From: a virus
Lineage: Duplodnaviria; Caudoviricetes
Reading direction: 5' to 3' (one strand)
IMG/VR virus record: IMGVR_UViG_3300021399_000143
Location: 11,743 to 75,742 of that record
Length of the DNA stretch: 64,000 nucleotides
Shown: one piece after another, positions 1 to 64,000 of the stretch
Numbering within the stretch: the first letter of the stretch is position 1
Layout: the number at the start of each line of letters is the position of its first letter
Notes under the pieces: generated by a model
The model's database searches: none
The model's input: only the letters and a program-made list of their open reading frames with translations
Told to the model about the DNA's origin: nothing
Position numbers and translations under genes: made by a program

Positions 1-58
1 TATGTTCACAAAGTTCCATTCCACGGAACCAACAATCCTTGCAATCGCACGTCATATA

Positions 59-346
59 TCAAATCCTGTTGAACGTCCTTATCGCAATCCTTTGATTGTG
101 CTTGTCCAACAATTCCCTGCCTTTTTCTGGGAGATCGTTGTATATGTTCTCCACAAGCACATCTATCAAGGTATCGGGGTCGAAATTGCCCTTGAGGGTC
201 AATATTCTGCTGCCCTCTATGCTATAATCTGGCAAGTCGGCGCCAAAGTTCACGAACCAATTGCCGGTGAGATTGATGCTGTTCCCCGTTTGATAGTCCA
301 ATCCACCTAGGTAGATGCCATTAGTTTCGTTGTTTGTCGTTTCCAT
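59..346 (-). CDS. hypothetical protein
   Basis: ATG at 346 with AAGGAG upstream, TGA stop; tightly packed minus-strand early operon. Confidence 0.7.
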   Translation of the reverse strand: METTNNETNGIYLGGLDYQTGNSINLTGNWFVNFGADLPDYSIEGSRILTLKGNFDPDTLIDVLVENIYNDLPEKGRELLDKHNQRIAIRTFNRI

Positions 347-363
347 GTTGTATATCTCCTTTG

Positions 364-606
364 TTACACGTATTGTTCCAAAAGACACTTGACCTTCGCC
401 ATCATTTCCCTACCCTTTCGGTCAGCACGCCATCGTTCCTTGCATTCGCCACGAATGACAAACGACATGTCCTTGAATATCAACCCCGAGGTAAAGATGT
501 CAATGGACAGTCCATTGAAGTTGCAGAATGCGCGAAGATTGGATTCAATTGAACCAATAATCCAAAAAGGCGCAGAAACTATGTTTGTTATCTTGTATGT
601 GTACAT
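364..606 (-). CDS. hypothetical protein
   Basis: 80 aa ORF, TAA stop, operon packing. Confidence 0.65.
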   Translation of the reverse strand: MYTYKITNIVSAPFWIIGSIESNLRAFCNFNGLSIDIFTSGLIFKDMSFVIRGECKERWRADRKGREMMAKVKCLLEQYV

Positions 607-644
607 TGGCGTGTATCCTATATATTATACAACTTTGTTGAATG

Positions 645-938
645 TCAGTAAACTATCTCGTATTCCTCCTGCAAATCTGATATGTTGTCAAATACCTTCA
701 AATCCCCATTCTCGTCATTCACCATAGCATATTGTCCAATTCGTATTTCACCAAGCCCCTCAATATACACTACGCCGGATCTCTCGTCTATGCCCCAATT
801 CTCGCAAGGGATGTTCGCCATCACCATGAACCGCTCTATCTCGTCAAGATTGTCTATGACGTGTATTGCTGGGGCAAGGCAACGACCCTTGACCTCCAAG
901 GCATATTGTGTTGGAGTTCTCTTCTTTACTGTCATCAT
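645..938 (-). CDS. hypothetical protein
   Basis: 97 aa ORF, TGA stop. Confidence 0.7.
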   Translation of the reverse strand: MMTVKKRTPTQYALEVKGRCLAPAIHVIDNLDEIERFMVMANIPCENWGIDERSGVVYIEGLGEIRIGQYAMVNDENGDLKVFDNISDLQEEYEIVY

Positions 939-953
939 TGGCTATTATCCTTG

Positions 954-1244
954 TCAGTATATTCCATCCAATATCATCTCAAATGCGGTCTTGGGGTAGT
1001 GGAACCAGAACTTCTCAAACTCGTCATCCTCCAACATAATGGCAACCATGTCGGACTTTGGACGAATCCTCAACTTTCCTCCATCACACCAACCAATGCA
1101 GCGCTTCTTGATCTCCCTCGCCATGATCTTCGCGTCAGTGCTGCTTCGGAAGTCAAGGTCAAGCCGACCGCCATAGTCCGACTCGTATCTCTCCCAAGAG
1201 AACTCATCCGGACTTATCTCATCTATGTGAATCTTCTTCGCCAT
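954..1244 (-). CDS. hypothetical protein
   Basis: start MAKKIH abuts the upstream TGA; TGA stop. Confidence 0.7.
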   Translation of the reverse strand: MAKKIHIDEISPDEFSWERYESDYGGRLDLDFRSSTDAKIMAREIKKRCIGWCDGGKLRIRPKSDMVAIMLEDDEFEKFWFHYPKTAFEMILDGIY

Positions 1245-1245
1245 G

Positions 1246-1512
1246 TCAATCGTCCATAAGCTTGTCAAACCCAAGGAACCGGGTAATCCACCAATGCTTG
1301 CGCTTGTTGGTCATCGTCGGAACATTTTGGTTGATTAAAGGATTGTCCTTGGTCATATAGGCATCCTCAAACGCCTGCTCATCCGAGCGAATGGCAGACA
1401 TCCACACGATGATGATTGGGGATATGCAAATGTGCCACAGGAGCTGAAATGGGAAATACCCCAGCATAAGCAGGAATTTCTTGGCTCTTCGCTTCTGATC
1501 TGACATAATCAA
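1246..1512 (-). CDS. small membrane protein
   Basis: hydrophobic stretch FLLMLGYFPFQLLWHICISPIIIVWM; ATGA overlap with upstream gene. Confidence 0.6.
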   Translation of the reverse strand: MIMSDQKRRAKKFLLMLGYFPFQLLWHICISPIIIVWMSAIRSDEQAFEDAYMTKDNPLINQNVPTMTNKRKHWWITRFLGFDKLMDD

Positions 1513-1976
1513 TTTCCTCCTTGGATTTTCTTTGCTATAATCTTGGCAACCTCCCCAGTCACCAGCTTCTGAAACTTCTTGCTCTTGAAGTCAATGCCAT
1601 TGACAATGTTCTCAGCAATCTGCTCCAACCTCTCCTTGAACTTGGTCTTGACGATGGTTTCAAGCATCTCAAGAACGATGCCCACCTTTCGGTCTCCATA
1701 TTCCCGCATATCCTTCGTCAGAACATACTTGAGCGAATCCTCGTCCAAGAGGATCTTGCCAACCTTTTCAGTGAGAACTCGCTCAAGGTCAATGTGGTGC
1801 TTTTCCTCCACAATCTTGCCCACGATTGAATAAGCACTGTTGGACAAAATCCTCTCTGCGTCCGAGGATGTACGCAACTTGTCTATGACGAAATCGCGCC
1901 AAACCCTCTCAGCCATGTCCACCATCGTATCGTGGCCGAGATAGGTGTCCAGGTTTATGATCGCGTCAGTTGCCAT
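1509..1976 (-). CDS. hypothetical helical protein
   Basis: 155 aa ORF, TGA stop, 1-nt gap to upstream gene. Confidence 0.7.
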   Translation of the reverse strand: MATDAIINLDTYLGHDTMVDMAERVWRDFVIDKLRTSSDAERILSNSAYSIVGKIVEEKHHIDLERVLTEKVGKILLDEDSLKYVLTKDMREYGDRKVGIVLEMLETIVKTKFKERLEQIAENIVNGIDFKSKKFQKLVTGEVAKIIAKKIQGGN

Positions 1977-1977
1977 A

Positions 1978-2427
1978 TCAACCCTCCTTGGAAAGCCTCT
2001 TCATTTCGTTCTGGATGAACTCATCCAGCTTCAGAAGATTCTTGAACTTCATCGTCTCGCCAGAGGATGACACGAACGTATATCCCTTGCCGGCCATCTG
2101 GTCAGTCTCAATGTCGCGATCCCAACCCAGGTAGTTCATGGTGCAAGCCATAATCATCACTGCCCAGGACATGAAGTTGATGGACCAATTGATGTTGGAC
2201 TTGGTTCCGTATGCAATCCACACCCTCCGGGTTCCCATTTTGTACCTTCTGCAAACCTCGAAATGTTCGTGCTTGCCATTGTCTGCCTTGTAAATCTCAT
2301 TCACCCAGGAAATGATGTCCTTCTGAACATCAGCCTCGTCCTTGACAATGAACTCGCGTTCATCAGCAAGAATTGACTTTCCATGCCCATTGTCAGTCCA
2401 GTCGAAGGTCAGAATCATCTTTTTCAT
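1978..2427 (-). CDS. hypothetical protein, first gene of early operon
   Basis: AGGAG SD; sigma70-like promoter at 2461-2489. Confidence 0.75.
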   Translation of the reverse strand: MKKMILTFDWTDNGHGKSILADEREFIVKDEADVQKDIISWVNEIYKADNGKHEHFEVCRRYKMGTRRVWIAYGTKSNINWSINFMSWAVMIMACTMNYLGWDRDIETDQMAGKGYTFVSSSGETMKFKNLLKLDEFIQNEMKRLSKEG

Positions 2428-2460
2428 GGGTTCTCCTATTTCTTTTCTTACAACACCTAT

Positions 2461-2515
2461 ATTATCTCATATTTCAGTAAGAATGTCAATACCCCTTTCA
2501 TGTCAGATTTCTGAC
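2461..2515 (-). promoter_or_regulatory. early sigma70-like promoter with upstream palindrome
   Basis: TTGACA-17-GATAAT then ATAGGTGTTG; palindrome GTCAGATTTCTGAC at 2502-2515. Confidence 0.75.
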
Positions 2516-2530
2516 CCTTAATACCCCTCC

Positions 2531-2567
2531 AAAAAAGAAATTGACCCGGGATTATGCCCCAAGGTCA
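2531..2567 (-). terminator. probable intrinsic terminator
   Basis: TTGACC...GGTCAA stem followed by TTTCTTTTTT on the minus strand, after gene 2596-3369. Confidence 0.5.
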
Positions 2568-2595
2568 AGTTCCCTATTTATGGTGATGCAATCTA

Positions 2596-3369
2596 TCAAT
2601 AGCCAAATCGCTTCAATAACTTGTCCTCATCAACAAGAATCCACTCGTCATCGTAATCGAACCTCATGCCCCCATGTGCCTTTTCAAGAGCAAGTTCAAC
2701 TTGATATACAAGTTCCTCAAAGCAATCAACAAGTCCAAGGTCAATTACAACAGTCTCAATTTCCCCAGACTCAATCCCAAGTTCCTTGTCGTCAATCATC
2801 CATTGGACTTCAACCTCATCTTCGGATTCAGACCAATCGTCAGATTCATCACCCTCAGAGACTTGGGCTTCAATACCATTCACCCTCAGACCGAAATCAT
2901 CCACATAATCTTCTTCCTCGTCGTCCTTCTTTCCCTTTCCAATGGACTTCCAACGCTTTCGGAACCTCTCAAACTCCTCCCTATCCTTCGCCGTTAGGGG
3001 ACGTGTATTCCTAGCCTTCTCGGCAAAGTTTCCCCTTATTGGATTGCAATGCTGGGTCTTATACACCTCGTCATCCTCACCCTTCTTCTGAAGGTCGTTC
3101 CACTGAACCGCAAACTCCTTGAACTTGTCACCTTGCGCGTCCATCAATACCCTTGCGAGGCGTTCCTTGTCCTTCACCAAGTCAAAGATGGACTCGTCAG
3201 AGTTCTGAAGAAGCTTGTCGTCTCCATACTTGCCCAACTTTGGCTCATAGTAGAGAATGTCCCCGGCATTGTCATCCACAATGCACTCAATCCCATTTTG
3301 ATCGCAACTTGAAATGACGTCAGCGATGTATTCAACGCCAATCTTGGATTCCGTAACGATTACTTTCAT
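2596..3369 (-). CDS. acidic late protein, putative internal head protein
   Basis: late motif upstream; N-terminus MKVIVTE-S; D/E-rich. Confidence 0.6.
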   Translation of the reverse strand: MKVIVTESKIGVEYIADVISSCDQNGIECIVDDNAGDILYYEPKLGKYGDDKLLQNSDESIFDLVKDKERLARVLMDAQGDKFKEFAVQWNDLQKKGEDDEVYKTQHCNPIRGNFAEKARNTRPLTAKDREEFERFRKRWKSIGKGKKDDEEEDYVDDFGLRVNGIEAQVSEGDESDDWSESEDEVEVQWMIDDKELGIESGEIETVVIDLGLVDCFEELVYQVELALEKAHGGMRFDYDDEWILVDEDKLLKRFGY

Positions 3370-3407
3370 GTCTATACACCTATATTGAAATTGTTGTCGT
3401 ACAAGTG

Positions 3408-3418
3408 TATTTACAATT
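3408..3418 (-). promoter_or_regulatory. putative late promoter AATTGTAAATA
   Basis: exact 11-mer, intergenic, upstream of 3369. Confidence 0.7.
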
Positions 3419-3424
3419 AAGGCA

Positions 3425-4249
3425 TCAAAAGTTTGGGATATCCACGTTCATCTGTGCAAGAGCCTCTTGCCTCTTCTTCCAATCAATGAGAATCTTGTCC
3501 TTGTAGGGAAGGTACTTGCCATCAATCTCGTAGAACTTGCAACCAGTCTCTGCATGGAAATGGCAGATGAACTTCCTGAAGGTGGCGTCAGGCTCAACGA
3601 AACCACCCTCCTTGAGGATATGCTCGTACATCGTGAGCTGAAGCCCGTAAAGATTCAATTCGCAATCTTCAAGGTCGTCGATGGGAGAAAGGAAGGTGTC
3701 CCCCCACTCGTTGCCAGTGCGAATCTTCTTGTTGGTCTTCCAATCCACCAAGATGTACTCGTTGGGGTTGGTCTTGTGCTTGCCAATGAGGTCAATCGTT
3801 CCGGCCACGTTGATAACCGAGTCGAAGATGATTTTCTCGCTCTCGTAGTCGTAGGGACGCTCCTTGAGCTTGCCACAAACAGCCTCAATCTGCTTGAACA
3901 CCACCTGCTGCTCCGGGGAGAATTGGGAATCATCCACGAACTCGCCATTGAAGATTCGCTCTGCTACACTGTGCATCCTCGTTCCATGCTTGCATGCGGT
4001 CTTGTTGATTTTCGCCCACCTGTCCTTTATCTCCTGCTGGGTCACGCCCTCCTTCTTTGCGCAAAGGGCAGACATACCCTCCAAGTCAAAGGGCTTCTGA
4101 TACTTGTGGATTAGCGTGGTGACGCTGATGGGCTTGTACTTGAGTTGCTGATCCTTGTCGAACACCCTATACACATGTCCCTTGTCCTCAAAGCAAATCT
4201 CAAGTCCATTGTGCTTGATTGCTGCCTTCTTCTCTGAACTTACTGCCAT
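3425..4249 (-). CDS. PD-(D/E)XK exonuclease (Cas4/RecB-like)
   Basis: SVTTLI, GTRMH, AGTIDLI, VDWKT, YGLQL motifs. Confidence 0.85.
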   Translation of the reverse strand: MAVSSEKKAAIKHNGLEICFEDKGHVYRVFDKDQQLKYKPISVTTLIHKYQKPFDLEGMSALCAKKEGVTQQEIKDRWAKINKTACKHGTRMHSVAERIFNGEFVDDSQFSPEQQVVFKQIEAVCGKLKERPYDYESEKIIFDSVINVAGTIDLIGKHKTNPNEYILVDWKTNKKIRTGNEWGDTFLSPIDDLEDCELNLYGLQLTMYEHILKEGGFVEPDATFRKFICHFHAETGCKFYEIDGKYLPYKDKILIDWKKRQEALAQMNVDIPNF

Positions 4250-4269
4250 TGTTGTATTGTCCTTTCGTA

Positions 4270-4995
4270 TTAACTAAACTCTATGTCCTTCTCGTCAATG
4301 CCATATTCAGAAAGAAACTCAACGTATTCCTGAATCCTGCCATAGGTGCTGTTCATTTCAGACTCCATCTTCGCCAAAGACTCCTTGAGTTTCTTGCACT
4401 TCTCCTCAGCTTGCTCACGTCCATACGTTGCCGTACCCCAAGAAGCATCTGACTTCATTTCAATCGCAAAGGCATTCACCGAAACAAGCAAGTCATTCAC
4501 TTCCATTGCATCGGCAGCAGTATTGACCTTTGGGATGCCCAACATCATCGTGGCAAAGGCATCCCCATACCTGTCGAGAAACTTCGCCGCAATCGTACAC
4601 ATCAACACATAGGAAAGTTTGCTTGTCGATGTGCTTCTTGACGAACCCCTGAAATACCAGCAGAAATCCTCCACCACAAGGGCTTGCTTGAAACCCCACT
4701 CTTCATCGCTCAATGAATCCACAAACTTCTTGATGATTTCTGAATCAATGTCCTCCATCAACCAAGGCGCATATTCATCGTTGGATGGAATCAAACGCTT
4801 CAATTCCACCCGAATTGGTTCCAAATTATACGGACCCGGCTTGTGGATGACGAAACCAAACCTGACCTTGGAGTTGAAGTCGCCAACCGACAGACCATAT
4901 TCATGGTCGCTGTACAAGGCGTGACGACGATATCCCGGAATACCAAAGGATTTCGCGCACTTCAAGTCTATGCATTGGATGTCAGATGAATACAT
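4270..4995 (-). CDS. paralog family A member 1
   Basis: shared C-terminal helical pattern ending FLSEYGI. Confidence 0.75.
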   Translation of the reverse strand: MYSSDIQCIDLKCAKSFGIPGYRRHALYSDHEYGLSVGDFNSKVRFGFVIHKPGPYNLEPIRVELKRLIPSNDEYAPWLMEDIDSEIIKKFVDSLSDEEWGFKQALVVEDFCWYFRGSSRSTSTSKLSYVLMCTIAAKFLDRYGDAFATMMLGIPKVNTAADAMEVNDLLVSVNAFAIEMKSDASWGTATYGREQAEEKCKKLKESLAKMESEMNSTYGRIQEYVEFLSEYGIDEKDIEFS

Positions 4996-5040
4996 GGGTG
5001 TTCTTTCTTCTCTACATTATACAACTTATGAAGATGGAAG

Positions 5041-5772
5041 TTAAAGATTGACTACAATCCCAAACTTCTCAGAAAGGGTGTTCATCGCGTCTGCCGCACC
5101 ATTGCAAGTCAAGTCAAATTGAGCGTTGTAATCCCCAATCTTCTTGGACTCTTCCTTGAGCTTGCTCCTGAAACCTTCAATCTCCCTCTCGTAATACTCA
5201 TTCCTCCTGTAACTTAACACGGACAAAGAATGAATCACGCCCATCACATTGGCAGCATCGTCAAGGTTCTTGATGGTATTCGGATAAAGGCAAGCGATGG
5301 CCAGTGCTGGGCCAAACTTACGAATCATCATGCCAGCGAAAGTATATGCAATGTTGTCGAGATTGACTCCCTCAGCCATCTTGCGCCAATCATCCCTCTT
5401 GAACTTGAACAGGATTCTGTTTCCCTGCTCAAACTCCACAACCTCCAAGTATTTCCACCACTCGTTTCCATGTCCCCAAGCATCCTTGACTTCAAGGAAT
5501 TGCAAATTGGGGAACAGATTGTGGAATGCCTTTGGTGAAATTGGAACATAGTCCTGCTCCTTGAACTTCTTGTATAGAACCTCCTGCATGATGTCATTCT
5601 TGCCAATATAGACATTCACCAGATAACGAGAGGTGATATATGCGTCACACCGAGCAAAATAGGATTGAAGCCTATAGCCAGAAAGTTCAAGGGCATAGGA
5701 TTTCCTACGGTTGCAATGCCAACCGTAGTTTCTCATGTGCTTGAACACATCAACCCAAGATTGTCTATTCAT
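5041..5772 (-). CDS. paralog family A member 2
   Basis: ends ADAMNTLSEKFGI. Confidence 0.75.
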   Translation of the reverse strand: MNRQSWVDVFKHMRNYGWHCNRRKSYALELSGYRLQSYFARCDAYITSRYLVNVYIGKNDIMQEVLYKKFKEQDYVPISPKAFHNLFPNLQFLEVKDAWGHGNEWWKYLEVVEFEQGNRILFKFKRDDWRKMAEGVNLDNIAYTFAGMMIRKFGPALAIACLYPNTIKNLDDAANVMGVIHSLSVLSYRRNEYYEREIEGFRSKLKEESKKIGDYNAQFDLTCNGAADAMNTLSEKFGIVVNL

Positions 5773-5801
5773 ATTTCTTTCCTCTGACTTCTAATTCATC
5801 A

Positions 5802-6545
5802 TTAAGATAGTTTGTATTCAATGCCAAACCTGCGTAAAATCTCAGAACATTGCTCAAAGGTATTGTGGTCTTCGCTGTTGTAGATGTCAAGTTCCTCAAT
5901 CTCCCTCTTCTTCTGCAATATGAGGGTCTTATACTCCCTTATCTGAGACGAAATCCTGCCAGAGCCATCCATTTCATTCACGAAGTCGTCAATCTTGGAT
6001 ATGTGGTCATGCACTTTCTTTGCGTCCCACATTGACTTGACTTTCCCAGGGAAGGACAAAGCAATTGCCAGGAAACTCCCATTGTCGAACAATAGTCCCC
6101 CGGCAAGGGAATTGGATGTGCGCTCGTCATATCGGTTCAATTCCACAACCCAATCGCCACACAAGCCCTTGAAGAAGGAACGCCCAGGAGCAAGCTCAAC
6201 GATTGCATCCCTATACCTCGGCATGTCTGAAAGGATTGTACGAAGCAACTTTGGGTCTATTGGATACGTATCCTTCCACCCATCAAACCTCCTCTGATAG
6301 CGAAGCTCTACAACGCTTTCAAGGGGATGTTGCTTGTTCCAATACATCGTCAGGAAGAAGTAATCCACAAAGCAAGCCATTGAAGGAAACCCAACCAGAA
6401 GGAAGTTGTTGGTTCTGAAGGCAACCTTCTGAGTATTTGGGATACTGATTGGATGCGTCTTGTCAAGGGGAATCTTCGTGAGTTTCAATCCCATTTCATC
6501 ATGCCTCCACTTCTGGCTTTGTGCGACAATGTTCATCAATGTCAA
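5802..6545 (-). CDS. paralog family A member 3
   Basis: ends CSEILRRFGI. Confidence 0.75.
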   Translation of the reverse strand: MTLMNIVAQSQKWRHDEMGLKLTKIPLDKTHPISIPNTQKVAFRTNNFLLVGFPSMACFVDYFFLTMYWNKQHPLESVVELRYQRRFDGWKDTYPIDPKLLRTILSDMPRYRDAIVELAPGRSFFKGLCGDWVVELNRYDERTSNSLAGGLLFDNGSFLAIALSFPGKVKSMWDAKKVHDHISKIDDFVNEMDGSGRISSQIREYKTLILQKKREIEELDIYNSEDHNTFEQCSEILRRFGIEYKLS

Positions 6546-7287
6546 TCTCTATGCCATATGTGTCAGAGAGAATGTTCATTGCATCAGCAGATTCCTCAAA
6601 CAACTCAGAAAGTTCATCCTCATTCTCCTTGAGCGAAATCTCCAACCCCTTCAACTTGTCTATGCACTCGCGCTTCTTGACATTGTGTCTGTCGATCTTT
6701 ATGCTGTACGCAACGTCATTGATGTCAGTTAGCGCTGCAGCTATGTCGTTCAATTCCCTTGCAGTGGAGATTCTGTCGCCATATAGAAGGAACAATGGAA
6801 ACTTGACTTGCCAATTGGTCAAGAACCTGCCAATCAGGCAATCACTGAGACGATTTGCTATCTTGCCAACATTCATCCCAAGATCACATTTGATTGCTGG
6901 TGTCTTTCCATCTGGCAACGTCGTCAGAAGACATTTGATTTGTCTGCATTGCTCCAAAGACTCGCAATTAAAGGAACTTTCCTCTCCAACGAACATATCC
7001 ACGAACCTGAGCCACGTTATGTAGTCGATTCGCTTCCATTTGTCTGCGGGAATTCCCCAATCATCCTTGCCATCAAGAACTCCATACTTGACCTCCACAA
7101 ATGCCCATTGGGATGGAGGTGGCTCAATATGCACACCGATCAGAAAGCGCATTCTTGTTCCATCATAGCAATTGTCTATTCGGAAACAAGATGAAGTCAC
7201 GAACGCCCGATTGACAAATCCCTTTATGTGTTCAATTCCGGAATCCACGTTCTTTACTGCGGTCAAATATAGTTTCTCAGAGGACAT
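6499..7287 (-). CDS. paralog family A member 4
   Basis: ends ADAMNILSDTYGI. Confidence 0.75.
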   Translation of the reverse strand: MSSEKLYLTAVKNVDSGIEHIKGFVNRAFVTSSCFRIDNCYDGTRMRFLIGVHIEPPPSQWAFVEVKYGVLDGKDDWGIPADKWKRIDYITWLRFVDMFVGEESSFNCESLEQCRQIKCLLTTLPDGKTPAIKCDLGMNVGKIANRLSDCLIGRFLTNWQVKFPLFLLYGDRISTARELNDIAAALTDINDVAYSIKIDRHNVKKRECIDKLKGLEISLKENEDELSELFEESADAMNILSDTYGIEIDIDEHCRTKPEVEA

Positions 7288-7290
7288 GAC

Positions 7291-7827
7291 TCAATACCAA
7301 GGATAGTAGAACACAACATGGTCGTCATCCCAACAAGACAAGGCTTCGACAAACCCCTCCTTGTACCCAGCAGCAACAATCTTCTTCACGTCATCCTTGG
7401 TCAAATAGACCTCAACCAGATTGTCATGTTCCTTGTCCTTCCAGAAGTTGTCTATGATGAAGTTGTGCAAATCCCAATCCCTGTCGAAATAAGCAAGTTC
7501 CATCAAGAGGTCAGTTTCATCCAACCCAAACTGCTTGCCATCAAAGATGGGACGCAAGTCATTCCCCAGACGCAAGCCATGCTTCTTGGCAACCCTACGT
7601 ACAGCGCGGCGAAGATTCCTAACTCCAACCTTCTGCTCATTGGTGTATGAATCCCAATCATTGTAGCCAAACTCATTCTTTGGCAAGGAATCCATCAACC
7701 CCTTCCACTTTGGCTTGGCCGACAAGGCTTCAATGTCCTTGGAATACGCCTTGCGAATCTCGCCAAACTTCTTTGACGCTTCAACTCTACGCTTTGAAGT
7801 TCTGTACAAATGTCCATCAAGACCCAT
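7291..7827 (-). CDS. conserved phage hypothetical protein (MGLD-start type)
   Basis: MGLDGHLY start, YFDRDWDLHNFI, C-terminal VFYYPW. Confidence 0.7.
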   Translation of the reverse strand: MGLDGHLYRTSKRRVEASKKFGEIRKAYSKDIEALSAKPKWKGLMDSLPKNEFGYNDWDSYTNEQKVGVRNLRRAVRRVAKKHGLRLGNDLRPIFDGKQFGLDETDLLMELAYFDRDWDLHNFIIDNFWKDKEHDNLVEVYLTKDDVKKIVAAGYKEGFVEALSCWDDDHVVFYYPWY

Positions 7828-7864
7828 TTTCTGCCTTTCCTTTCTTTGGATTCATTTGGTGATA

Positions 7865-9439
7865 TTATATCACATCAGAAAGGGAGCTGTCAAGGGGGTA
7901 TCCACCAAGAAAGCCAGAATTATCCTCCATTATGGAATGGGCGTGGATAAGGTCAAAATCGTGTCCATCACACTTAACGCCAAGTCCTTGCAGAAGAAGG
8001 ATATTGTCTATTTTGGTTCTATATTCGTCAGGAAACCTTATGTTCTCCATCATCTTGCCAGAATTCTTCTTTCTGACTATATGGCTTGATTCTATTGATT
8101 GCATCTCTCTTGCTATGGAAACCAATAACCTCTTTGTATCTGAATGCAATCTTTGGAAGAACACCGGCATTTCGTTCAACATTCCTTGTTGGTAGGTTAT
8201 CTCGCCATCATACAAACGCCAATGCCAATAGCAGAAGCTTGAATTCAGCCAGCAATACGCCAAGTCCCGAATTTCCTCGTCCTTGAACGTAATCATTCTC
8301 TTGCCGGAGCGAAAGAGGTCAGAAACATAGGCGACAGTATTGTATCTGCAAGTGGTGACGAAGTTCAAGTAGTAGTCTCCATCCTCGCAAACATAGTCGC
8401 CAAACTTCTCGCCCATTGACTTTGTTTGCCATGCGAGCAACAAGGGTTCAAGTTGTGGAAAGCACTTCGCGTATCTGCCACCAGTTGACCTTTGTGGGGT
8501 GTTGCCAACGAATCTGGCAAGAAAATCTGAATCCAGAACCTTGTCCCTCTCCCCATTCCTGAAACGAACCATGCCAGCAACCTTGATGCCAATTCCCCAC
8601 TTTCTGTTGTCAGTGACCAATATTGCAGGGCGAACTTGATTCTGATGGTTGGTGTTGAACACGCCATGTTTCCTGCCATTGAACAACTGACCTGGAATGT
8701 TGTCGAATGGAATCACGAAACCAGAATATCCAGAACCAAGTTCCTCACGCAACACCTTGAACTTCTCGCGTCCCAAATAGTTCTGAGGCGTGAGAAGCAC
8801 AGTTCCCTTGCAACCAACCTCGCTCAACACCTTCTCCATCACCACTGCATACAGTTCATGCGTATCATGCGCTATGTCTGTCTGTTTCCAATTTTCAGGA
8901 ATCTTATCGACCTTGGCATATGGAGGATTGGAAATCACCCTGCAATCAGGAGGCAAATGCACATCATCGTCAAGAAAATCACCTGGTCTTGAATGGATAT
9001 ATCCAACAACATCGTCTCCATAGATGAAGCCAATGGTATTGACGCAAATGTAGAGAGCCAAAGCATCCTTGTCGTAAAGCCAGAGCCTCCCGGACTTGAT
9101 TAAATCCCTCGCTCGGGATTTACCAATGTATTTCAGATATGCCAATATCAGGTTTCCCACGCCACAACAAACATCGCATACGTTCTTGCCATCCAAGCCA
9201 TCAAGCCACGTTGCCATCAGAGTTGCAACATCATCTGGCGTGAAATACTTTCCAAGTTCCTTCTTGCTCTGCTTGTTGACGTGCGCCAATCCAATCTCAT
9301 AAAGTTCCCCAAAGTTGGATATGGACAAGATTCCATCAGTATAGTATGGATTGTTCTTCCCAAATCTCTTGAGAATGTCCATCCAGGTTCGGTCAAGTCC
9401 AATCTCGTCAAGTGATTGCAAATATTCTTCTGTTGTCAT
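7865..9439 (-). CDS. N6-adenine DNA methyltransferase
   Basis: GKYFTP, DVCCGVGN (SAM binding), NPPY catalytic motif; no internal TAG. Confidence 0.9.
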   Translation of the reverse strand: MTTEEYLQSLDEIGLDRTWMDILKRFGKNNPYYTDGILSISNFGELYEIGLAHVNKQSKKELGKYFTPDDVATLMATWLDGLDGKNVCDVCCGVGNLILAYLKYIGKSRARDLIKSGRLWLYDKDALALYICVNTIGFIYGDDVVGYIHSRPGDFLDDDVHLPPDCRVISNPPYAKVDKIPENWKQTDIAHDTHELYAVVMEKVLSEVGCKGTVLLTPQNYLGREKFKVLREELGSGYSGFVIPFDNIPGQLFNGRKHGVFNTNHQNQVRPAILVTDNRKWGIGIKVAGMVRFRNGERDKVLDSDFLARFVGNTPQRSTGGRYAKCFPQLEPLLLAWQTKSMGEKFGDYVCEDGDYYLNFVTTCRYNTVAYVSDLFRSGKRMITFKDEEIRDLAYCWLNSSFCYWHWRLYDGEITYQQGMLNEMPVFFQRLHSDTKRLLVSIAREMQSIESSHIVRKKNSGKMMENIRFPDEYRTKIDNILLLQGLGVKCDGHDFDLIHAHSIMEDNSGFLGGYPLDSSLSDVI

Positions 9440-9445
9440 GTTTCA

Positions 9446-9474
9446 ATTATACCTTATAGTATAATTGTCATCAA
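9446..9474 (-). promoter_or_regulatory. sigma70-like promoter
   Basis: TTGATG-17-TATAAT, 6 nt upstream of the methyltransferase ATG. Confidence 0.65.
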
Positions 9475-9505
9475 GGGCATTGAAAAATGAAAGAACCCCA
9501 ATCTG

Positions 9506-9745
9506 ATGAACACGCTTACAATCTACAGTAGAAGATATGACTTGAACGAAAATGTAACAAACGGTGGAATGTCGGGAAAGGCGTTCTTGGACATAGACAA
9601 CAAACTTGGAACGCCATTCATCAACATGGACAGTGCGTTAGATTATTTGATGGAGAACAACATACCCATTCACAGAATAGAGTTCAACTACATGGATAAA
9701 TATGGTATCCAGATGTTCAAGAGATTTGATGTTGTCATAAAATAA
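9506..9745 (+). CDS. hypothetical protein
   Basis: 79 aa ORF, TAA stop. Confidence 0.55.
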   Translation: MNTLTIYSRRYDLNENVTNGGMSGKAFLDIDNKLGTPFINMDSALDYLMENNIPIHRIEFNYMDKYGIQMFKRFDVVIK

Positions 9746-9754
9746 TGGTAAATA
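9744..9754 (+). promoter_or_regulatory. putative late promoter AATGGTAAATA
   Basis: exact 11-mer 9 nt upstream of ATG 9764. Confidence 0.75.
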
Positions 9755-9763
9755 GGTATCGCC

Positions 9764-10831
9764 ATGAAGATAATAAACAAGACATACCGAGACGTCCGAG
9801 AAGGAGAGTCCCCAATCCAAAAGACTCCAATATCAGAGCTTCAAACTGCAACTGACTTGCCTTATGGTTCACTTATTCATATTGTCAAGAGAAATTCTGA
9901 GGGCAATTATGAATCCCAGAAGATGACAACTGATACATTCAAGCAGAAGATTTACGATGCAGTTCAAAATACGCTCAAGACCAGATATTGGGATACACAT
10001 GAAAATCCAACAGATACAGAGCATATTCAACCAGAAGCGTCTGGATTTGAACGACCAGAAGGAACTGCATTTTCCGACCTGGTGAAATATCTACAAGCAA
10101 AGGATGCCCTGAGAGAAGAACGTGGAGAAACAAATCCAATATACACCCCAGAAGAAGTTCCCGAAACTGATCCAAATGGATTCGTCTATCACCTATACTA
10201 CGACTTCGACCTCATCAAGAGATATATGGTGGTCAAGGATGGAGACATAGAAACCAACATTTCCAAGTTGGAGGAACGTGTAGACGAACTTGATTGCTAT
10301 TTCGCCCCAACGATGAGATTCGCCACAACGGCGCTCGACAATAATGTTGAAGTGGTTGTGAGCAGTGACACGTTGAACCACAACCTCACTGAGAACGACA
10401 CCTATTGCCAAATGAGCATTGAGTCCGGAAACAAGATTTCCAACGAATGGACTTGCCCAGAAAGTGGCAACTTGGTGATTTATGGTTGGTTGGATTCCTC
10501 AGAGTGCTTGAACAACAAGGCCACCCCATCTGCATTTTGCGTGATAGAGGGGAATGTCAACAAGAATTGGGAGATTCTGTCAGTCTGCCCAGTTATGCCA
10601 GCAAAGAGCATAACATACGTTGGATTCAATCTCATGGTCAAGAAAGGTCTGACCATAAGGGCAAGAACAGGATTCATTTGTGGCGTGAAGTCAAGCCAGT
10701 TCCCCAACCAGCAAGATGGATATGACACGTTGGCGAATTCCAAGGCAAATGGCTTCAAGTGCATGATATACCTCAAGGAAGGGGACAACAAAGACAAGGA
10801 AGAAGGGACGGGAACGGATGACAATACTTGA
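9764..10831 (+). CDS. late structural protein, tail/baseplate-associated
   Basis: late motif; PISELQTATDL...SQKMT N-terminus resembles tail-fibre proximal segments. Confidence 0.55.
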   Translation: MKIINKTYRDVREGESPIQKTPISELQTATDLPYGSLIHIVKRNSEGNYESQKMTTDTFKQKIYDAVQNTLKTRYWDTHENPTDTEHIQPEASGFERPEGTAFSDLVKYLQAKDALREERGETNPIYTPEEVPETDPNGFVYHLYYDFDLIKRYMVVKDGDIETNISKLEERVDELDCYFAPTMRFATTALDNNVEVVVSSDTLNHNLTENDTYCQMSIESGNKISNEWTCPESGNLVIYGWLDSSECLNNKATPSAFCVIEGNVNKNWEILSVCPVMPAKSITYVGFNLMVKKGLTIRARTGFICGVKSSQFPNQQDGYDTLANSKANGFKCMIYLKEGDNKDKEEGTGTDDNT

Positions 10832-11267
10832 CAAGGCGAAAAAGGGTGAAGATCCAATCAAGGAAAAGACCCCTATAAACGAAAGCAAGGAAACGCCAAA
10901 GCAGGATTCAGAGGAAAAGGTAGCAAAGCCAGACGCAGAAGTCGTTTCTGACAGCTCCCAAATGCTCTCTGCGGTTGAAAGCCAATTCAAGAGCATAATG
11001 CAGGAGTTTCAGGCAAGCAAGGGATTCAGTGTTGATACTGGACAACAACCAGTAGACACTATGGTGGAACTTCTTTCTTCTGCTGGCGTGAATGTCTCAA
11101 TAGTGCTTCTTCTGTCATACATTCGATATTGCATCAACCACGGATTGAAGAAGGACATAACCATCAAGATTGGCTACAACAAGCCGGCAGCAATTCCCAT
11201 GAACTTCGCTGTCAACGAAGAATTGCTTGAAGAGATATTCCCTGGTGATGTTGTTGAAATCAACTAA
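10818..11267 (+). CDS. hypothetical late protein
   Basis: overlaps upstream stop, TAA stop. Confidence 0.7.
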   Translation: MTILDKAKKGEDPIKEKTPINESKETPKQDSEEKVAKPDAEVVSDSSQMLSAVESQFKSIMQEFQASKGFSVDTGQQPVDTMVELLSSAGVNVSIVLLLSYIRYCINHGLKKDITIKIGYNKPAAIPMNFAVNEELLEEIFPGDVVEIN

Positions 11268-11276
11268 AGTTGATAA

Positions 11277-14200
11277 TCAATTGACCTCAACAACCTTTGC
11301 GTTCGCTGAATTGTCTTTCTTCTCAATTTCAGAAGTAGCCAACGTGTGCATTTCGTCCATCTTCTTCATCACAAGCTGCTCTTTCACGAATACAACTTGA
11401 TTCACAAGCGAACCCAACAACTTTTGCAATTCTGATTGTTTGTCAGAATTGTTCTCAAGCTTCAATTCAATTATTTTGTTCTTTAACTGGTCCCTGGTGG
11501 AAATAGTATAAGGATACCCATCTCCTTCCCCCTCAATGGTTATCGGTTCTTCCAATTCAAGATCATATCTATTGACTTCATCGTAAGCATCCTTTGTCAA
11601 TTCAGCTTCGCTTCCCCAATACCTGACGACCACATCCTCACGAATGGTACGTTGCTTTGCTGTGTCAAATTCGGACTTCCTGTCCATGACAAGTTCCCTG
11701 TCCTCGGTCTTTACCTCATTTGTTCCATCGTCCTTGGAATCCTTGTCGAACTTGACGACTTTCACCTTGATTATGGAAGAGAACAACTCATATAGGGTAT
11801 TCCCTTGGAGCATCTTGTCAATCTTGGTGTAGTCCTTTATGTCATCGTCGGAAACTTGGAAGAGGTTTGTGTGATTGATGTCAAATTGCTTGTCAGACAA
11901 GGCAGAATCTACGTCAAGTTGAAGCATACGCAACTTTCTCGTAATCTTGTACACTGTCTCAAAGTCGTCCCAAGAACAATCCTTGAACCAAAGTATGAGA
12001 CGTTTCATCTCGCCAACTATGTAGTCAAGAACGACAACTCTGAAGAACCAATCTGGCTTTCTCAACACCCCATGCTCGTCAAACTTCTCCAATTCCCTCA
12101 ACTTGTCCTTGAAGTACCTTTCCTTCTCTTGCGAAGTCAAGTATTGAAGCTTGTCCTTTTCGTAGGAGTTCATTATCTTCTCGTTCCAAACTTGCTGGAA
12201 TATTCTGAATCCAACATCCAACTTCACAACAGACACAACTGAATCTTGCTCGTCGAACGCCTGTTGGATGATGTCAGTGTCAATCTGTATGATTTCGTCG
12301 GATATGTCCTCGCGCTTCTTCGCAAGCGTGTTTATGCTTCTGGTCAAATGCACCTTGTCCTCAAGCAATTCCTCCCTCTTGTCAAGGTTGAATTGCGTGG
12401 AAATCTGAGACTCCACATTGGACAACTTGCGCCTCTCTGACTTCAATTGCGAATCAACCTGACGAAGTTCCCTCATCTTGGATTGGTACTTGTTCCTGAG
12501 CATCTTTCTATAGTCAGGCTTGAAGGTGGTATATAGTTCATCCTTTGGATCTTCTCTGTACCATAGGTTGTTCTCTGGGGCGTTGTACAACTTGGCAAGA
12601 AACGCGCTAATCTCCTTAACTGTCGATTGAGCCTTGCGTATGGTGGCAACTGCACTCTCAGAGTTCACTGCTTGGTCTCCAATGTCAGTCCTCAACTTGC
12701 CAAGTTTCTTGTTGTAGGTGGCTTCAGCAAACCTGTTTGTGAAATCGTCAAAGTCCTTGGAGTCCAAGATGTCTCCCATTCTCATGGTCTCAATTCCACG
12801 CTTTGACATCGCAGTAGAAGACTATTGAGAAGTTCCCTGACCATTTCCACCGCCAGTTGTCGATCTTAGTGCATTCGTTCCAGCATCAAAGGTCTTCTTC
12901 ACCAAAGGAGCCGACATGTCTATCACATTGTTGTTGTCAAGAGCACCTGGATCTCCAGCACTGGTTGCAGAATCAAATGTACCAGAATCATAACCCGTCA
13001 TCTTGACATAGTACTGGAATACTGCTGTATTCATGTTGTTGGCGATGCAACTCTTGAAAGTTATGGTAAGCTTGTATGCGTCAGGAAGCACTTCACCATT
13101 TTCTCTATGACCCAACCCTTCTGGATTCTGAATGTTTGCGGCATCGCCTCTATCAACACCAATTCTGAGGTTCGCGCCACCATCCTTCACGCCATTTCCC
13201 TTGAAGAAGTCGTTTGGTGTCATTCTATTCAAGCCAATCGGATATAGCTTGAAGTCGCCAGTACACATGAGATGACGCTGACCAGTTGGCAACCACACCT
13301 CGTACAACGCGCCAGGAAAGGCCAATATCGCCTTTTGGATGGAACGATTGTTGTGTATGATGGTATTGGCGCACATGTAGTTGTTTCGCGCCTTTACCAC
13401 ATTGTCGTTGATGAGAACGAGTTCAAAGGTAAAAGATGCCGGTTGCCCTCCATCTGGTCCCTTCCAAGATGGTGCTGGAAACAGATTGGCAACTGTTCCC
13501 TATGAACCAGAAGCTGCTGTTGCAATGTTCGCAACCATTTCTGCGCCCTGTTTAATCATATCCTTTATCTTCCCAACCAAGGAATCACGTTCTCCCCATT
13601 CTGACTCATTACTGGCCTCGTTTATCACAGTTGAACCACTCTGCACGATATATGGAAATATGTAGGTGTTTCCATATACCTTTTGCCTCAAGCAGAAGTA
13701 GAGAATATATGGAATGTCAATCACCATTGGCTTCAATGGGATGTTGGTGAATATATCCTTCACCTTGTCCATGAAGCTGTTTCCTGTGGACTTCGCGTCT
13801 CCAGCACCTTGGCTGGACTTCTCTGTAACAGTGGTATCTGCTTGCGTGTCGTCCTTTGGACTATCCTTTGCGCCCTGAACCATCCCAGCTATCTTCTTCA
13901 CGAAGTCAATCATCGTGCTTGCAGTGTTCTTGAAGAAATACTCCTTGACCACCACAAATGGCACGTTGTTCAACATCGTGTCCATCGAACGGATTGCCTC
14001 GAAAGACGATGGCGTTATTGCAATCTATGGCCAGGTCTTTTCTGCGTCGGATGGTCTGAACGAATACATCGTCCAACCACCGGTTTCAGGGCCATATGGG
14101 TTGAACAACTGCTGATCTCCATCGTGCATCATTGCTGTAAGGCCAGTCACAACCTCTGCATCTATGGCTTTCCACCCAATCGTCCTGTTCCTGTCCTTCG

Positions 14201-15986
14201 TTGGTTGAATCCCGTTGTCCTCGCTTGGAGAATCGTTTCCCATAGGCGTGGTGGTTGAGGAACTTTGCACCTACTATGACGTGTTGTTCTGCTGTTGTTG
14301 CTGCGGAGTTTGTGTTTGGGGCGTTTGGTCATCGTCAGTGGTATCATCTGGTTCTTCATCCCACCACCACTCCGGATCATCAAAATCCTCATCCTCCCAA
14401 TCCTCTTCATCTTCCCAATCTTCCCAATCTTCGTCCCAATATTCATCGTCCCACTCGTCCTCCATCTCCTCCTCTTCGTCTAACAAGTCCTCCAAATCCT
14501 CCTCTTCCTCGTCAAAGAGGTCGTCCATATCCTCTTCAGCATCGTCAATCATGTCCTCCACTTCTTCGGCTACATCATCAACGGCATCTTCTATCTCTTC
14601 ATCTGCAAGTCCAAGCATATCGGAAATGGAATCAGCCAAGCCACTTGCCATGTCAGTTGCGGCGTCCCAAGCATTGGATGCAAAGTCAGCAAGTCCCTTT
14701 GCTGCGTCTCCAGCAATAGTGGCAGCATCCTTTGCTGCCTTTCCAAGCCCATCTATGAGCGAACTTCCAATGCCAGAAACACAATCAATCATACTATTGG
14801 CGACATCACCAGCAACACCAAGCGCACTCTATGATTCAGAACCCTTACTTCCAAAGATGGAGCTTCCAATGCCCTTTGCTGTATCAAGCATCTTGTTTGC
14901 GACATCCCCGGAAGTATTGAGTATGTTGTTCGCCAAGCCATTCTTCCCGGCAAGGCCAGATTCCCCATCTTTGCCCACCGCTATGTTCTTCACCAATTTG
15001 CTGGCTTCACCTATCGCTTCAGAACCAATCTTTCCTGCTCCAGATACAGCACCAGTTACAGCATCCTTTGCTGCCCCAAATATGCCACCTATCGACAATT
15101 CACGTCTGCTTTGGATTTGCTCAAACCCAAGATTCGTGTCCTTCACCCCAAAGACCTCTATGGCAACTTCTCTCGCAAGCTCCTCGCCAACCATATCAAT
15201 AGCCTGTTGGATTGCAGATTCAAGCAAAGACTTTCTTGAAGTATCGTGTTGTTGCTTCATGTCATTGACAATATGCTCATTGTATTTCTCGTCTAGAATG
15301 TAGTAGGGGTTTGGCTGCTATTCAGTTGGTGGTGGATCATCTATCCTTGAAACCATCTCACCTACTGTTGAAAGCATATTGTCTATTGGCTCTTTGGTTA
15401 TGCCATCAAGTGTCTCTTGCGTCAAGAACCCACCATAGGTCTGCTTGGCGAACGTCCTAATCTTGGTTGCCATTGAGGTTGCTCGTTCAATCAATATGCG
15501 TTTCGTCTGAATCTTCAACTTCTGACAACTTGCAATGGAGTTTCTCTGCACACGTTCAAGTCCCTCTATGGCATGTTTAGCAGCATTGTCCAATGCGTCA
15601 AGAACCCCCTTTGAGGTCTCAAGCACTTGCTTCACCATTGGAGTAGCAGCGTCGTCAAACACCTCCCCCGCCTTCTTGGGTGTCTCCCTCCCAACAATCT
15701 GACCCAACTTTCCAACCAAACGTCCAAACTTGCTTGTCTTCTTGTCGCCAGAATGGAGCTTCCTTGTCTTTGTCTGCTTGGATATTGCTTCAACCTTCCT
15801 CGCCCCATTTCTGGCCTTTTGCATCAAGTTGAAGGCAGAACGTTCAATCCCTTGCAAGAAATCAATGTCTGATTCAGAAGACATCCTTGAAGCCAAGAGC
15901 TTCAACTCTTCTGCCCTCTTCTTCACCTCTTGGAACTTGTTGCTTTGTCCAATGTCTTTTCTCTTCGTAGGTTTCTCCATAGCCAT
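11277..15986 (-). CDS. 1569 aa recoded tail/baseplate protein with gp48-like tube-cap domain, acidic tract and C-terminal coiled coil
   Basis: six track ORFs joined in frame by 7 TAGs (15318, 14829, 14274, 14271, 14025, 13500, 12822); PASFTFELVLIND...PGALYEV...PDAYKLTITF pattern; TGA stop. Confidence 0.7.
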
Positions 15987-15987
15987 C

Positions 15988-16476
15988 TCACTTTCCTGAA
16001 ATTATGCTTTCGTGCGTCAATTTCGCGCCATCTGCTCCCTATCCAACAACATGGTATATCACCCTGACGTACAATGCATTGGAGTCTGGATCCTCGTCCT
16101 TCTTCACTGCAACGCCATCAACCTCAACCCTCGGCTCGTTGGTTTGGATTGCCCGCTTTATCTCTTCGCAAATTGCGTCTTGGTTGAACTCGTTCATCTG
16201 TTGATACATTGACAAATGGAGCTTGTGTCCAAATTCTGGACGAAGTATGCTTTCCCCAGCCCTCCACATCAGAATATTGCGAATGGAAAGTTTCACCGCC
16301 TCCACGTCATATGACATTGGAACATCATATGCCTCCAATCCACTTGAACCAGGATTGCTTGGGTCTTCCACCCTTCTTGGCATTCTGAAGCCAAGCATAT
16401 CCACGTCAGAGTAGTGGTATCTCTTCTTCAACTTTTGCTCTGTAGGAGCATCCAACTTTACTATCAAACTTCCCAT
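15988..16476 (-). CDS. gp25: baseplate wedge subunit, gp25-like
   Basis: AVKLSIRNILMWRAGESILRPEFG...EPRVEV; 1 TAG (16039) then TGA 1 nt before the next ATG. Confidence 0.85.
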
Positions 16477-16489
16477 GTCAGAAATCTCC

Positions 16490-18751
16490 TTATGCTACAG
16501 TACTTCCCTTTGCGTCTTGCTTCGTCACCATTGTTACGAAACCCTCCAATGGCGTTGGTTTCGCGCTGTTTGATGTCGTCATTCTGTTGATGAGCGTCCC
16601 AAAGTCCTTGGTTGAGTTCTGTTGTGGCGTTCCTCCACCAGCATTGAACACGCTCTTGACAACATCGCCAACCAATCCAGTGGCAGATGCGATGCCATTG
16701 GCCGAAGCATTCAATGCAGATGACATTATGGACGTGTTGCCAACGTCAGCCTTCGCTTGCATTATTTGGTTCAACGCCCCTGCAGCCTGACCTGGACTTA
16801 TTGCTCCATCTGTCATTCTGGACAACGCACCACCCATCACGTTTGCGGCATTGCCTACTGTGTTTCCACTTGCAGGAAATACTGTGGAAAGTGCCTTGTC
16901 GAAGATTCCTCCAACAGTGGTTGAATTGCCATTGGAAGCAGATGTGGCGTTTGCCACTGCACCAAATGCTGTTTGGGTCTTTCCAAGAACGTTCCCAAGC
17001 GCATTCCCTATTGTTGAAAGCAATCCACCCTCTTGCTTGCCAGATTCGCCAGATGGAGATTGTGCGGCTTGTTGCGCCTGAGCCTATGGGGAAGATGGCG
17101 TGAATGCGTCAAGTGCAGCAGATGCTATTGAGCCGGCAGCACCAACAGAACTCTTTGCCACGCTTGTGGCAACGTCCAAAGCACCACTTGCAGCATCAAC
17201 AGAAAAATCCATTCCAGATTGAGCAAGGTCTATTGCACCACCAATTGCCTTGTCCATCATGGATTCGTCAGTTCCACCACCTTCAGCGTCATCTGAAGTC
17301 CATCCTTCCTCCCCTGCCGTGGCTTCAGCTTGCTCTGACCCAACATCCATCATGTCATCTTGGATTTCTCCCTCGAAATCTGGTTCTCCATAATCCTCGT
17401 CAATTCCAGATTCCTCTTCCATAGTGTAGTCGTCAAGGTCTTCATTTGGATCACCAGAATCGCTCTCGCCATCGTCCTCCCAATCTTCAGATTCGTCTCC
17501 CCAATCTTCGTTGTCGAAGTCGTCCTCAAGCTCATCTTCCTCCATGTCGTCTGCCAAGTCCTCTTCGTCGAAGTCCATTTCGCAATCTTCTTCCTCGTCA
17601 TCCCCAAACTCGTCCTCGTACTCGTCCTCGTCATATTCTGGATCTTCATCATCCATCCACTCCTCTTCATCCTCTCCTGGCATGTCGCCTTCCTCTTGTT
17701 GCTCTATCTCATCTTCAAGGGCTTCCATATCCCCCTCGTCCGTGCGCATCTGCTCCCTCCAACGCTCCAACTCGTCCTCATATTCTGGCTATTCATCCTC
17801 TGGATTCTCCTATGGATCTGGTTGGGAACCGCTACCTGAATTCGGCGAAGATGAGAATATGAACCCTGTCCTATTCCCCAAGTTGGTTGAGCCAGAGCCA
17901 GAGCCGGCAACGTCTCCTGTCAAATCCACCAAGCACATGTCGCAAGAAAGGGTCAATGAACGCAGCAGGTTGCTCACACCTCCACCATTTATCTCGAAAG
18001 ACGCATAGTTCGTTGGCTTGACTCCAATGTACTTGTAGGAATAGTAGGTGTATTTAGCGTCCTTTCTACTCTATTGTGCGTTTGGATTCTCCCTATATCT
18101 CATCCTTGGACGTTGAACCTCAAGAGTTGCCATTGGATATGGCGTTGCCCATTCAGTGTAAACCTTGTCGGGTCTATACCACCAAGGTGAGTTTATGTCC
18201 TTCATCCAAGGATAGAAAAGTGAATCCAAGATTGAGAACTCAGTATCCACCATCTAAAGCGTTATCGTCTATTGCCCATCCGAAGCATAGGGGGAGAACG
18301 AACCAGCAGTGGTCTTTCCAAACAAGGTATCTATCGTCTCGGCATTCGCTGGCTTTATCTCTGGCAAAGATGCCTACCTGACGAATGGGGTCAAGTCAAC
18401 ACAGTTGTCAGGAAGCGAGGTGTCCTACGTTCCACCTTGAATGCCACCCTTCCCCTTGAATGGTGAATTCAATTTGGCGTATTGTATAGCTGGAGGACTA
18501 TTCTTTTCCTTGCCTTTATCCAGCTTTGACACATACCCATCCAGAAGATAAGGACACTATATGAGATTGCCAACGGCATTGTGAAACCAGAGGAACACGA
18601 AATACTCAGGATCCGTGATGATGGTATAGTTTGGCACAGTAGGTTGATGGAACTTGTCAAGCCAACGTTCCAACCCCTGATGTGCGTCGTTACCCATTGG
18701 ATCCTGAAATGGGTTCTTGGTCAGTCTATCCTGTAAGAATGCTTTCTCCAT
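16490..18751 (-). CDS. 753 aa recoded tail tube initiator-like protein (gp19/gp54 fold) with acidic and Ala/Gly-rich tail
   Basis: 9 in-frame TAGs join the fragments; ITL(Q)MVDTEFSILDSLFYPWM...YKYIGVKPTNY tube-fold pattern; TAA stop. Confidence 0.7.
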
Positions 18752-18760
18752 TGCATATCG

Positions 18761-18771
18761 TATTTACCATT
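18761..18771 (-). promoter_or_regulatory. putative late promoter AATGGTAAATA
   Basis: exact 11-mer 9 nt upstream of ATG 18751. Confidence 0.75.
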
Positions 18772-18777
18772 TATCGG

Positions 18778-19269
18778 TCAAAGCGACTTGCTTTCAACCA
18801 CGACATACTTTGCGTTGAACTTCTTGAGCAAGTCCCTTATGCGCCTTGATTCATCCTGGGTGTTGGAATAGATGTGGAACACATGGGATTCAGAATTGGA
18901 AATGGGCATCTCAGAGAACTGAATCCCACTCTCGTTGAGGAATTTCTTTGCATACTCCAAGTTCTTCTTGAATATCACCACATCCACCAGCCAAAGGCGT
19001 TGCTTTCTGACCTTCATTTCAATGTACTTGACCAAATACGTCCCGACGAAGTTTGCGAAAGCTGTCACAATGGCTTTGAGCCATAGGGGAAGTTCGCAAA
19101 CAGTATAGACAATGACCACTACGTAGAAGCCAAATGCGATTGCCGATATGAAGGATGACCAGAACATCCCTCCCTTGACAGTGATGATTGTTCTCGCCGT
19201 ATTCAGAATGACGTTGACCACCGTGAGTACGATGAACAACATCAACAATCCCATGTCCAATTCATTCAT
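18778..19269 (-). CDS. DUF5698/UPF0316-like membrane protein
   Basis: three TM helices (VNVILNTARTIITVKG, ANFVGTYL) plus small C-terminal alpha/beta domain. Confidence 0.7.
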   Translation of the reverse strand: MNELDMGLLMLFIVLTVVNVILNTARTIITVKGGMFWSSFISAIAFGFYVVVIVYTVCELPLWLKAIVTAFANFVGTYLVKYIEMKVRKQRLWLVDVVIFKKNLEYAKKFLNESGIQFSEMPISNSESHVFHIYSNTQDESRRIRDLLKKFNAKYVVVESKSL

Positions 19270-19296
19270 TGCTTTGTTCCTTTCTCAACACAATAT

Positions 19297-19325
19297 AATA
19301 TAGCACATTTGCGCATAAAAGTCAA
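19297..19325 (-). promoter_or_regulatory. early sigma70-like promoter
   Basis: TTGACT-17-TATATT, GTGTTG downstream. Confidence 0.7.
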
Positions 19326-19345
19326 GGGGTGGAAAAATCCACCCC
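19326..19345 (-). terminator. hairpin, probable terminator
   Basis: GGGGTGGA-AAAA-TCCACCCC perfect stem after gene 19382. Confidence 0.55.
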
Positions 19346-19381
19346 CATTTGCTTGATAACCAATGTTGTAGCCCAACAATG

Positions 19382-21772
19382 TCAATCTTCCTTGCGCTTG
19401 ATTACAAGGTTCTGGCTCCACTCCTTGCCATCCAACCCAAGCGCATCAAGCATGGTTGGGAAATCATAGGCAAAGGCATCGTTGATGCTTGTCAGATTCT
19501 TGATTTCCATATCCTCCAACATCATCATGAGAGTGTCATCATCAATCAATTCGGATTCCAGAAGATCTCTGAAGTTCTCTTGACCCTGACCCCAAAGGAG
19601 TTCAAGCAATTTCCAGGGATCAGTAATCTCCTGCTCGATTGTCATCTCGCAAATTGGCTTCTTGTTCTCGCCAAAGTCAAGTATCTTGGTCTCACCATCC
19701 TGCTTGTACTTCTTCTCGCCATCCTTCACCTCATCAGGTGGAGTCTCGTCCTTCTCCTGAACCAACTCAACCTCGTCCTTGGCATATTCACCAGGATCCC
19801 TGTCGGCGAACGTCACAGTGTATGGAAGTCCCTTCTTTTCCTTGTCCACAGATGAAATCTCACCAACCCATCCCTTTGAGGCAAGTCCTTTCCCAACAAC
19901 CTTCACCTTGTCGCCAACCTTGAGCAAGTCATCGTCAGATTCAAGTGCCACTGGCTTCTCTGGATCAACGAAAGAACCATCCTTCTTGAACTGCTCGACA
20001 TCGAGATCAAGGGCAGAAACAATCCACCAGAAATCCCGGATAGCGTCGTTCAACTCCACCTTCGTTGGGGATTCCTCTCCAAACCGAGAGTCAATCGCGT
20101 CCATTATCTCCTCTTCAGTGCGAACGTGAGAGTTGATGAGGTTTGTGAGGTTCTTGTTCGCGTCAGGGTCGTCAAGGAGGTCAAGCACGTCCCAAACGTC
20201 GTTTGCGTCAACCATGACCGTGGCTTCCTTCATAGTAACCTGCTGACCAATCTCCTTCAAACCATCGTCAGACTCAAGCGCAAATGGAACAAACTTCAGG
20301 TCTTCAGCTCTAACAATGCCAACAACCTCCTGTCCAAACTTCGCAAAGTCATCCTTGGTCTGAATGTGCTTCCTCTCAAACGCCCAAGAATTGTCGCTCT
20401 TGTCGAAGAGGATATACTGATCATACCCATCCCTCTTTGCAGTTTTCTTGGCGTTTGCAATCACAATCTTCTGGCCGGCCTCTCCAAGAGTATCATCATC
20501 TTCGGATTCCATATATTCCTCTGAATCAGACTCACCAACTTCCATTCCAATCATATCATCCATGGAAACCCAATCAGAGTCCCTTCTCTCGTTTGTTATG
20601 TTATCTTTCATAATGCTATTGTCATTCATGTCGTATTTTCCACAAACAACCTTGAACATGGCTCCATCAGAGTCACCAAGCCTCGTTTGATCGTTGTACA
20701 CATCCACCTTGCCATCGAAGTCATCTCCATTCCACATCTGAACAGTGATGTCTTCATCCACTGGAACCACATCGAAGTCCCATCCTGACTTTGAAACCAC
20801 TTCACCAACCACTTCCTTGGCCACATCAACAATGTCGGCGACAGAAGTCGCTGGCTCATTCCCCAATTGCCCCGTATTCTTCACGAACACATCGAATTCC
20901 ACTATGTCCATGTCCTTCACGGCGCGCCAATCGTACACCTCCATTTCATCGGTATTGGTACTCCCAACCAACTTGACAAGTTCCTCTTTCGTCAACGCTT
21001 TCGCTTTCATGCTTGTATCCTCCTCATTTCCACTTTCGCAATATGGATTCACGAAGTTCACAATGTCCTTCACCTTGTTGGCAATCTCCCCAATATGCTG
21101 AACAGCAAACTCAAAGTCCTTGTTCATCTCGTCCTCGTCTGCCTTGTCAGCTTCCTCGTAGTCTTCGTTGCATTTCCTGACCTTATCCATATAGTATTCA
21201 TTTACCCACACAGACTTTCCACCTTCCGGGGGAAACAGCTCAAATTCGTCCAAATTGACGCTTCCAACACGCCAGTCCCTATGACGCTCACCCGTGTCAG
21301 GATCATCCCAATCAACAATGTCCCCCCTTCCAAACCTAATGGAATTGTTTGGATTCCGGCTTTCAGAAACAACATCTCCCTCTTCAGATGAATCATCCCC
21401 ACTCTTCATTATCTCAGCCATCAAATCGTCAATCTTTCCATTGTATTCAGATAATCTGTCCTTTGGCATCTTTCCATCAGTCAACTTGCCAAGCACCTCA
21501 AAGAACGCCCTCCACCAATTATAGAGCTTTTTCTTGACATCTTGGTTCTCGTCCTTGGATGCGCAAAGAACCTGATTGAATGTTTCATCCGGAGGAACAC
21601 CAATCGTCTGCCCCAACGAGTTCAGGGCATCCATCAACTTGAACTGAAAGCCCCTCGGCGTGTCCCGCAATGCGTCAAACATCTATGCAAACTCAAGAGA
21701 ATTGTCCAATGTCTTGAGTTGAAGTATGCTCTTTATCGAGCCATCTATGGTTTCGGTGAATTTCGTCTTCAT
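19382..21772 (-). CDS. 796 aa acidic multi-domain late protein, putative internal head polyprotein
   Basis: true start 21772 (MKTKFTE-T), single TAG at codon 30; repeated ALESDD/xES junctions; SH3/KOW-like modules (GRGDIVDW, KVGDKVKV). Confidence 0.7.
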
Positions 21773-21778
21773 GATAAC

Positions 21779-21789
21779 TATTTACAATT
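21779..21789 (-). promoter_or_regulatory. putative late promoter AATTGTAAATA
   Basis: exact 11-mer 6 nt upstream of ATG 21772. Confidence 0.75.
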
Positions 21790-21793
21790 TCCT

Positions 21794-22231
21794 TCAAAAA
21801 AGCGAGCCTATGTATTCAAGCAAGTTTGGACCGATGTTGGTTCTGCTTTGAATATTGTCCAGTTCATGAACCTTGATTTGGAGTTCAAAGAAATTGTCCG
21901 AACGATCGACAACACTGAACCTTGTGATGTACCATGCAAGACTGTCGTCAAACAATTGTCCCACAATATCATCCTTGTTGTAGAACTTTGAACTGTCCCA
22001 CCAAGCTTCGCCATACCGTATCTCCACAACCAAAAGACGACTTTCGCCAATATTGGTCAATGTGTCCTTCATGCACTCAATAACCGTAGATTCGCATTGG
22101 TATGTGGAGAATATTCTGTTGTTCCTGATGGACTTGACAAGACCAGGAAAGGAATAATTGTCCTTCTGAAACTCAATTCCGGGGAATCGTTCTCTATTGG
22201 CTTGCGTCTTATTCATGCAGAAACTTCCCAT
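21794..22231 (-). CDS. paralog family B member 1
   Basis: LFDDSL...RTNIGPNLLEYI. Confidence 0.65.
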   Translation of the reverse strand: MGSFCMNKTQANRERFPGIEFQKDNYSFPGLVKSIRNNRIFSTYQCESTVIECMKDTLTNIGESRLLVVEIRYGEAWWDSSKFYNKDDIVGQLFDDSLAWYITRFSVVDRSDNFFELQIKVHELDNIQSRTNIGPNLLEYIGSLF

Positions 22232-22562
22232 ATTTTGATATGCAATCCACCAATTCGGGACTTATGGTCGTATTCCCATCTTTGGACTCTATGATATAGA
22301 ACCTGTACCCAAGGAGGTATTTGCCAGTTCTTCTGGATTCAGAGATTTCCCTATACGCACGATCTATTGTCTTGTGCATTGATATGTCAAACAAATATAC
22401 GACAAGTCTCTCGGTATCCTTTGGCAAGATAAAGGTCGTAGGCACTGTTTTGCTTGGATAAACGAACGAAAATGTCAGAACAGACGAATGTGGTCTATCA
22501 AGTTTCATATCACGTTCAAGTTCAATCTCCACATCATCGCACATCAATTTCTCAATTCCCAT
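22209..22562 (-). CDS. paralog family B member 2
   Basis: LFDISMHKTID...ESKDGNTTISPELV. Confidence 0.75.
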   Translation of the reverse strand: MGIEKLMCDDVEIELERDMKLDRPHSSVLTFSFVYPSKTVPTTFILPKDTERLVVYLFDISMHKTIDRAYREISESRRTGKYLLGYRFYIIESKDGNTTISPELVDCISKYGKFLHE

Positions 22563-22565
22563 ATG

Positions 22566-22898
22566 TCACCAACCCACTTTCAATGTACAACACTTGGACA
22601 TGAAATCCACAAACTCTGGTGTGATGTTCGTGCTTCCATCCTTGGAATCCACCAAGTAGAAGTTGTATCCATACAATTCCCCATTGTTGGACGTTCTGTA
22701 CTTGAATGCGTGGTCTATCGTCTTGGACATGGATGCATCGAACAAATATGCCACCAAATCTTCTGCGTCAGATGGCAAGATGAACTTCTTGTTTGGTATC
22801 CTGTATCCACCAACCTCCACGACCAAATCTGTGGGAATTGGCTTGTCCGAGGCGACGAAAATCTCGCCAATCTTGTCTATGTTCAAAATCCCAATCAT
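22566..22898 (-). CDS. paralog family B member 3
   Basis: LFDASMSKTID...DSKDGSTNITPEFV; start at ATGA overlap. Confidence 0.75.
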   Translation of the reverse strand: MIGILNIDKIGEIFVASDKPIPTDLVVEVGGYRIPNKKFILPSDAEDLVAYLFDASMSKTIDHAFKYRTSNNGELYGYNFYLVDSKDGSTNITPEFVDFMSKCCTLKVGW

Positions 22899-23377
22899 GT
22901 CTCTTCTCCATTCATGTAATTCTCCAACGTTTCCCACGGGTCTTCCGGTAGAATGCATAACATTGGATTTCCATCAGAGAAACTTCTCAACTCATATTCA
23001 ATTCTGTTCCTACCATCAGGAAATGCCAATCTATCAAGTCCATAACGGGTGAATGCCACCGAAATGAACTTCATCAACCTTGGTGTGATGTTCGTAGTGC
23101 CATCTTCAGATTCTCCAACTGAAATGGTATATGTCATTATGGCATAGGGACAACCATTGTATGCCTTGATTCTGGTGGTACCTCCCTTGCTAATCCCAAC
23201 AATGTTCTTCGTCATTGAAAAATCGAACAATGCTGTCATCATTTCGTCGAAATGGGATTCAGAATAGCATTCCTTCTTGAGCTTGTCTGAATCATAGATG
23301 TCCAATGTGAGGAAGTCAGCAGTATTCCCTGCAACAATGTCCTTCTTGATGTAATCTATGATTTCTTGGTCAGTCAT
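22895..23377 (-). CDS. paralog family B member 4
   Basis: LFDFSMTKNI...ESEDGTTNITPRLM. Confidence 0.75.
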   Translation of the reverse strand: MTDQEIIDYIKKDIVAGNTADFLTLDIYDSDKLKKECYSESHFDEMMTALFDFSMTKNIVGISKGGTTRIKAYNGCPYAIMTYTISVGESEDGTTNITPRLMKFISVAFTRYGLDRLAFPDGRNRIEYELRSFSDGNPMLCILPEDPWETLENYMNGEET

Positions 23378-23783
23378 CTTGGCAAATCTTCCTTGAAAAT
23401 CTCTCAACCATGTCTGCGTCAATGTTGCTTTCCTGTCCTGGTTCAAGTCTCTTCAACCACACAACATATTCCAAGGTGAAAGCCTTTTGACAAGCGGTTG
23501 CCTTGTACAAACTGAACAAGATTGACATGTCCATAAGTTCGCCCATCAAGCCACCAACATCGTCTGAATTGACATACTTTCCTGGAATGGCGTCCGACAA
23601 GATGGAAACCATTGTTGTATGCTTTCGCCCAATTGACACAATCTTGTATGTACCTGGCTCCCCAACCACCCTAAACTCGACGAGCAGAATGTCTGGATTC
23701 TTCTCCCAAGGAAGTTTGTTCCGAAGAAGAAAATCCCCAATGGACAATGTGTATATAGAATGGTCTGGATAACTCATGCTCAT
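23370..23783 (-). CDS. paralog family B member 5 (divergent)
   Basis: LMDMSI...ESNIDADMV. Confidence 0.6.
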   Translation of the reverse strand: MSMSYPDHSIYTLSIGDFLLRNKLPWEKNPDILLVEFRVVGEPGTYKIVSIGRKHTTMVSILSDAIPGKYVNSDDVGGLMGELMDMSILFSLYKATACQKAFTLEYVVWLKRLEPGQESNIDADMVERFSRKICQDD

Positions 23784-24424
23784 GGCGCGTAAAGAATCGT
23801 TGGATTGTCAGGAAGCACCGCAACCTCGCCATCGTCAGTAAGTTCGTCCTGCTTGAACTTGTTGAAAGCCTGCAGGTTGAAGGGCTTGGTGATGAGGTGG
23901 GTTCCTGATCGGGTTGGTATCACCGCTACTATCTTCTTGTTCTTCTTGTCGTCATAGGGTTCGCAGTGGTTTCGGATGATGCTCATGACCACCTTGACCT
24001 TGTTGCTGTCGGGCACAAAGTCGTCAATATCCACAAGCCAAGTCTTGTCCTCCTTGTGACCTTCAGGGAACCGACCTATGACCGAGTTGATCTCGTTGTA
24101 GGTGTTCCCAAACTGCTCGCCCTTCCTCGCCTTTTCCAAGGTCTCCTGCGCATATGCCATCGCAATCGTCTTGTAATTGCGCTTGTTGAGGCGAAGATAT
24201 GCACGGGCATTCGTCTCGTTGCAACGTTGGATGACATCTTCCTTGATTTCGTCAAGCATCTCAGGGGACGTGATGTGATAATCCCTCACGAGACGACGCT
24301 GATTGTCAGAGCCAGCAGGAACCTTGTTGCCATCCTTCTTCCTGAGCAACAGTTGCAGGAAGTAGAAATCCTGATGGTCGTTGAACTTGAGCAGGGGCTT
24401 GATTATGTCGAAATTGTCTACCAT
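23780..24424 (-). CDS. conserved phage protein with AEP primase-like motifs
   Basis: WLVDIDD (DxD) and PTRSGTHLI (SxH) motifs. Confidence 0.5.
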   Translation of the reverse strand: MVDNFDIIKPLLKFNDHQDFYFLQLLLRKKDGNKVPAGSDNQRRLVRDYHITSPEMLDEIKEDVIQRCNETNARAYLRLNKRNYKTIAMAYAQETLEKARKGEQFGNTYNEINSVIGRFPEGHKEDKTWLVDIDDFVPDSNKVKVVMSIIRNHCEPYDDKKNKKIVAVIPTRSGTHLITKPFNLQAFNKFKQDELTDDGEVAVLPDNPTILYAP

Positions 24425-24438
24425 GTTTGGTTGTCTCC

Positions 24439-24648
24439 TTAACGATGATGAACATGATTGATGTTTGCGGGATGCCAGTTATGTACGGGGTTTGCCATAA
24501 ACGGCAAGACTCCGGACTTGACCCTCTGTGTATCGTTTGTTTGATACTTGACGCGGTCCTTCTCAGCAAATTTCCCACAAAGGGCGCAAATACCAAGGAC
24601 TATCGCTGAAACGATTATTCCTGCAAGCCATGTTCCAATTGTCTTCAT
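24439..24648 (-). CDS. small membrane-anchored protein
   Basis: N-terminal TM helix. Confidence 0.6.
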   Translation of the reverse strand: MKTIGTWLAGIIVSAIVLGICALCGKFAEKDRVKYQTNDTQRVKSGVLPFMANPVHNWHPANINHVHHR

Positions 24649-24661
24649 CTTGTTTCTCCTT

Positions 24662-24910
24662 TTACTGGATTACGGCGCAGCACATGCGGTCAACGGAAAC
24701 CTTCTTGGGGTTCTTCGCCATTTCTGCTGCCACATCAACTGGCTTGTTGTAGTTGTCAAGTGTCTTGAGGTAAGACTCCACGAGGACAAGTCCGCTCTTG
24801 CCGAAACCATATACCTGCCCCTTTGCTATTTCAAGGGCTGTGCATTTGCTCTTGGATGCGTAGTACACCCAATCGCCAACATGAATCTCGTTTCCAAACT
24901 TGTCAACCAT
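24662..24910 (-). CDS. small SH3-like hypothetical protein
   Basis: MVDKFGNEIHVGDWV; AAGGAG SD. Confidence 0.7.
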   Translation of the reverse strand: MVDKFGNEIHVGDWVYYASKSKCTALEIAKGQVYGFGKSGLVLVESYLKTLDNYNKPVDVAAEMAKNPKKVSVDRMCCAVIQ

Positions 24911-24935
24911 TTCTTGTTTCTCCTTTACGCCACAT

Positions 24936-24965
24936 ATTATATCACACATGTGGGTCAGATGTCAA
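24936..24965 (-). promoter_or_regulatory. early sigma70-like promoter
   Basis: TTGACA-18-TATAAT. Confidence 0.7.
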
Positions 24966-24970
24966 TGACC

Positions 24971-25168
24971 CTATTCGTCAATTCCATCAATTGATTCTTG
25001 AAAGGTCTCAATAAACACAAAGTTCTCTTCCACATAGTCCGGTGGATACTTATATGACAAGCCAAATCCATCCCAAAAAAGCTCATACCATTCAGAAGTG
25101 ACTCGCAACACAGAATATGTGCGCGTTTCACCAATCTTCACTATTGTGTCTCCAACATTGAATTCCAT
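24971..25168 (-). CDS. small SH3-like hypothetical protein
   Basis: MEFNVGDTIV; ends TAG with TGA 3 codons later. Confidence 0.65.
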   Translation of the reverse strand: MEFNVGDTIVKIGETRTYSVLRVTSEWYELFWDGFGLSYKYPPDYVEENFVFIETFQESIDGIDE

Positions 25169-25176
25169 ATCTCATC

Positions 25177-25344
25177 CTATGTCGCCATCTTTCCAAACAA
25201 CAAGATATCGTCAGCAGAACCTGGGGCGTACTCCCCAACCTTCACCATGTTCTTGTCTGTAGGCTCTATGCGAAGAATTGAATCCCCACCGGCAACCCAA
25301 GTGACAAAATACCACTTCTCGTCACATCCCTTGACCACTCCCAT
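25177..25344 (-). CDS. small hypothetical protein, start uncertain
   Basis: frame open upstream to 25440 (RKFKPYDII), first ATG 25344, ends TAG; not in ORF track. Confidence 0.4.
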   Translation of the reverse strand: MGVVKGCDEKWYFVTWVAGGDSILRIEPTDKNMVKVGEYAPGSADDILLFGKMAT

Positions 25345-25399
25345 GCAACTTCCATTGTTGGGGGTGATTATGTCATATGGCTTGAACTTCCTTCCAACG

Positions 25400-26104
25400 T
25401 CAGAATCCCTCGTCTTTCCTCGTAAGCCTGATGTCGGTTTTCACGTTCTTGATTTGGGACAGAAGTTCCTTGTCGCAAGTGTGGATTGTGACGATTGCCT
25501 CCTTGAGGCAATCTCGGCAAACCTTGGCGTTCTCCCAATCCTCATCAACTTTCTTCTTGAGGTTGAAGTATCCCTGCGGCATTGTTGGTAGATTCCCAAA
25601 ATACAACTCAAATGCTGGGGTCTTGACGTACTTCTCATACCCCTCCTTTGGATATTGACCATCCTCCCAAAAGTTGAAGAAGTTGTAATGCCACTTCTCC
25701 ATATCCGAATTGGTTTCAGTTTGGGCGTATCTTGGGTGACGTTCGTGCGCAATCCAAAGAACGCGCTGGTCCGACACTCGAAGGAGAAACTTGATGCCAC
25801 CAGGGATCCAAAGGTGGATGAAGTCAGAGTTCCTGCTATATCCGAGAACAGGATTGTTGATGTTCATTAGCGCATTATGGCATTTGTTGGATTGAACCCA
25901 CTTCCACTCTGAATTGTAGAACACATCTATGTTGTCCTCAATGAACTTGGACATTTCAAGGAAGAGCTTGATTGTCTCCTCGCGTCTTGCAACGCAATAG
26001 TCTGCAATGTCAGAGAAGTTGGTACGTTCAACCTCCTTCCTCACCTTCCTGAGATCCTTGATCCAGGAATCGACATTCTTTTGCTCTTCCTTGTCGAACA
26101 CCAT
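25400..26104 (-). CDS. hypothetical protein
   Basis: MVFDKEE start with GAGGAG SD, TGA stop. Confidence 0.7.
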   Translation of the reverse strand: MVFDKEEQKNVDSWIKDLRKVRKEVERTNFSDIADYCVARREETIKLFLEMSKFIEDNIDVFYNSEWKWVQSNKCHNALMNINNPVLGYSRNSDFIHLWIPGGIKFLLRVSDQRVLWIAHERHPRYAQTETNSDMEKWHYNFFNFWEDGQYPKEGYEKYVKTPAFELYFGNLPTMPQGYFNLKKKVDEDWENAKVCRDCLKEAIVTIHTCDKELLSQIKNVKTDIRLTRKDEGF

Positions 26105-26106
26105 GT

Positions 26107-26382
26107 TCAATCCTCCTCGCCAAAGATGAGGTCTCCCTGATAGACCCCAAGACTGTCGCAATACTCGTCCACGGTCATACCCTCCTTCTTGGCGCAGAAC
26201 TCCATGAAGTCCTTGCTTGCGGAAGTGTAGAGGAACCGATATGCATCGTCAAGGTAATCTTCCTCAGAAGAAGTGCCATAACGATATTCCCCCGAACGTC
26301 CCTTCCAGAACTCCTGCCAATACTTGAAGGCTGCGACCCTCTGACGCACCTCCGGAAACACCTCGTCATACTGAATCATCAT
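26107..26382 (-). CDS. hypothetical protein
   Basis: MMIQYDEV start overlapping upstream TGA. Confidence 0.7.
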   Translation of the reverse strand: MMIQYDEVFPEVRQRVAAFKYWQEFWKGRSGEYRYGTSSEEDYLDDAYRFLYTSASKDFMEFCAKKEGMTVDEYCDSLGVYQGDLIFGEED

Positions 26383-26885
26383 CCCACCTTCTTCCCTGTC
26401 TTGAGACTGACGTAGTCGTACTTGCCCTCCTTGGCGTTCCACTTCATCTTGTTGCCACACTCCTTGGCACAAACCTTCCAGTTCTTGAGGTTGCGCTTGC
26501 GAATAATCCCAGTGAGGTCGAGACTGTAGTTCCAATTGACAGAATACCAACCAAACCCTTCAGGACGCTTGGCGAAGATAATCGGATCCTTCTCGCTCTC
26601 TTTGTCTCCAAGGATATGGCCGACAATGAACTCCTCGCAATTCCAATCCCAGAACTGACGGGTGGTCGTCAAGTCGTAAAGACCCTTCGGGCCGCAGTAA
26701 TACACGCAACCATCGAACACCTGCTTGAAGTCCTTCCTGAGAGCCTTCCTCCAAAGGTTCTGAGCCTTCTTGGACAAGTCTCCACGGGGAATGATGTCAT
26801 CCACAATGACAACTGCAAGACGCGAAGGTCTGACCTTCCCATCGTGGTATGCATCCAACCTCTGACCAATCTCAATGTTCAACAT
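26379..26885 (-). CDS. hypothetical protein
   Basis: AAGGAG SD, TGA stop. Confidence 0.7.
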   Translation of the reverse strand: MLNIEIGQRLDAYHDGKVRPSRLAVVIVDDIIPRGDLSKKAQNLWRKALRKDFKQVFDGCVYYCGPKGLYDLTTTRQFWDWNCEEFIVGHILGDKESEKDPIIFAKRPEGFGWYSVNWNYSLDLTGIIRKRNLKNWKVCAKECGNKMKWNAKEGKYDYVSLKTGKKVG

Positions 26886-26903
26886 TTTCGTTTCTCCTTT
26901 CAA

Positions 26904-27107
26904 TCACATTGAAACCATACCAGTCTCGTAATCCCCCCAAGGCCCGAAAGGGGGACGAATGAGCTTGTAGCCCTTGCCACACTGATACACGAAGTCTGAC
27001 GCGAACTTGTCGCCTTCCCACCCTCCAGTTCCAGACTTGGTGTGCTTGACAATCAGCCTCTGAGCCGACTTCTTGTCAATGGTCCGAAGCCTCTTTGGTA
27101 TTGCCAT
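26904..27107 (-). CDS. small basic hypothetical protein
   Basis: 67 aa, operon packing. Confidence 0.6.
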   Translation of the reverse strand: MAIPKRLRTIDKKSAQRLIVKHTKSGTGGWEGDKFASDFVYQCGKGYKLIRPPFGPWGDYETGMVSM

Positions 27108-27125
27108 GTCGTATGCCCCCTTTGT

Positions 27126-27317
27126 TCAGAACTGACCTTGAACCAGCTCAATGCCAGGGGACATGAGCGTGTTGTTCTTGTTGGGCATGACAACCTTCAT
27201 GTCCACAACAGTGTCAAACCAACCCGACTCGTGGTCTACGAGAAGCACCTTGAAGTCCTGGTTGCCATTCTCGACAATCATCTTCCGAAGCCTCCTAATC
27301 AACTCTTTCGCGTTCAT
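27126..27317 (-). CDS. small hypothetical protein
   Basis: MNAKELIRRL start, AAGGAG SD, promoter upstream. Confidence 0.65.
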   Translation of the reverse strand: MNAKELIRRLRKMIVENGNQDFKVLLVDHESGWFDTVVDMKVVMPNKNNTLMSPGIELVQGQF

Positions 27318-27350
27318 CTTTCTCTACTCCTTGTTCGTTTCAACACCAAC

Positions 27351-27379
27351 AGTATATCACATTGCCGGTTGTATGTCAA
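27351..27379 (-). promoter_or_regulatory. early sigma70-like promoter
   Basis: TTGACA-17-TATACT then GTTGGTGTTG. Confidence 0.7.
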
Positions 27380-27980
27380 TGCCCCTTTTGACGCATTTGA
27401 TTGACATTATGTTGGCGTCCGGAAAGGTCTTGGCAAAGGTTGCAGACACCTCGGATGTGGTCTTCCCATTGATACCAACCTCGTATAGTCCATTGCCCCT
27501 CCTGAATGTGACGCAATAGGCGTTTGGCTTCTTATCGGCATAGTTATGCGCAGTGACATAAACTCCAATGTCGGAGTTCTGAATGGCACTGAGGGTGAAG
27601 TCGTTGAGATATATCCTATCGTCAGAATTATCCCCAACATAGCCCTTTGTAAGCATCGTCCCAATCTTCTTGCAAATGCCATCAACAGTGGTGCAATGCT
27701 CCAATGCCGCTACAACTGCCTTGGCTTGCAACTTTGGAATGTAGTATTCTGGAGACCAATTCTTGCCCGAAAAGTTCCTTGTGGAAACAACAGCAAACGT
27801 GCATTTCTCGTTCTCGTGGATGACCACACCCGGCAGACGAACGTTCTGAACGTCCTTCATCAAATCATACTTGAGGTCATTGACCATATCTCGGAATTGA
27901 CGTTCAAGATGAACAAGCTCATCCATCTTCTTGGAAAGTTCCGAGGACTTGGATTCCAATTTTGTGAGATTTTCCCTCAT
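27357..27980 (-). CDS. hypothetical protein with N-terminal coiled coil
   Basis: AAGGAGG SD, TGA stop. Confidence 0.7.
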   Translation of the reverse strand: MRENLTKLESKSSELSKKMDELVHLERQFRDMVNDLKYDLMKDVQNVRLPGVVIHENEKCTFAVVSTRNFSGKNWSPEYYIPKLQAKAVVAALEHCTTVDGICKKIGTMLTKGYVGDNSDDRIYLNDFTLSAIQNSDIGVYVTAHNYADKKPNAYCVTFRRGNGLYEVGINGKTTSEVSATFAKTFPDANIMSIKCVKRGIDIQPAM

Positions 27981-27999
27981 AGTTTCCTCCTTGTCATAT

Positions 28000-28218
28000 T
28001 CACTTGATGGTTATTTCAAGAGAACCATAGTCCGTGAGTTCCTGAAACTCCATGTGATATGCAGAAGTTTCATAATCTCCACCGTAGTCTCCATGTTCCA
28101 CATAGTAGATGTCAAGCATGCGATCCTTCGGGAACTTCTTGAGAAACTCAATCATTTCCCCAACGGTGCCAGGAATTGGCATTTTTTGCTTCTTGTCGTC
28201 CATAAATACCTCCTTCAT
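28000..28218 (-). CDS. small hypothetical protein
   Basis: TVGEMIEFLKKFPKD motif common in small phage proteins. Confidence 0.65.
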   Translation of the reverse strand: MKEVFMDDKKQKMPIPGTVGEMIEFLKKFPKDRMLDIYYVEHGDYGGDYETSAYHMEFQELTDYGSLEITIK

Positions 28219-28452
28219 TTCTTGGGCTTGTACTCCATCGTGGACGCATGAACGTCATCAAATCCACGGTCAATTGCCTCAGCTTTCGCAATCTTCATCA
28301 CATCCTTCACATCCTCTGATCAATGGGTGCTGCGCCATGAAGATAGTTGAGCAGAAAATATCGAATGACCTTCCCCGACCTATCATATGCCGCATGGACA
28401 TACATTGGATACCGACCGTAAGACGTTATCTTGATGATTTTCTTCATAGGAA

Positions 28453-28572
28453 TTACCTCCAGTTCTTGGAGTTGTTGAGAAACTTGCGAGACTTCTGCTT
28501 GCGCTTCTTGTCCACAATCACACAGGTTGCGGTCGGAAAGTTTGGCACGAAACGATGCTTTCTGATGTCCAT
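28453..28572 (-). CDS. 39 aa basic peptide
   Basis: AAGGAG SD, first ORF after early promoter; MDIRKHRFVPNFPTATCVIVDKKRKQKSRKFLNNSKNWR; not in track. Confidence 0.55.
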   Translation of the reverse strand: MDIRKHRFVPNFPTATCVIVDKKRKQKSRKFLNNSKNWR

Positions 28573-28617
28573 TGATATGCTCCTTGGTGTATGAGTCTTG
28601 TTTCTCACAACACCTAT

Positions 28618-28680
28618 AGTATATCATAAACAGACTTCAGATGTCAATAGCCCTTTGGCTATTCATGCCAGAAATCTGAC
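28618..28680 (-). promoter_or_regulatory. early sigma70-like promoter with upstream near-palindrome
   Basis: TTGACA-18-TATACT then ATAGGTGTTG; GCCAGAAATCTGAC at 28667-28680. Confidence 0.75.
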
Positions 28681-28701
28681 CCTCAATACCTCTTTAGACA
28701 G

Positions 28702-28729
28702 AAAGTTCAACCACGAAAATGGTTGAACC
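28702..28729 (-). terminator. intrinsic terminator
   Basis: GTTCAACCA-CGAAAA-TGGTTGAAC stem with TTTCT tail on the minus strand. Confidence 0.65.
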
Positions 28730-28764
28730 TTTCAACATTCAATTGCTTTTTGCAATTATGCGTT

Positions 28765-29325
28765 TCACTGGGCATTTGCCCAAGAGATTGTGAAGTTGTA
28801 GTTCATGGTTCCAACTTCCTTGCCATAGGCAGGTGAAGTCGTACCCTTGTCAACAACCTCGAACCCACGCGCACGGTACCAGTCTTGGATATGTGCCACA
28901 TTGACCCAATCCTGAGGAGTGACCCGGAACTGAACGTTCGTGGAGAAGCCGCCAACGCAAGTCTCGTCATAGATCTTCTTGTTGATTGCCCTCACGTACT
29001 CCAGAATGGATTTGTCCTCGTTCTTTGTCGACTGATAGTGGCACTTCTTCGCGTCGATGTTGAAGTTGAAGCAATCCTCTCCAAACTTCTTCTGGTCGGC
29101 AGCGATAGGCGTGTTCTTCGTGGGAGCCTTGTCCTTTTCAGGATCTGGCTTTCCAGTGCAATAGTCAGTAGGCGTAGGAAGTGGCTCGTTTCCCTTCTGC
29201 ATTGAAGGTACTGGAGAACCATCCATCCTCGTAACTGCTCCCGAGAGAGCGGCATCAATCGCCGCCTGGTCGAATTCCTGCACTGGGTTGCTTGGCTTTG
29301 GTGCGTTATTTGCTCGTCTTGCCAT
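28765..29325 (-). CDS. hypothetical protein
   Basis: 186 aa, TGA stop. Confidence 0.7.
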   Translation of the reverse strand: MARRANNAPKPSNPVQEFDQAAIDAALSGAVTRMDGSPVPSMQKGNEPLPTPTDYCTGKPDPEKDKAPTKNTPIAADQKKFGEDCFNFNIDAKKCHYQSTKNEDKSILEYVRAINKKIYDETCVGGFSTNVQFRVTPQDWVNVAHIQDWYRARGFEVVDKGTTSPAYGKEVGTMNYNFTISWANAQ

Positions 29326-29611
29326 TGTATTCTGTTTCCTTTCTCTTTATGAGATCTTCGTCAAAGGTAAAGTCCTCTTCCATTAGGTCGTCGTTGTGGG
29401 CAGGATGACGATATAGAACGTTCCAAGATTCGATTGCGAACCTTGGCGTATACTCCGTCGGCCCTCTCGCCCCACAACACTCGCATTCCATTTGCCAAAT
29501 GTCATAGATTTCAGTTTCACCATCTTCATTGCGAACCTTCACTGTATCATATAGAAGTTTATGACCGTGATGCCCACAGAAGGGACAGAACTTTACCTTC
29601 ATTGTTTCCAT
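29306..29611 (-). CDS. Lar-like restriction alleviation Zn-ribbon protein
   Basis: CPFCG ... CECCGARGP ... AIESWN. Confidence 0.75.
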   Translation of the reverse strand: METMKVKFCPFCGHHGHKLLYDTVKVRNEDGETEIYDIWQMECECCGARGPTEYTPRFAIESWNVLYRHPAHNDDLMEEDFTFDEDLIKRKETEYNGKTSK

Positions 29612-29630
29612 ACAAACCAATTATACAACA

Positions 29631-29662
29631 AAACCGAGGAACAGTTAATAGTTCCTCGGTTT
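29631..29662 (-). terminator. intrinsic terminator
   Basis: 12-bp perfect stem AAACCGAGGAAC/GTTCCTCGGTTT. Confidence 0.7.
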
Positions 29663-29685
29663 CGCTCCCTTATATGCCGATTTCG

Positions 29686-30129
29686 TCATTTCTCTTCCGC
29701 ATATGAATCTGTTCCAAGGTGGACATCGAAGTGCTTGTCTTCGCCACCCCATCTGAACATGAAGTCGATATTCACATCGTCACCATACTTGTAGTTCAAG
29801 CGAGAGTCCTCACGCATCTTGTACAGAACCTTGGTTGGGTCATGGGTGGCTGCCTGGATATACTCGTCGTACAGTGCTTTCGTCTTGCACTTGACGACAT
29901 AGTCCGCAATACGAATGCCAAAAGAGCGACCGTCAAGTCCAACCCAATAGGTCTGACCTGGTCCCTCGTCAAATCCGTGGACGTTCATCCACATCATTGC
30001 ACTGTTTGGCCAGGTCACTGTCTCGTCAAAGATGTGGTTCACCCAATGCGTCTGCTCAGAAGAAGCAAACTCTGGCTTCTTGAACCAAGACTTTATCTTT
30101 TGCCACAATACCTTGAATATCATAGTCAT
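29686..30129 (-). CDS. hypothetical protein with N-terminal amphipathic helix
   Basis: AAGGAGG SD; IFKVLWQKIKSWFKK. Confidence 0.7.
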   Translation of the reverse strand: MTMIFKVLWQKIKSWFKKPEFASSEQTHWVNHIFDETVTWPNSAMMWMNVHGFDEGPGQTYWVGLDGRSFGIRIADYVVKCKTKALYDEYIQAATHDPTKVLYKMREDSRLNYKYGDDVNIDFMFRWGGEDKHFDVHLGTDSYAEEK

Positions 30130-30140
30130 GTCCTCCTTCG

Positions 30141-30998
30141 TCAGTTGAATATCTTTGCTTCAAGGTCGAATGCTCCAATCTTCGTGCAAATAGGCACTTG
30201 CTTCACCTTCTTGAAGGCAGAATCAGCCTTGAACGCCTTCCACCACTCACGGTAGTTGAGGCACTTGTTGAACGCCCTCTTCATGGAACTTGTCATCACG
30301 CCGCCATTCTTGGAATCACCCCAAGAAACTGTCTCCTCGCCACAACCAGAGAACACAAGCATCCTTCTCGTCACATCCCTCACGTTCTAGAACTTTGCGA
30401 AGAATGGCTGCTCCAAAGGTTCACGATCAAGTGTTTCTTCAGAACTATCGGATTCTCCATCCACCGGCAATCTATAGATTGTCCCTGAATGGCAACAGTC
30501 TGCTATCATTACCGATCGTCCTTTGCAATTTCCAAATATCTCCCAAAGGTCATCGTCAATCAACGCGCCATCGTAGAGGCAAAGGAATTCGTCACGTCCA
30601 TCTGTCTCGTTCTTGGCAGAAACAGACTTGTTATACTGGCCACCATGCCCAGAATACGTGAAGATGAACAAGCCATCCTCTCGAACCTTTTTAATCTGCT
30701 TGTTCAAGGCATTCTTCACAGCAGAAACCGTAGCCTTACTGTTGTTGAGTCTGATGATATGTTCATCCTTGTCATCCACATATTGATTGATGAGCGAGAA
30801 CATCGTGTTGGAATCCTTGTCGGCACCCGGACATGCCCCCCACTTGCTAGTCTCCATTCCAACAATCACTGCAAACTTCTTGTTCTTGTCAGTCGTTTGG
30901 CAAATCTCCCTGTCGATGCAATCGTCGCAATCGTCGTTGTTTGTTTGTTTCTTGAACAGGCTCTTGAAGAAGCCCAATATAATGTCTATCAGTTTCAT
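30141..30998 (-). CDS. caspase-family peptidase C14 (metacaspase/orthocaspase-like)
   Basis: AVIVG, FTYSGHGG (His), IADCCHSG (Cys); p10-like half MLVFSGC..E.VS..GGVMT joined through TAG 30387. Confidence 0.85.
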
Positions 30999-31033
30999 TG
31001 TCTTATTTCCTTCCAATTTGTTGTGTCATGTTC

Positions 31034-31044
31034 TATTTACAACA
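31034..31044 (-). promoter_or_regulatory. putative late promoter variant TGTTGTAAATA
   Basis: upstream of the caspase gene. Confidence 0.6.
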
Positions 31045-31107
31045 TTTACTGAAGACTTCCACAAGTTGTATAATTGAAATAAGCACCAAATAGAGGTTAT
31101 TACACCA

Positions 31108-32037
31108 ATGTTGATGAAGAAAGTATTATTGATAGTCGACGGATCATTCTTGTCGTTTGTCGTGAATTTCAGGGCATTCAAGTCCTGGCAGGAGCAATAT
31201 CAGGGCATGGACACCTGTACAATCCGCCCACCAGACGAGTCTGACCAGGACAATCTCCCTGACCTTGTGAATGAGAGCCAGTGGTTCAAGAAGTGCTTGT
31301 ACAACGCAGCAGTGGACAAGCTCAATGGTCTCGCCAACATCATAGAGAACACAACGGGAATGCTATATCCCCAAAGCTCGTTCATAGACACTGTCATAGC
31401 GAAAGATTCAAAGCTCACAAAGTCCTTCAGATATGCACTCTATCCGGAATACAAGCTGACAAGGAAACTCAATAGGGCGAAGAGAGGACAATACAAGATT
31501 GGACCAGTGTTCGACGAACTGTACGCAAACGTGTTTCCTTCCATCTTTGGCGAGAGAATGGTTCAATTGGCAGTTGATGGGGCAGAGGGAGATGACGTTA
31601 TCGCATCGTTAGCGAGAAGTCCAAGAGTTGCTCAAGACTACGAGAAGATAATCTTGATTTCCTCAGACAGAGACTTCCTCCAGCTTCAGATTGACAGGCC
31701 TGTGACCCAATACGATGCCAAGGGGGAAATGGTTCTCCCAAGGTTGAAGCACGGAAACGAAATCATTGAACTTACGCCACAGCAAGCGTTGATGATAAAG
31801 ATTATCTCCGGTGACAGTTCTGACAACATCAAGCCCATCAAGCCAAAGGTGGGGGAGATAAGGGCATACAAATACATCACCGAGAAGACTGACGAGTTCA
31901 AGAAGATGCTCAAGGAGGAACCTGAGACAGCTCAACATCTGATTCTCAACTCCAAGTTGATTGACTTCAAGAACATCCCAGAGGAATTGTCCCAAAAGGT
32001 TGTGGATGAGTTCTACAACCTTAGAAATTGGGATTAA
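31108..32037 (+). CDS. rnh: RNase H / 5'-3' exonuclease (T4 rnh family)
   Basis: LIVDGS, YPEYK, AEGDDVIA, SSDRDFLQL, GDSSDNI; no TAG; TTTACT-18-TATAAT upstream. Confidence 0.9.
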   Translation: MLMKKVLLIVDGSFLSFVVNFRAFKSWQEQYQGMDTCTIRPPDESDQDNLPDLVNESQWFKKCLYNAAVDKLNGLANIIENTTGMLYPQSSFIDTVIAKDSKLTKSFRYALYPEYKLTRKLNRAKRGQYKIGPVFDELYANVFPSIFGERMVQLAVDGAEGDDVIASLARSPRVAQDYEKIILISSDRDFLQLQIDRPVTQYDAKGEMVLPRLKHGNEIIELTPQQALMIKIISGDSSDNIKPIKPKVGEIRAYKYITEKTDEFKKMLKEEPETAQHLILNSKLIDFKNIPEELSQKVVDEFYNLRNWD

Positions 32038-32855
32038 TTTTGACGCGCTATCTTTTGGACAACGAAACCATAGAACGCATGGTACTGTGGCATGTTGTCG
32101 TGTGACATAGATTTGGGTTTCCCTTCCTCTGAATCATTTCGTCCAAAATTATCAACTGTGAACTTGTCTATCGTTCCATCAAGCTCATTCTTGGACAAGC
32201 CAACCTCCAAAGAGTCGTTGTAGAACATATCATAGACCGTGTTGCCCTTCGTGTAATACACGCCACTTGCTTCCTATCCAATTGTGGTTGGAAAATCAGA
32301 ACCTGTCGTGACAGATGAATGATGCATATGGGGTGGAATGTTCTCCTTGTTGAGTCTTACCTCCTCATTGTCAGGTTTCTATGGAATAAGTTTGTTCTCC
32401 TCACTGAACTTCCCTGACTTCAAGTCAAGCATACCCCTCAACATGCAATTTGGAATCGCAAGCAACTGATATTCAGAACCAATGTCCCATTTCTATTGAA
32501 CATAGTCCTATGGAGAACTACCACTTGGAACTTTATCTGCCTCTATCAAAATCACCTGACCATCAACTGGCATAAACTTTGGCTTGTATGAAGATGGTGG
32601 CAACGCATCCTTCATTGCCTTTAGCTTTGCATACCTGTCGTTCAACATTCCACCATATGCGTTGTATTTGTTGTATGTGAGGTATTTTGACATATCCAGG
32701 TACTTCCTTAACAAATTGTCCTCTGCCAACGCAACCAACGTGTCATATTTCAATTGCTTGGAATCCAACTGGTCTCTCACTTCGTCAGAATCCGAAACCA
32801 ACATGCACATATTGGTCATATCCAATGAAACGTCTCTTGGGGTATTCTCTTCCAT
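32034..32855 (-). CDS. recoded tail-collar/baseplate-type structural protein, 273 aa
   Basis: 4 TAGs; LNKENIPPHMH and SHDNMPQY motifs typical of tail-collar domain proteins. Confidence 0.65.
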
Positions 32856-32861
32856 ATGTCG

Positions 32862-32872
32862 TATTTACCATT
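32862..32872 (-). promoter_or_regulatory. putative late promoter AATGGTAAATA
   Basis: exact 11-mer 6 nt upstream of ATG 32855. Confidence 0.75.
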
Positions 32873-32889
32873 GTTGCTCAAATTGAAAA

Positions 32890-32952
32890 GTAAATAGGAT
32901 TTGCAGAGAAATGCGATAAGTATCAGAGTTTGGCAGCAGATATTTGTAAATA
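32890..32952 (+). promoter_or_regulatory. two tandem putative late promoters (GTAAATA at 32890 and 32946)
   Basis: upstream of the tail tube gene. Confidence 0.65.
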
Positions 32953-33003
32953 AGTAACGAAAGAACAACCCAGGCTAAAACAGCTTAACGAGGTACAAAA
33001 GAC

Positions 33004-33741
33004 ATGGCAAATTACAACTTGAGTCAAGCAATTGGAATGTTCAACGAGGATCAGGTGCGCACATAGCACATGTACGCAATCGAGTTCTTCAGTGGAATAA
33101 AGACGATTGACGACAGATTGATGAGAATGCAGGTATATGGCAACTCCTTCACGCTTCCAGAAAGGACGGTGAACTTTGAGGATTTGCAGTATAGGGCGTA
33201 CAAGATTCCAATTCCCACGACGATTGACATGGCGCAGGATCACAGCGTCACAGTATATGCTGACGTTCGTGGCGACTTGCGCAAGGCGATGCTTGACTGG
33301 CAGGCAGCTTGCATCAACCCAGCCATCACTCAGGGTTCGTTCTTCGAGTCCAACAGGCGTCCAACGAGGATTGGCAACGGCGACGACAACCAGCCATACA
33401 TCAAGATTGACTTGCTTGCTCCTGACTTTCAGACGCCAGTTGAGACGACGATGATTTACGGCACGAGGGTGACGAAGGTCGGTGGCTTGGAACTCTCCAA
33501 CACTGCTGGTGGCATTTCCACCTTCTCCGTTGACTTCAAGAGCGTATATTGGGAGCAGCTTGCTGGCGCATCTGCACCATACAACTCCGACGCGAACAGG
33601 TACTTCAACCTCGGCGCACCCGGAAGCGAATGGAGTGGAACAGCAACAGTAGACACAGTTGCTGGTGGTTCAAGCCCAACTCCTGGTGGTTCTCCAGATT
33701 GGACGAATGCTCAGGGTGGTTCTGGTGGCTATGTAAGCTAA
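33004..33741 (+). CDS. gp19: tail tube protein, gp19-like
   Basis: true start 33004, TAG at codon 21; FTLPERTV, YKIPIPT, WQAACIN, FSVDFKSVYWE tube-fold pattern. Confidence 0.75.
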
Positions 33742-33771
33742 TTCTGACATTGGTCTTGCATGAGACGACAA

Positions 33772-33809
33772 TGGGGGGATGGGGACAAGTCATGAACCCC
33801 ATCTCCCCA
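33772..33809 (+). other. 13-bp GC-rich RNA hairpin between tube gene and next gene
   Basis: TGGGGGGATGGGG / CCCCATCTCCCCA with one G-U pair; no U-tract. Confidence 0.6.
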
Positions 33810-33832
33810 AAGCATTGATAGGGAGATGATTG

Positions 33833-35089
33833 ATGGGCGTAAGTCTATACACATTGAGAGACAGGGGAGCCGAGAAGGACTATCCAAGTTGGGTGGATGG
33901 TGCGCCAAACCTTCAGACATATCTTACTGCCATAAACAAGTCCCAGCCCATAATCCAATGCCAATACGAAATTGTATGGAGTCGTTGGCCGAGGGCGAAG
34001 TTCTTCTCCAAGAACATCACGATCCCAGGAGTGTCTGTCAATACGCTTGAACTCAACCACGCTGGATTCACAATCAAGATACCAACCCACGTCACCTACG
34101 AAACGACAGACATATCCTTCAACATCATAGCCGACAAAGAAGGTTTCCACTACTACGATCTTCGGAACATGGTTCTTCAAACTGGCCATCCATTGGTGGC
34201 AGGAGACCCAAAATCCACCATAGGCAACCAATATGGAATCAGCACAGACGAGGACACAATTGAAGTCAGATTGAGGAACAGACCCAGCGATGGAACACAC
34301 CACCATTGGATATTCCACAACTTCAAGCCAACTGGCATAGGAGACGTTGAGTTGAGCCAGGACAGTGGCTCTTTCGTGGAGTTTGAGTTGAAGGGGACTT
34401 TCACCCACATCTCCTACGATTGCGGAAAGGTGTTGCCACCAGAAGAACCACCTGCTCCAGCTCCACAGGATGTTCCACCAGAAGAACAACCACCTCCAGA
34501 AGATGAAGAGGAAGAGAATGATGGGGAAATGCCACCAGACGAGCCAGAAGAACTAAATGAGCCAGAGGACTTGAGACCACCTCCTGAACCAGAACCACCA
34601 CCTGAACCAAAAACGACATTTACAGCAATAATGTCTGGTTCGGATAATCTTGAATCCGACGATGATTCTGAATCATAGACGAGTTCATGTTCTGAAGTTA
34701 AAATGCAAGATCCAGTTTCTGAACAAGATGTCGAAGCAGCAAAGCAATGCAATAGTGAACTTACAGAAGCAAGTGATGAACTGCAACAAGAATTGGATAG
34801 AATCAAATAGATGCCCGCTGATCCAAACTATGAACCGGAGCATGTATAGGATGAACTTTACAACAGTGTTCATACGCCAAACGCAAACCAGCAAGATGTT
34901 CCTGAAGGAAGCAGTGAAGAATATAAAGGGGATAAAGTAACGGCATCGTTCGATACTGATGTCACTATAAAGTCTCCAGAGTAGAAGGCTGCATATGATG
35001 CCGCAGTCGCCAAATACAACCAAAAGACACAAGCATCAATGAACAAGTACAAAAATGCCAGACAATAGAACCAGCAAAGTGGGAAATAA
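33833..35089 (+). CDS. recoded tail tube initiator-like (gp54-type) protein with Pro/Glu-rich tail, 418 aa
   Basis: NITIPGVSV, IKIPTHVTY, FHNFKPTGIGDVELS, EFELKGTF; 5 TAGs; TAA stop. Confidence 0.7.
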
Positions 35090-35101
35090 CGGAGCATTGC
35101 C

Positions 35102-35413
35102 ATGAACAAAGACGAAGAAAGAAAAAGCGACATCAAGAGGATGAAACTTCTTGCCAAGGCTATACGTTTCAACCATGAAAAGACTGGGAAACTCAATGTC
35201 ATGGTCGATCCAGACTACGAGATTGAGAACTACCAAACTGGCATGACCCAACTCACCCTTCCCCATAGATTTGGCATGTACAAGACCCCAACCAAGGATG
35301 TTCCAAAGACAACTGAGATTGAACTTGAAGATCCATAGGACAACTTCATTGATTCGACATCCTCAAGGTTGGCAAAGAACCCCAACCACAAGGTCAGGGG
35401 CATATTCGGTTGA
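35102..35413 (+). CDS. hypothetical late protein, 103 aa
   Basis: 1 TAG (35336), TGA stop. Confidence 0.6.
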
Positions 35414-35438
35414 TTCTGATTCCAGATTTTCGTATAAT
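35410..35438 (+). promoter_or_regulatory. sigma70-like promoter of gp55
   Basis: TTGATT-17-TATAAT. Confidence 0.7.
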
Positions 35439-35462
35439 TAAGGCATAGGCGTGTAAAGGGCG

Positions 35463-35473
35463 TATTTACCATA
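35463..35473 (-). promoter_or_regulatory. antisense late-promoter-like motif TATGGTAAATA
   Basis: in the gp55 leader, facing the gp55 promoter. Confidence 0.5.
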
Positions 35474-35527
35474 ACTTCAGCCAAAGGACATGGTGAAACT
35501 CCCAATAGCACAAAGGAAACATAAACC

Positions 35528-36178
35528 ATGCCAAGAAGGAAAAGCGAATCACTGGAGGAATTCCAGAAGAAGAACCTGGAGAAATCCAGATTGAGACAAA
35601 AATAGAGAGCAGAGTAGGAGAAGCTCCATCCACGCCCCAAGCGCAAGCCATTCGTAAACAACTCTGACTTGTTGAACGAATTGAAGAAGTGGCGGGATTC
35701 CAGCAAAGACCCCGATAAGAGACAGCCAAGCGAGTATCTTGGGAAGATGATATTGGACATCGCCACGCATTACATGGGACACCCAGACTACGTGCGATAC
35801 TCCAAGGAAATCAAGGAGGACATCATAGGGCAGTCTTGCATCAGATGCATCAACGCATTGCCAAGATACAACTTCAGCTTCACAAATCCATTTGCGTACT
35901 TCACAACAATCTGTTGGTCGTGCGCAATGACATACTTGAAGGACTACTACAAGGACTTGAACTTCAAGCGACAATTGGTGAAGGAGAACTTGGAACGTGC
36001 GATAGATGAACTTCCATCAATAAACATAGACAAGTCCTACATGAACTTCCTGAAGACGATGATTGGCTCAGAGCAAATCACGGAGGCGGACGCCAAGTTC
36101 CTCAAGAGGCAGAAAGATTCAATCATCTCTGAGATAAGAAGCGAGAAAGCCAACAAGGATAGAGACTACGATGTCTGA
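35528..36178 (+). CDS. gp55: late transcription sigma factor, T4 gp55-like, 216 aa
   Basis: FVNNSDLLNELKKW, YLGKMILDIA, KEDII, NPFAYFTTICW; start 35528 with AAAGGAAA SD; TAGs at codons 26 and 30. Confidence 0.88.
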
Positions 36179-36911
36179 ACAGATAAACAAGGATAGACTC
36201 AACCAACTCCTTGGAATCCAAGAGGGTCAGAGTTTCGAGGACTACATGAACGATGGGACATCCACAGACGAAACCCAATCGGTCATAGACCAAACTGCGA
36301 AACTCATAGAGGAAACCAAGGAGAAGGTGGATGAGATAGAGGGTCAGTTCCAGCACAACATCCAAGTCATAGACGACGCAAAGAACCAGATTCAGACGAC
36401 GATGAAGGATGGAGATGGCTCTGCAAGCGTTCGCATAGACAACATGGTGAACGTGGAAAGCGCGTTCAAGTCCATTGAGGACTTGGTGGACACCACGAAG
36501 CAAATGATTGGAACTGTCTATTCAATCATCTCAAGTTGCGATGTGTTGGATTCTGAAACTGTCTCAGCTGCTGCTTCCCTAATAACATCAACCAAGCAAC
36601 TAATCGCTGAATACCTTGGGTTGTACAAGCAAAGGGTCAAGTTCTTCGACAACGTGAAGATGGAGACCTTGAAGCAACAACATAGGTTGGAGTTGATGGA
36701 GAGGAAATACCAATTGGACGAGGAAAAATGGAACAGGCAGAATACCAAGCCAACAGAGGCAGAGGACATCACTGGCAAGGGTGGTGAAGTTCCACCTGGG
36801 ATGGTTGAGGCTGGTTCAATTGACATGCTCAAGCTCATTCAAGAGATGGATGACGAGGATGATGATACAGAAGAAGAGAACGATGGAGAATCCAATTGTT
36901 CTGACGATTGA
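36171..36911 (+). CDS. possible terminase small subunit (gp16-like)
   Basis: helical core IEDLV..IISSC..ETVSAAASLI and C-terminal GSIDMLKLI resemble the gp16 layout. Confidence 0.45.
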   Translation: MSEQINKDRLNQLLGIQEGQSFEDYMNDGTSTDETQSVIDQTAKLIEETKEKVDEIEGQFQHNIQVIDDAKNQIQTTMKDGDGSASVRIDNMVNVESAFKSIEDLVDTTKQMIGTVYSIISSCDVLDSETVSAAASLITSTKQLIAEYLGLYKQRVKFFDNVKMETLKQQHRLELMERKYQLDEEKWNRQNTKPTEAEDITGKGGEVPPGMVEAGSIDMLKLIQEMDDEDDDTEEENDGESNCSDD

Positions 36912-37018
36912 TGACTTTACTGACTTCAACTTCAAACGTATAATATAACAAGAACAACAGTGGATATGTGCGTGGCATAGACAACACGCAGCATACACGA
37001 AACAAAGGACAAAGACAA

Positions 37019-37624
37019 ATGAAAGACATGCACATAGATGGATTCGCCACGGCGTTGGCTGCGTTCGACGCTGCAATGGACGAGTTTGCAAGGAACATCA
37101 ACCGTTCATATGGTTTGGCATCAAGAGGAGAGCCATTGGAGGAAGGAAAGCACTACACGATTTCCCGTGTATATCCCACATCCAATGCTTGTGGTTGCGG
37201 GGACAGCTGCTCCTGTGGTGGAAATAAGAACAAGCCAAAGGTTCGTTTCGACGACATCCTTGACGACGTTCAGCAGGTTATCTTCAACGATCCTGCCACA
37301 ATCGTAACCTTCTCTGATGGGTCAAAGGTTTGCGTCAAGGCTTGCGCAAAGGACACCTTCAACAAGGAGACTGGACTTATCTACGCTCTCATCAAAAGGC
37401 TCTACGCCAACGACGTTGAGGAAAAGACGGGTTATCTGAGGTCTTCTGGGCTTGGTGAGAAGATTTCTCGCATTCTCAAGAATGCCACCGATCAGAAGGA
37501 GGCAGAGCGTGAGAGACGCAGGAAGCATAAGCAGGCGAAAAAGGAATCTGCGAAAAATGCTGACGTGGCAAACGAGGCATCTGAGTCAGCCGATGATGAG
37601 TCAAAGGCAAATCCAATGGAATGA
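37019..37624 (+). CDS. conserved phage hypothetical protein
   Basis: VIFNDPATIV..DGSK..DTFNKETGL motif. Confidence 0.7.
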   Translation: MKDMHIDGFATALAAFDAAMDEFARNINRSYGLASRGEPLEEGKHYTISRVYPTSNACGCGDSCSCGGNKNKPKVRFDDILDDVQQVIFNDPATIVTFSDGSKVCVKACAKDTFNKETGLIYALIKRLYANDVEEKTGYLRSSGLGEKISRILKNATDQKEAERERRRKHKQAKKESAKNADVANEASESADDESKANPME

Positions 37625-37651
37625 TTACATTGACGATTCACACGTCATTCA

Positions 37652-37680
37652 AGAGACCGAGGTCAAACCTCGGTCTTTTT
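37652..37680 (+). terminator. intrinsic terminator between convergent genes
   Basis: AGACCGAGG-TCAAA-CCTCGGTCT then TTTT. Confidence 0.75.
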
Positions 37681-37681
37681 A

Positions 37682-39322
37682 TTATCCTATCAGCTTGAAA
37701 TGAACTTCCCATTTTGATGATCCATAAAATAAATCATCCGAATTGCTTAACCTATATTCTCCACCGCAGGCTATTGTCTTTGATGGAATTCCAGGCTACT
37801 GACCATAAGTCTACCATTTATATTGATATTCAAGACCAGTATTGGGGTTTCTCTATTTCAAGTTCATGCTTGATATTTGAGGAAGATATACTGGATGGTC
37901 AATAAAGCCACCTCGATTCAAGAATCTAAATGCGCTATATTCGTCATTATTATAAACGTTTATTCCATCTCGCCAAAAATGTTTGAGAAGTGGACTGTTC
38001 CCTGGATTGTTTGGATCGATTCTTTGGAATTGATCTGAATACGACATAACCAACAAATCATCTTTGAATGCCATATTGCTATCACCATCAATAAACTCTG
38101 TTGGAACTTCCAATGCTATTCTGCACATTGATTCATGTGGAGCACCTACATGGAAATCAGATGGCACTGTCCAAGCTACTCCACCACCTTCAGAATATGT
38201 AATGCTCTCAGAACTTCCGCGAGTGATTGTGTTGACCTTATTCAACCACGGTGCTGTTCCTTCATTTTTTACAGCTTTTATGTCTGTTGATTTAGTGCTA
38301 AGACCCCCATATAATCCCCATGTGAAATTGACACCATAATAATAAGACAATTGCCTCAACCAATTTGTTATTGTTGCGCAGAATTTTTTTCTGCCACTAT
38401 CATCTTTTGTATAACCATAATCCTTATCTGGGAAATCCAATGGAAATGTCTTCCTGTCATTGTTCTATGACACACACTTGGCAAACCAAGAACTATACCA
38501 TATTCCCTTATTCTTTCCAGTTGGCTTATTTGGATCTGACAAATATTCCACAAAGTTGAGCGTATCTTTGGTAAATATGCTTTCATCAGTAAGGAGAACA
38601 AATGTAGCCGCAGTAATGTCGCAATTTTTTCCCGGGGAAGTATGACCCTATCCATAGAACATACGTTGTATGATATCGGCAATGGAATAGTATAGATTCG
38701 TAATCATAGATTCTGAAGATGTGTTCTTTTTTATCTTATCTATGAATGGAGAAACTGTATTCCATATTTCAGTAAGAGATGCCTACCCAAAATGAATAGT
38801 GCCAAATACAGAGTCTGCAACGGACATGCTTGAAAGATTTGCCGCCGAGAATACATACATCTTGGAATCAGCAGTCTTTTTGTCAACCATAATGCAATTA
38901 TAATCGTATATCTCACTGGTGATTGCCTTTTTCGCTTCGGTATAATCACCTTCTTTTTCTTTCATCGTACCTGACGTGTCCAATACATATATAGTGGCAA
39001 AATCAGGAACTATTTTGTCCCTCCAAATTTGCCAATAGAACGTCTAATCCCCCTATACCATAAACCAATTCCCTAACTCCCCCTTTGACACATACTTTGG
39101 CTCAACACTCCAATTGTCTTCAGTGGTTTCCCTGATGGAAAATGCATAATCTGTACGACCATAAACATTGTTTATGTAATTCTTCACGTCCTATGGAAAT
39201 ACTGCCCAACAATAAAGTCTATTCTTGCTTTGGCATGAATAAACAGGAGAATTGTTCTCCAGAACAACAAATGTCAAGGTCTTGTCTTCAAGTCCGTGTG
39301 GGTTCAATCCATGTGGTATCAT
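37682..39322 (-). CDS. 546 aa recoded hypothetical late protein
   Basis: GGAG SD, 9 in-frame TAGs, no TAA/TGA until 37682. Confidence 0.7.
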
Positions 39323-39340
39323 TGTTGTTCTCCATGTAAA

Positions 39341-40441
39341 TCAATATACATAAGCAAGACTATATGTCAATGCTCTTATTTTCTATGATCCTAAATCATA
39401 CATATCGGCACGAAATACATACACATTGGTCTTCCTCGGCTCAACATACATTTGATCAGTCAATGGTACAATAGATTCAAACCAATCAAAGTCTGAGCCA
39501 ACACCCACTACAGGGGAATTAACATCAAGAGATGTACTACTAGTATTTTTTAAATGGAATTCCCATTCCACAACAGGGGCAGTTGCCTCATTCATCTATA
39601 CATATTTCTCATCAATGACAAACCTTGGTGTGATTTCTCCCCCACTTTGATGATGTCTAAATACAAACTATCTCCCATTTATGGGACCACCACTTGGAAG
39701 ATATGCACTATATCCATTTGTCGGAAGCTTGTTGAAATCCTGGTTTATATCTACTGTACCACCAGACTTCATGCAAATATCCTTGAATTCATTGAGTTTG
39801 ACTCCATTGAAATTAATCGTCAAATTATAATGTGGAAGCTCAACATCCAAACTTTCCTTATTGCCAGGAAGATTATATCCAAGAAGAGTTGCATCACGCA
39901 ATGTATGGAATGTGAGTTTGGATTCGACTCCACCACCCTTGACAGTAAGATTGAGCAATCTTCCGAAATTGTCGAATACATAGTTATGGGCATTGTTTCC
40001 ATCCCAAGGATTGATTATTTTGTATGCAACCTGTTTGTCTCCACAATCCTTGAATGTAACCTGCCAGGTGGCTTTTGTTGCCACTTGACTTGCTATTTTG
40101 TCAATCAACTCCAAAATTGAACGAAAATCTTCTGTTATGTTGTCTGTGTTGCCCTTGAAATAACCCTGCCAAGTAGTTATTTCATCAGTAGATGGAATAA
40201 AAGCTTGTAGGGAGGTAAGATCTGCATTTTCGGGTTGTTTAATGAGGGTAAATCTCGTCAATCCGGAACCACCTTGCCAAGCTGAGCATACTGTCTTTTG
40301 ACAATGCCTATGAAAAGGAATCTCAACTTCTGTTGGTTCAGAACCTTCTCCAGACCTCATAGAAACGTCCGTTGGCGCAGACAACTTGCGCACGACAGGA
40401 TTTCCATTGTCCATATATCCATCTGTAATAGTTATAGCCAT
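39341..40441 (-). CDS. 366 aa recoded late protein, probably structural
   Basis: 3 TAGs, TGA stop, late motif upstream. Confidence 0.7.
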
Positions 40442-40470
40442 GACTTTCCTCTATATAGTTTGTCTATTGC

Positions 40471-40501
40471 TATTTACCATTCCATCATTAAGTTGTATAA
40501 T
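40471..40501. promoter_or_regulatory. overlapping divergent promoters (late on minus, sigma70 on plus)
   Basis: AATGGTAAATA (minus) shares bases with TTTACC-17-TATAAT (plus). Confidence 0.7.
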
Positions 40502-40533
40502 ACGTTAGAACTCACAAACAAGGAGACACAACA

Positions 40534-41034
40534 ATGTCGATAAACGAAAGCAAACTAAATGAACTTGAAGCACGAATCAACAGCTTCGGGTGCATTCTCA
40601 AGGACATTCGGGATGAACTCAAGTCCCAGAATAAAAAGATTCAGAGCCCCGTTCAGGAGAAGGAATCAAAGCTTACCTTCACCGAGAGGATGAAGATTAA
40701 GGACATTTTGGAGGATTTCAACTTCCAGAAGGTTCATGACGTGATGGAGCATCTTGATTGGAAGTGGGTAATGACCAAGTATGGAGTGCCAACCATTGAT
40801 GAACTGAAAAGCGAAGCAAAGCGTCTTCTCATTGACGCTTGCGTTGAAAAGACTTGCGTTGCCACTGGTGGATTCCGTGCCGTATATGAGGCTGGAGAAA
40901 CTCCGGACGATCCAGAGCCTTACATCGGACTTGAGTTCATCATTGAGGAATGCGAGGGATTCGTGGATGACGATGACAACGCCGATGAGGATGACGATTC
41001 AGCACCATGGGCAAATGGTGGTGCAGCAGAATAA
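40534..41034 (+). CDS. hypothetical protein
   Basis: AAGGAG SD; FNFQKVHDVM..LDWKW, TGGFRA motif. Confidence 0.75.
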   Translation: MSINESKLNELEARINSFGCILKDIRDELKSQNKKIQSPVQEKESKLTFTERMKIKDILEDFNFQKVHDVMEHLDWKWVMTKYGVPTIDELKSEAKRLLIDACVEKTCVATGGFRAVYEAGETPDDPEPYIGLEFIIEECEGFVDDDDNADEDDDSAPWANGGAAE

Positions 41035-41058
41035 ACCGTCATTCGATTGATTCAATTT

Positions 41059-41084
41059 GGACACCTTTATTGGTGTCCTTTTTT
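41059..41084 (+). terminator. intrinsic terminator
   Basis: GGACACC-TTTATT-GGTGTCC-TTTTTT. Confidence 0.75.
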
Positions 41085-41130
41085 GTATAATTGAAACATA
41101 GAAACAATCGACAAACGGAGAAACATAGAC

Positions 41131-41661
41131 ATGAAGAAACTCATTATCACACTGTTTGCTTCCATTGGCATTATGTTCAGTGGTTGCACACCAAGCGAAG
41201 AAACGCTCGTGATGGCTGCCCAGACCGCAGGATCAATTGGCTTGCTCACCTGGTTCAGCATTGACGATCCTGACCCGGACGTAAAGGCAACGCTCAAGGA
41301 AGTCATCACCTACGTCGATGGAGCTGCGGTGAAGGTTGAGAAGGGTGAAACATACCTTGACAGCCTTCTTCCCTACATCCAGAAGTTCGTAGGAGAGCAG
41401 GAGAAGCTCACCGACTATCAGAAGCAGCTCATCAATGCTGGTTCCGTGGTTGTGTTGAATGGAATCGACACGTTCATGGCCGCAAATCCAAAGGTGAAGG
41501 AGAATGCTGACCTTGTCAACAAAGTGGTTGGCGCGTTCTGCAAGGGTGCGCTTTCGGTTCTCAACATGCCTGAGGATTGCGATGAGTGCAAGAGGGCGAA
41601 GGAAGTCTATCAGATGCGCAACATGAAGTGCAGAGGTGGAAAGTTCGTCCCTGCGAAGTGA
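41131..41661 (+). CDS. lipoprotein
   Basis: signal peptide II MKKLIITLFASIGIMFSG-C. Confidence 0.75.
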   Translation: MKKLIITLFASIGIMFSGCTPSEETLVMAAQTAGSIGLLTWFSIDDPDPDVKATLKEVITYVDGAAVKVEKGETYLDSLLPYIQKFVGEQEKLTDYQKQLINAGSVVVLNGIDTFMAANPKVKENADLVNKVVGAFCKGALSVLNMPEDCDECKRAKEVYQMRNMKCRGGKFVPAK

Positions 41662-41670
41662 AGAGACACA

Positions 41671-41730
41671 TAGCCAAACAAGGCTAATGGAACGATGGGT
41701 GGCCGAAAGGTCATCCATCGTTAGCTTTTG
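41671..41730 (+). terminator. double hairpin; 14-bp stem with GAAA tetraloop
   Basis: AACGATGGGTGGCC-GAAA-GGTCATCCATCGTT with G-U pairs, then AGCTTTT. Confidence 0.55.
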
Positions 41731-41743
41731 CTTCCAACCAAAG

Positions 41744-41754
41744 AATGGTAAATA
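41744..41754 (+). promoter_or_regulatory. putative late promoter AATGGTAAATA
   Basis: exact 11-mer upstream of 41785. Confidence 0.75.
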
Positions 41755-41784
41755 CTCACAACGGACAAGCAATAGGAAATTACC

Positions 41785-44700
41785 TTGGCAAATACAACCA
41801 TATATGACAGTGGAGACACTTTGATCAACCGTGGATTGTCAATGCGCACAATCAACAACGAATTGACAAATCTGTTCCAGAGATATTCCATGACCCTCAA
41901 CAAGATTATGGGGGACGAGTTGATAGGGAACTCCCAAATACGCCAATTCTATACTGACGAAGATGGGGTGTTCAAGGAATATTCCAAGGGTCAGATAGCG
42001 TTCAAGAACGACATAGACAATCTCAGATATCTACTCGACCACAAGACAACTGTATCCAATCTCATTGGTGTTGATGTCCAAACCATAAACAATGACAAAC
42101 GAGAACTTGCGAAGGTAAAGGACTATCTGAACAGATTGAAAAGTGTTTGTGAGTTGGGAAACGTCCATGACCCAATTCAACTGTACATATCCAAGCACGA
42201 CAACAACATTGGCAGTCTTGACCTGAACGTTGATTGGGTTGATTACATTCTAACATAGAAATGGATAGACAAGCTCGCAACCAAGGCCAATGGAGGAGAA
42301 TATTCCCCATCCGACTACAGAATCGAATATTTGTCGGACTTGATTGAAGGAATCCTCACTGACCATATAATAGACTACCACAAGAAACTGGAGGCGTTCG
42401 ACCCATCTGACTTCTTGAGCCAACCGAAGATGCCAATCAAGAATCCTGAAACAGGGAAAACCGTTGTGATTGACCTTCCATTGGAGGATGCAATGAACCA
42501 ATTGAACTCATTTGGGAAGCTTGACTATGGGTTCTATGAGATATTCAAGCCAATTGGTGGTGGCAAGGGGAAGCACATCAAGGTCAAGATGTCCACGGAT
42601 GGATATGTTGACATATCTGGCGTGGTTGGATTGTCGGATTGCGACCGCTGGGAATGGGAATATGGCTCGGAGGCATATCTGCGCTCCTTGAACACAGGAA
42701 ACCAAAGATACTTGCTCCAACTGGACATGCCATTGAACGATGGCAGCAGCGTTCTTTGGTGGAGGCCAGACAGTCCATAGAAGTTGAATCCCCAACCAGG
42801 TGATGAAGACCAAGCAACGATTAGAAACTTCAAGGACTACGAGGTTGAACGTTTCTTGCGTTGGTATGGAAACGATCACATTCCAAGGATTGACGAGGAC
42901 ACCTTGGAGAAATGCACAGTATGCTCATCCCCAAACCTCACTGACGATACTGAATCAGACAACTTCCACACTGACGCCAGAAACATAGGCGAAGCGAGAT
43001 TGGACTTGACCAGAATCAACATAGACGAGTCAACGTCACAATCGTTGCTCTATCTCTATCCAAAGGCGACAATCTCGGTAAGAACCTATTACCATGACGA
43101 AGAGAACAAGACATATAGATTCCCAAAGACAGTGGCGAAAGAGGGTGAAGTATTGGATGACCCAAGCAAGATACACCAATACCTTGAATTCATCGTCACA
43201 GGGAACAGACAAACAAGCAACGTGGCGTTTGACGTGAAGGGATGGATTGGAACAGACATACAAGAGAAGAACCACTACTTGCACACGTTGGGTCAAATGA
43301 CAGAAGAGATGGAAAGACTCTTCAACTACATGTTGTTCTTTGAGGTAAGCGAAGTCATCGTTCCTGGAATCACGACCATTTGGGACAACTTGAACTCCCA
43401 CTTCTGGGAAAAAGCAGTTGATGCAAAGGTAAAAATCAACGAAGATTGGATTCCAAGAAACTGGATTTACTTGGAGGACAAGCTTCAAGAACTTCTCAAA
43501 TCCCCAACCATAATAGACATCTTGCGATTCAGACAATTGGACTTTGACACCATAATCCTCAACAACGTTTCTCAATTGAACATCAGAAGAGATTGCTTCT
43601 TGAAGAAACTCGATGCGGACAGCGATGCATTCATTGACGAATATTGCCAAGGGGACAGAAATGACTTGAACGATATGAAAGCCCTTGTGAACAACAAAAT
43701 GGTATACATAGAGGATTTGTGGAATTACATAACCAACTATAAGGACAAACCATATGAGGAGCTTTCAGAATACTATCAAGGAATAACCCAACTTACTGAT
43801 GTGCAAAAGGCAAATCTCATAACTGCCCCACTCGAAAAGATGTATGGAAAGAAGTTGCCAACGTCAGAATATCAAGCAACTCGAATGAAGTTCTCTTCTG
43901 ATGGAGAATGGATTACATACAACATAGACGGAACATTGGACAAGAAGACCCTTGAGAATCTTGAATTGGTATACAAACCTAAAGAAGAGGGAGAAACAGA
44001 ACAAACAAGGGACTATCTGTTGTGGATGCGAAAGCCATATGCCATTGAGATTGGAACTGATGTCACGGAAATTGGGGATTATGTGTTTGCCAAATGCACA
44101 TCTTTGGTCAGTGTGACGATACCAAAATCCATTGAAAGCATTGGCAAGGAAATATTCAGGGAATGTCCCAATCTTTCAAGCATAACTTTCAGTGGCAGGA
44201 ATTTCGCAAACATAAGGGATATCAAGGATGCAAATGAAGAAAAACAGTATCCTTGGGGACTTGATTTCAATAAAGATGATGAAGATGAAGATGAAAATGA
44301 CGACTATAAATACATCTTCAACAAGGGGGAGTTCTCTGATGTCAGAGTGGAAACCTTGCGTGAAAGGATAACCACTTTCAACAACCTAATCGTAAGGCTC
44401 CCTGTTGGTCCAAGACAACACAACTGCATAGCGTCCAAGCGCATATTCCAGGATTGGAAAGCGTTTGTGGATGGAGCAAAGAAACACTTGATTGAAAATC
44501 AGGAATTGTTTGAGGGAAATGATGTTTCGGAATTGGGTACAGACGGGAAGGAACACAAATACAAGGAACTTTACATAGACGAAGCCAAGACGATCCCATT
44601 GATTGACTATTCATATATCACAAGAGACGAATAGAGTGGAATTCCAAGTGCCGATAGATGGGATTATTGGACAGAAGAGGACTTCAAGTGGCCTCAATGA
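41785..44700 (+). CDS. 971 aa recoded late protein with a BspA-type LRR module
   Basis: three track ORFs joined by TAGs 42256, 42778, 44632; IEIGTDVTEIGDYVFAKCTSLVSVTIPKSIESIG; TGA stop. Confidence 0.7.
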
Positions 44701-44703
44701 CCA

Positions 44704-45396
44704 TTAGACTAGTTTCTCAATGTCATTGTCCAGATTCATCCTGCATTTGGCGATGTAGCCACGAACCTTGGCAGAATTGTCGAAATCTCCATTGATAACA
44801 CAAGACTTCATGATGGCAAGAAGTTGGTTGGATGAACGAACCTGGATGTGTTTCCCTTCTATTTCTAATTGGATTGACAAGCATTTCTTGGGGAAGAACG
44901 ACGAAACTGAATCAATGAAGTCGTAAACCCCCAAGGATTGGATTGCATAAGCCTTGACATTTGGCAAATCCATCTTGGACAAGTCAATGAACACATCATC
45001 AAGGAAATCGCCAATCTCCCTATCCTGTGAGACATAGATGTTCTCTGAAACTGGAACATACCTTCTGTTGGCGTAGTGGAACACCTTATCCTTGCGCTCT
45101 TGAGACAAATCCTTCAATCCCTCTATATATCGGAGAAACGGTTGAAGCCTGACATTGTTCACCGGCTTTGGCTCTTGGACGACCAATCCTATTCCATTGT
45201 CAGAAACCCTCGCAAGTTTCTCGACCATGAACTTGATGGTGGCTTTCCTCTCAGATTCAAGTGGAATGGATTTGAGGTACAGAACGCCAGAATCCTCAAC
45301 GAACACGGACTTGTCTCCACCAACCTTTTCCGGCAGGAACTCGTTGTACCATAGGGTCACGAGATTTCTGAAGTTGATGACATTGTATCTCGTCAT
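44704..45396 (-). CDS. hypothetical protein
   Basis: 230 aa, TAA stop. Confidence 0.7.
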   Translation of the reverse strand: MTRYNVINFRNLVTLWYNEFLPEKVGGDKSVFVEDSGVLYLKSIPLESERKATIKFMVEKLARVSDNGIGLVVQEPKPVNNVRLQPFLRYIEGLKDLSQERKDKVFHYANRRYVPVSENIYVSQDREIGDFLDDVFIDLSKMDLPNVKAYAIQSLGVYDFIDSVSSFFPKKCLSIQLEIEGKHIQVRSSNQLLAIMKSCVINGDFDNSAKVRGYIAKCRMNLDNDIEKLV

Positions 45397-45398
45397 GA

Positions 45399-45878
45399 TT
45401 AGTCCAAGTACGATTCAAGTTCTGAAAGGATCTCGATTCTGTCCTTTGGATTGCCATAGTCCTTGCTGAACCTGAACATCTTGCAACCCTTAGGGAAGTC
45501 AATTCCCTCTGTGCGGGTTCTCCTGTTGAAGTTGTCTGCATCTTCATCGTCACATTCATCATAGCTGTCCATCTTCTTGAAGTTGGATGCCTTGTATAGA
45601 TATCCACCTTCAGAGATGTAGTATTTCGCCTTGATGATTGGAATATTTCCCTTCGTCAAGTCTATCTGGTGCATATCCAAGTCCATAAGAAGTTCTGGCG
45701 TGAGATTGAAGATGTAGTCTCCCTCGGAACCACGGTTTGGCAACACCAAAAGATACGCCTCATCATCACCAAGCTGAGAGAACGCATCAATGTCAAACTC
45801 ATAAACATCCATCCTTTCGCCAATGATAACGAAAGATGAAGAACTTGAATTGCTTACGTAATCTGTCCTAATCTTCAT
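45399..45878 (-). CDS. conserved phage protein (KIRxDxVSNSSSSSF family)
   Basis: N-terminal MKIRTDYVSNSSSSSFVI. Confidence 0.75.
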   Translation of the reverse strand: MKIRTDYVSNSSSSSFVIIGERMDVYEFDIDAFSQLGDDEAYLLVLPNRGSEGDYIFNLTPELLMDLDMHQIDLTKGNIPIIKAKYYISEGGYLYKASNFKKMDSYDECDDEDADNFNRRTRTEGIDFPKGCKMFRFSKDYGNPKDRIEILSELESYLD

Positions 45879-45937
45879 ATGGTATTGCCTTTCCTTGATA
45901 TAGTATACCACTTTCAGGGATTAGGGTAAAGTCCAGA

Positions 45938-47203
45938 TCAAGCGATAATCAGAAGTCTGTCGTTGGAGCGAGTCACCGCAGTATAGAGCCACTTGCTTCT
46001 GTAATCCTCGTCCCAATATCCACAACTTTCCTCAAATAGCATCACATTTCCCCATTCAGAGCCTTGTGCCTTGTGGACAGTGAGACAGTAGCCAAAGTCA
46101 AAGGAGTCGAAATAGAGTTTCTTCTTGCCAATCTTGCGCAATACTTTCCTCTCGGCTATGGTCAAGTTGGACTTGAGTTTCATCAACTCCCTTACAGTTA
46201 TGAACTCCTTGCCATCAGACGCATACTTCATTTCCCCAAAGTGATGCTTGTTCACGAAACCTGAGTAGCCAAATCCATCATCAACATCCACTGACATGGA
46301 ATAGACACCCTCAAGCCCCTCGCCCCCATATGCGTTCGCATCGTTGATTGAAGTTATCTTTCCAAGCATTCCATTGTAGATTGGCTCAGCAAGCGCACGG
46401 TTGTTTCGCAAGCACACAACCCTGTCACCCACCCTCGGTATCTTGTCCTCTATGTCAGAGACCACGCCATAGTTGAGCCTGATGAGCTGATTGACATCCA
46501 CCCTCGTATTGTTGGTTCCGCAAAGACAAACGCCATTTGAGAAGTCAGAAAGATGGTTGAGAATGAAGTCATTTACCAATGGGTCGGATTCCTTCACCTT
46601 CGCCACCTTGTCGTCAAATTGCTTGAAGGGAATCTCATCGCCATTTCTCGCCATTATGGACAAGTCAAGCAAAGCGGAGTTCTGGCCAAACCTATGAACC
46701 TCTTCAAGTCTAATCACAGGATTGGACATGAGATTGAAGTCGTCTGACGAGATTGGTGGAAGCTGACCGTGGTCTCCAACGAACAGAATTGGAATCCCAT
46801 ACATACGAAGGTCTTGGAACAACTCTTGATTCACCATTGAAGCCTCGTCCACTATAATGAGGTTGTAGTCAAGATATGGAACTCGCTCAAAGACGTTCAG
46901 CTTGGTTTCTGGGTCTCTTCTGCATCTATAGCAAAGCCCGTGGATTGTTCCTATGTAGTCCCCCAATTGCGTGGCGTTTGCAGTCAAGAGCTTGTCCTTC
47001 ATCACGCCAGAAGCCTTGCCTGTATATGCGCAGAACGCCACACGCCATCTCTTTGGCAGGTTCTTGCGAACCTCTGCAATGAGGGATGTCTTTCCCGTTC
47101 CGGCATATCCACCAAGAGTCAGAAAGGAAGCCCGTGTTGGAGACTTAATCCAATCCAGAATAGTTTGCTTTGCGTCAAGTTGGTCTTTGCTCAATGTTAT
47201 CAT
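45938..47203 (-). CDS. SF1B helicase, Dda/RecD-like
   Basis: GYAGTGKT, IIVDEASM, VGDHGQLPP, EVHR, TVHKAQGSEW, YTAVTR; no TAG. Confidence 0.92.
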   Translation of the reverse strand: MITLSKDQLDAKQTILDWIKSPTRASFLTLGGYAGTGKTSLIAEVRKNLPKRWRVAFCAYTGKASGVMKDKLLTANATQLGDYIGTIHGLCYRCRRDPETKLNVFERVPYLDYNLIIVDEASMVNQELFQDLRMYGIPILFVGDHGQLPPISSDDFNLMSNPVIRLEEVHRFGQNSALLDLSIMARNGDEIPFKQFDDKVAKVKESDPLVNDFILNHLSDFSNGVCLCGTNNTRVDVNQLIRLNYGVVSDIEDKIPRVGDRVVCLRNNRALAEPIYNGMLGKITSINDANAYGGEGLEGVYSMSVDVDDGFGYSGFVNKHHFGEMKYASDGKEFITVRELMKLKSNLTIAERKVLRKIGKKKLYFDSFDFGYCLTVHKAQGSEWGNVMLFEESCGYWDEDYRSKWLYTAVTRSNDRLLIIA

Positions 47204-47211
47204 GGCAATCT

Positions 47212-47242
47212 ATTATACCATTTACGCGCCAAATGGTAAATA
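47212..47242. promoter_or_regulatory. overlapping divergent promoters (sigma70 on minus, late on plus)
   Basis: TTTACC-17-TATAAT (minus) shares bases with AATGGTAAATA (plus); second GTAAATA at 47290. Confidence 0.7.
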
Positions 47243-47329
47243 CCATCAAATAAGGTTGAAACATGGAAACGGATTTCAACAAGAATTGTGTAAATAATAG
47301 TAGTCGAACAAAATTACTGAAGCAAACAC

Positions 47330-49408
47330 ATGAGACTTGAAGAACTATATGCCAAGTTTGATACGATTGTTGGTGCTGGTGGGTTCAACGTAACCCCAGT
47401 TGAGCATTTCGTGTTTGACTTGACCGACGAGAACTCCCAGAACTCGTTGAAAGCAGCATTTCCTGGGATTGAGTCTCTGCTCATGCCTGAATCAGGAAAG
47501 TACCTCGTGGCATCCACAATCGTTGAGAAGCCAGAGATTCTTGTCCTCATGTTCCCATCTCAAGCGGACGGAAGCTTGGGTCTTTGCGCGTTCAACACTG
47601 CAACCAAGAAGGGAAAGAGGCTTGACAACACCCTGCAAGAGGACGAAGAGCAGAAGACCACGATAGACAATTTTGACAAAGACTTCGCAAACATGGAAGA
47701 TATTGCCCGGAAGTTCAATGAATTCGCATTCATGTCCGATGGTGAGAACCCCACTGAAGTCAAAGACATTGGTTCATTTGAAGTTTCAACCGATGAACCT
47801 GTGGAAATAACAAACACAAATACAGACGACAACGAGGAAACTAAAATGGCATTCAAACCAATTAATGAAGAGGATGAACTCAAGGAGACCAAGTGGGTTG
47901 AGATTCCAAATACCAACGCACATGGTGTCACTGTGACAGAGGATGGAGAGGAACAGGCAGATCCATTTGCCGATGGCTCTCTTGACGCAACCGCGGATCA
48001 AACAGCAGACGCTGGAAACGCTGACGCTGGAAACGCTGACGCAACAGGTGGCGAGACGCAACCAGCAGAAGGAGACGCAACAACTGCTGATGCTTCTGGT
48101 GGTGACGCAACTGCTAATGCAGGTGGTGAGCAAGCGGGTGACGCAACCGCAGACGCCAATGCTGGTGATGCAACAGCTGAAGCCCCCGCTGAAGGAGATG
48201 GTGCGGCAACCATTGACGATCCAAAGGCAAAGATGCGCGAACTTCTCGCATATTACACCAACTACATGAATGAATTGGTTCAGGATCCAAACACCTCCAC
48301 TGAGCTTATTTCTGCAACGCAGGACATGATTGATTCTCTCATCAAGAACATGGAAAGCGCCGATGGAATTGAGGAAGTCAAGGCTGACCAAGAGGAAGCC
48401 GCGAAAGAGGAAGTGAGTGCTGAAGAAGCCCCCTCTGAAGGTGGGAATGAAGGTGGTGAATCTGCTCCTACAGAGGGAGAAGGTGAATCTGCTCCATCTG
48501 AAGGCGAACAAGTTTCTGAGGGATCTGAATGTTCCGCAGAATGTGGCTCAGATGGTGCTTCTGTTGGCTCTGACGATGGTTCTCTTGTGAAAGAGGAGGA
48601 AGACAAGAAGGACGGTGACGATGACGCAGCAAGCGATGCAAAGATTGATGCCGAAATCGACGACCTCCACAAGGATGATATTACTGACATTGAGCCAATC
48701 ACAGGAGACGACATTCTCACCCCAGGTGACATTCGCAACTCCGCAGTGAATGACGTTGATTTGAGCGACGTTCCCCCAACATCCGACGAGGAGCTTGCAG
48801 CAACAACGCCAGACGAGACGGCTCAGCCTACAAGTGACGTTCTTGACGACACCGCACTTCCTACCCCAGATGAGGAAGTTGATTTGCTCGGCACAGACGA
48901 CCTTGACGAATATGCAATTGGAGCCGATGGACTTCCAGTTGACAAGTACGAAGGGGACATTGACACATTGACGGCCACGCCAGTATCCAAGAAAATCAAT
49001 TGGTCAAGCGACTATGCGACAAATGGAATGGCTACGTCCGACGACAACTCAGTGGTTGTTCCAGAGGTTCTGAAGGAACTTGAGGACTACTACAAGAAGG
49101 TTGCCGACGAAGTGAGCAAGGTTCCTGGCAAGGAGGACGTTGCGATGAAGTTGCAGAAGATTCAGATTCTCTCTCAGACCATCGCAAACGAGTGGAACGG
49201 CATCGTTTCTCAGATCTCCGACACTTGCGCCAATTCCTACGATCTCTCCAACATGTGCGATCTTGAGAAGGACGAACTTGCCTCTCAGGACGCAATGAAC
49301 ATGGTTGGGGCAGACGTGATGGCTGACGATGAAGCTGCTGAAGAGGATGACCTCAAGATCAACAACGACATCGCATCCTTCGTGGAATCCTTCAAGCACC
49401 TCTACTGA
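47330..49408 (+). CDS. 692 aa highly acidic late protein (scaffold/internal head-like)
   Basis: late motifs upstream; D/E/A-rich low complexity; no TAG. Confidence 0.6.
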   Translation: MRLEELYAKFDTIVGAGGFNVTPVEHFVFDLTDENSQNSLKAAFPGIESLLMPESGKYLVASTIVEKPEILVLMFPSQADGSLGLCAFNTATKKGKRLDNTLQEDEEQKTTIDNFDKDFANMEDIARKFNEFAFMSDGENPTEVKDIGSFEVSTDEPVEITNTNTDDNEETKMAFKPINEEDELKETKWVEIPNTNAHGVTVTEDGEEQADPFADGSLDATADQTADAGNADAGNADATGGETQPAEGDATTADASGGDATANAGGEQAGDATADANAGDATAEAPAEGDGAATIDDPKAKMRELLAYYTNYMNELVQDPNTSTELISATQDMIDSLIKNMESADGIEEVKADQEEAAKEEVSAEEAPSEGGNEGGESAPTEGEGESAPSEGEQVSEGSECSAECGSDGASVGSDDGSLVKEEEDKKDGDDDAASDAKIDAEIDDLHKDDITDIEPITGDDILTPGDIRNSAVNDVDLSDVPPTSDEELAATTPDETAQPTSDVLDDTALPTPDEEVDLLGTDDLDEYAIGADGLPVDKYEGDIDTLTATPVSKKINWSSDYATNGMATSDDNSVVVPEVLKELEDYYKKVADEVSKVPGKEDVAMKLQKIQILSQTIANEWNGIVSQISDTCANSYDLSNMCDLEKDELASQDAMNMVGADVMADDEAAEEDDLKINNDIASFVESFKHLY
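48011..48042 (+). repeat. 15-bp tandem repeat
   Basis: GCTGGAAACGCTGAC x2 encoding AGNAD x2. Confidence 0.8.
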
Positions 49409-49432
49409 AACATATAAGAGGATGCATGAACG

Positions 49433-49458
49433 AAAAGCCACCCAATTGGGTGGCTTTT
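49433..49458. terminator. bidirectional intrinsic terminator
   Basis: AAAAGCCACCC-AATT-GGGTGGCTTTT between convergent genes. Confidence 0.85.
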
Positions 49459-49491
49459 CTGCTTTCAACAATAATGGAGCTATGTTGAAAA

Positions 49492-49716
49492 TCACTTCTG
49501 AGGCGCAACTACCCTATACCAAAGAAGCGAATTGGTCTTGCAGTGGAAATCCACACCAACCTTTTGGGCAATTTCCGCAGTCTTTTCGGTAAGCCTTGTG
49601 GTGGTTACGCGATCAACTCCAGCTATTACGCACACCAAGGCAAGCGCAACCGTAAGCACGATGTTCATGCGCAAGTTGTCCTTCTTCAGTTTCTTGATTT
49701 CGTCTTCAATGTTCAT
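49492..49716 (-). CDS. small single-TM protein
   Basis: AAGGAG SD; NIVLTVALALVCVIAGV. Confidence 0.65.
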   Translation of the reverse strand: MNIEDEIKKLKKDNLRMNIVLTVALALVCVIAGVDRVTTTRLTEKTAEIAQKVGVDFHCKTNSLLWYRVVAPQK

Positions 49717-51631
49717 TGTTTGTTTCTCCTTCGTCCTAATCCCGCACTATGCGTGAAATGTTATCCTGCTTCTGAACCACCATCATCTGGGTCTCTGGCA
49801 TGTCCTTGAACATGGTCTCGACCTCTCCACGGTGGGAGATGATGGAGATGTTCGTGTTCTCCTTCTGAGAAAGTTGAAGCAATATGCCCAGCAACTTCTG
49901 AATCGACACACTGTCCAACGCCCTGTCAACAACCTCGTCTATAATCATTATGTTCATGCAGACGTTGAACCTGGAGATGAGGAACTTTCTAAACGCCAAT
50001 TGGGACGATATGATGAGCTTCATCTGCTCTCCAAGCGAAAGGTTGGGGAAATCCAACTCTCCACCACTGGACTGAATCTCGTAGTCGTTCATGTCGCTTG
50101 TGAGATTGCAGGTGAAATTGACGCAAAGCTCCGAAAGATTGGCGTTTATCATTGCGTTGATTGAGGATACAACCCGTGATATGATGTTCTTCTTGATTGC
50201 GTCAGGTGAGACTATCTCAGAACCAACCTTGAGCAAGCAAAGGTGCATTGCCTCGTCCTTAAGTTGCTTCTCCACTTCCTCAATGTCCCTCAACGTCTGC
50301 TTATACACGTCATATGAAGGTATCTTGTCCTCGTTCTCCATTGAATCCATCAAGTCAGCAACCTTGCGCTCCAAGTCCTTTATGGACTTCAACAATTGGG
50401 ACTTCTGGAACTGAAGGTTGCGTTCCTCAACTTGCGTCTCAGAAAGCTCGCCAATCTTCGCCAATTCCTCTGACTTGAGCTTGTCGTCATAGACCTTCAC
50501 CTTGGCTAGTTGCTGACTACAATTCGCAATCTTCTCGTTCTCTTGGTCTATTTGGGAGTTCAACTTCTCTATCTCGTCCCTATACACATCCAACGAATAG
50601 AACTTGTTGACAACTTGCTTGCAATCGTCGCAAATCATTCCGAGGACTTCCTTGTGCTTGTTCAATTCCCTCTGATGGTGCGAGATTGTCGTGTTGTAGT
50701 TGTTTATCTCAATCTTCGCATTGGTCATCACGTCATTGCACTTGGAAATGACTTCATCAAGCTTCATCTTGTTCTCGCGTATCTTCGCCAACGCCTCCTC
50801 TATGACCTTCCTCTGCTCCTCGATCCCCTTGAACTTTGGACCGAAGCCTTGCACCTTCTCTTCAAGAACGGACTTCTCCTTGTTCGTCTCTGCAATCTGG
50901 TCGTTGACGCTGGCCTTGTACCTCTCAATGCTTTCCTCGCAAACCTCCTTGGTCTTGGCATACTTCATCTGATTCACCTTGAGGTTCTGAAGCACCATGT
51001 TCTTGGACTTCATGTCGTCGCCCATCATCTTGTACATCTTGGAATAGATGGAAGTGTCGAACAAAGTCTCCACGAAATCCCTCTTCTGCCCGGCATTCAA
51101 CTTGAAGAAGTTGTACTTGTCGTCAACAGAAAGCATGACCAGGCGCTGATACATCTCGAAGTTCATGAACAGAACATTGTCCTCAATGTACTTCTGTGTA
51201 TTCGCTGACGAAGACTTGGATATGTCCTTCCAATCACCATCTTTCAAGATAAGCAATTGAAGCACAACTGTAGAAGAACCCTTCTGAATCCCACGAATTA
51301 TCTTCCAATGCTTCACGTCAGTATTTGATATGATTGAATCAACCTCAACGGACACAAACATCTTCCAATTGCCCCTCAATTCGTCCGCATACTTGTTCTT
51401 CAAGTTGGAATTGTGTATCTTGCCATACAACTGACCAAAGAGCGAATACATGAGGGCATGAGACAAAGCTGACTTTCCTGAGCCATTTGAGGTGTTGCCC
51501 AAAGTGGTCTCAGTGTCCTTGTTCTTACCCTTGATTAGCACAAGCCTGTTCGTATTGTCAAAATCCCATTCCTCATCCTGAAACGACAGGAAGTTGTGTA
51601 TGTCAATCTTCTTTACCTTTACTCTGACCAT
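49706..51631 (-). CDS. gp46: recombination endonuclease ATPase subunit (gp46/SbcC/Rad50)
   Basis: GSGKS Walker A, CDDC zinc hook, LSLGE signature, IIDEV Walker B; only TAG is at 49736, 10 codons before TGA. Confidence 0.92.
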
Positions 51632-51667
51632 TTGTGATGAAATCCTTGCAATGCTCTCCTTGTTTCA

Positions 51668-51699
51668 ATTATACCATTATTGACATATAATTGTAAATA
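51668..51699. promoter_or_regulatory. overlapping divergent promoters (sigma70 on minus, late on plus)
   Basis: TTTACA-18-TATAAT (minus) shares bases with AATTGTAAATA (plus). Confidence 0.7.
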
Positions 51700-51707
51700 C
51701 TACTACG

Positions 51708-52238
51708 ATGTATTGGAAACGACTATACAATGAATCTGATGGTGAAGTCCAGACTTTGCCAGTAGAGGTGTCGATGAGGGAACTGAAGTTGATTCAGAAC
51801 TATCTGACGAAAGGCAAGCCCCTTAACGACCCATCAAACAGAGAATGCCAAGAACTCGTAATTAGGATTCTCAAGGGATTGGTGGAGAACGCTGACATAG
51901 AAAAACTTGACATCTATGTTTCCAATGTCCTGCACGAGAACTTTGGCGTTGAGGTTGATTTAGATCCCTATGGAGAGAACTCTGCAATTGAACTGGCAGA
52001 GAATGGGATGATTCCAATGTCAAATTGCAAATATTCACAACTATGCCAAGATGGGGAATACAAGGACTTGATTCAAGGTGGATTCTGGAACCCTGACACT
52101 GGCATATTGGAGGAGGGGTTCATAGAGGTGGAGGACATGAACCTCATACTGCAAGAAATGACATTTGAGAAGGACATAGACACGATACAATTGAAGAAAG
52201 ATGGCAAGGTTGCCAAGCTTCTGCTGACATTCAAATGA
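51708..52238 (+). CDS. late protein with capsid-targeting-like leader
   Basis: MYWKRLYNE-S; ATG 8 nt after late motif. Confidence 0.65.
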   Translation: MYWKRLYNESDGEVQTLPVEVSMRELKLIQNYLTKGKPLNDPSNRECQELVIRILKGLVENADIEKLDIYVSNVLHENFGVEVDLDPYGENSAIELAENGMIPMSNCKYSQLCQDGEYKDLIQGGFWNPDTGILEEGFIEVEDMNLILQEMTFEKDIDTIQLKKDGKVAKLLLTFK

Positions 52239-52252
52239 GGAGACGAACTACA

Positions 52253-52684
52253 ATGAAATGGAAGAAATATACAGAAAGCATCAATCCGGATGTTCCATAC
52301 ATACCATCCAAGTTCATATTGCATGATGTGGATGAAATCACTCCGGAACATGACAGCTATGGCAGCTTGGCGTCTGACGCACAGTTCTTAATTGACGAGT
52401 ACATTGGCAGTCAAGCGAAGAAATACTACACGAATGGACACATCCCAACAGACGAAGAGGAAGCAATTCGAGATTCTTTGACTGCAATATATGTGGAGTT
52501 TGAGTATTGGTGCGAGGAAGATGAGGAATATGATGCTGGATACGAAGATGGCAAGATTATGTTCATCATAGACACTTCAGACAACAGAATAATAGACACA
52601 GACACATTCTCGAAGGACATTCCTGAAGATGTGGTTGATAGAGCAAAAGAAGAGGCTCTGAAGTACATCAAATCACACAATTGA
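52253..52684 (+). CDS. acidic late protein with capsid-targeting-like leader
   Basis: MKWKKYTE-S; GAGGAG SD. Confidence 0.65.
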   Translation: MKWKKYTESINPDVPYIPSKFILHDVDEITPEHDSYGSLASDAQFLIDEYIGSQAKKYYTNGHIPTDEEEAIRDSLTAIYVEFEYWCEEDEEYDAGYEDGKIMFIIDTSDNRIIDTDTFSKDIPEDVVDRAKEEALKYIKSHN

Positions 52685-52710
52685 CATCTACAACAAGGAG
52701 ACAACAAACA

Positions 52711-52879
52711 ATGACTACAAATTTATTTAATTTACAGACAAATTATAGTAAAAATTATATATAATTTTATGTAAATAATATATGATGAAGATGTAGTTCA
52801 CGCGAACTTCATGGACATATCAATATTATATGATTTTAATTGTAAATATTCATATCAACATAAACATAGGAAATTTACC
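52711..52879. other. very AT-rich intergenic island with 18-bp palindrome and two late motifs
   Basis: 5 G/C in 52721-52780; AAAATTATATATAATTTT at 52751-52768; GTAAATA at 52771 and 52842. Confidence 0.65.
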
Positions 52880-53260
52880 ATGACAACAGAACTTTATGCC
52901 AATTTCATTGACAATGGACAGGAGAAAGCCACGAAGTTCCTGATTTCAGACGAATGGGCAAGCGTTGACGAGATTCTGCGCAAGGACGCAGTATTCTCCA
53001 ACCCAAAGTACATCAAGCTGGAGGACGTTCCAAAGAACCTTCCCAACTTGACCAGATTCTTGAAGGACAGGGCTTGCCTTACTGTTCGAGTCTTCGACTA
53101 CGACAAGGCGACAAAGCAGGTTGGAAATGGTCTGGCGACCATGATTATCCTCATTCAGGGAACCTCCAACCAGATAATCACGATGAAGAAACTCTCCGGT
53201 GGATACAAGGACGAGGACTTCATGACCCAGTTGAACCCGGTGCTTGCGAAGGTAATCTAA
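52880..53260 (+). CDS. hypothetical late protein
   Basis: AGGAAA SD, TAA stop. Confidence 0.7.
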   Translation: MTTELYANFIDNGQEKATKFLISDEWASVDEILRKDAVFSNPKYIKLEDVPKNLPNLTRFLKDRACLTVRVFDYDKATKQVGNGLATMIILIQGTSNQIITMKKLSGGYKDEDFMTQLNPVLAKVI

Positions 53261-53275
53261 CAGGAGGAAACAAAC

Positions 53276-54013
53276 ATGATTAGCATAAACGAATTGCATG
53301 GTGGAACAATCACAATATCGAGTGGAACACCTGGACCAGAGCCGGTTCCAACGGCTCCAAACGGCAAGGTCTTGTACAGGACAACGGCCGGTGGAGAGTG
53401 GCTGCAAGACGACGCTTACATCAGAAGTGGCGTATTCAATGGATTTCCAAACAAAGAAAGTGCAGTTGAAGTCATACTCCCAAGCAAAGACTCAAACGAA
53501 AACAGCGTGACGAGCATCGGGGATTGGGCGTTCCACGATTGCAGTGGTCTTACGAGCATGACGATACCCGACTCCGTGACGAGCATCGGGGAATATGCGT
53601 TCGCCTGGTGCAGCGGCTTGACGAGCGTGACGATCCCCGACTCCGTGACGAGCATCGGGGATGAGGCGTTCAGAGGTTGTAATGGACTTTCAGAAAATGG
53701 TTTTGTGATTGTACGCCAAGTTCTTTACGATTATATTGGCGCAGGCGGGCATGTGACTATCCCTGACAGCGTTACGAGCATAGGAGAGTCTGCGTTCGGT
53801 GGTTGCAGTGGGCTGACAAGCGTAACATTCAATAGTTTCACAAAGAATGAAGTCAAGTCCATGACAACCAACAACTACATATTCGGTAACACATTCTATG
53901 ACGACGAAGGGAATCCAATGGAGAAGTCCTTCACTGCCATCTGCACTGATGGCTCTATGACAGTACACTTCTCTGCAGATGACTCATCAACGATAACATT
54001 CACTGACTTGTAA
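53276..54013 (+). CDS. BspA-type leucine-rich repeat (LRR_5) protein
   Basis: [23 protein letters not shown] 23-aa repeats. Confidence 0.85.
53505..53670 (+). repeat. 69-bp period coding repeat (LRR units)
   Basis: CGTGACGAGCATCGGGGA recurs three times at 69-nt spacing. Confidence 0.8.
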
Positions 54014-54027
54014 TGGAGGAAACTACA

Positions 54028-54147
54028 ATGGAAAAGACATTCGATGGCATAGTTGATGGCAAGCATGTAGAGGTCTGGACCCCTACCGAGGAAGACAAGG
54101 AACGTGCAAAGCAAAGGCTTGAAGAGCTGAAGAACAAGAAAAAGTAA
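54028..54147 (+). CDS. 39 aa peptide
   Basis: GGAGG SD, TAA stop, followed by terminator; not in track. Confidence 0.6.
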   Translation: MEKTFDGIVDGKHVEVWTPTEEDKERAKQRLEELKNKKK

Positions 54148-54170
54148 AAGTAATCCATCTTCAACAACAC

Positions 54171-54200
54171 AAAAGGCGAACCAATCAAGGTTCGCCTTTT
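54171..54200. terminator. bidirectional intrinsic terminator
   Basis: AAAAGGCGAACC-AATCAA-GGTTCGCCTTTT. Confidence 0.85.
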
Positions 54201-54222
54201 CGTTTGTCGTCATTCAACCATC

Positions 54223-54363
54223 TCAAACTGCATTGAGTTCTTGAATGGCATCCTCTATGTTGATGTCTCCAATGTCGATTGCCTTGTACAACTTCGGCTC
54301 GGAGGCAAACGCCAAAAGATGCACCCCTGGATTGGGATGCATCTTTCTTTTGTTCATGGACAT
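54223..54363 (-). pseudogene. relic copy of the nucleotidyltransferase C-terminus (46-codon ORF)
   Basis: LYKAIDIGDINIEDAIQELN versus LYQAIDIGDIDIEDAIQELN at 55981-56049; overlaps a terminator. Confidence 0.6.
54314..54346 (-). terminator. intrinsic terminator
   Basis: AAAGATGCATCCC...GGGTGCATCTTTT on the minus strand. Confidence 0.65.
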
Positions 54364-54374
54364 TGGTTATTTCC

Positions 54375-55964
54375 TTATGGCAACAATTGTGCTGCTCCTG
54401 TCTTTATTGCCTGTTTCATCGCATAACATGAATTGGCAAATATTTTGGCCTTCAATATTCCGTGTTGAGCATCACTAGAGTTCAATCTTGCCATCTCCTC
54501 TTTCATATTCAATATGTTTCCATCTGAATCCAGCGGGTTTCCATTGGCATCGAAGTGCTGTGATATTCCATCCATATTGACCCAATATCCACCATCTCCG
54601 GACTTGGACATAAGTCCGTGATCTCCACCCCAATCAAATCCAGCAGAACCATTACTGGCTATCATTTTTGGATCATCCTTGAACATCTTGGACAAGGTTG
54701 CTTGCTTGTCGGAATCCATTGAATTGAACCACTCACGATTGCCATTCTAGTCCATCAGGTCATCCCCACCTCCAGAGGAATCATCTCCATCCGATGAGGA
54801 ATCACCATCATCTACATTGGTGTCGTCTGCATCAACCGAATCAGCCCCAACATCAACATCCCCCGAATCCACATCTCCTGCATCCACATCGACATCACCA
54901 TCTCCACCAATTGCCATTGCTGCAGCAGTTCCAGCAACTCCGGCAACTGTTCCGAGGATACCACCTTTCGCCCCTCCAACGAGCTTGCAAGCCTGACGGA
55001 TGGTCGGTCCAATGAGGAACTTCGCACCTACTGCTGGACCTGCCCACATGAACGCTATCGCTGCTATGAGAATGATGGTTATCATCTTCCAATGCTTCTT
55101 GAGGAATTGGAGAATCTTGCCCTTTGCATCCCCACCCTTGGCGTTGTCAGCCTTGTTTCCAGTATTGGCGTTACCTTCCTTGTTGTTCCCCTGTTGTTTG
55201 ACATCCTGCTTTGGTGGGTTCTTGAAGTACTTCTCAATCATGGCAGGAATTGCGTCCTTTTTCTTCTTCAGCTTCGCCGCGATTATCTTGATGTTCTCTG
55301 GCTTCAGAGCCTGCTTCTTGTTCCAACCATTCTGCTGTATTATCTGCTGAAGCAAAGATGGCTTCTTTTGCGTCTGATTCCCCTGCTTTTGGTTTGCCTA
55401 TTGCTTTGCGCCAGTATTCTTCTTCTTCGGGTCTTGCTTCTTGCCATTTGAGCCAGCGTTCTTCTTGTCCCCCTTTGCGTTGTCTCCTCCTTCTCCATCG
55501 TTTCCTGCGTTCTTGAATGCGTTCCATCCTGCCTTCAACTTGTCCATGAAACCTTCGTCATAGAGCGATTCCACGATATAGTCTTGGTTCTGCTCCAAGT
55601 TCTCCAAATCCTCTCCAATGGATTCAAGATACAAGGCAAAAGACTCGTTCGCCTGTTGGTTGTCCATGTTCTGAACAAGACCCTTCAAGGAGTTCCAAGC
55701 ATCCACGAACCACTTTTCCTTGCAATTTGACAACTTGGCATCTATTCTCTTGGCATACTTCGCCATGAAGTCCTTTATCTTCTCTGGAGAGGGACATACC
55801 TTCTGCATTCCGCTCTTTATCTTGTTTAGAATGGAATTACCAAATCCCTCTGAATACAAATCGTAGTCTACCAGAACATCTTTGGCTTCATCAAATGCCT
55901 CGTTGAACTGCTGTTTGCAATATTCGTCTTTCACAACATTATTTTCCTCTAATTTAGTCCACAT
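54375..55964 (-). CDS. 529 aa recoded late protein, putative internal head protein with a TM-like segment
   Basis: 2 TAGs in Gln-rich context; EGFMDKLKAGW and repeated ES/EA junctions. Confidence 0.65.
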
Positions 55965-55980
55965 GGATATAATCTCTCCT

Positions 55981-57051
55981 TTAATCAAAGTTAAGTTCCT
56001 GTATCGCATCCTCAATGTCGATATCACCAATATCAATGGCTTGATATAGCGATGCAGCAAGCCATACAGAATCCAGAACATTCAACCTCTGAAGGAACTT
56101 GAATGTGGAGTTAGCAGTAAGCCATTCCTTGTTCGTTCTCATGTCCTCGGCCTGTTCCTTGTCCTGTGGCTTCAACCCTGCCCTTCTTCTGACCTATACC
56201 ATCTCCTCCTTCAAGTCAGCCACGACCTTCATGCTGTCCAATATCTCGTCTTTGGTTTCTTCCAATCTCCTTCCAACAATTGACATCAACTGCTCGTTGG
56301 AATAGACATCCCTGTTGGACGCCTGCTCCAATATGGCATTGTGCTTGTAGAGATTCTTGTTCAGGTCGAACAACGCCTCTTGCGCTTTCTTGCCAAACTC
56401 AAAAGCCTCCTCCCATGAACTTTCATATTCGTCATATGGGTCGAACTCCATATCCACCAATTGAGGTCCAGAAAGCCACTCGTCGTTCATCAAGTCGTAG
56501 CAACCGCAAGAACCCATGTCAGCATAGATGTTGTGCTGGAAGTAGAACTCCAATGGATGCGTCTTGGAATCCCCAACCATCAAGTTGGACTCGTCCCCAA
56601 GCACCTGCTCCTGCGTCTTCTTGCGAAGGTTGTTCAACTTCTCGGCAACATCCTCTGGCAAATCCACTTGGATATGGACATCCACATCGCCATCGTCAGT
56701 ATATTGGTTGGAGCAAATGGAACCAACGACATTCACGCCCTTTGCCTCAACATGGTACTTGGCAAGAAGCTTATCCACAAGTTCAAGTGCCTTCTGCTTT
56801 ATCTCTGGCTTGATTATCCACTTCCCTTCCTCCACCTCGTCCCATATCTCAGGGCAAAGACCCTCAGAAACAGGATAGTCTATGCTCGATTCCTTCTTTA
56901 TGGATGCTTTGTCTTGCAAAGACTCAACAACGCCACCATGTATCGCAGATGGCATCAAGTTGCCAGCATCAGAGGCCATGCCACCAGTTGATGTGGCAAG
57001 TGGATTTGGACATATCAAAATCTGTCCATTGCTCTATTTCTTCTTTTCCAT
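55981..57051 (-). CDS. Pol-beta superfamily nucleotidyltransferase, 356 aa
   Basis: VVGSICSNQY..DGDVDVHI (GS + DxD), HPLEFYF; TAGs at codon 6 and 56194. Confidence 0.75.
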
Positions 57052-57053
57052 GT

Positions 57054-59030
57054 TCAGAACTCCATCTTCGTAATGCAATTTACCACACCACCTGCTGGCC
57101 AACTCTCCAATGTGATTGCAATTGGCTTTTTCCAGAACTCCCACCATTTTCTTGGACGTGCATGGCCAGGGGACTTTTCATCAGCAACAAGCTTGTCAAA
57201 CTTCTTCACTGGGCGTGAAATCTTGACTGGGGCAGTTCCGGTAAGCACAATTCCAACCATAGTGCAATTCTTGGATGGTTCATCGCCATTTAGAACCAAT
57301 CCTGGTTTGGTCGTAACCACAGCATTGGCAACGCCATTTCTTGAAAGCGTCACCTCCTTCTCCCCACCGAACATGACCAATGTGCCGGGCTCATATTGCC
57401 TGTCAGACTCCTTGTATTCTGCCAAGTCTGCCCAACGGGAACGCAATGATGTTCCGTTTATCTCCTTGTCGAATGTGACTTGACCCAAGAACCTGGCGTT
57501 ATGGTAGAATCTGCACTCACCTATGAATGACGTATGGGTGTAGAACCAAGCGCGTTCGCCATAGTGGTATTCGTTTCCACGCACCTTCTGAACGCCATTT
57601 ATCCAAGGTTCTTTTGCACGAACCAAGGTTTGGGTCTTGCAACAACCATCCATTTGGTTCAAGCTCTCATAATCCTCATATACATGTCCTTGCGTTGAAG
57701 GTTCATCTTCCGCCAAGAAACGTTCATGAACACCTTCCAAATCATCAGTCCCATTCGTAACCAATGGATGAATGTCCACCTCCGCCCACTTGTCCTGATT
57801 GGCGAGCTTCCAGTTTATCAATGCCTTGATTGCATTGAACAACCACGCCAAGCTCATCTTCCTGGACACAAAGCCATTCTGAGAACCATATGCCGTAGCA
57901 CCATCACCAAGCCACTCAGAGACCTCAAGGTATGACCACATTATGTTGTGGCGAAGTGTATCTACATCAAGGTCCGTATCGTCGTCAATACCCCGTTCCC
58001 CATTGGAAGCCATTGTATGTACATCATTCGTCGCATCATATTCCTATGGCATTTCATCCCTACGCAATTCAGACTTCTGATATCCCTTGAATTTATTATA
58101 ATCAAAAGACCTGTCCATACTGCGTTTGACGTTCTCAGCTGCCTCTCCCCACAAATCCATCTGCCACTTTGGATTTGGATTGTACCCAGTTCCTGTAGTA
58201 TGCTCTCCAATAGGACACCAATCCTGATAGAAATACGCATCATCGACATTGTTGAGTCCATAAGACCATATCAACTACTTCTGGTAGATTTCATCCAAAT
58301 TGGATATTCTCTGCTGGGTTATGGTTTGTTGGGGATACAAGTATTCACCAACATGCTTATTAAAATATGTGGTTTCACCAGACAAGGACAATTTTATTGT
58401 GCTGTCAGAAAAGTCTCTAACATAGTCAATACCATCATCCAACGTGAATCTGTTAAATATTGGTGTTGTCTTTGCTTGCCCAGATTCAGACCAATTGACT
58501 CGTCTTGTGGTTGCATCATATTGAATTGTGTATTGAATGTTGTCAAGGGTAAACTTGTTGCTGATTATACCCACAGATTGCTCTCGACCAGAGGCATCAT
58601 TCCACGTAACCTACGAATCCCCAATGACATATTCTGTCTTTATAGTCTATTCTCCATTGACAGCATTCTCAATACTTCTATCCAAATAGAATGTCTTGTA
58701 TCTAGGTGCGCTTTTTGATATACCACTCGAATTTGTCCAGCTAACCTATGACCCATCCGAAGAAATTATATAGGAAATATCGTCAATGATGAACTTGCCA
58801 GTTCCCGGCTCTATGGGTTTGGCTTCAAATAAAGCAACTATGCGTCCTTTGAGCTTGTTCTTCTTTTTATCTTCAGTATCAAGAGTTTTAATTTCTTCCT
58901 CTGAAACCGGGGGAACAAGTCTCCTCAAAGCATCGTCATACAACTCTGACATCTCGTCATGTTGGTTTATGAACCTGCGAATCTGCTCTTCTGGTCCCCA
59001 AAATGGTATCTCTGAAATTCTGTTTATCAT
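57054..59030 (-). CDS. recoded tail-associated protein with C-terminal Peptidase_G2/IMC-like domain
   Basis: 5 TAGs join four track ORFs; WADLAEY..YEPGTLVMFGGEKEVT..VLTGTAPVKI; start 59030 or 59069. Confidence 0.7.
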
Positions 59031-59059
59031 GGCTACATTGCTCGTTGTTGTGCTATTTC

Positions 59060-59092
59060 TATTTACCATTTGAGGAAAGATTATTGTAAATA
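59060..59092. promoter_or_regulatory. back-to-back late promoters
   Basis: AATGGTAAATA (minus, 59060-59070) and TATTGTAAATA (plus, 59082-59092). Confidence 0.7.
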
Positions 59093-59123
59093 ACAATGTA
59101 CGACCTAATATGGGGAACAAACA

Positions 59124-60347
59124 ATGAAGAAACTAAACATAACGAAGGAGCAGTTCAACCGTAGCCGCTACTTCAAAAACAAATACGGCAGGTTGGAATA
59201 TATCAGCGAATCCGGCAAGTTGTTCAAGACTGACAAGGGGAAGATTCTGATGTTCAAGGAGTCATTCAACAAGGATGATTATGATGACCTTCCAAGGGGA
59301 TTTCGTCCAAAGTTTGACATTGGCGAAGAAGTAAGTCTTACAAGATCATTTTATAGAGAATTCTATGATTATTACAACGATGATCCAAAGAAATTCAAAC
59401 TGGATGTAGATTCTATAGATGACTTGCCAAGCGAGGGATGGATGATTGAGGATGTAAAGACTACGGATGCCACAGATGGAGCAACTGGTGAAGACCGTCC
59501 CATGTTTGAATACTACATTGTAAATTCTGATATGGATTCTGACTATGACAATGATTCCATAAAGGGCATATGGGTGTATCAAGATTGGATAAAGAAAGAC
59601 ATCGGGTCTATGAAGTTCAAAGAATCCACCAAGAAGTTCGACAGGAAGTTCAAGGAATCCTTCAACAAGGACGACTACGATGACAGGGAAGTTAAAGACC
59701 GTCCATTTTACGACATAGGCGAAAAGGTATACCTTTGCGACGAATTCTATCTTCATGGTGGAAGCGAAGACATCCCCGAGTGTGGCTGGACCATCGAGGA
59801 TGCCAAGGAAGAAGACGACGATTGGAAATACTACATCTCCAGAGACGACGACAATGACGATGATGATTCAATGGGATTTTGGGTTTCACAGGATGAAATA
59901 GACCGAGACACCTATGTGAAAGGAAACAAGTGGAGGGACTACCCCAAAGATGAAGATAATGTTTCCGATACTGACTTTCATATGTTGCCATGGAACGTTG
60001 ATTCAGACAACGAGAGAAAAATAAGCGAGGAAATGACGAAGTACATCAAGAGCCTGGGTGATGACCTCTTGTATGAAACCTTAACACGGGAACCCGAACA
60101 AGGAGAACTCCATCGTCCCAAACCAGGAGTAAGATTGTGGAGCTATGACTTTGAGGCGGCCTTGGACAAAGCCACAGACATCATACGTGATGAAATCGAG
60201 GATGAGACAGGGAAGCGGGTCAGCACATTGGCTGGCATCTCAAAGATTATGTCTCCAAGGGAATATGCCAGGAGGCTCGTGGATTGTGTGTTGGAGAAGA
60301 AACCAACCAAGACCATTGCCAAGAAACTGGCGAAGATTGGATATTGA
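59124..60347 (+). CDS. late protein with duplicated SH3-like domain and FKES junctions, putative internal head protein
   Basis: FKESFNKDDYDD..DIGE.V.L..GW.IED duplicated. Confidence 0.65.
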   Translation: MKKLNITKEQFNRSRYFKNKYGRLEYISESGKLFKTDKGKILMFKESFNKDDYDDLPRGFRPKFDIGEEVSLTRSFYREFYDYYNDDPKKFKLDVDSIDDLPSEGWMIEDVKTTDATDGATGEDRPMFEYYIVNSDMDSDYDNDSIKGIWVYQDWIKKDIGSMKFKESTKKFDRKFKESFNKDDYDDREVKDRPFYDIGEKVYLCDEFYLHGGSEDIPECGWTIEDAKEEDDDWKYYISRDDDNDDDDSMGFWVSQDEIDRDTYVKGNKWRDYPKDEDNVSDTDFHMLPWNVDSDNERKISEEMTKYIKSLGDDLLYETLTREPEQGELHRPKPGVRLWSYDFEAALDKATDIIRDEIEDETGKRVSTLAGISKIMSPREYARRLVDCVLEKKPTKTIAKKLAKIGY

Positions 60348-60373
60348 TATAGTCAAATATTCAACAATGCAAT

Positions 60374-60406
60374 ATCGACCATCCTTTCGTTAGGGTGGCC
60401 GATTTT
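60374..60406. terminator. probable terminator
   Basis: imperfect 12-bp stem between convergent genes. Confidence 0.5.
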
Positions 60407-60435
60407 GTCATGCAATATACTATATATTGGGGGGA

Positions 60436-60591
60436 TTATCGTGCTGCCTCAAACGCAAGCAACGCAAGGGATGTCAAATAGACATTGATAGTTCCCAGAG
60501 GAACTACGCAACAATTCAATGCTGCTGCCATGAATCCCAAGGTAAATGCCACACCTGGCATCATATAAGTCTTGAACTTCCACATATTCAT
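60436..60591 (-). CDS. 51 aa two-TM membrane peptide
   Basis: TATAAT 6 nt upstream of ATG; MNMWKFKTYMMPGVAFTLGFMAAALNCCVVPLGTINVYLTSLALLAFEAAR; not in track. Confidence 0.55.
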   Translation of the reverse strand: MNMWKFKTYMMPGVAFTLGFMAAALNCCVVPLGTINVYLTSLALLAFEAAR

Positions 60592-60612
60592 GTTTCAATT
60601 ATACCACTTTCG

Positions 60613-62601
60613 TCAGAACTCCGTAAGGACATTATATGCTTCCTCTCCATCGTCCCATTCCTCGCCATTTGCGAAGTCGAAGGTCTCGTTTACGGTGAAG
60701 AATTCACGGTTGCTTCCACGTCCCCATTGCCTGTTTCCATAGAACAACTCATCGTCCGGGATGTCTCTTTCAGTGGCAGATAACCTCACAACCTTGTGTT
60801 CCTCCAGATTGCCAAGTTGGGAAGCTATTCCCTTGTTCGCTTCAAGGTTCAAGGTCTCTTCCAAGAGACTTTGGTCGAAGGGACTTGTGTATATGACCTT
60901 CTCTGGGAGAACTCGATCCATCTTCGTCTTGAACGCCTTTACCACGGAATAGTGTTGGGTTATGACGTCAGCGAACAACAAGTACATTCCCCATATCCAA
61001 GTAAGCATATAGTCGTCGTGGCATTTGTCCTTTGCAGCGAACGTTATGGAGTTTGAGGTGTTCTTCCTCACAAACGTTCCCATTTCATTGACAAGCAATT
61101 CGTCGGGGATTGAGATGTCTATTTCCTCTGTTGTGATAAGCTCGTTGAGGAACATGCAAGCCTCAAGTTTGGTCTTGTTCTTGGACTTCACGCCATAGGT
61201 TATCTCGCCATATTTCCCTGTTGGAGAGATAGCCTGCTCGTAGAACATTCTGTCCTGGGGATAGTGGTAGGTGTCCAACATAATATCCACGAATCCAGAG
61301 CCAACGCCATTGTTCTCCACGATGAATGGTGGAAACGCATAGAGCTTCAAGAACTCGTATGTGGCATATCCAAAATCCACCAAAGTTGCCTTGGAGCAGG
61401 ACATACGAGCCACCAAGGAAATGTGCTTGACGTCAGTGACATCCCAAATGTTGGAGACAGACGAGTCGTTTCCTGTTCCCTCAGAAATATCCCCAGATGA
61501 TGCATATGTCCTTGATGGGTCAAATGGCTTCCAGAAGTTTGCGGTTATCTCCTTGTCCGGGTTCTTTGATAGGTTCAATTGAGCTGGCTTTGGATAGTTC
61601 TTCAAGTTCATTCTGAAATGCTCTATGAAGTCAGAAGGAACAAGCGAAGCGTCACCACTGGACTTGAACTCGCACTCAAACTCCTGCATCCACCTGTTGA
61701 TGCCAATCGTAGCAATCTGCTGACGTTTCCATTCCTCGTCTCTCCCTGGGACATCATACCAAAGGAAACGAAACGCTTTCCAATTCTCGTCTGACTCAAC
61801 ATTGGGGTCAGTTGCCTACTACCAAGTATCAAAGAAGAAATTGTCAGAAGTTCCATTTGGGGTGGAAACCATTATTGCCTTTGAGTCTTTTGACGACGAC
61901 AGAATAGGAAACACAGAAGCCATGAACTCGTCTGCAACATGCTTTGGAATGAATGCGGCCTCATCAAGCACGAGCAAATTACTTGAGAAACCACGACAGC
62001 CACTTGAACCAGTAGCAAAGCAACGTATGATGGAATTGTTCTCAAATTCAATGCACTTCTTGTTATATGTGGTAACGCCAATCTTTATTGCTGATGGACA
62101 ATATTCATATGCCAGACGAATACGGTCCATGATTTCAATGGCAATGTCAAGTTTGTTACCACAAATCATCACTCGCTTGTCTGGATGATACATAGCATAC
62201 CAAAGTATGAATACTGTGTATATCGTCGTTTTTCCAACCTACCTACTGGCACACACAAGTGCCCGATTGTTCTCCTATATGAACTTCAACAATTCGGCTT
62301 GCTTTGGGTATGGGTCAAGAGTCACCAATCCATCTTTAAGAGAAACAATTTTGAAGTAATTTCGACAGAAATACAATATGTCCTTCTTGCATCTTCTGAT
62401 TTCTTTGGCGCGTCTCTTGAACTCCTCTGGAGTCAGAATCTCCTTCTCACCGGCTTTCTTGATTGAAGCAAGCTCTTCTGTTCCATTGAGCTTTTGCTTC
62501 AACTATGCAGACGCAAGTTGCGGACCCTACTTCTCCTTGGTTTGTCCCAGGTCAAGGTCAGCAAACTTGTCAATCTCCACTTTGCCTATATCTTTGCTCA
62601 T
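60613..62601 (-). CDS. terL: terminase large subunit (T4 gp17-like), 662 aa
   Basis: SR(TAG=Q)VGKTT Walker A, LVLDEAAFI Walker B, VSTPNG, QEFECEF, ENNGVG nuclease motif; 6 TAGs. Confidence 0.95.
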
Positions 62602-62656
62602 ACACAATATGTCTTAATGTAATTATACACATCGACCTGCTTGGTCGAAATTAAGG

Positions 62657-62663
62657 TATTTAC
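62657..62663 (-). promoter_or_regulatory. putative late promoter core GTAAATA
   Basis: intergenic, upstream of terminase. Confidence 0.55.
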
Positions 62664-62674
62664 GCGGAAAATCG

Positions 62675-62711
62675 AAAAAGTTCGGTCCTGGGAGAAATCA
62701 CAGGACCGAAC
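62675..62711 (-). terminator. intrinsic terminator after the AAA gene
   Basis: GTTCGGTCCTG/CAGGACCGAAC stem with TTTTT tail. Confidence 0.8.
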
Positions 62712-62770
62712 AGTGTTGTTGGGTTGCCCTTTCGAGCAAAGTCCCCCACCCAGGGGACATAGGAGAAGAA

Positions 62771-63895
62771 TCAAACCTCGTTGTCTTCGTTGAGGTTCTG
62801 ACCGAACTTCGCCCTCCAGGTCTTGTAGAGAGGGTGGCGCATGAGGTTCATCACAGCCATCGTCGGTTTCAGGTGCTCAGTACCAATACGGGCGGAGGTC
62901 ATCGCCATCGTGGAGAACGCCGGAGGCAGTTCCATGGAGATTCGGAGGAAGCCATCAACCAGCTTCTTGGTCTCAGCATCGTCCTTGCCACGCCAAATGT
63001 GGTAGACCATGGCGCTGGTAAGCGCATATTTGAGGTCGTCTCTGGAAGGAATGACGATCTTCTTCTTTGGATCGGTCATCATTTCATAGACATTCTCAAG
63101 GTTGTTGGCAATCTTGAAGAACTCCATGAACTGCTGGCCTGCGGGTACGCCAACCAGACCATAGACGGCCTTTCGGAGAAGGGTCTCGTTCTTGAGAACC
63201 TTGCACATTTCAGACACACGCTCCCACGAACGCGGGGTCGGGAAGCCACGCTCAAGGTTCTGGTCGTCAACCGAGAGAAGGAGCTGCGGCTTGAACTGAA
63301 TGAAGCCAATCACAGCCGGATGTACGCCATTGGCAACGGCCCACGCAACCCAATCCTGGGCGTTCGCCTCAATCTCAAGGTGCATCATGCGGTTCGCAAG
63401 AGCCGAGGACATCGTGGTGGAAACGGCTCGGTCGCAAGAGCGGTTTCCGGCCGCCACAATGTACCACTTGGTCGGCACCTTATAGACGCTACCCCCACCA
63501 AGCTGGCGGTCAAGGATAAGCTCGTAGGACGCAACCTGAACGTCCTTGGGGGCGGCGCTCAGCTCGTCTAGGAAAATGATGCCACCCTTCTCGTTGTCGA
63601 TGGGGAAAATGTCAGAAGGAAGCCACTGAACGTTGTGCTTCTCGGTGTTGGGAACGGGGAGACCACGAATGTCGATGGACTCCATCTGGGCGAGTCGGAC
63701 ATCCACGAAGCCAAGACCCATTTCCTTGGCGAGGGACTTGACGATGGTGGATTTGCCCACGCCAGGCGCACCCCACACCATCACCGGGGGAAGCGAAGCC
63801 GAGAGGGACTCATCCGACTGGATGCCCTCAAGAGAAGAACGAAGAATGTCCTTCAGCTCGTTCGCGTGAACCACATTGTGCGTATCTATTGCCAT
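62771..63895 (-). CDS. MoxR-like AAA+ ATPase
   Basis: WGAPGVGKS, IFLDELSAA, AAGNR, ALANRM, PTPRSWE; no TAG. Confidence 0.9.
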   Translation of the reverse strand: MAIDTHNVVHANELKDILRSSLEGIQSDESLSASLPPVMVWGAPGVGKSTIVKSLAKEMGLGFVDVRLAQMESIDIRGLPVPNTEKHNVQWLPSDIFPIDNEKGGIIFLDELSAAPKDVQVASYELILDRQLGGGSVYKVPTKWYIVAAGNRSCDRAVSTTMSSALANRMMHLEIEANAQDWVAWAVANGVHPAVIGFIQFKPQLLLSVDDQNLERGFPTPRSWERVSEMCKVLKNETLLRKAVYGLVGVPAGQQFMEFFKIANNLENVYEMMTDPKKKIVIPSRDDLKYALTSAMVYHIWRGKDDAETKKLVDGFLRISMELPPAFSTMAMTSARIGTEHLKPTMAVMNLMRHPLYKTWRAKFGQNLNEDNEV

Positions 63896-63954
63896 ATCTG
63901 TTTTACTCCTTGAAGGAACTCGTGGGCATCCTTCCTCTCCCAAACAACACCCAT

Positions 63955-63983
63955 ATTATCTCATATTCCGGTCAGAAAGTCAA
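63955..63983 (-). promoter_or_regulatory. early sigma70-like promoter
   Basis: TTGACT-17-GATAAT then ATGGGTGTTG. Confidence 0.75.
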
Positions 63984-64000
63984 GGGGGTTTGCAGAAAAT

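Follow-up and report, generated by a model that had tools for sequence, protein, structure and literature searches.

The window analysed here, i.e. the whole stretch of 64,000 nucleotides, lies inside a 75.7-kb fragment that covers ~18% of the inferred genome, and it harbours genes for the particle, DNA packaging and late transcription that carry in-frame TAG codons. As comparison set we used three complete relatives with terminal repeats that are collinear with the fragment (G001, G002 and G003; genome sizes of 414, 418 and 434 kb, GC content about 46-47%), the closest of which is G001. The large terminase subunit (T4 gp17 type; 60613..62607, minus strand, 664 aa) contains TAG at codons 27, 35, 111, 123, 263 and 264, and both its Pfam match (Terminase_6N, 1.7e-17) and its PHROGs match (phrog_36964, 2e-52) span TAG sites. 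Codon 123 (62239-62241, minus strand) is located in the context ALVCASR-TAG-VGKT, i.e. at the Gln of the Walker A motif, where TAG can also be found in G001 and G003. A giant baseplate-module ORF (11277..15986, minus strand, 1569 aa) contains seven TAGs, including a TAG-TAG pair at 14271-14276 directly after QQQQQNNTS; it is collinear and conserved in all three relatives and adjoins a gp25-like baseplate wedge gene (15988..16476, minus strand, 162 aa; GPW_gp25 3.2e-16, phrog_261 1.7e-22), whose only TAG, codon 146, corresponds to sense codons in the relatives. Another ORF of the baseplate module (16490..18751, minus strand, 753 aa) has nine TAGs, e.g. at 17084-17086 within P-TAG-AQAQQAA, several of these sites being Q or TAG in the relatives.

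Two tail-tube-like proteins are encoded on the plus strand. The one at 33004..33741 (245 aa; phrog_45 4.3e-14) carries TAG at codon 21, which is CAG in G001 and G003 and TAG in G002, and the second (33830..35089, 419 aa; phrog_45 2.4e-06) carries five TAGs. They are followed by a gp55-like late sigma factor (35528..36178, plus strand, 216 aa; phrog_234 'late sigma transcription factor', 7.7e-22) with TAG at codons 26 and 30, positions at which the relatives have CAG or TAG; the gene contains two UAG codons here and one in G001. The next possible start, a TTG at codon 48, is located within the conserved core. A caspase-like protease (Peptidase_C14; 30141..31016, minus strand, 291 aa; PF00656 3.7e-17, residues 46-278) has a single TAG, codon 210, within the domain match.

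TAG also occurs in a BspA-type leucine-rich-repeat protein (41785..44700, plus strand, 971 aa, three TAGs; Pfam LRR_5 2e-12) and in several minus-strand ORFs, i.e. 32034..32855 (273 aa, four TAGs), 39341..40480 (379 aa, four TAGs, low codon score), 54375..56081 (568 aa, two TAGs, one of them at 55398-55400 within KQ-TAG-ANQKQ) and 57054..59120 (688 aa, five TAGs, with codon 282 being CAA in all three relatives). The fast-evolving ORF 37682..39322 (minus strand, 546 aa) has a low codon score and nine TAGs, with neither TAA nor TGA in its frame. A large ORF with a high codon score (19382..21772, minus strand, 796 aa) is TAG-free except for codon 30, which is TAG in G001 and CAG in G002 and G003. 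No match to this ORF or to the large TAG-free ORF 47330-49408 was found in PHROGs, Pfam, a PDB sequence search or the ESM Atlas, and none to ORF 59124-60347 in the first three of these.

The initial annotation had reported about 60 TAGs in 17 genes. Their presence is borne out, including all four sites it had cited (the terminase codon, the TAG-TAG pair and those at 17084 and 55398), and a recount in genes called with codon-usage scoring finds 65 TAGs, distributed over 19 genes (11277-62610). As had been claimed, read-through joins the fragments called with table 11 into long ORFs that end at TAA or TGA, and Pfam and PHROGs matches show that the terminase, tail, baseplate and gp55-like sigma genes are broken under table 11. 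In a bridge test we counted stop codons that join two coding-like open stretches, each of at least 60 codons, in the same frame. Such bridges were formed by 16 of 937 TAGs, 4 of 3561 TGAs and 0 of 905 TAAs, and 20 shuffles yielded none; thus, bridging by TAG exceeds chance, and TAA and TGA keep their role as stop codons. The greedy ORF coverage under alternative codes proved uninformative, as the removal of any stop codon lengthens ORFs, and was replaced by the codon-scored call and the bridge test. Antisense ORFs in the first greedy gene set were spurious, their 'TAGs' being conserved CTA codons of the opposite strand, and were removed before the likelihood test described below.

The identity of the inserted residue can be read from homologues. 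In a column test with 120 homologues the Walker A TAG corresponds to Q in 90 of 96 distant homologues, in agreement with its initial interpretation as the invariant Gln, and terminase codons 263 and 264 correspond to Q in 20/20 and 19/20 close homologues, respectively. When TAGs in all genes were masked as X and compared with G001-G003, Q was found at 35 of 125 aligned residues, the three relatives not being independent of one another; many TAG sites are located in regions of low conservation with a mixture of aligned residues. At a local identity of at least 0.6, Q occupies 27 of 45 TAG positions (60%). As Gln itself is conserved at 51%, the rate at TAG sites is as high as Gln conservation, i.e. 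TAG behaves as a glutamine codon. Gln is also the maximum-likelihood residue at these columns. In the reciprocal test, TAGs of the relatives face Q in the fragment in 33 cases, another TAG in 14 and E in 10. Only 14 of 151 TAG observations are shared, so that TAG and CAR replace each other in the manner of synonymous codons. The base 3' of TAG resembles the context of CAG, and CAG is not significantly enriched relative to CAA at the positions facing the fragment's TAGs (p = 0.08). Taken together, the in-frame TAGs are confirmed and the earlier reading of TAG as a glutamine codon is supported, TAG-to-Gln recoding being already known in phages.

This assignment does not extend to a uniform use of TAG. 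The core TAGs, 58 in number, reside in 13 genes, in which they account for 16% of Gln codons, and the other 68 genes contain none (heterogeneity chi-square p = 2e-6). Six annotated DNA-metabolism/ATPase genes are devoid of TAG, for which the chance probability is 6e-4. TAG-free functions in the window are helicase, SbcC-like protein, exonucleases and methylase; they include a Dda-like helicase (45938..47203, minus strand; phrog_325 3.3e-88), an SbcC-like (gp46-type) early gene without internal TAG (49706..51631, minus strand; phrog_77 5.7e-65) and a further DNA-metabolism set (3425-4249, 7865-9439, 31108-32037 and 62771-63943). DNA_pol_B of the relatives likewise has no TAG, and the major capsid gene avoids TAG in all three relatives. 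The stop codon of the SbcC-like gene is a TAG; it is conserved at the C-terminus throughout the four genomes, a TGA or TAA following as backup after 0-9 codons, and TAG serves as terminator in at least this gene. Thus, of the proposal that the phage uses code 15, the reading of TAG as Gln stands, and uniform use does not: about one fifth of genes use TAG, and at least one ends at it. In G001, TAG is present in 80 of 400 called genes, and these are spread over the whole genome. Recoding appears to be enriched in structural/late genes and avoided in early ones, early and late being assigned from gene function.

How TAG is decoded differs between the genomes. None of the genes that the initial annotation had suggested looking for, i.e. 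tRNA-CUA, RF2 and GlnRS, was found on the fragment: ARAGORN, Rfam and a custom covariance model gave no tRNA-CUA on this part (about 18%) of the genome, and searches with PCRF (RF1/RF2) and tRNA-synt_1c (GlnRS family) found nothing in any of the four genomes. Low-threshold ARAGORN calls of 'tRNA-Pyl(cta)' at 30062-30159 of the window and 344895-344991 of G001 were rejected, since they have no Rfam tRNA match at E = 10; this setting yields 286 calls in G001. A tmRNA just upstream of the window is likewise unsupported by ARAGORN and Rfam (best match 9.8 bits vs a cut-off of 50). G001 contains 28 tRNAs and a tmRNA, yet three methods detected no tRNA-CUA, and its in-frame TAGs are equally numerous (2.5 per 1000 aligned codons) and found, besides the terminase Walker A codon, in the portal and sigma genes. 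A tRNA-CUA is present in both G002 and G003, and the two are unrelated in sequence and located at different loci. That of G002 is ~90 nt long and superficially resembles class II (Leu/Ser/Tyr) tRNAs; it is built on a tRNA-Gln body into which a CUA arm has been inserted, and the loop of its extra arm copies a Gln CUG anticodon loop. The gene in G003 sits in a 2-kb insertion missing from G001 and has no evident relationship in sequence with the tRNA-Gln genes of these phages; the 17-nt CUA anticodon arm of this type is also seen in many IMG/VR contigs with lengths of about 50-170 kb. As the two suppressor genes are unrelated, occupy different loci and, in the case of G003, lie in an insertion absent from G001, a suppressor gene may be dispensable or exchangeable in this clade.

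Based on these findings we consider it highly probable that the window derives from a T4-like phage of ~420 kb in which UAG is a Gln sense codon in a subset of genes, coupled to a switch between an early and a late code. Early genes would be translated under the standard code of the host, and later a tRNA(CUA) that suppresses amber codons and receives its Gln from the host GlnRS would render the TAG-bearing genes readable. As the readable set includes the gp55-like late sigma factor, the code switch might also gate late transcription. The suppressor may have its gene in the ~80% of the genome that is missing from the assembly, just as two of the three relatives encode one, or be supplied otherwise, as would be needed for G001. 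One may speculate further that the amber switch is positioned above late transcription, as the gp55-like gene cannot itself be completed here unless two UAGs are read through, and that the decoder is interchangeable or dispensable in the clade, a combination that we regard as a rather doubtful proposition. If members such as G001 truly lack a suppressor, UAG would be decoded by a mechanism not yet described, for which neutralisation of RF1 together with a near-cognate tRNA-Gln or the suppressor of a co-infecting phage would be candidates.

The most serious rival concerns the decoder, i.e. there may be no dedicated suppressor, with host RF1 being disabled or out-competed and UAG being read by near-cognate tRNA-Gln(CUG/UUG), or with a suppressor borrowed from a co-infecting phage or the host. 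Near-cognate readthrough is usually inefficient, and genes with seven to nine TAGs need efficient decoding; moreover, no factor targeting RF1 was identified. The TAGs in the Walker A codon, portal and sigma of G001, in which no tRNA-CUA is detectable, and the unrelated suppressors of G002 and G003 at their different loci argue for this possibility, as do surveys in which just 35-40% of recoded phages (10.1101/2021.08.26.457843) and 61% of recoded jumbo phages (PMC13037316) had a suppressor tRNA. An unusual tRNA may have escaped detection, and 82% of the genome lies outside the fragment. We find this rival unlikely and favour Gln insertion by a suppressor tRNA.

That TAG encodes another amino acid, e.g. 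Glu, Lys, Tyr or Leu, is very improbable. E, K, N and D, too, are often aligned with TAG, and the length of the G002-type suppressor might point to a Leu, Ser or Tyr tRNA, but Gln is ahead of Glu, the next best residue, by 65 nats and of Lys by 88 nats, Tyr (2/125) and Leu (4/125) are rare, the invariant Walker A Gln is encoded by TAG here, and the 'long arm' of the G002-type suppressor copies a Gln anticodon loop and is carried by a tRNA-Gln body. We assign a similarly slight chance to TAG being mainly a stop codon that few ribosomes read through, i.e. to regulatory attenuation instead of reassignment. Such a scheme would fit the SbcC-like gene, still terminated by TAG, and the TAG-avoiding major capsid gene of the three relatives; however, up to nine TAGs are found in essential genes, TAG provides its 16% share of Gln codons in free exchange with CAR, and low readthrough per site would yield next to no complete terminase or baseplate protein. 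Errors of assembly or sequencing, or pseudogene decay, are effectively refuted as the source of the TAGs: nothing specific speaks for them apart from the metagenomic origin of the fragment, three independently assembled relatives share in-frame TAGs in the same genes and sometimes at the same codon, and the frames are interrupted by TAG only, never by TAA or TGA. Hence, reassignment of UAG to Gln in a subset of genes remains the preferred reading.

The source phage is most probably a T4-like huge gut or rumen phage with a genome of roughly 420 kb. The T4-type core in the window is represented by the Terminase_6N, GPW_gp25 and phrog_234 matches, G001-G003 add Portal_T4 and Gp23 matches (T4-type portal and major capsid), and the nearest annotated phage terminases, at 31-34% identity, are those of T4-like myoviruses. 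The core set of these viruses (terminase, portal, capsid, baseplate wedge and late sigma) is thus present, in part from the three relatives, and the gp25 baseplate and tail-tube genes would be typical of a contractile tail. The standard genetic code, another trait of T4-like myoviruses, is absent according to the TAG column and bridge tests. Two further huge phages that share the suppressor anticodon arm (G004 and G005) are placed outside the clade, their terminases being only 26-31% identical.

The pattern seen here agrees with that of published recoded phages, in which the late genes are recoded and TAG as Q has been shown by proteomics (10.1101/2021.08.26.457843, PMC9523058, PMC13037316). 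Our phage resembles the code 15 gut phages of Borges et al. (10.1101/2021.08.26.457843) in its recoded structural and standard-code replication genes, in the scattering of recoded late modules over a large genome, as in their clades Lak, Jade, Sapphire and Agate, and in that only some members have a suppressor tRNA, host GlnRS being the presumed charger. In contrast to those clades (Lak 562 kb; other large ones 210, 201 and 154 kb; small ones 34, 34 and 22 kb), the relatives here have 414-434 kb and a T4-type core, fitting none of these sizes, and no RF2 was found. With Lak megaphages (10.1101/356790; PMC8346664) our phage shares huge size, animal-gut origin, TAG recoding and many tRNAs. Lak genomes are about 540-660 kb in size with replication genes mostly recoded as well, whereas our ~420-kb phage has TAG-free replication genes, so that both genome size and the coding of replication genes argue against Lak membership. 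TAG-recoded crAss-like phages, for which proteomics has proved TAG as Q (PMC9523058, PMC7886860), exhibit the same reassignment and late-gene bias, but our phage differs in virion type, having a T4-type terminase, gp25 and tail-tube genes, with portal and capsid in the relatives, and a genome about four times larger (~420 kb vs about 100 kb). Thus, the initial annotation rightly named Lak and some crAss-like phages as precedents for this kind of reassignment, and the phage itself appears to be neither. A jumbo phage survey (PMC13037316) describes code 15 in hallmark genes, with a T4-type portal (Portal_GP20) split under table 11 and suppressor tRNA-CUA in only about 61% of recoded genomes; it is general and covers neither this lineage, nor an amber-bearing gp55 gene, nor the way in which closely related phages differ in their suppressors.

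With this lineage, TAG-to-Gln recoding is extended to T4-like phages of about 420 kb; for the timing of phage gene expression, no model is better understood than T4. Classical T4 amber mutants complete late genes with UAG only on supE (tRNA-Gln CUA) hosts. Similarly, the T4-type late genes with UAG described here would need a Gln-inserting suppressor, but unlike in those mutants the ambers are natural, numerous, conserved in the clade and confined to one gene class. A gp55 gene with amber codons and sister genomes that have different suppressors or none may serve as a natural comparison for testing whether recoding times the lytic programme, as has been proposed. In this lineage, annotation under the standard code breaks up the genes for terminase, baseplate, tail tube and late sigma factor; for G001, the gene-call comparison suggested at the outset gives 532 calls with a mean length of 220 aa under table 11 and 400 calls with a mean of 304 aa when TAG is read as Q.

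If the region is viewed under the standard bacterial code (table 11) it appears as a mosaic of ORF fragments, and when TAG is read as sense long frames emerge that end at TAA or TGA. Gene calling scored by codon usage, trained on long table-11 ORFs and treating TAG as neutral, yielded 81 genes for the contig (75.7 kb), each of which closes at TGA (n = 55) or TAA (n = 26), as the initial annotation had described for frames read through TAG. Its count of about 60 TAGs in 17 genes holds as a pattern and rises on recounting, with 65 in-frame TAGs across 19 called genes within 11277-62610; the coordinates and peptide contexts of the four individual TAG sites it cited are all correct. We also searched for bridging stops, i.e. 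stops flanked on both sides, in one frame, by an open and coding-like stretch of 60 codons or more. TAG bridges in 16 of 937 cases, TGA in 4 of 3561 and TAA in 0 of 905, and none is found in shuffled sequence; the read-through effect is specific to TAG.

The amino acid inserted at TAG was approached from several directions. The large terminase of T4 type, a read-through ORF at 60613-62607 (Terminase_6N, 1.7e-17; phrog_36964, 2e-52), has family matches that extend across its TAG codons. Its Walker A codon, TAG 62239-62241, corresponds to Gln in 90 of 96 distant proteins (120 homologues compared), and codons 263 and 264 correspond to Gln in 20/20 and 19/20 close homologues, respectively. G001 (414 kb), G002 (434 kb) and G003 (418 kb) are complete IMG/VR relatives, each bounded by direct terminal repeats, and are collinear with the contig at 65-88% nucleotide identity; G001 is the closest of them. 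They encode 28-36 tRNAs and share a T4-type portal, Gp23 capsid, DNA polymerase B, gp25 and gp55; cultured T4-like phages are far smaller than these 414-434 kb.

In tblastn alignments with TAG masked as X, 151 codons of these relatives lie opposite contig TAGs: 125 are sense codons, 14 are TAG, 12 are gaps and none is TAA or TGA. Gln leads among the sense codons (35), followed by Glu (20), Asn (10) and Lys (9). A likelihood test with substitution frequencies derived from the same contig-relative alignments gives Gln as the maximum-likelihood identity, 65 nats ahead of Glu, and where local identity is at least 0.6 Gln occupies 27 of 45 TAG sites, compared with a Gln self-conservation of 51%. 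In the reverse test the relatives' own TAGs (1.8-2.5 in frame per 1000 aligned codons) face Gln 33 times, TAG 14 times and Glu 10 times in the contig. As few TAG positions are common to the genomes, TAG and CAA/CAG are exchanged like synonymous codons; the base 3' of TAG is mostly a purine, the same as after CAG. Assembly error and pseudogenisation are both excluded, since the same TAG pattern recurs in independent assemblies. The proposed TAG-to-Gln interpretation is supported, with TAG use being restricted to certain genes.

This restriction is evident from core TAGs, i.e. those that remain once the first 35 and the last 25 codons, which are ambiguous, are left out. The 58 core TAGs all fall in 13 genes and account there for 16% of CAA+CAG+TAG; the remaining 68 genes have none, although a uniform TAG share would predict 48 TAG-free genes. 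The partition is statistically strong (chi-square p = 2e-6 for gene-to-gene heterogeneity, genes of at least 150 aa). Besides the terminase, TAG is carried by the gp25 baseplate wedge gene and two giant neighbours, two tail-tube-like proteins, a gp55-like late sigma factor, a BspA-type LRR protein and several large ORFs without family matches. TAG-free large genes encode a Dda-like helicase, an SbcC-like protein, an N6 methylase, an AAA ATPase, an RNase H-like exonuclease and a PD-(D/E)XK exonuclease. Core TAGs occur in about 80 of the 400 genes called in G001, in modules dispersed genome-wide; the portal gene has one TAG each in G001 and G002, and the T4-type major capsid and DNA polymerase B genes have none in the three relatives. 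Three large ORFs that score high for codon usage, 19382-21772 (minus strand, a single TAG at codon 30), 47330-49408 and 59124-60347 (both plus strand, TAG-free), gave no match in Pfam, PHROGs or PDB sequences, nor did the first two in the ESM Atlas; their status as early or structural genes bears on an early/late partition.

In the gp55-like gene, codons 26 and 30 are TAG (G001 shares the first of these, and both are CAG in G002 and G003), and its next possible start, TTG codon 48, lies inside the conserved core, so that full-length late sigma factor requires suppression here. A code switch would then lie upstream of late transcription. The SbcC-like gene (49706-51631, minus strand) terminates at a TAG located at the conserved C-terminus in 4/4 genomes, and in each a TAA or TGA follows as a backup 0-9 codons further on. 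TAG therefore still stops at least one early gene, and is retained as terminator there in a TAG-recoding phage. The label "genetic code 15" is thus appropriate for Gln at TAG, but not for its uniform use.

Of the decoding components named initially (tRNA-CUA, GlnRS and RF2), only tRNA-CUA was detected, in G002 and G003; no PCRF or GlnRS-family gene was found in the four genomes. The contig encodes only tRNA-Arg(UCU), and as it is 18% complete according to CheckV, the missing suppressor is uninformative. G001 (28 tRNAs and a tmRNA) has no tRNA-CUA by ARAGORN, Rfam or a custom model. The tRNA-CUA of G003 (268611-268687; L054:18611-18687, minus strand) is ordinary, with 77 nt and 33 bits in Rfam, and sits in a ~2-kb insertion lacking at the syntenic G001 site; the anticodon arm of this tRNA (17 nt) is also present in 33 IMG/VR stretches. 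That of G002 (about 90 nt; 410487-410576; L171:1355-1444, minus strand) is unrelated in sequence and lies at a different locus. IMG/VR phage contigs contain a family of such tRNAs, with at least 12 different sequences. What looks like the variable arm in this family is a second arm: its 3-bp helix is 100% paired and shows compensatory changes, and the 7-nt loop that it closes contains UCUGA invariantly and copies a Gln CUG anticodon loop. The best G001 match of the family covariance model is an ordinary tRNA-Gln(UUG), with the 17-nt CUA arm skipped; once this arm is removed, the G002 tRNA shares 68-70% identity with the tRNA-Gln(UUG) genes of both G001 and G002. These features indicate that a CUA arm was inserted into a tRNA-Gln body, an architecture that would fit Gln charging by host GlnRS.

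TAG-to-Gln recoding itself is already known, and this lineage adds another case. UAG reassignment was published for huge animal-associated phages, with the residue left unresolved there (PMC7162821), TAG-to-Gln recoding for Lak and crAss-like phages (10.1101/356790, PMC7886860), with proteomic validation (PMC9523058), and code 15 is reported for jumbo phages, T4-type portals included, by a survey from 2026 (PMC13037316). Late-gene bias and a code-switch model have likewise been described, with suppressor tRNAs in just 35-40% of the recoded phages surveyed (10.1101/2021.08.26.457843). The ~420-kb T4-like lineage does not fit the published sizes of the named recoded clades. The remaining novelty is how G001, and possibly also the phage studied here, reads UAG.

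Several further peculiarities were observed. A tmRNA is present in G001 and G003 inside tRNA clusters, with tags GNDYRMAA and GNDYSMAA; just upstream of the window (L077:10300-11400) neither ARAGORN nor Rfam gives one, the best hit being alpha_tmRNA with 9.8 bits (cut-off 50). In two tRNA-like genes, L041:6854-6927 in G001 and L042:7585-7681 in G002, the anticodon loop is irregular (6 or 8 nt) and ARAGORN makes no assignment; in one of them the loop contains CAU, whereas the second, of 97 nt, combines a Gln-like UUG loop with a long extra arm. The tRNA-Gly(UCC) of G003 (L043:10348-10524) carries a ~96-nt insert in the anticodon loop region, called as an intron by ARAGORN (Rfam tRNA, 31.9 bits over 177 nt). 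In some relatives (L078, L079, 458-4905) the terminase gene is broken near the Walker A region. The locus comprises an N-terminal piece, an ORF for a DUF559 endonuclease and a C-terminal piece of 634 aa whose N-terminus differs, which suggests an intron or intein that carries a homing endonuclease. Finally, the phage itself encodes a caspase-like protease (Peptidase_C14; window 30141-31016, minus strand), whose one TAG, at codon 210, lies within the domain.

Follow-up and report, generated by a model that had tools for sequence, protein, structure and literature searches.

Two amber codons precede the core of the late sigma factor gp55 in a recoded ruminant-gut phage and may couple late transcription to a change of genetic code

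A late sigma factor gene interrupted by two amber codons

The gene described here lies on the plus strand of the window (35528..36178), the window being the whole 64,000-nucleotide stretch of phage DNA that was analysed, positions 11,743 to 75,742 of IMG/VR record IMGVR_UViG_3300021399_000143. It runs from an ATG at 35528 to a TGA at 36176-36178 and spans 216 codons when TAG is read as glutamine; its product is the late sigma factor of the phage, a protein of the gp55 type. Residues 38-189 matched the PHROGs family phrog_234, 'late sigma transcription factor' (E 7.7e-22), and phmmer aligned residues 37-172 with residues 6-145 of T4 gp55 in an RNA polymerase open complex (PDB 7D7C chain F, E 2e-6). 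A Pfam search of gp55 returned one sub-threshold, irrelevant match only. The AlphaFold (AF2) model of gp55 has a pLDDT of 86, and the top Foldseek match was again 7D7C_F (probability 1.0, TM(target) 0.73, RMSD 1.7 Å over 112 columns), with sigma region-2 domains ranking after it. By both phmmer and Foldseek, the sigma region-2-like core (residues 37-172; 35636..36043, plus strand) corresponds to the matched T4 residues. It is preceded by an N-terminal extension (residues 1-36; 35528..35635, plus strand) that neither T4 gp55 nor the gp55 of T4-like cyanophages possesses and that is predicted to be helical over residues 9-33. The 492 cultured standard-code phage records that match gp55 mostly align from about residue 36.

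Two in-frame TAG codons fall within this extension, at codon 26 (35603..35605) and codon 30 (35615..35617) of the plus strand. Both precede the FVNNSDLL block (codons 42-49), and translation of the ORF bears out the description of them in an earlier note on this DNA. We compared 16 distinct orthologues, the window gp55 among them, and five readable members of a second gp55 lineage (21 in total). Among the 16 orthologues both codons align to glutamine: the codon 26 column holds TAG in 8/16 and CAG in 5/16, and the codon 30 column TAG in 5/16 and CAG in 9/16. Between codon 30 and Phe42 of the window gene there is no in-frame ATG, GTG or TTG, so the table 11 product is a peptide of 25 amino acids, as the earlier note had stated for the host code. 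The first in-frame starts after the TAGs are TTG codons 48 and 49 (35669..35674, plus strand), which lie inside FVNNSDLL. They do lack a Shine-Dalgarno sequence and would cut that block, as had been claimed, but their true positions are 35669 and 35672 rather than 35666 and 35669.

The good Shine-Dalgarno sequence previously assigned to ATG 35528 is indeed present: AAAGGAAAC occupies 35512..35520 of the plus strand, 7-10 nt before the ATG, and either ACAGGAAAC or AAAGGAAAC is found in 16/16 orthologues. The ATG, this sequence and residues 1-23 are nearly invariant among the orthologues (74-94% identity), with freely variable synonymous sites. Further upstream lies a -10 element, GTATAATTA (35432..35440, plus strand; TATAAT at 35433-35438), conserved in every relative having upstream sequence. 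The promoter had been described as sigma70-type, TTGATT-17-TATAAT. The TATAAT is retained by relatives, but the proposed -35 hexamer (TTGATT, 35410..35415, plus strand, 17 nt upstream of TATAAT) occurs in the window, but no clade conserves it, and relatives carry unrelated sequence at that spacing. The gp55 promoter belongs to a middle-like class with the -10 sequence GTATAATT(G), termed M3 below. We also considered TATTTACC in the leader as a forward -35 element and rejected it, there being no conserved -10 at 16-18 nt downstream.

The gp55 leader also holds an inverted late-promoter box, ATGGTAAATA on the minus strand (35463..35472), which points back over the gp55 -10, matches the late consensus exactly and is kept in about 14/16 relatives. 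Intergenic late boxes without a co-oriented downstream gene are rare in the complete relative G001 (2/48). A terminator-like hairpin (35380..35399, minus strand) lies about 60 nt downstream of the inverted box; the 3' end of the upstream gene runs into it, which makes its conservation uninformative. No plus-strand terminator was found between the upstream late operon and gp55, so late read-through from that operon can also supply gp55 mRNA.

Database 'full-length' gp55 proteins translate only with TAG as glutamine, and the code-11 calls for many relatives are shortened products of 165-195 aa; in practical terms, gene callers using code 11 truncate these sigma factors. In some relatives an ATG or TTG lies in frame right after the TAGs (L082 at codon 27, L002 at codon 30, L005 at codon 27), and a core-complete product might arise there without suppression. 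The C-terminal tails of the orthologues are acidic with an aromatic residue. A search for the sliding clamp gp45 (PF02916) gave no match, but no control genome matched either, and extra searches of viral contigs (alignment A1; P0042) added no new loci. Metatranscriptome run X20 contributed one 184-nt contig inside the gp55 core; contigs from RNA libraries do not show transcription. Among the differences listed for DNA contigs over gp55, none changes either TAG, which is weak support for these codons.

The source phage decodes TAG as glutamine

The data directly support assignment of the window to a ruminant-gut phage of about 420 kb in which TAG is decoded as glutamine late in infection. The record itself is a 75.7 kb linear fragment rated 18% complete; its GC content is 45%, and Arg-TCT is the only tRNA it encodes. 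The locus is present in metagenomes of bovine and sheep gut and rumen, and its nearest relatives are complete genomes of 414-434 kb with direct terminal repeats, of which G001 is the nearest and was analysed in full. Reading TAG as sense increases coding density from 0.881 to 0.930 and mean ORF length from 201 to 275 aa, fusing many ORF fragments and producing long ORFs with 3-9 TAGs. In 72 orthologue pairs, 27/91 substituted TAG positions aligned to Gln (7 more face gaps), compared with a background of 3%.

Maps of genes and promoter classes in the window and G001 show recoded codons concentrated in late and structural genes. Six in-frame TAGs occur in terminase, one and five in two tail-tube homologues, and 3-9 in large unknown proteins; the Dda helicase, Mre11-like exonuclease, ATPase and methyltransferase genes have none. 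About 14 otherwise TAG-free genes of G001 have a terminal TAG followed by TAA or TGA within 0-7 codons, and gp46 of the window is similar, with a TAG at codon 632 of 641 backed by a second stop. Such backed-up stops in otherwise TAG-free genes indicate that the host probably terminates at TAG. A host that already reads TAG as glutamine, which the earlier note had listed as evidence against its own proposal, is unlikely given these stops, the complete lack of TAG in sigma70-class genes (0/29) and the tRNA(CUA) encoded by three complete relatives. An accessory release factor 2 (PF00472), which recoded phages of some clades carry, was not found in G000-G003, in a search that matched 10 bacterial controls.

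Recoded codons follow three promoter classes

Promoter families were obtained from k-mer enrichment in the upstream regions of G001. The sigma70 early class, M2, has the form TTGACTT-N17-TGnTATACTGT (TTGACTT-N17-TATACTGT) with an A/T-rich upstream element, and none of its 29 genes carries TAG. The M3 class, GTATAATTG, is -10-dominated and middle-like, with only a weak TTTA near -35; 6/47 of its genes carry TAG. The late class, M1, aATGGTAAATA (ATGGTAAATA), has no -35, lies about 29 nt before the start codon and precedes structural genes, and here the fraction of genes with TAG rises to 30/46. Elements of the M3 class are about 15-fold enriched upstream of G001 genes, with 47 of 49 intergenic copies co-oriented with the next gene, and the same holds for 46 of the 48 intergenic M1 copies. 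In the window, M3 elements precede the methyltransferase, exonuclease, helicase, gp46, gp55 and terminase genes, and M1 boxes precede TAG-rich genes; the M3 class drives mostly TAG-free DNA-metabolism genes. By analogy with T4, M2, M3 and M1 would represent an early, middle and late order, with gp55 presumably recognising the ATGGTAAATA late box.

The TAG-carrying M3-class genes of G001 have their first TAG at codons 7, 15, 19, 24, 26, 42 and 53. Counted in absolute codons, the first TAG comes sooner in genes of the GTATAATT class than in those behind late boxes (p 0.003-0.007), but the difference is not significant in relative position, so that the result is no more than suggestive of early placement as a general rule for the class. 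Genome-wide, G001 has 50 TAGs in the first 35 codons compared with 28-32 expected. G000 has no such N-terminal excess, and over-extended start calls could inflate the G001 figure.

The terminase gene shares the design of gp55

According to the earlier note, gp55 was the only gene of its kind in the window. The terminase gene (60613-62601, minus strand) contradicts this: a GTATAATT element lies 27 nt before the gene starts, and its codons 25 and 33 are both TAG. Four genomes keep the N-terminal protein sequence of terminase, and the 2-5 TAGs that each carries within the first ~60 codons shift from one genome to the next: 25 and 33 in the window, 26 and 28 in G001, 20 and 32 in G002, and ~21, 26, 37, 40 and 58 in G003. 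The GTATAATT element stands close upstream of terminase in both the window and G001.

Suppressor tRNA and gp55 have a common promoter class

ARAGORN detected no suppressor tRNA in the window or in the 75.7 kb contig, an absence that says nothing about the phage because the contig amounts to only 18% of the genome. All three complete relatives (G001, G003 and G002) encode a tRNA(CUA) at one syntenic locus behind GTATAATTGAA. The G001 gene (410487-410576; 90 nt, with a long variable arm, canonical T-loop and encoded CCA) stands alone, far from the cluster of 36 tRNAs. It is preceded by a 2147-codon gene with 12 TAGs and then a terminator hairpin, and a AGTATAATTGAA promoter of its own stands about 50 nt before it. 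At the same locus, G003 has a 77-nt gene behind an identical GTATAATTGAATGTGACGA element, and G002 a 79-nt sequence behind GTATAATTGAAG that folds by plain MFE into a cloverleaf whose anticodon loop reads CUCUAAC. The G002 sequence was missed by ARAGORN, and a DNA-similarity search with the G001 tRNA(CUA) found no match in G002, G003 or G000; the G002 and G003 genes were recovered by synteny and folding. The promoters of tRNA(CUA) and gp55 in the three complete relatives belong to the one class, GTATAATTG.

The long variable arm of the G001 suppressor is unusual for a Gln acceptor. It prompted us to consider TAG as Ser, Leu or Tyr, none of which was enriched in the orthologue alignments.

Amber codons recur in the gp55 extension at shifting sites

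At least one TAG lies within codons 13-33 in 16/16 orthologues, at sites that shift between genomes. The extension carries TAG at codons 26 and 30 in the window; at 24 in L001; at 24 and 26 in L002, L004, L070 and L072; at 24, 26 and 33 in L003; at 25 in L005, L082 and L083; at 26 in L067; at 24 and 30 in L071 and L074; at 24 and 28 in L075; at 25 and 30 in L076; and at 13, 24, 26 and 30 in L080. TAG makes up 28/48 (58%) of the Gln-type codons in this patch and 9/88 (10%) of those in the rest of the gene (Fisher 7e-9), compared with 13-15% genome-wide in TAG-bearing genes. Sequence context fails to explain the excess because the TAG share is flat across flanks, being 13% whatever the K/R/E neighbours and 15-16% before A or G. 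The 4-fold sites of the 16 orthologues are near saturation (median p-distance 0.59), so shared ancestry cannot carry the TAG signal.

The second gp55 lineage is 35% identical and comprises 254 database proteins, on contigs of up to 396 kb. Its extension is different and Lys/Gln-rich, and TAGs are found in 5/5 sampled members, again at shifting sites. Positional conservation of the TAGs in relatives, whose absence the earlier note would have counted against its own proposal, is true of the region (21/21 from two lineages) and not of the exact site.

A proposed gate on late transcription and its alternatives

Full-length gp55 depends on reading through amber codons, and in this sense the gate is real. 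We favour, with moderate confidence, a feed-forward AND gate in which the code switch is coupled to late transcription by way of amber-locked gp55. Transcription from M3 promoters would deliver tRNA(CUA) and gp55 mRNA together. For as long as TAG acted as a stop, ribosomes would release the 25-residue peptide and produce no sigma factor. Once the suppressor tRNA had been made and charged and was competing with host RF1, full-length gp55 could build up and direct RNA polymerase to the ATGGTAAATA late boxes before the TAG-rich structural genes. The protein would require both the tRNA and its own mRNA, with one promoter class feeding both, and two serial TAGs would make its output steeply dependent on suppression efficiency. 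Cells unable to translate late mRNAs would then not produce them.

The promoter classes and the comparison with T4 suggest that such a gate would also time gp55. The delay could be short: with tRNA and gp55 in one promoter class, the gate may act as a licence or threshold more than as a long delay. The earlier proposal that late transcription waits for suppression is partly supported, in that the TAGs are retained and neither a TTG start, a glutamine-reading host nor relatives free of TAGs in the extension came to light. Its account of timing is weakened by the shared promoter class and by read-through from the upstream operon.

Retention of the TAGs might also serve dosage. Incomplete suppression could permanently lower gp55 yield and set sigma stoichiometry, with TAGs placed before the core so that termination releases a short, harmless peptide in place of a sigma fragment that could poison RNA polymerase. 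The clustering of TAGs before the core in 21/21 relatives would fit this explanation, as would a temporal offset that is perhaps small given the common promoter class, and a phage without a release factor to remove RF1 competition. However, TAG is not depleted in the core, its share there being about that of the genome as a whole, and a weaker Shine-Dalgarno sequence or promoter would be a simpler way to lower output. We consider this explanation unlikely as the main function; it is compatible with the gate, both following from dependence on suppression.

The TAGs could instead be a neutral by-product, tolerated Gln codons in a gene translated mostly late, with the patch inherited from ancestral TAGs. 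The position of gp55 among late tail genes, where read-through from their late promoter could reach it, would allow for this. We simulated neutral TAG/CAR turnover on a gene tree built without the patch and asked how often all 16 orthologues keep at least one TAG. At two or more times the all-site rate, where turnover is like that of synonymous sites, this was rare (P ≤ 2e-4) even from a root carrying two TAGs; a two-TAG ancestor with slow turnover gave P = 0.02 at 1x and as much as 0.24 at 0.5x, which leaves some room for neutrality. Against it stand the TAG share of the patch, far above the 13-16% of context-matched Gln codons, the near saturation of synonymous sites, the turnover of TAG sites (13, 24, 25, 26, 28, 30, 33) with a zero-TAG lineage never seen, and the recurrence of the pattern in a second lineage with a different extension. 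We regard a neutral origin as improbable. Judged from these sequence comparisons, selection probably keeps at least one TAG in the gp55 extension while the exact site drifts.

It is very improbable that the gene has two functional products, a peptide of 23-25 residues (MPRRKSESLEEFQKKNLEKS...) under the host code and the full sigma factor after the switch. No stretch of the protein is better conserved than residues 1-23, and the first TAG mostly comes straight after it, at codons 24-26, but over all orthologues its position varies between codons 13 and 26, which leaves the peptide without a fixed length. Moreover, the extension of the second lineage is unrelated, the peptide has no known homologue or function, and the modelled helix runs on through the TAG sites. 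Initiation downstream, at TTG 35669/35672 or later, with the TAG stretch as an untranslated leader, would agree with the short code-11 calls and with T4 gp55 homology that begins only at residue 37, but is also most improbable, because the extension is conserved as protein with plentiful synonymous changes and invariant residues, all relatives have a Shine-Dalgarno sequence before ATG 35528 and none before the TTGs, and starting at codon 48 would drop FVNNSD, which aligns to T4 gp55 residues 10-15.

A wider version of the amber gate takes in terminase, and we hold it only tentatively. In TAG-recoded huge phages, N-terminal amber clusters would form a selected, reusable 'licence tag' on late sigma and terminase; with the suppressor tRNA under that promoter class too, the code switch would be the checkpoint from which the late transcription programme starts, and the inverted box would provide gp55-dependent negative feedback. 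The targets of such a tag would be genes transcribed before the late phase whose proteins must wait. If the gate operates as proposed, the code change would be an input to the transcription cascade, with late mRNAs awaiting readability, which would explain how a phage using two codes keeps truncated structural proteins from swamping the cell. The tRNA and the sigma factor would then make up a natural feed-forward AND gate, and N-terminal TAG clusters in regulators would offer a testable marker for the temporal programmes of uncultured recoded phages.

Comparison with known systems

In T4, expression of gene 55 precedes that of the late genes, and gp55 of this phage likewise has its own non-late promoter. 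The two proteins are alike in sequence and in the fold of the region-2-like core (7D7C/7D7D, in which T4 gp55 acts with gp33 and the gp45 clamp). They differ in the 36-residue helical extension of the phage protein, with its amber codons read as Gln. The T4 late box, TATAAATA, and the phage box, ATGGTAAATA, have TAAATA in common and differ at the 5' end; both are -10-only, and the phage box is probably used in a comparable way. A parallel to the extension is found in the standard-code jumbo phage RsoM2USA (MG752970.1, RsoM2USA_369), whose gp55 homologue is likewise extended by ~30 residues ahead of the KRK-YxxN-xxLL motif that opens the core. That extension, however, has no TAG and no Gln-rich patch, and the protein is only 27% identical.

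Classical amber mutants propagated in supE/supF hosts, like engineered UAG gates, rest on the same dependence: without the suppressor tRNA there is no full-length protein, and two serial UAGs likewise sharpen the response. In contrast to these, the phage version is natural, evolutionarily maintained and placed on the phage's own master regulator.

So far, recoding in phages has been understood to lock structural and lysis proteins directly at translation, and Borges et al. proposed that it gates translation of late and lysis genes. The phage described here resembles their systems in reading TAG as Gln, in the suppressor tRNA(CUA) that its complete relatives encode, in standard-code replication genes and in-frame TAG in structural genes, and in late proteins that could not be made before the code change. 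It differs in that their block falls at translation, on the structural and lysis genes themselves, whereas here it would act on the transcription factor that opens the late genes, and in that recoded codons here track three promoter classes. The word 'sigma' does not occur in the text of Borges et al. or in that of a 2026 jumbo-phage survey, and in the literature searched we found no paper that joins gp55 with recoded stop codons or describes such a gate on the master late regulator, in line with the earlier note's impression. The general idea of a recoding gate is known; its placement on a late sigma factor, with evidence for selection and with the promoter class of the suppressor tRNA, appears to be new.

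Promoter families and the gp55 leader

Promoters in G001, the nearest complete relative, were found to fall genome-wide into three sharply distinct families, and sites are also present in the window. The consensus of the early family is long, taking in an A/T tract that resembles an UP element as well as a transcribed leader (agGTGTT..gaGGA) that is conserved.

Inside the leader of gp55, the late sigma factor gene, we identified a complete late-promoter box in inverted orientation, ATGGTAAATA (35463–35472, minus strand). This box is directed back over the -10 element of gp55 itself, toward a terminator-like hairpin (35380–35399), and no ORF follows it. The inverted box is kept in approximately 14 of 16 relatives; unlike the box of the window, the late-like box of the second gp55 lineage is oriented forward. 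The inverted box could give rise to a short gp55-dependent antisense RNA or cause promoter occlusion, and could therefore exert negative feedback on gp55. As a separate observation, two relatives carry an IS605 OrfB/TnpB (Cas12f-like) gene no more than a few kilobases from gp55 (L075, 17152–18381; L080, 1–1125).

Reading and termination at TAG

In the gp46/SbcC-like gene of the window (49706–51631, minus strand), which has 641 codons, TAG occurs only once, as codon 632, and in its G001 counterpart (159339–161234) a second stop immediately follows the TAG. Approximately 14 G001 genes that otherwise lack TAG likewise have a TAG followed 0–7 codons later by a back-up TAA or TGA. Given this pairing in gp46 and these G001 genes, TAG seems still to end translation of early and middle genes, and the back-up stop would cover the suppressing phase.

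The tRNA(CUA) suppressor locus is syntenic and has a separate promoter, and the tRNA bodies that it carries in G001 and two further complete relatives, G003 and G002, are three very dissimilar ones. The G001 tRNA is a 90-nt type II molecule with a long arm (410487–410576; L060/L091), that of G003 is a 77-nt type I molecule (268611–268687; L039 1112–1188), and that of G002, which ARAGORN did not call, comprises 79 nt with an unusual 8-nt T-loop (L092 1366–1444, minus strand). The suppressor tRNA(CUA) looks like an exchangeable cassette. In the G001 tRNA cluster, ARAGORN called tRNA genes whose introns are long, at 315 nt (319935–320337) and 121 nt (323090–323304).

Phage-encoded tmRNA genes, with the tags GNDYRMAA and GNDYSMAA, lie within the tRNA clusters of the recoded huge phages G002 (L037 6538–6870) and G003 (L038 8761–9096). 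These tmRNAs may be relevant where a ribosome stalls at a TAG that is not suppressed, or is released there.

N-terminal TAG codons in other genes

Two late-box genes each contain just one TAG, placed early in the gene: it is codon 30 in a gene of 796 codons (19382–21772, minus strand) and codon 21 in a tail-tube homologue (33004–33741, plus strand).

The terminase large subunit gene (60613–62601, minus strand) carries an N-terminal TAG cluster at codons 25 and 33. Such a cluster is present in all four genomes (that of the window, G001, G002 and G003; loci L093, L094 and L095), at shifting positions, and a GTATAATT element lies a short distance upstream of the gene in the window and G001. This design, an N-terminal TAG cluster with GTATAATT upstream, is the same as that of gp55.
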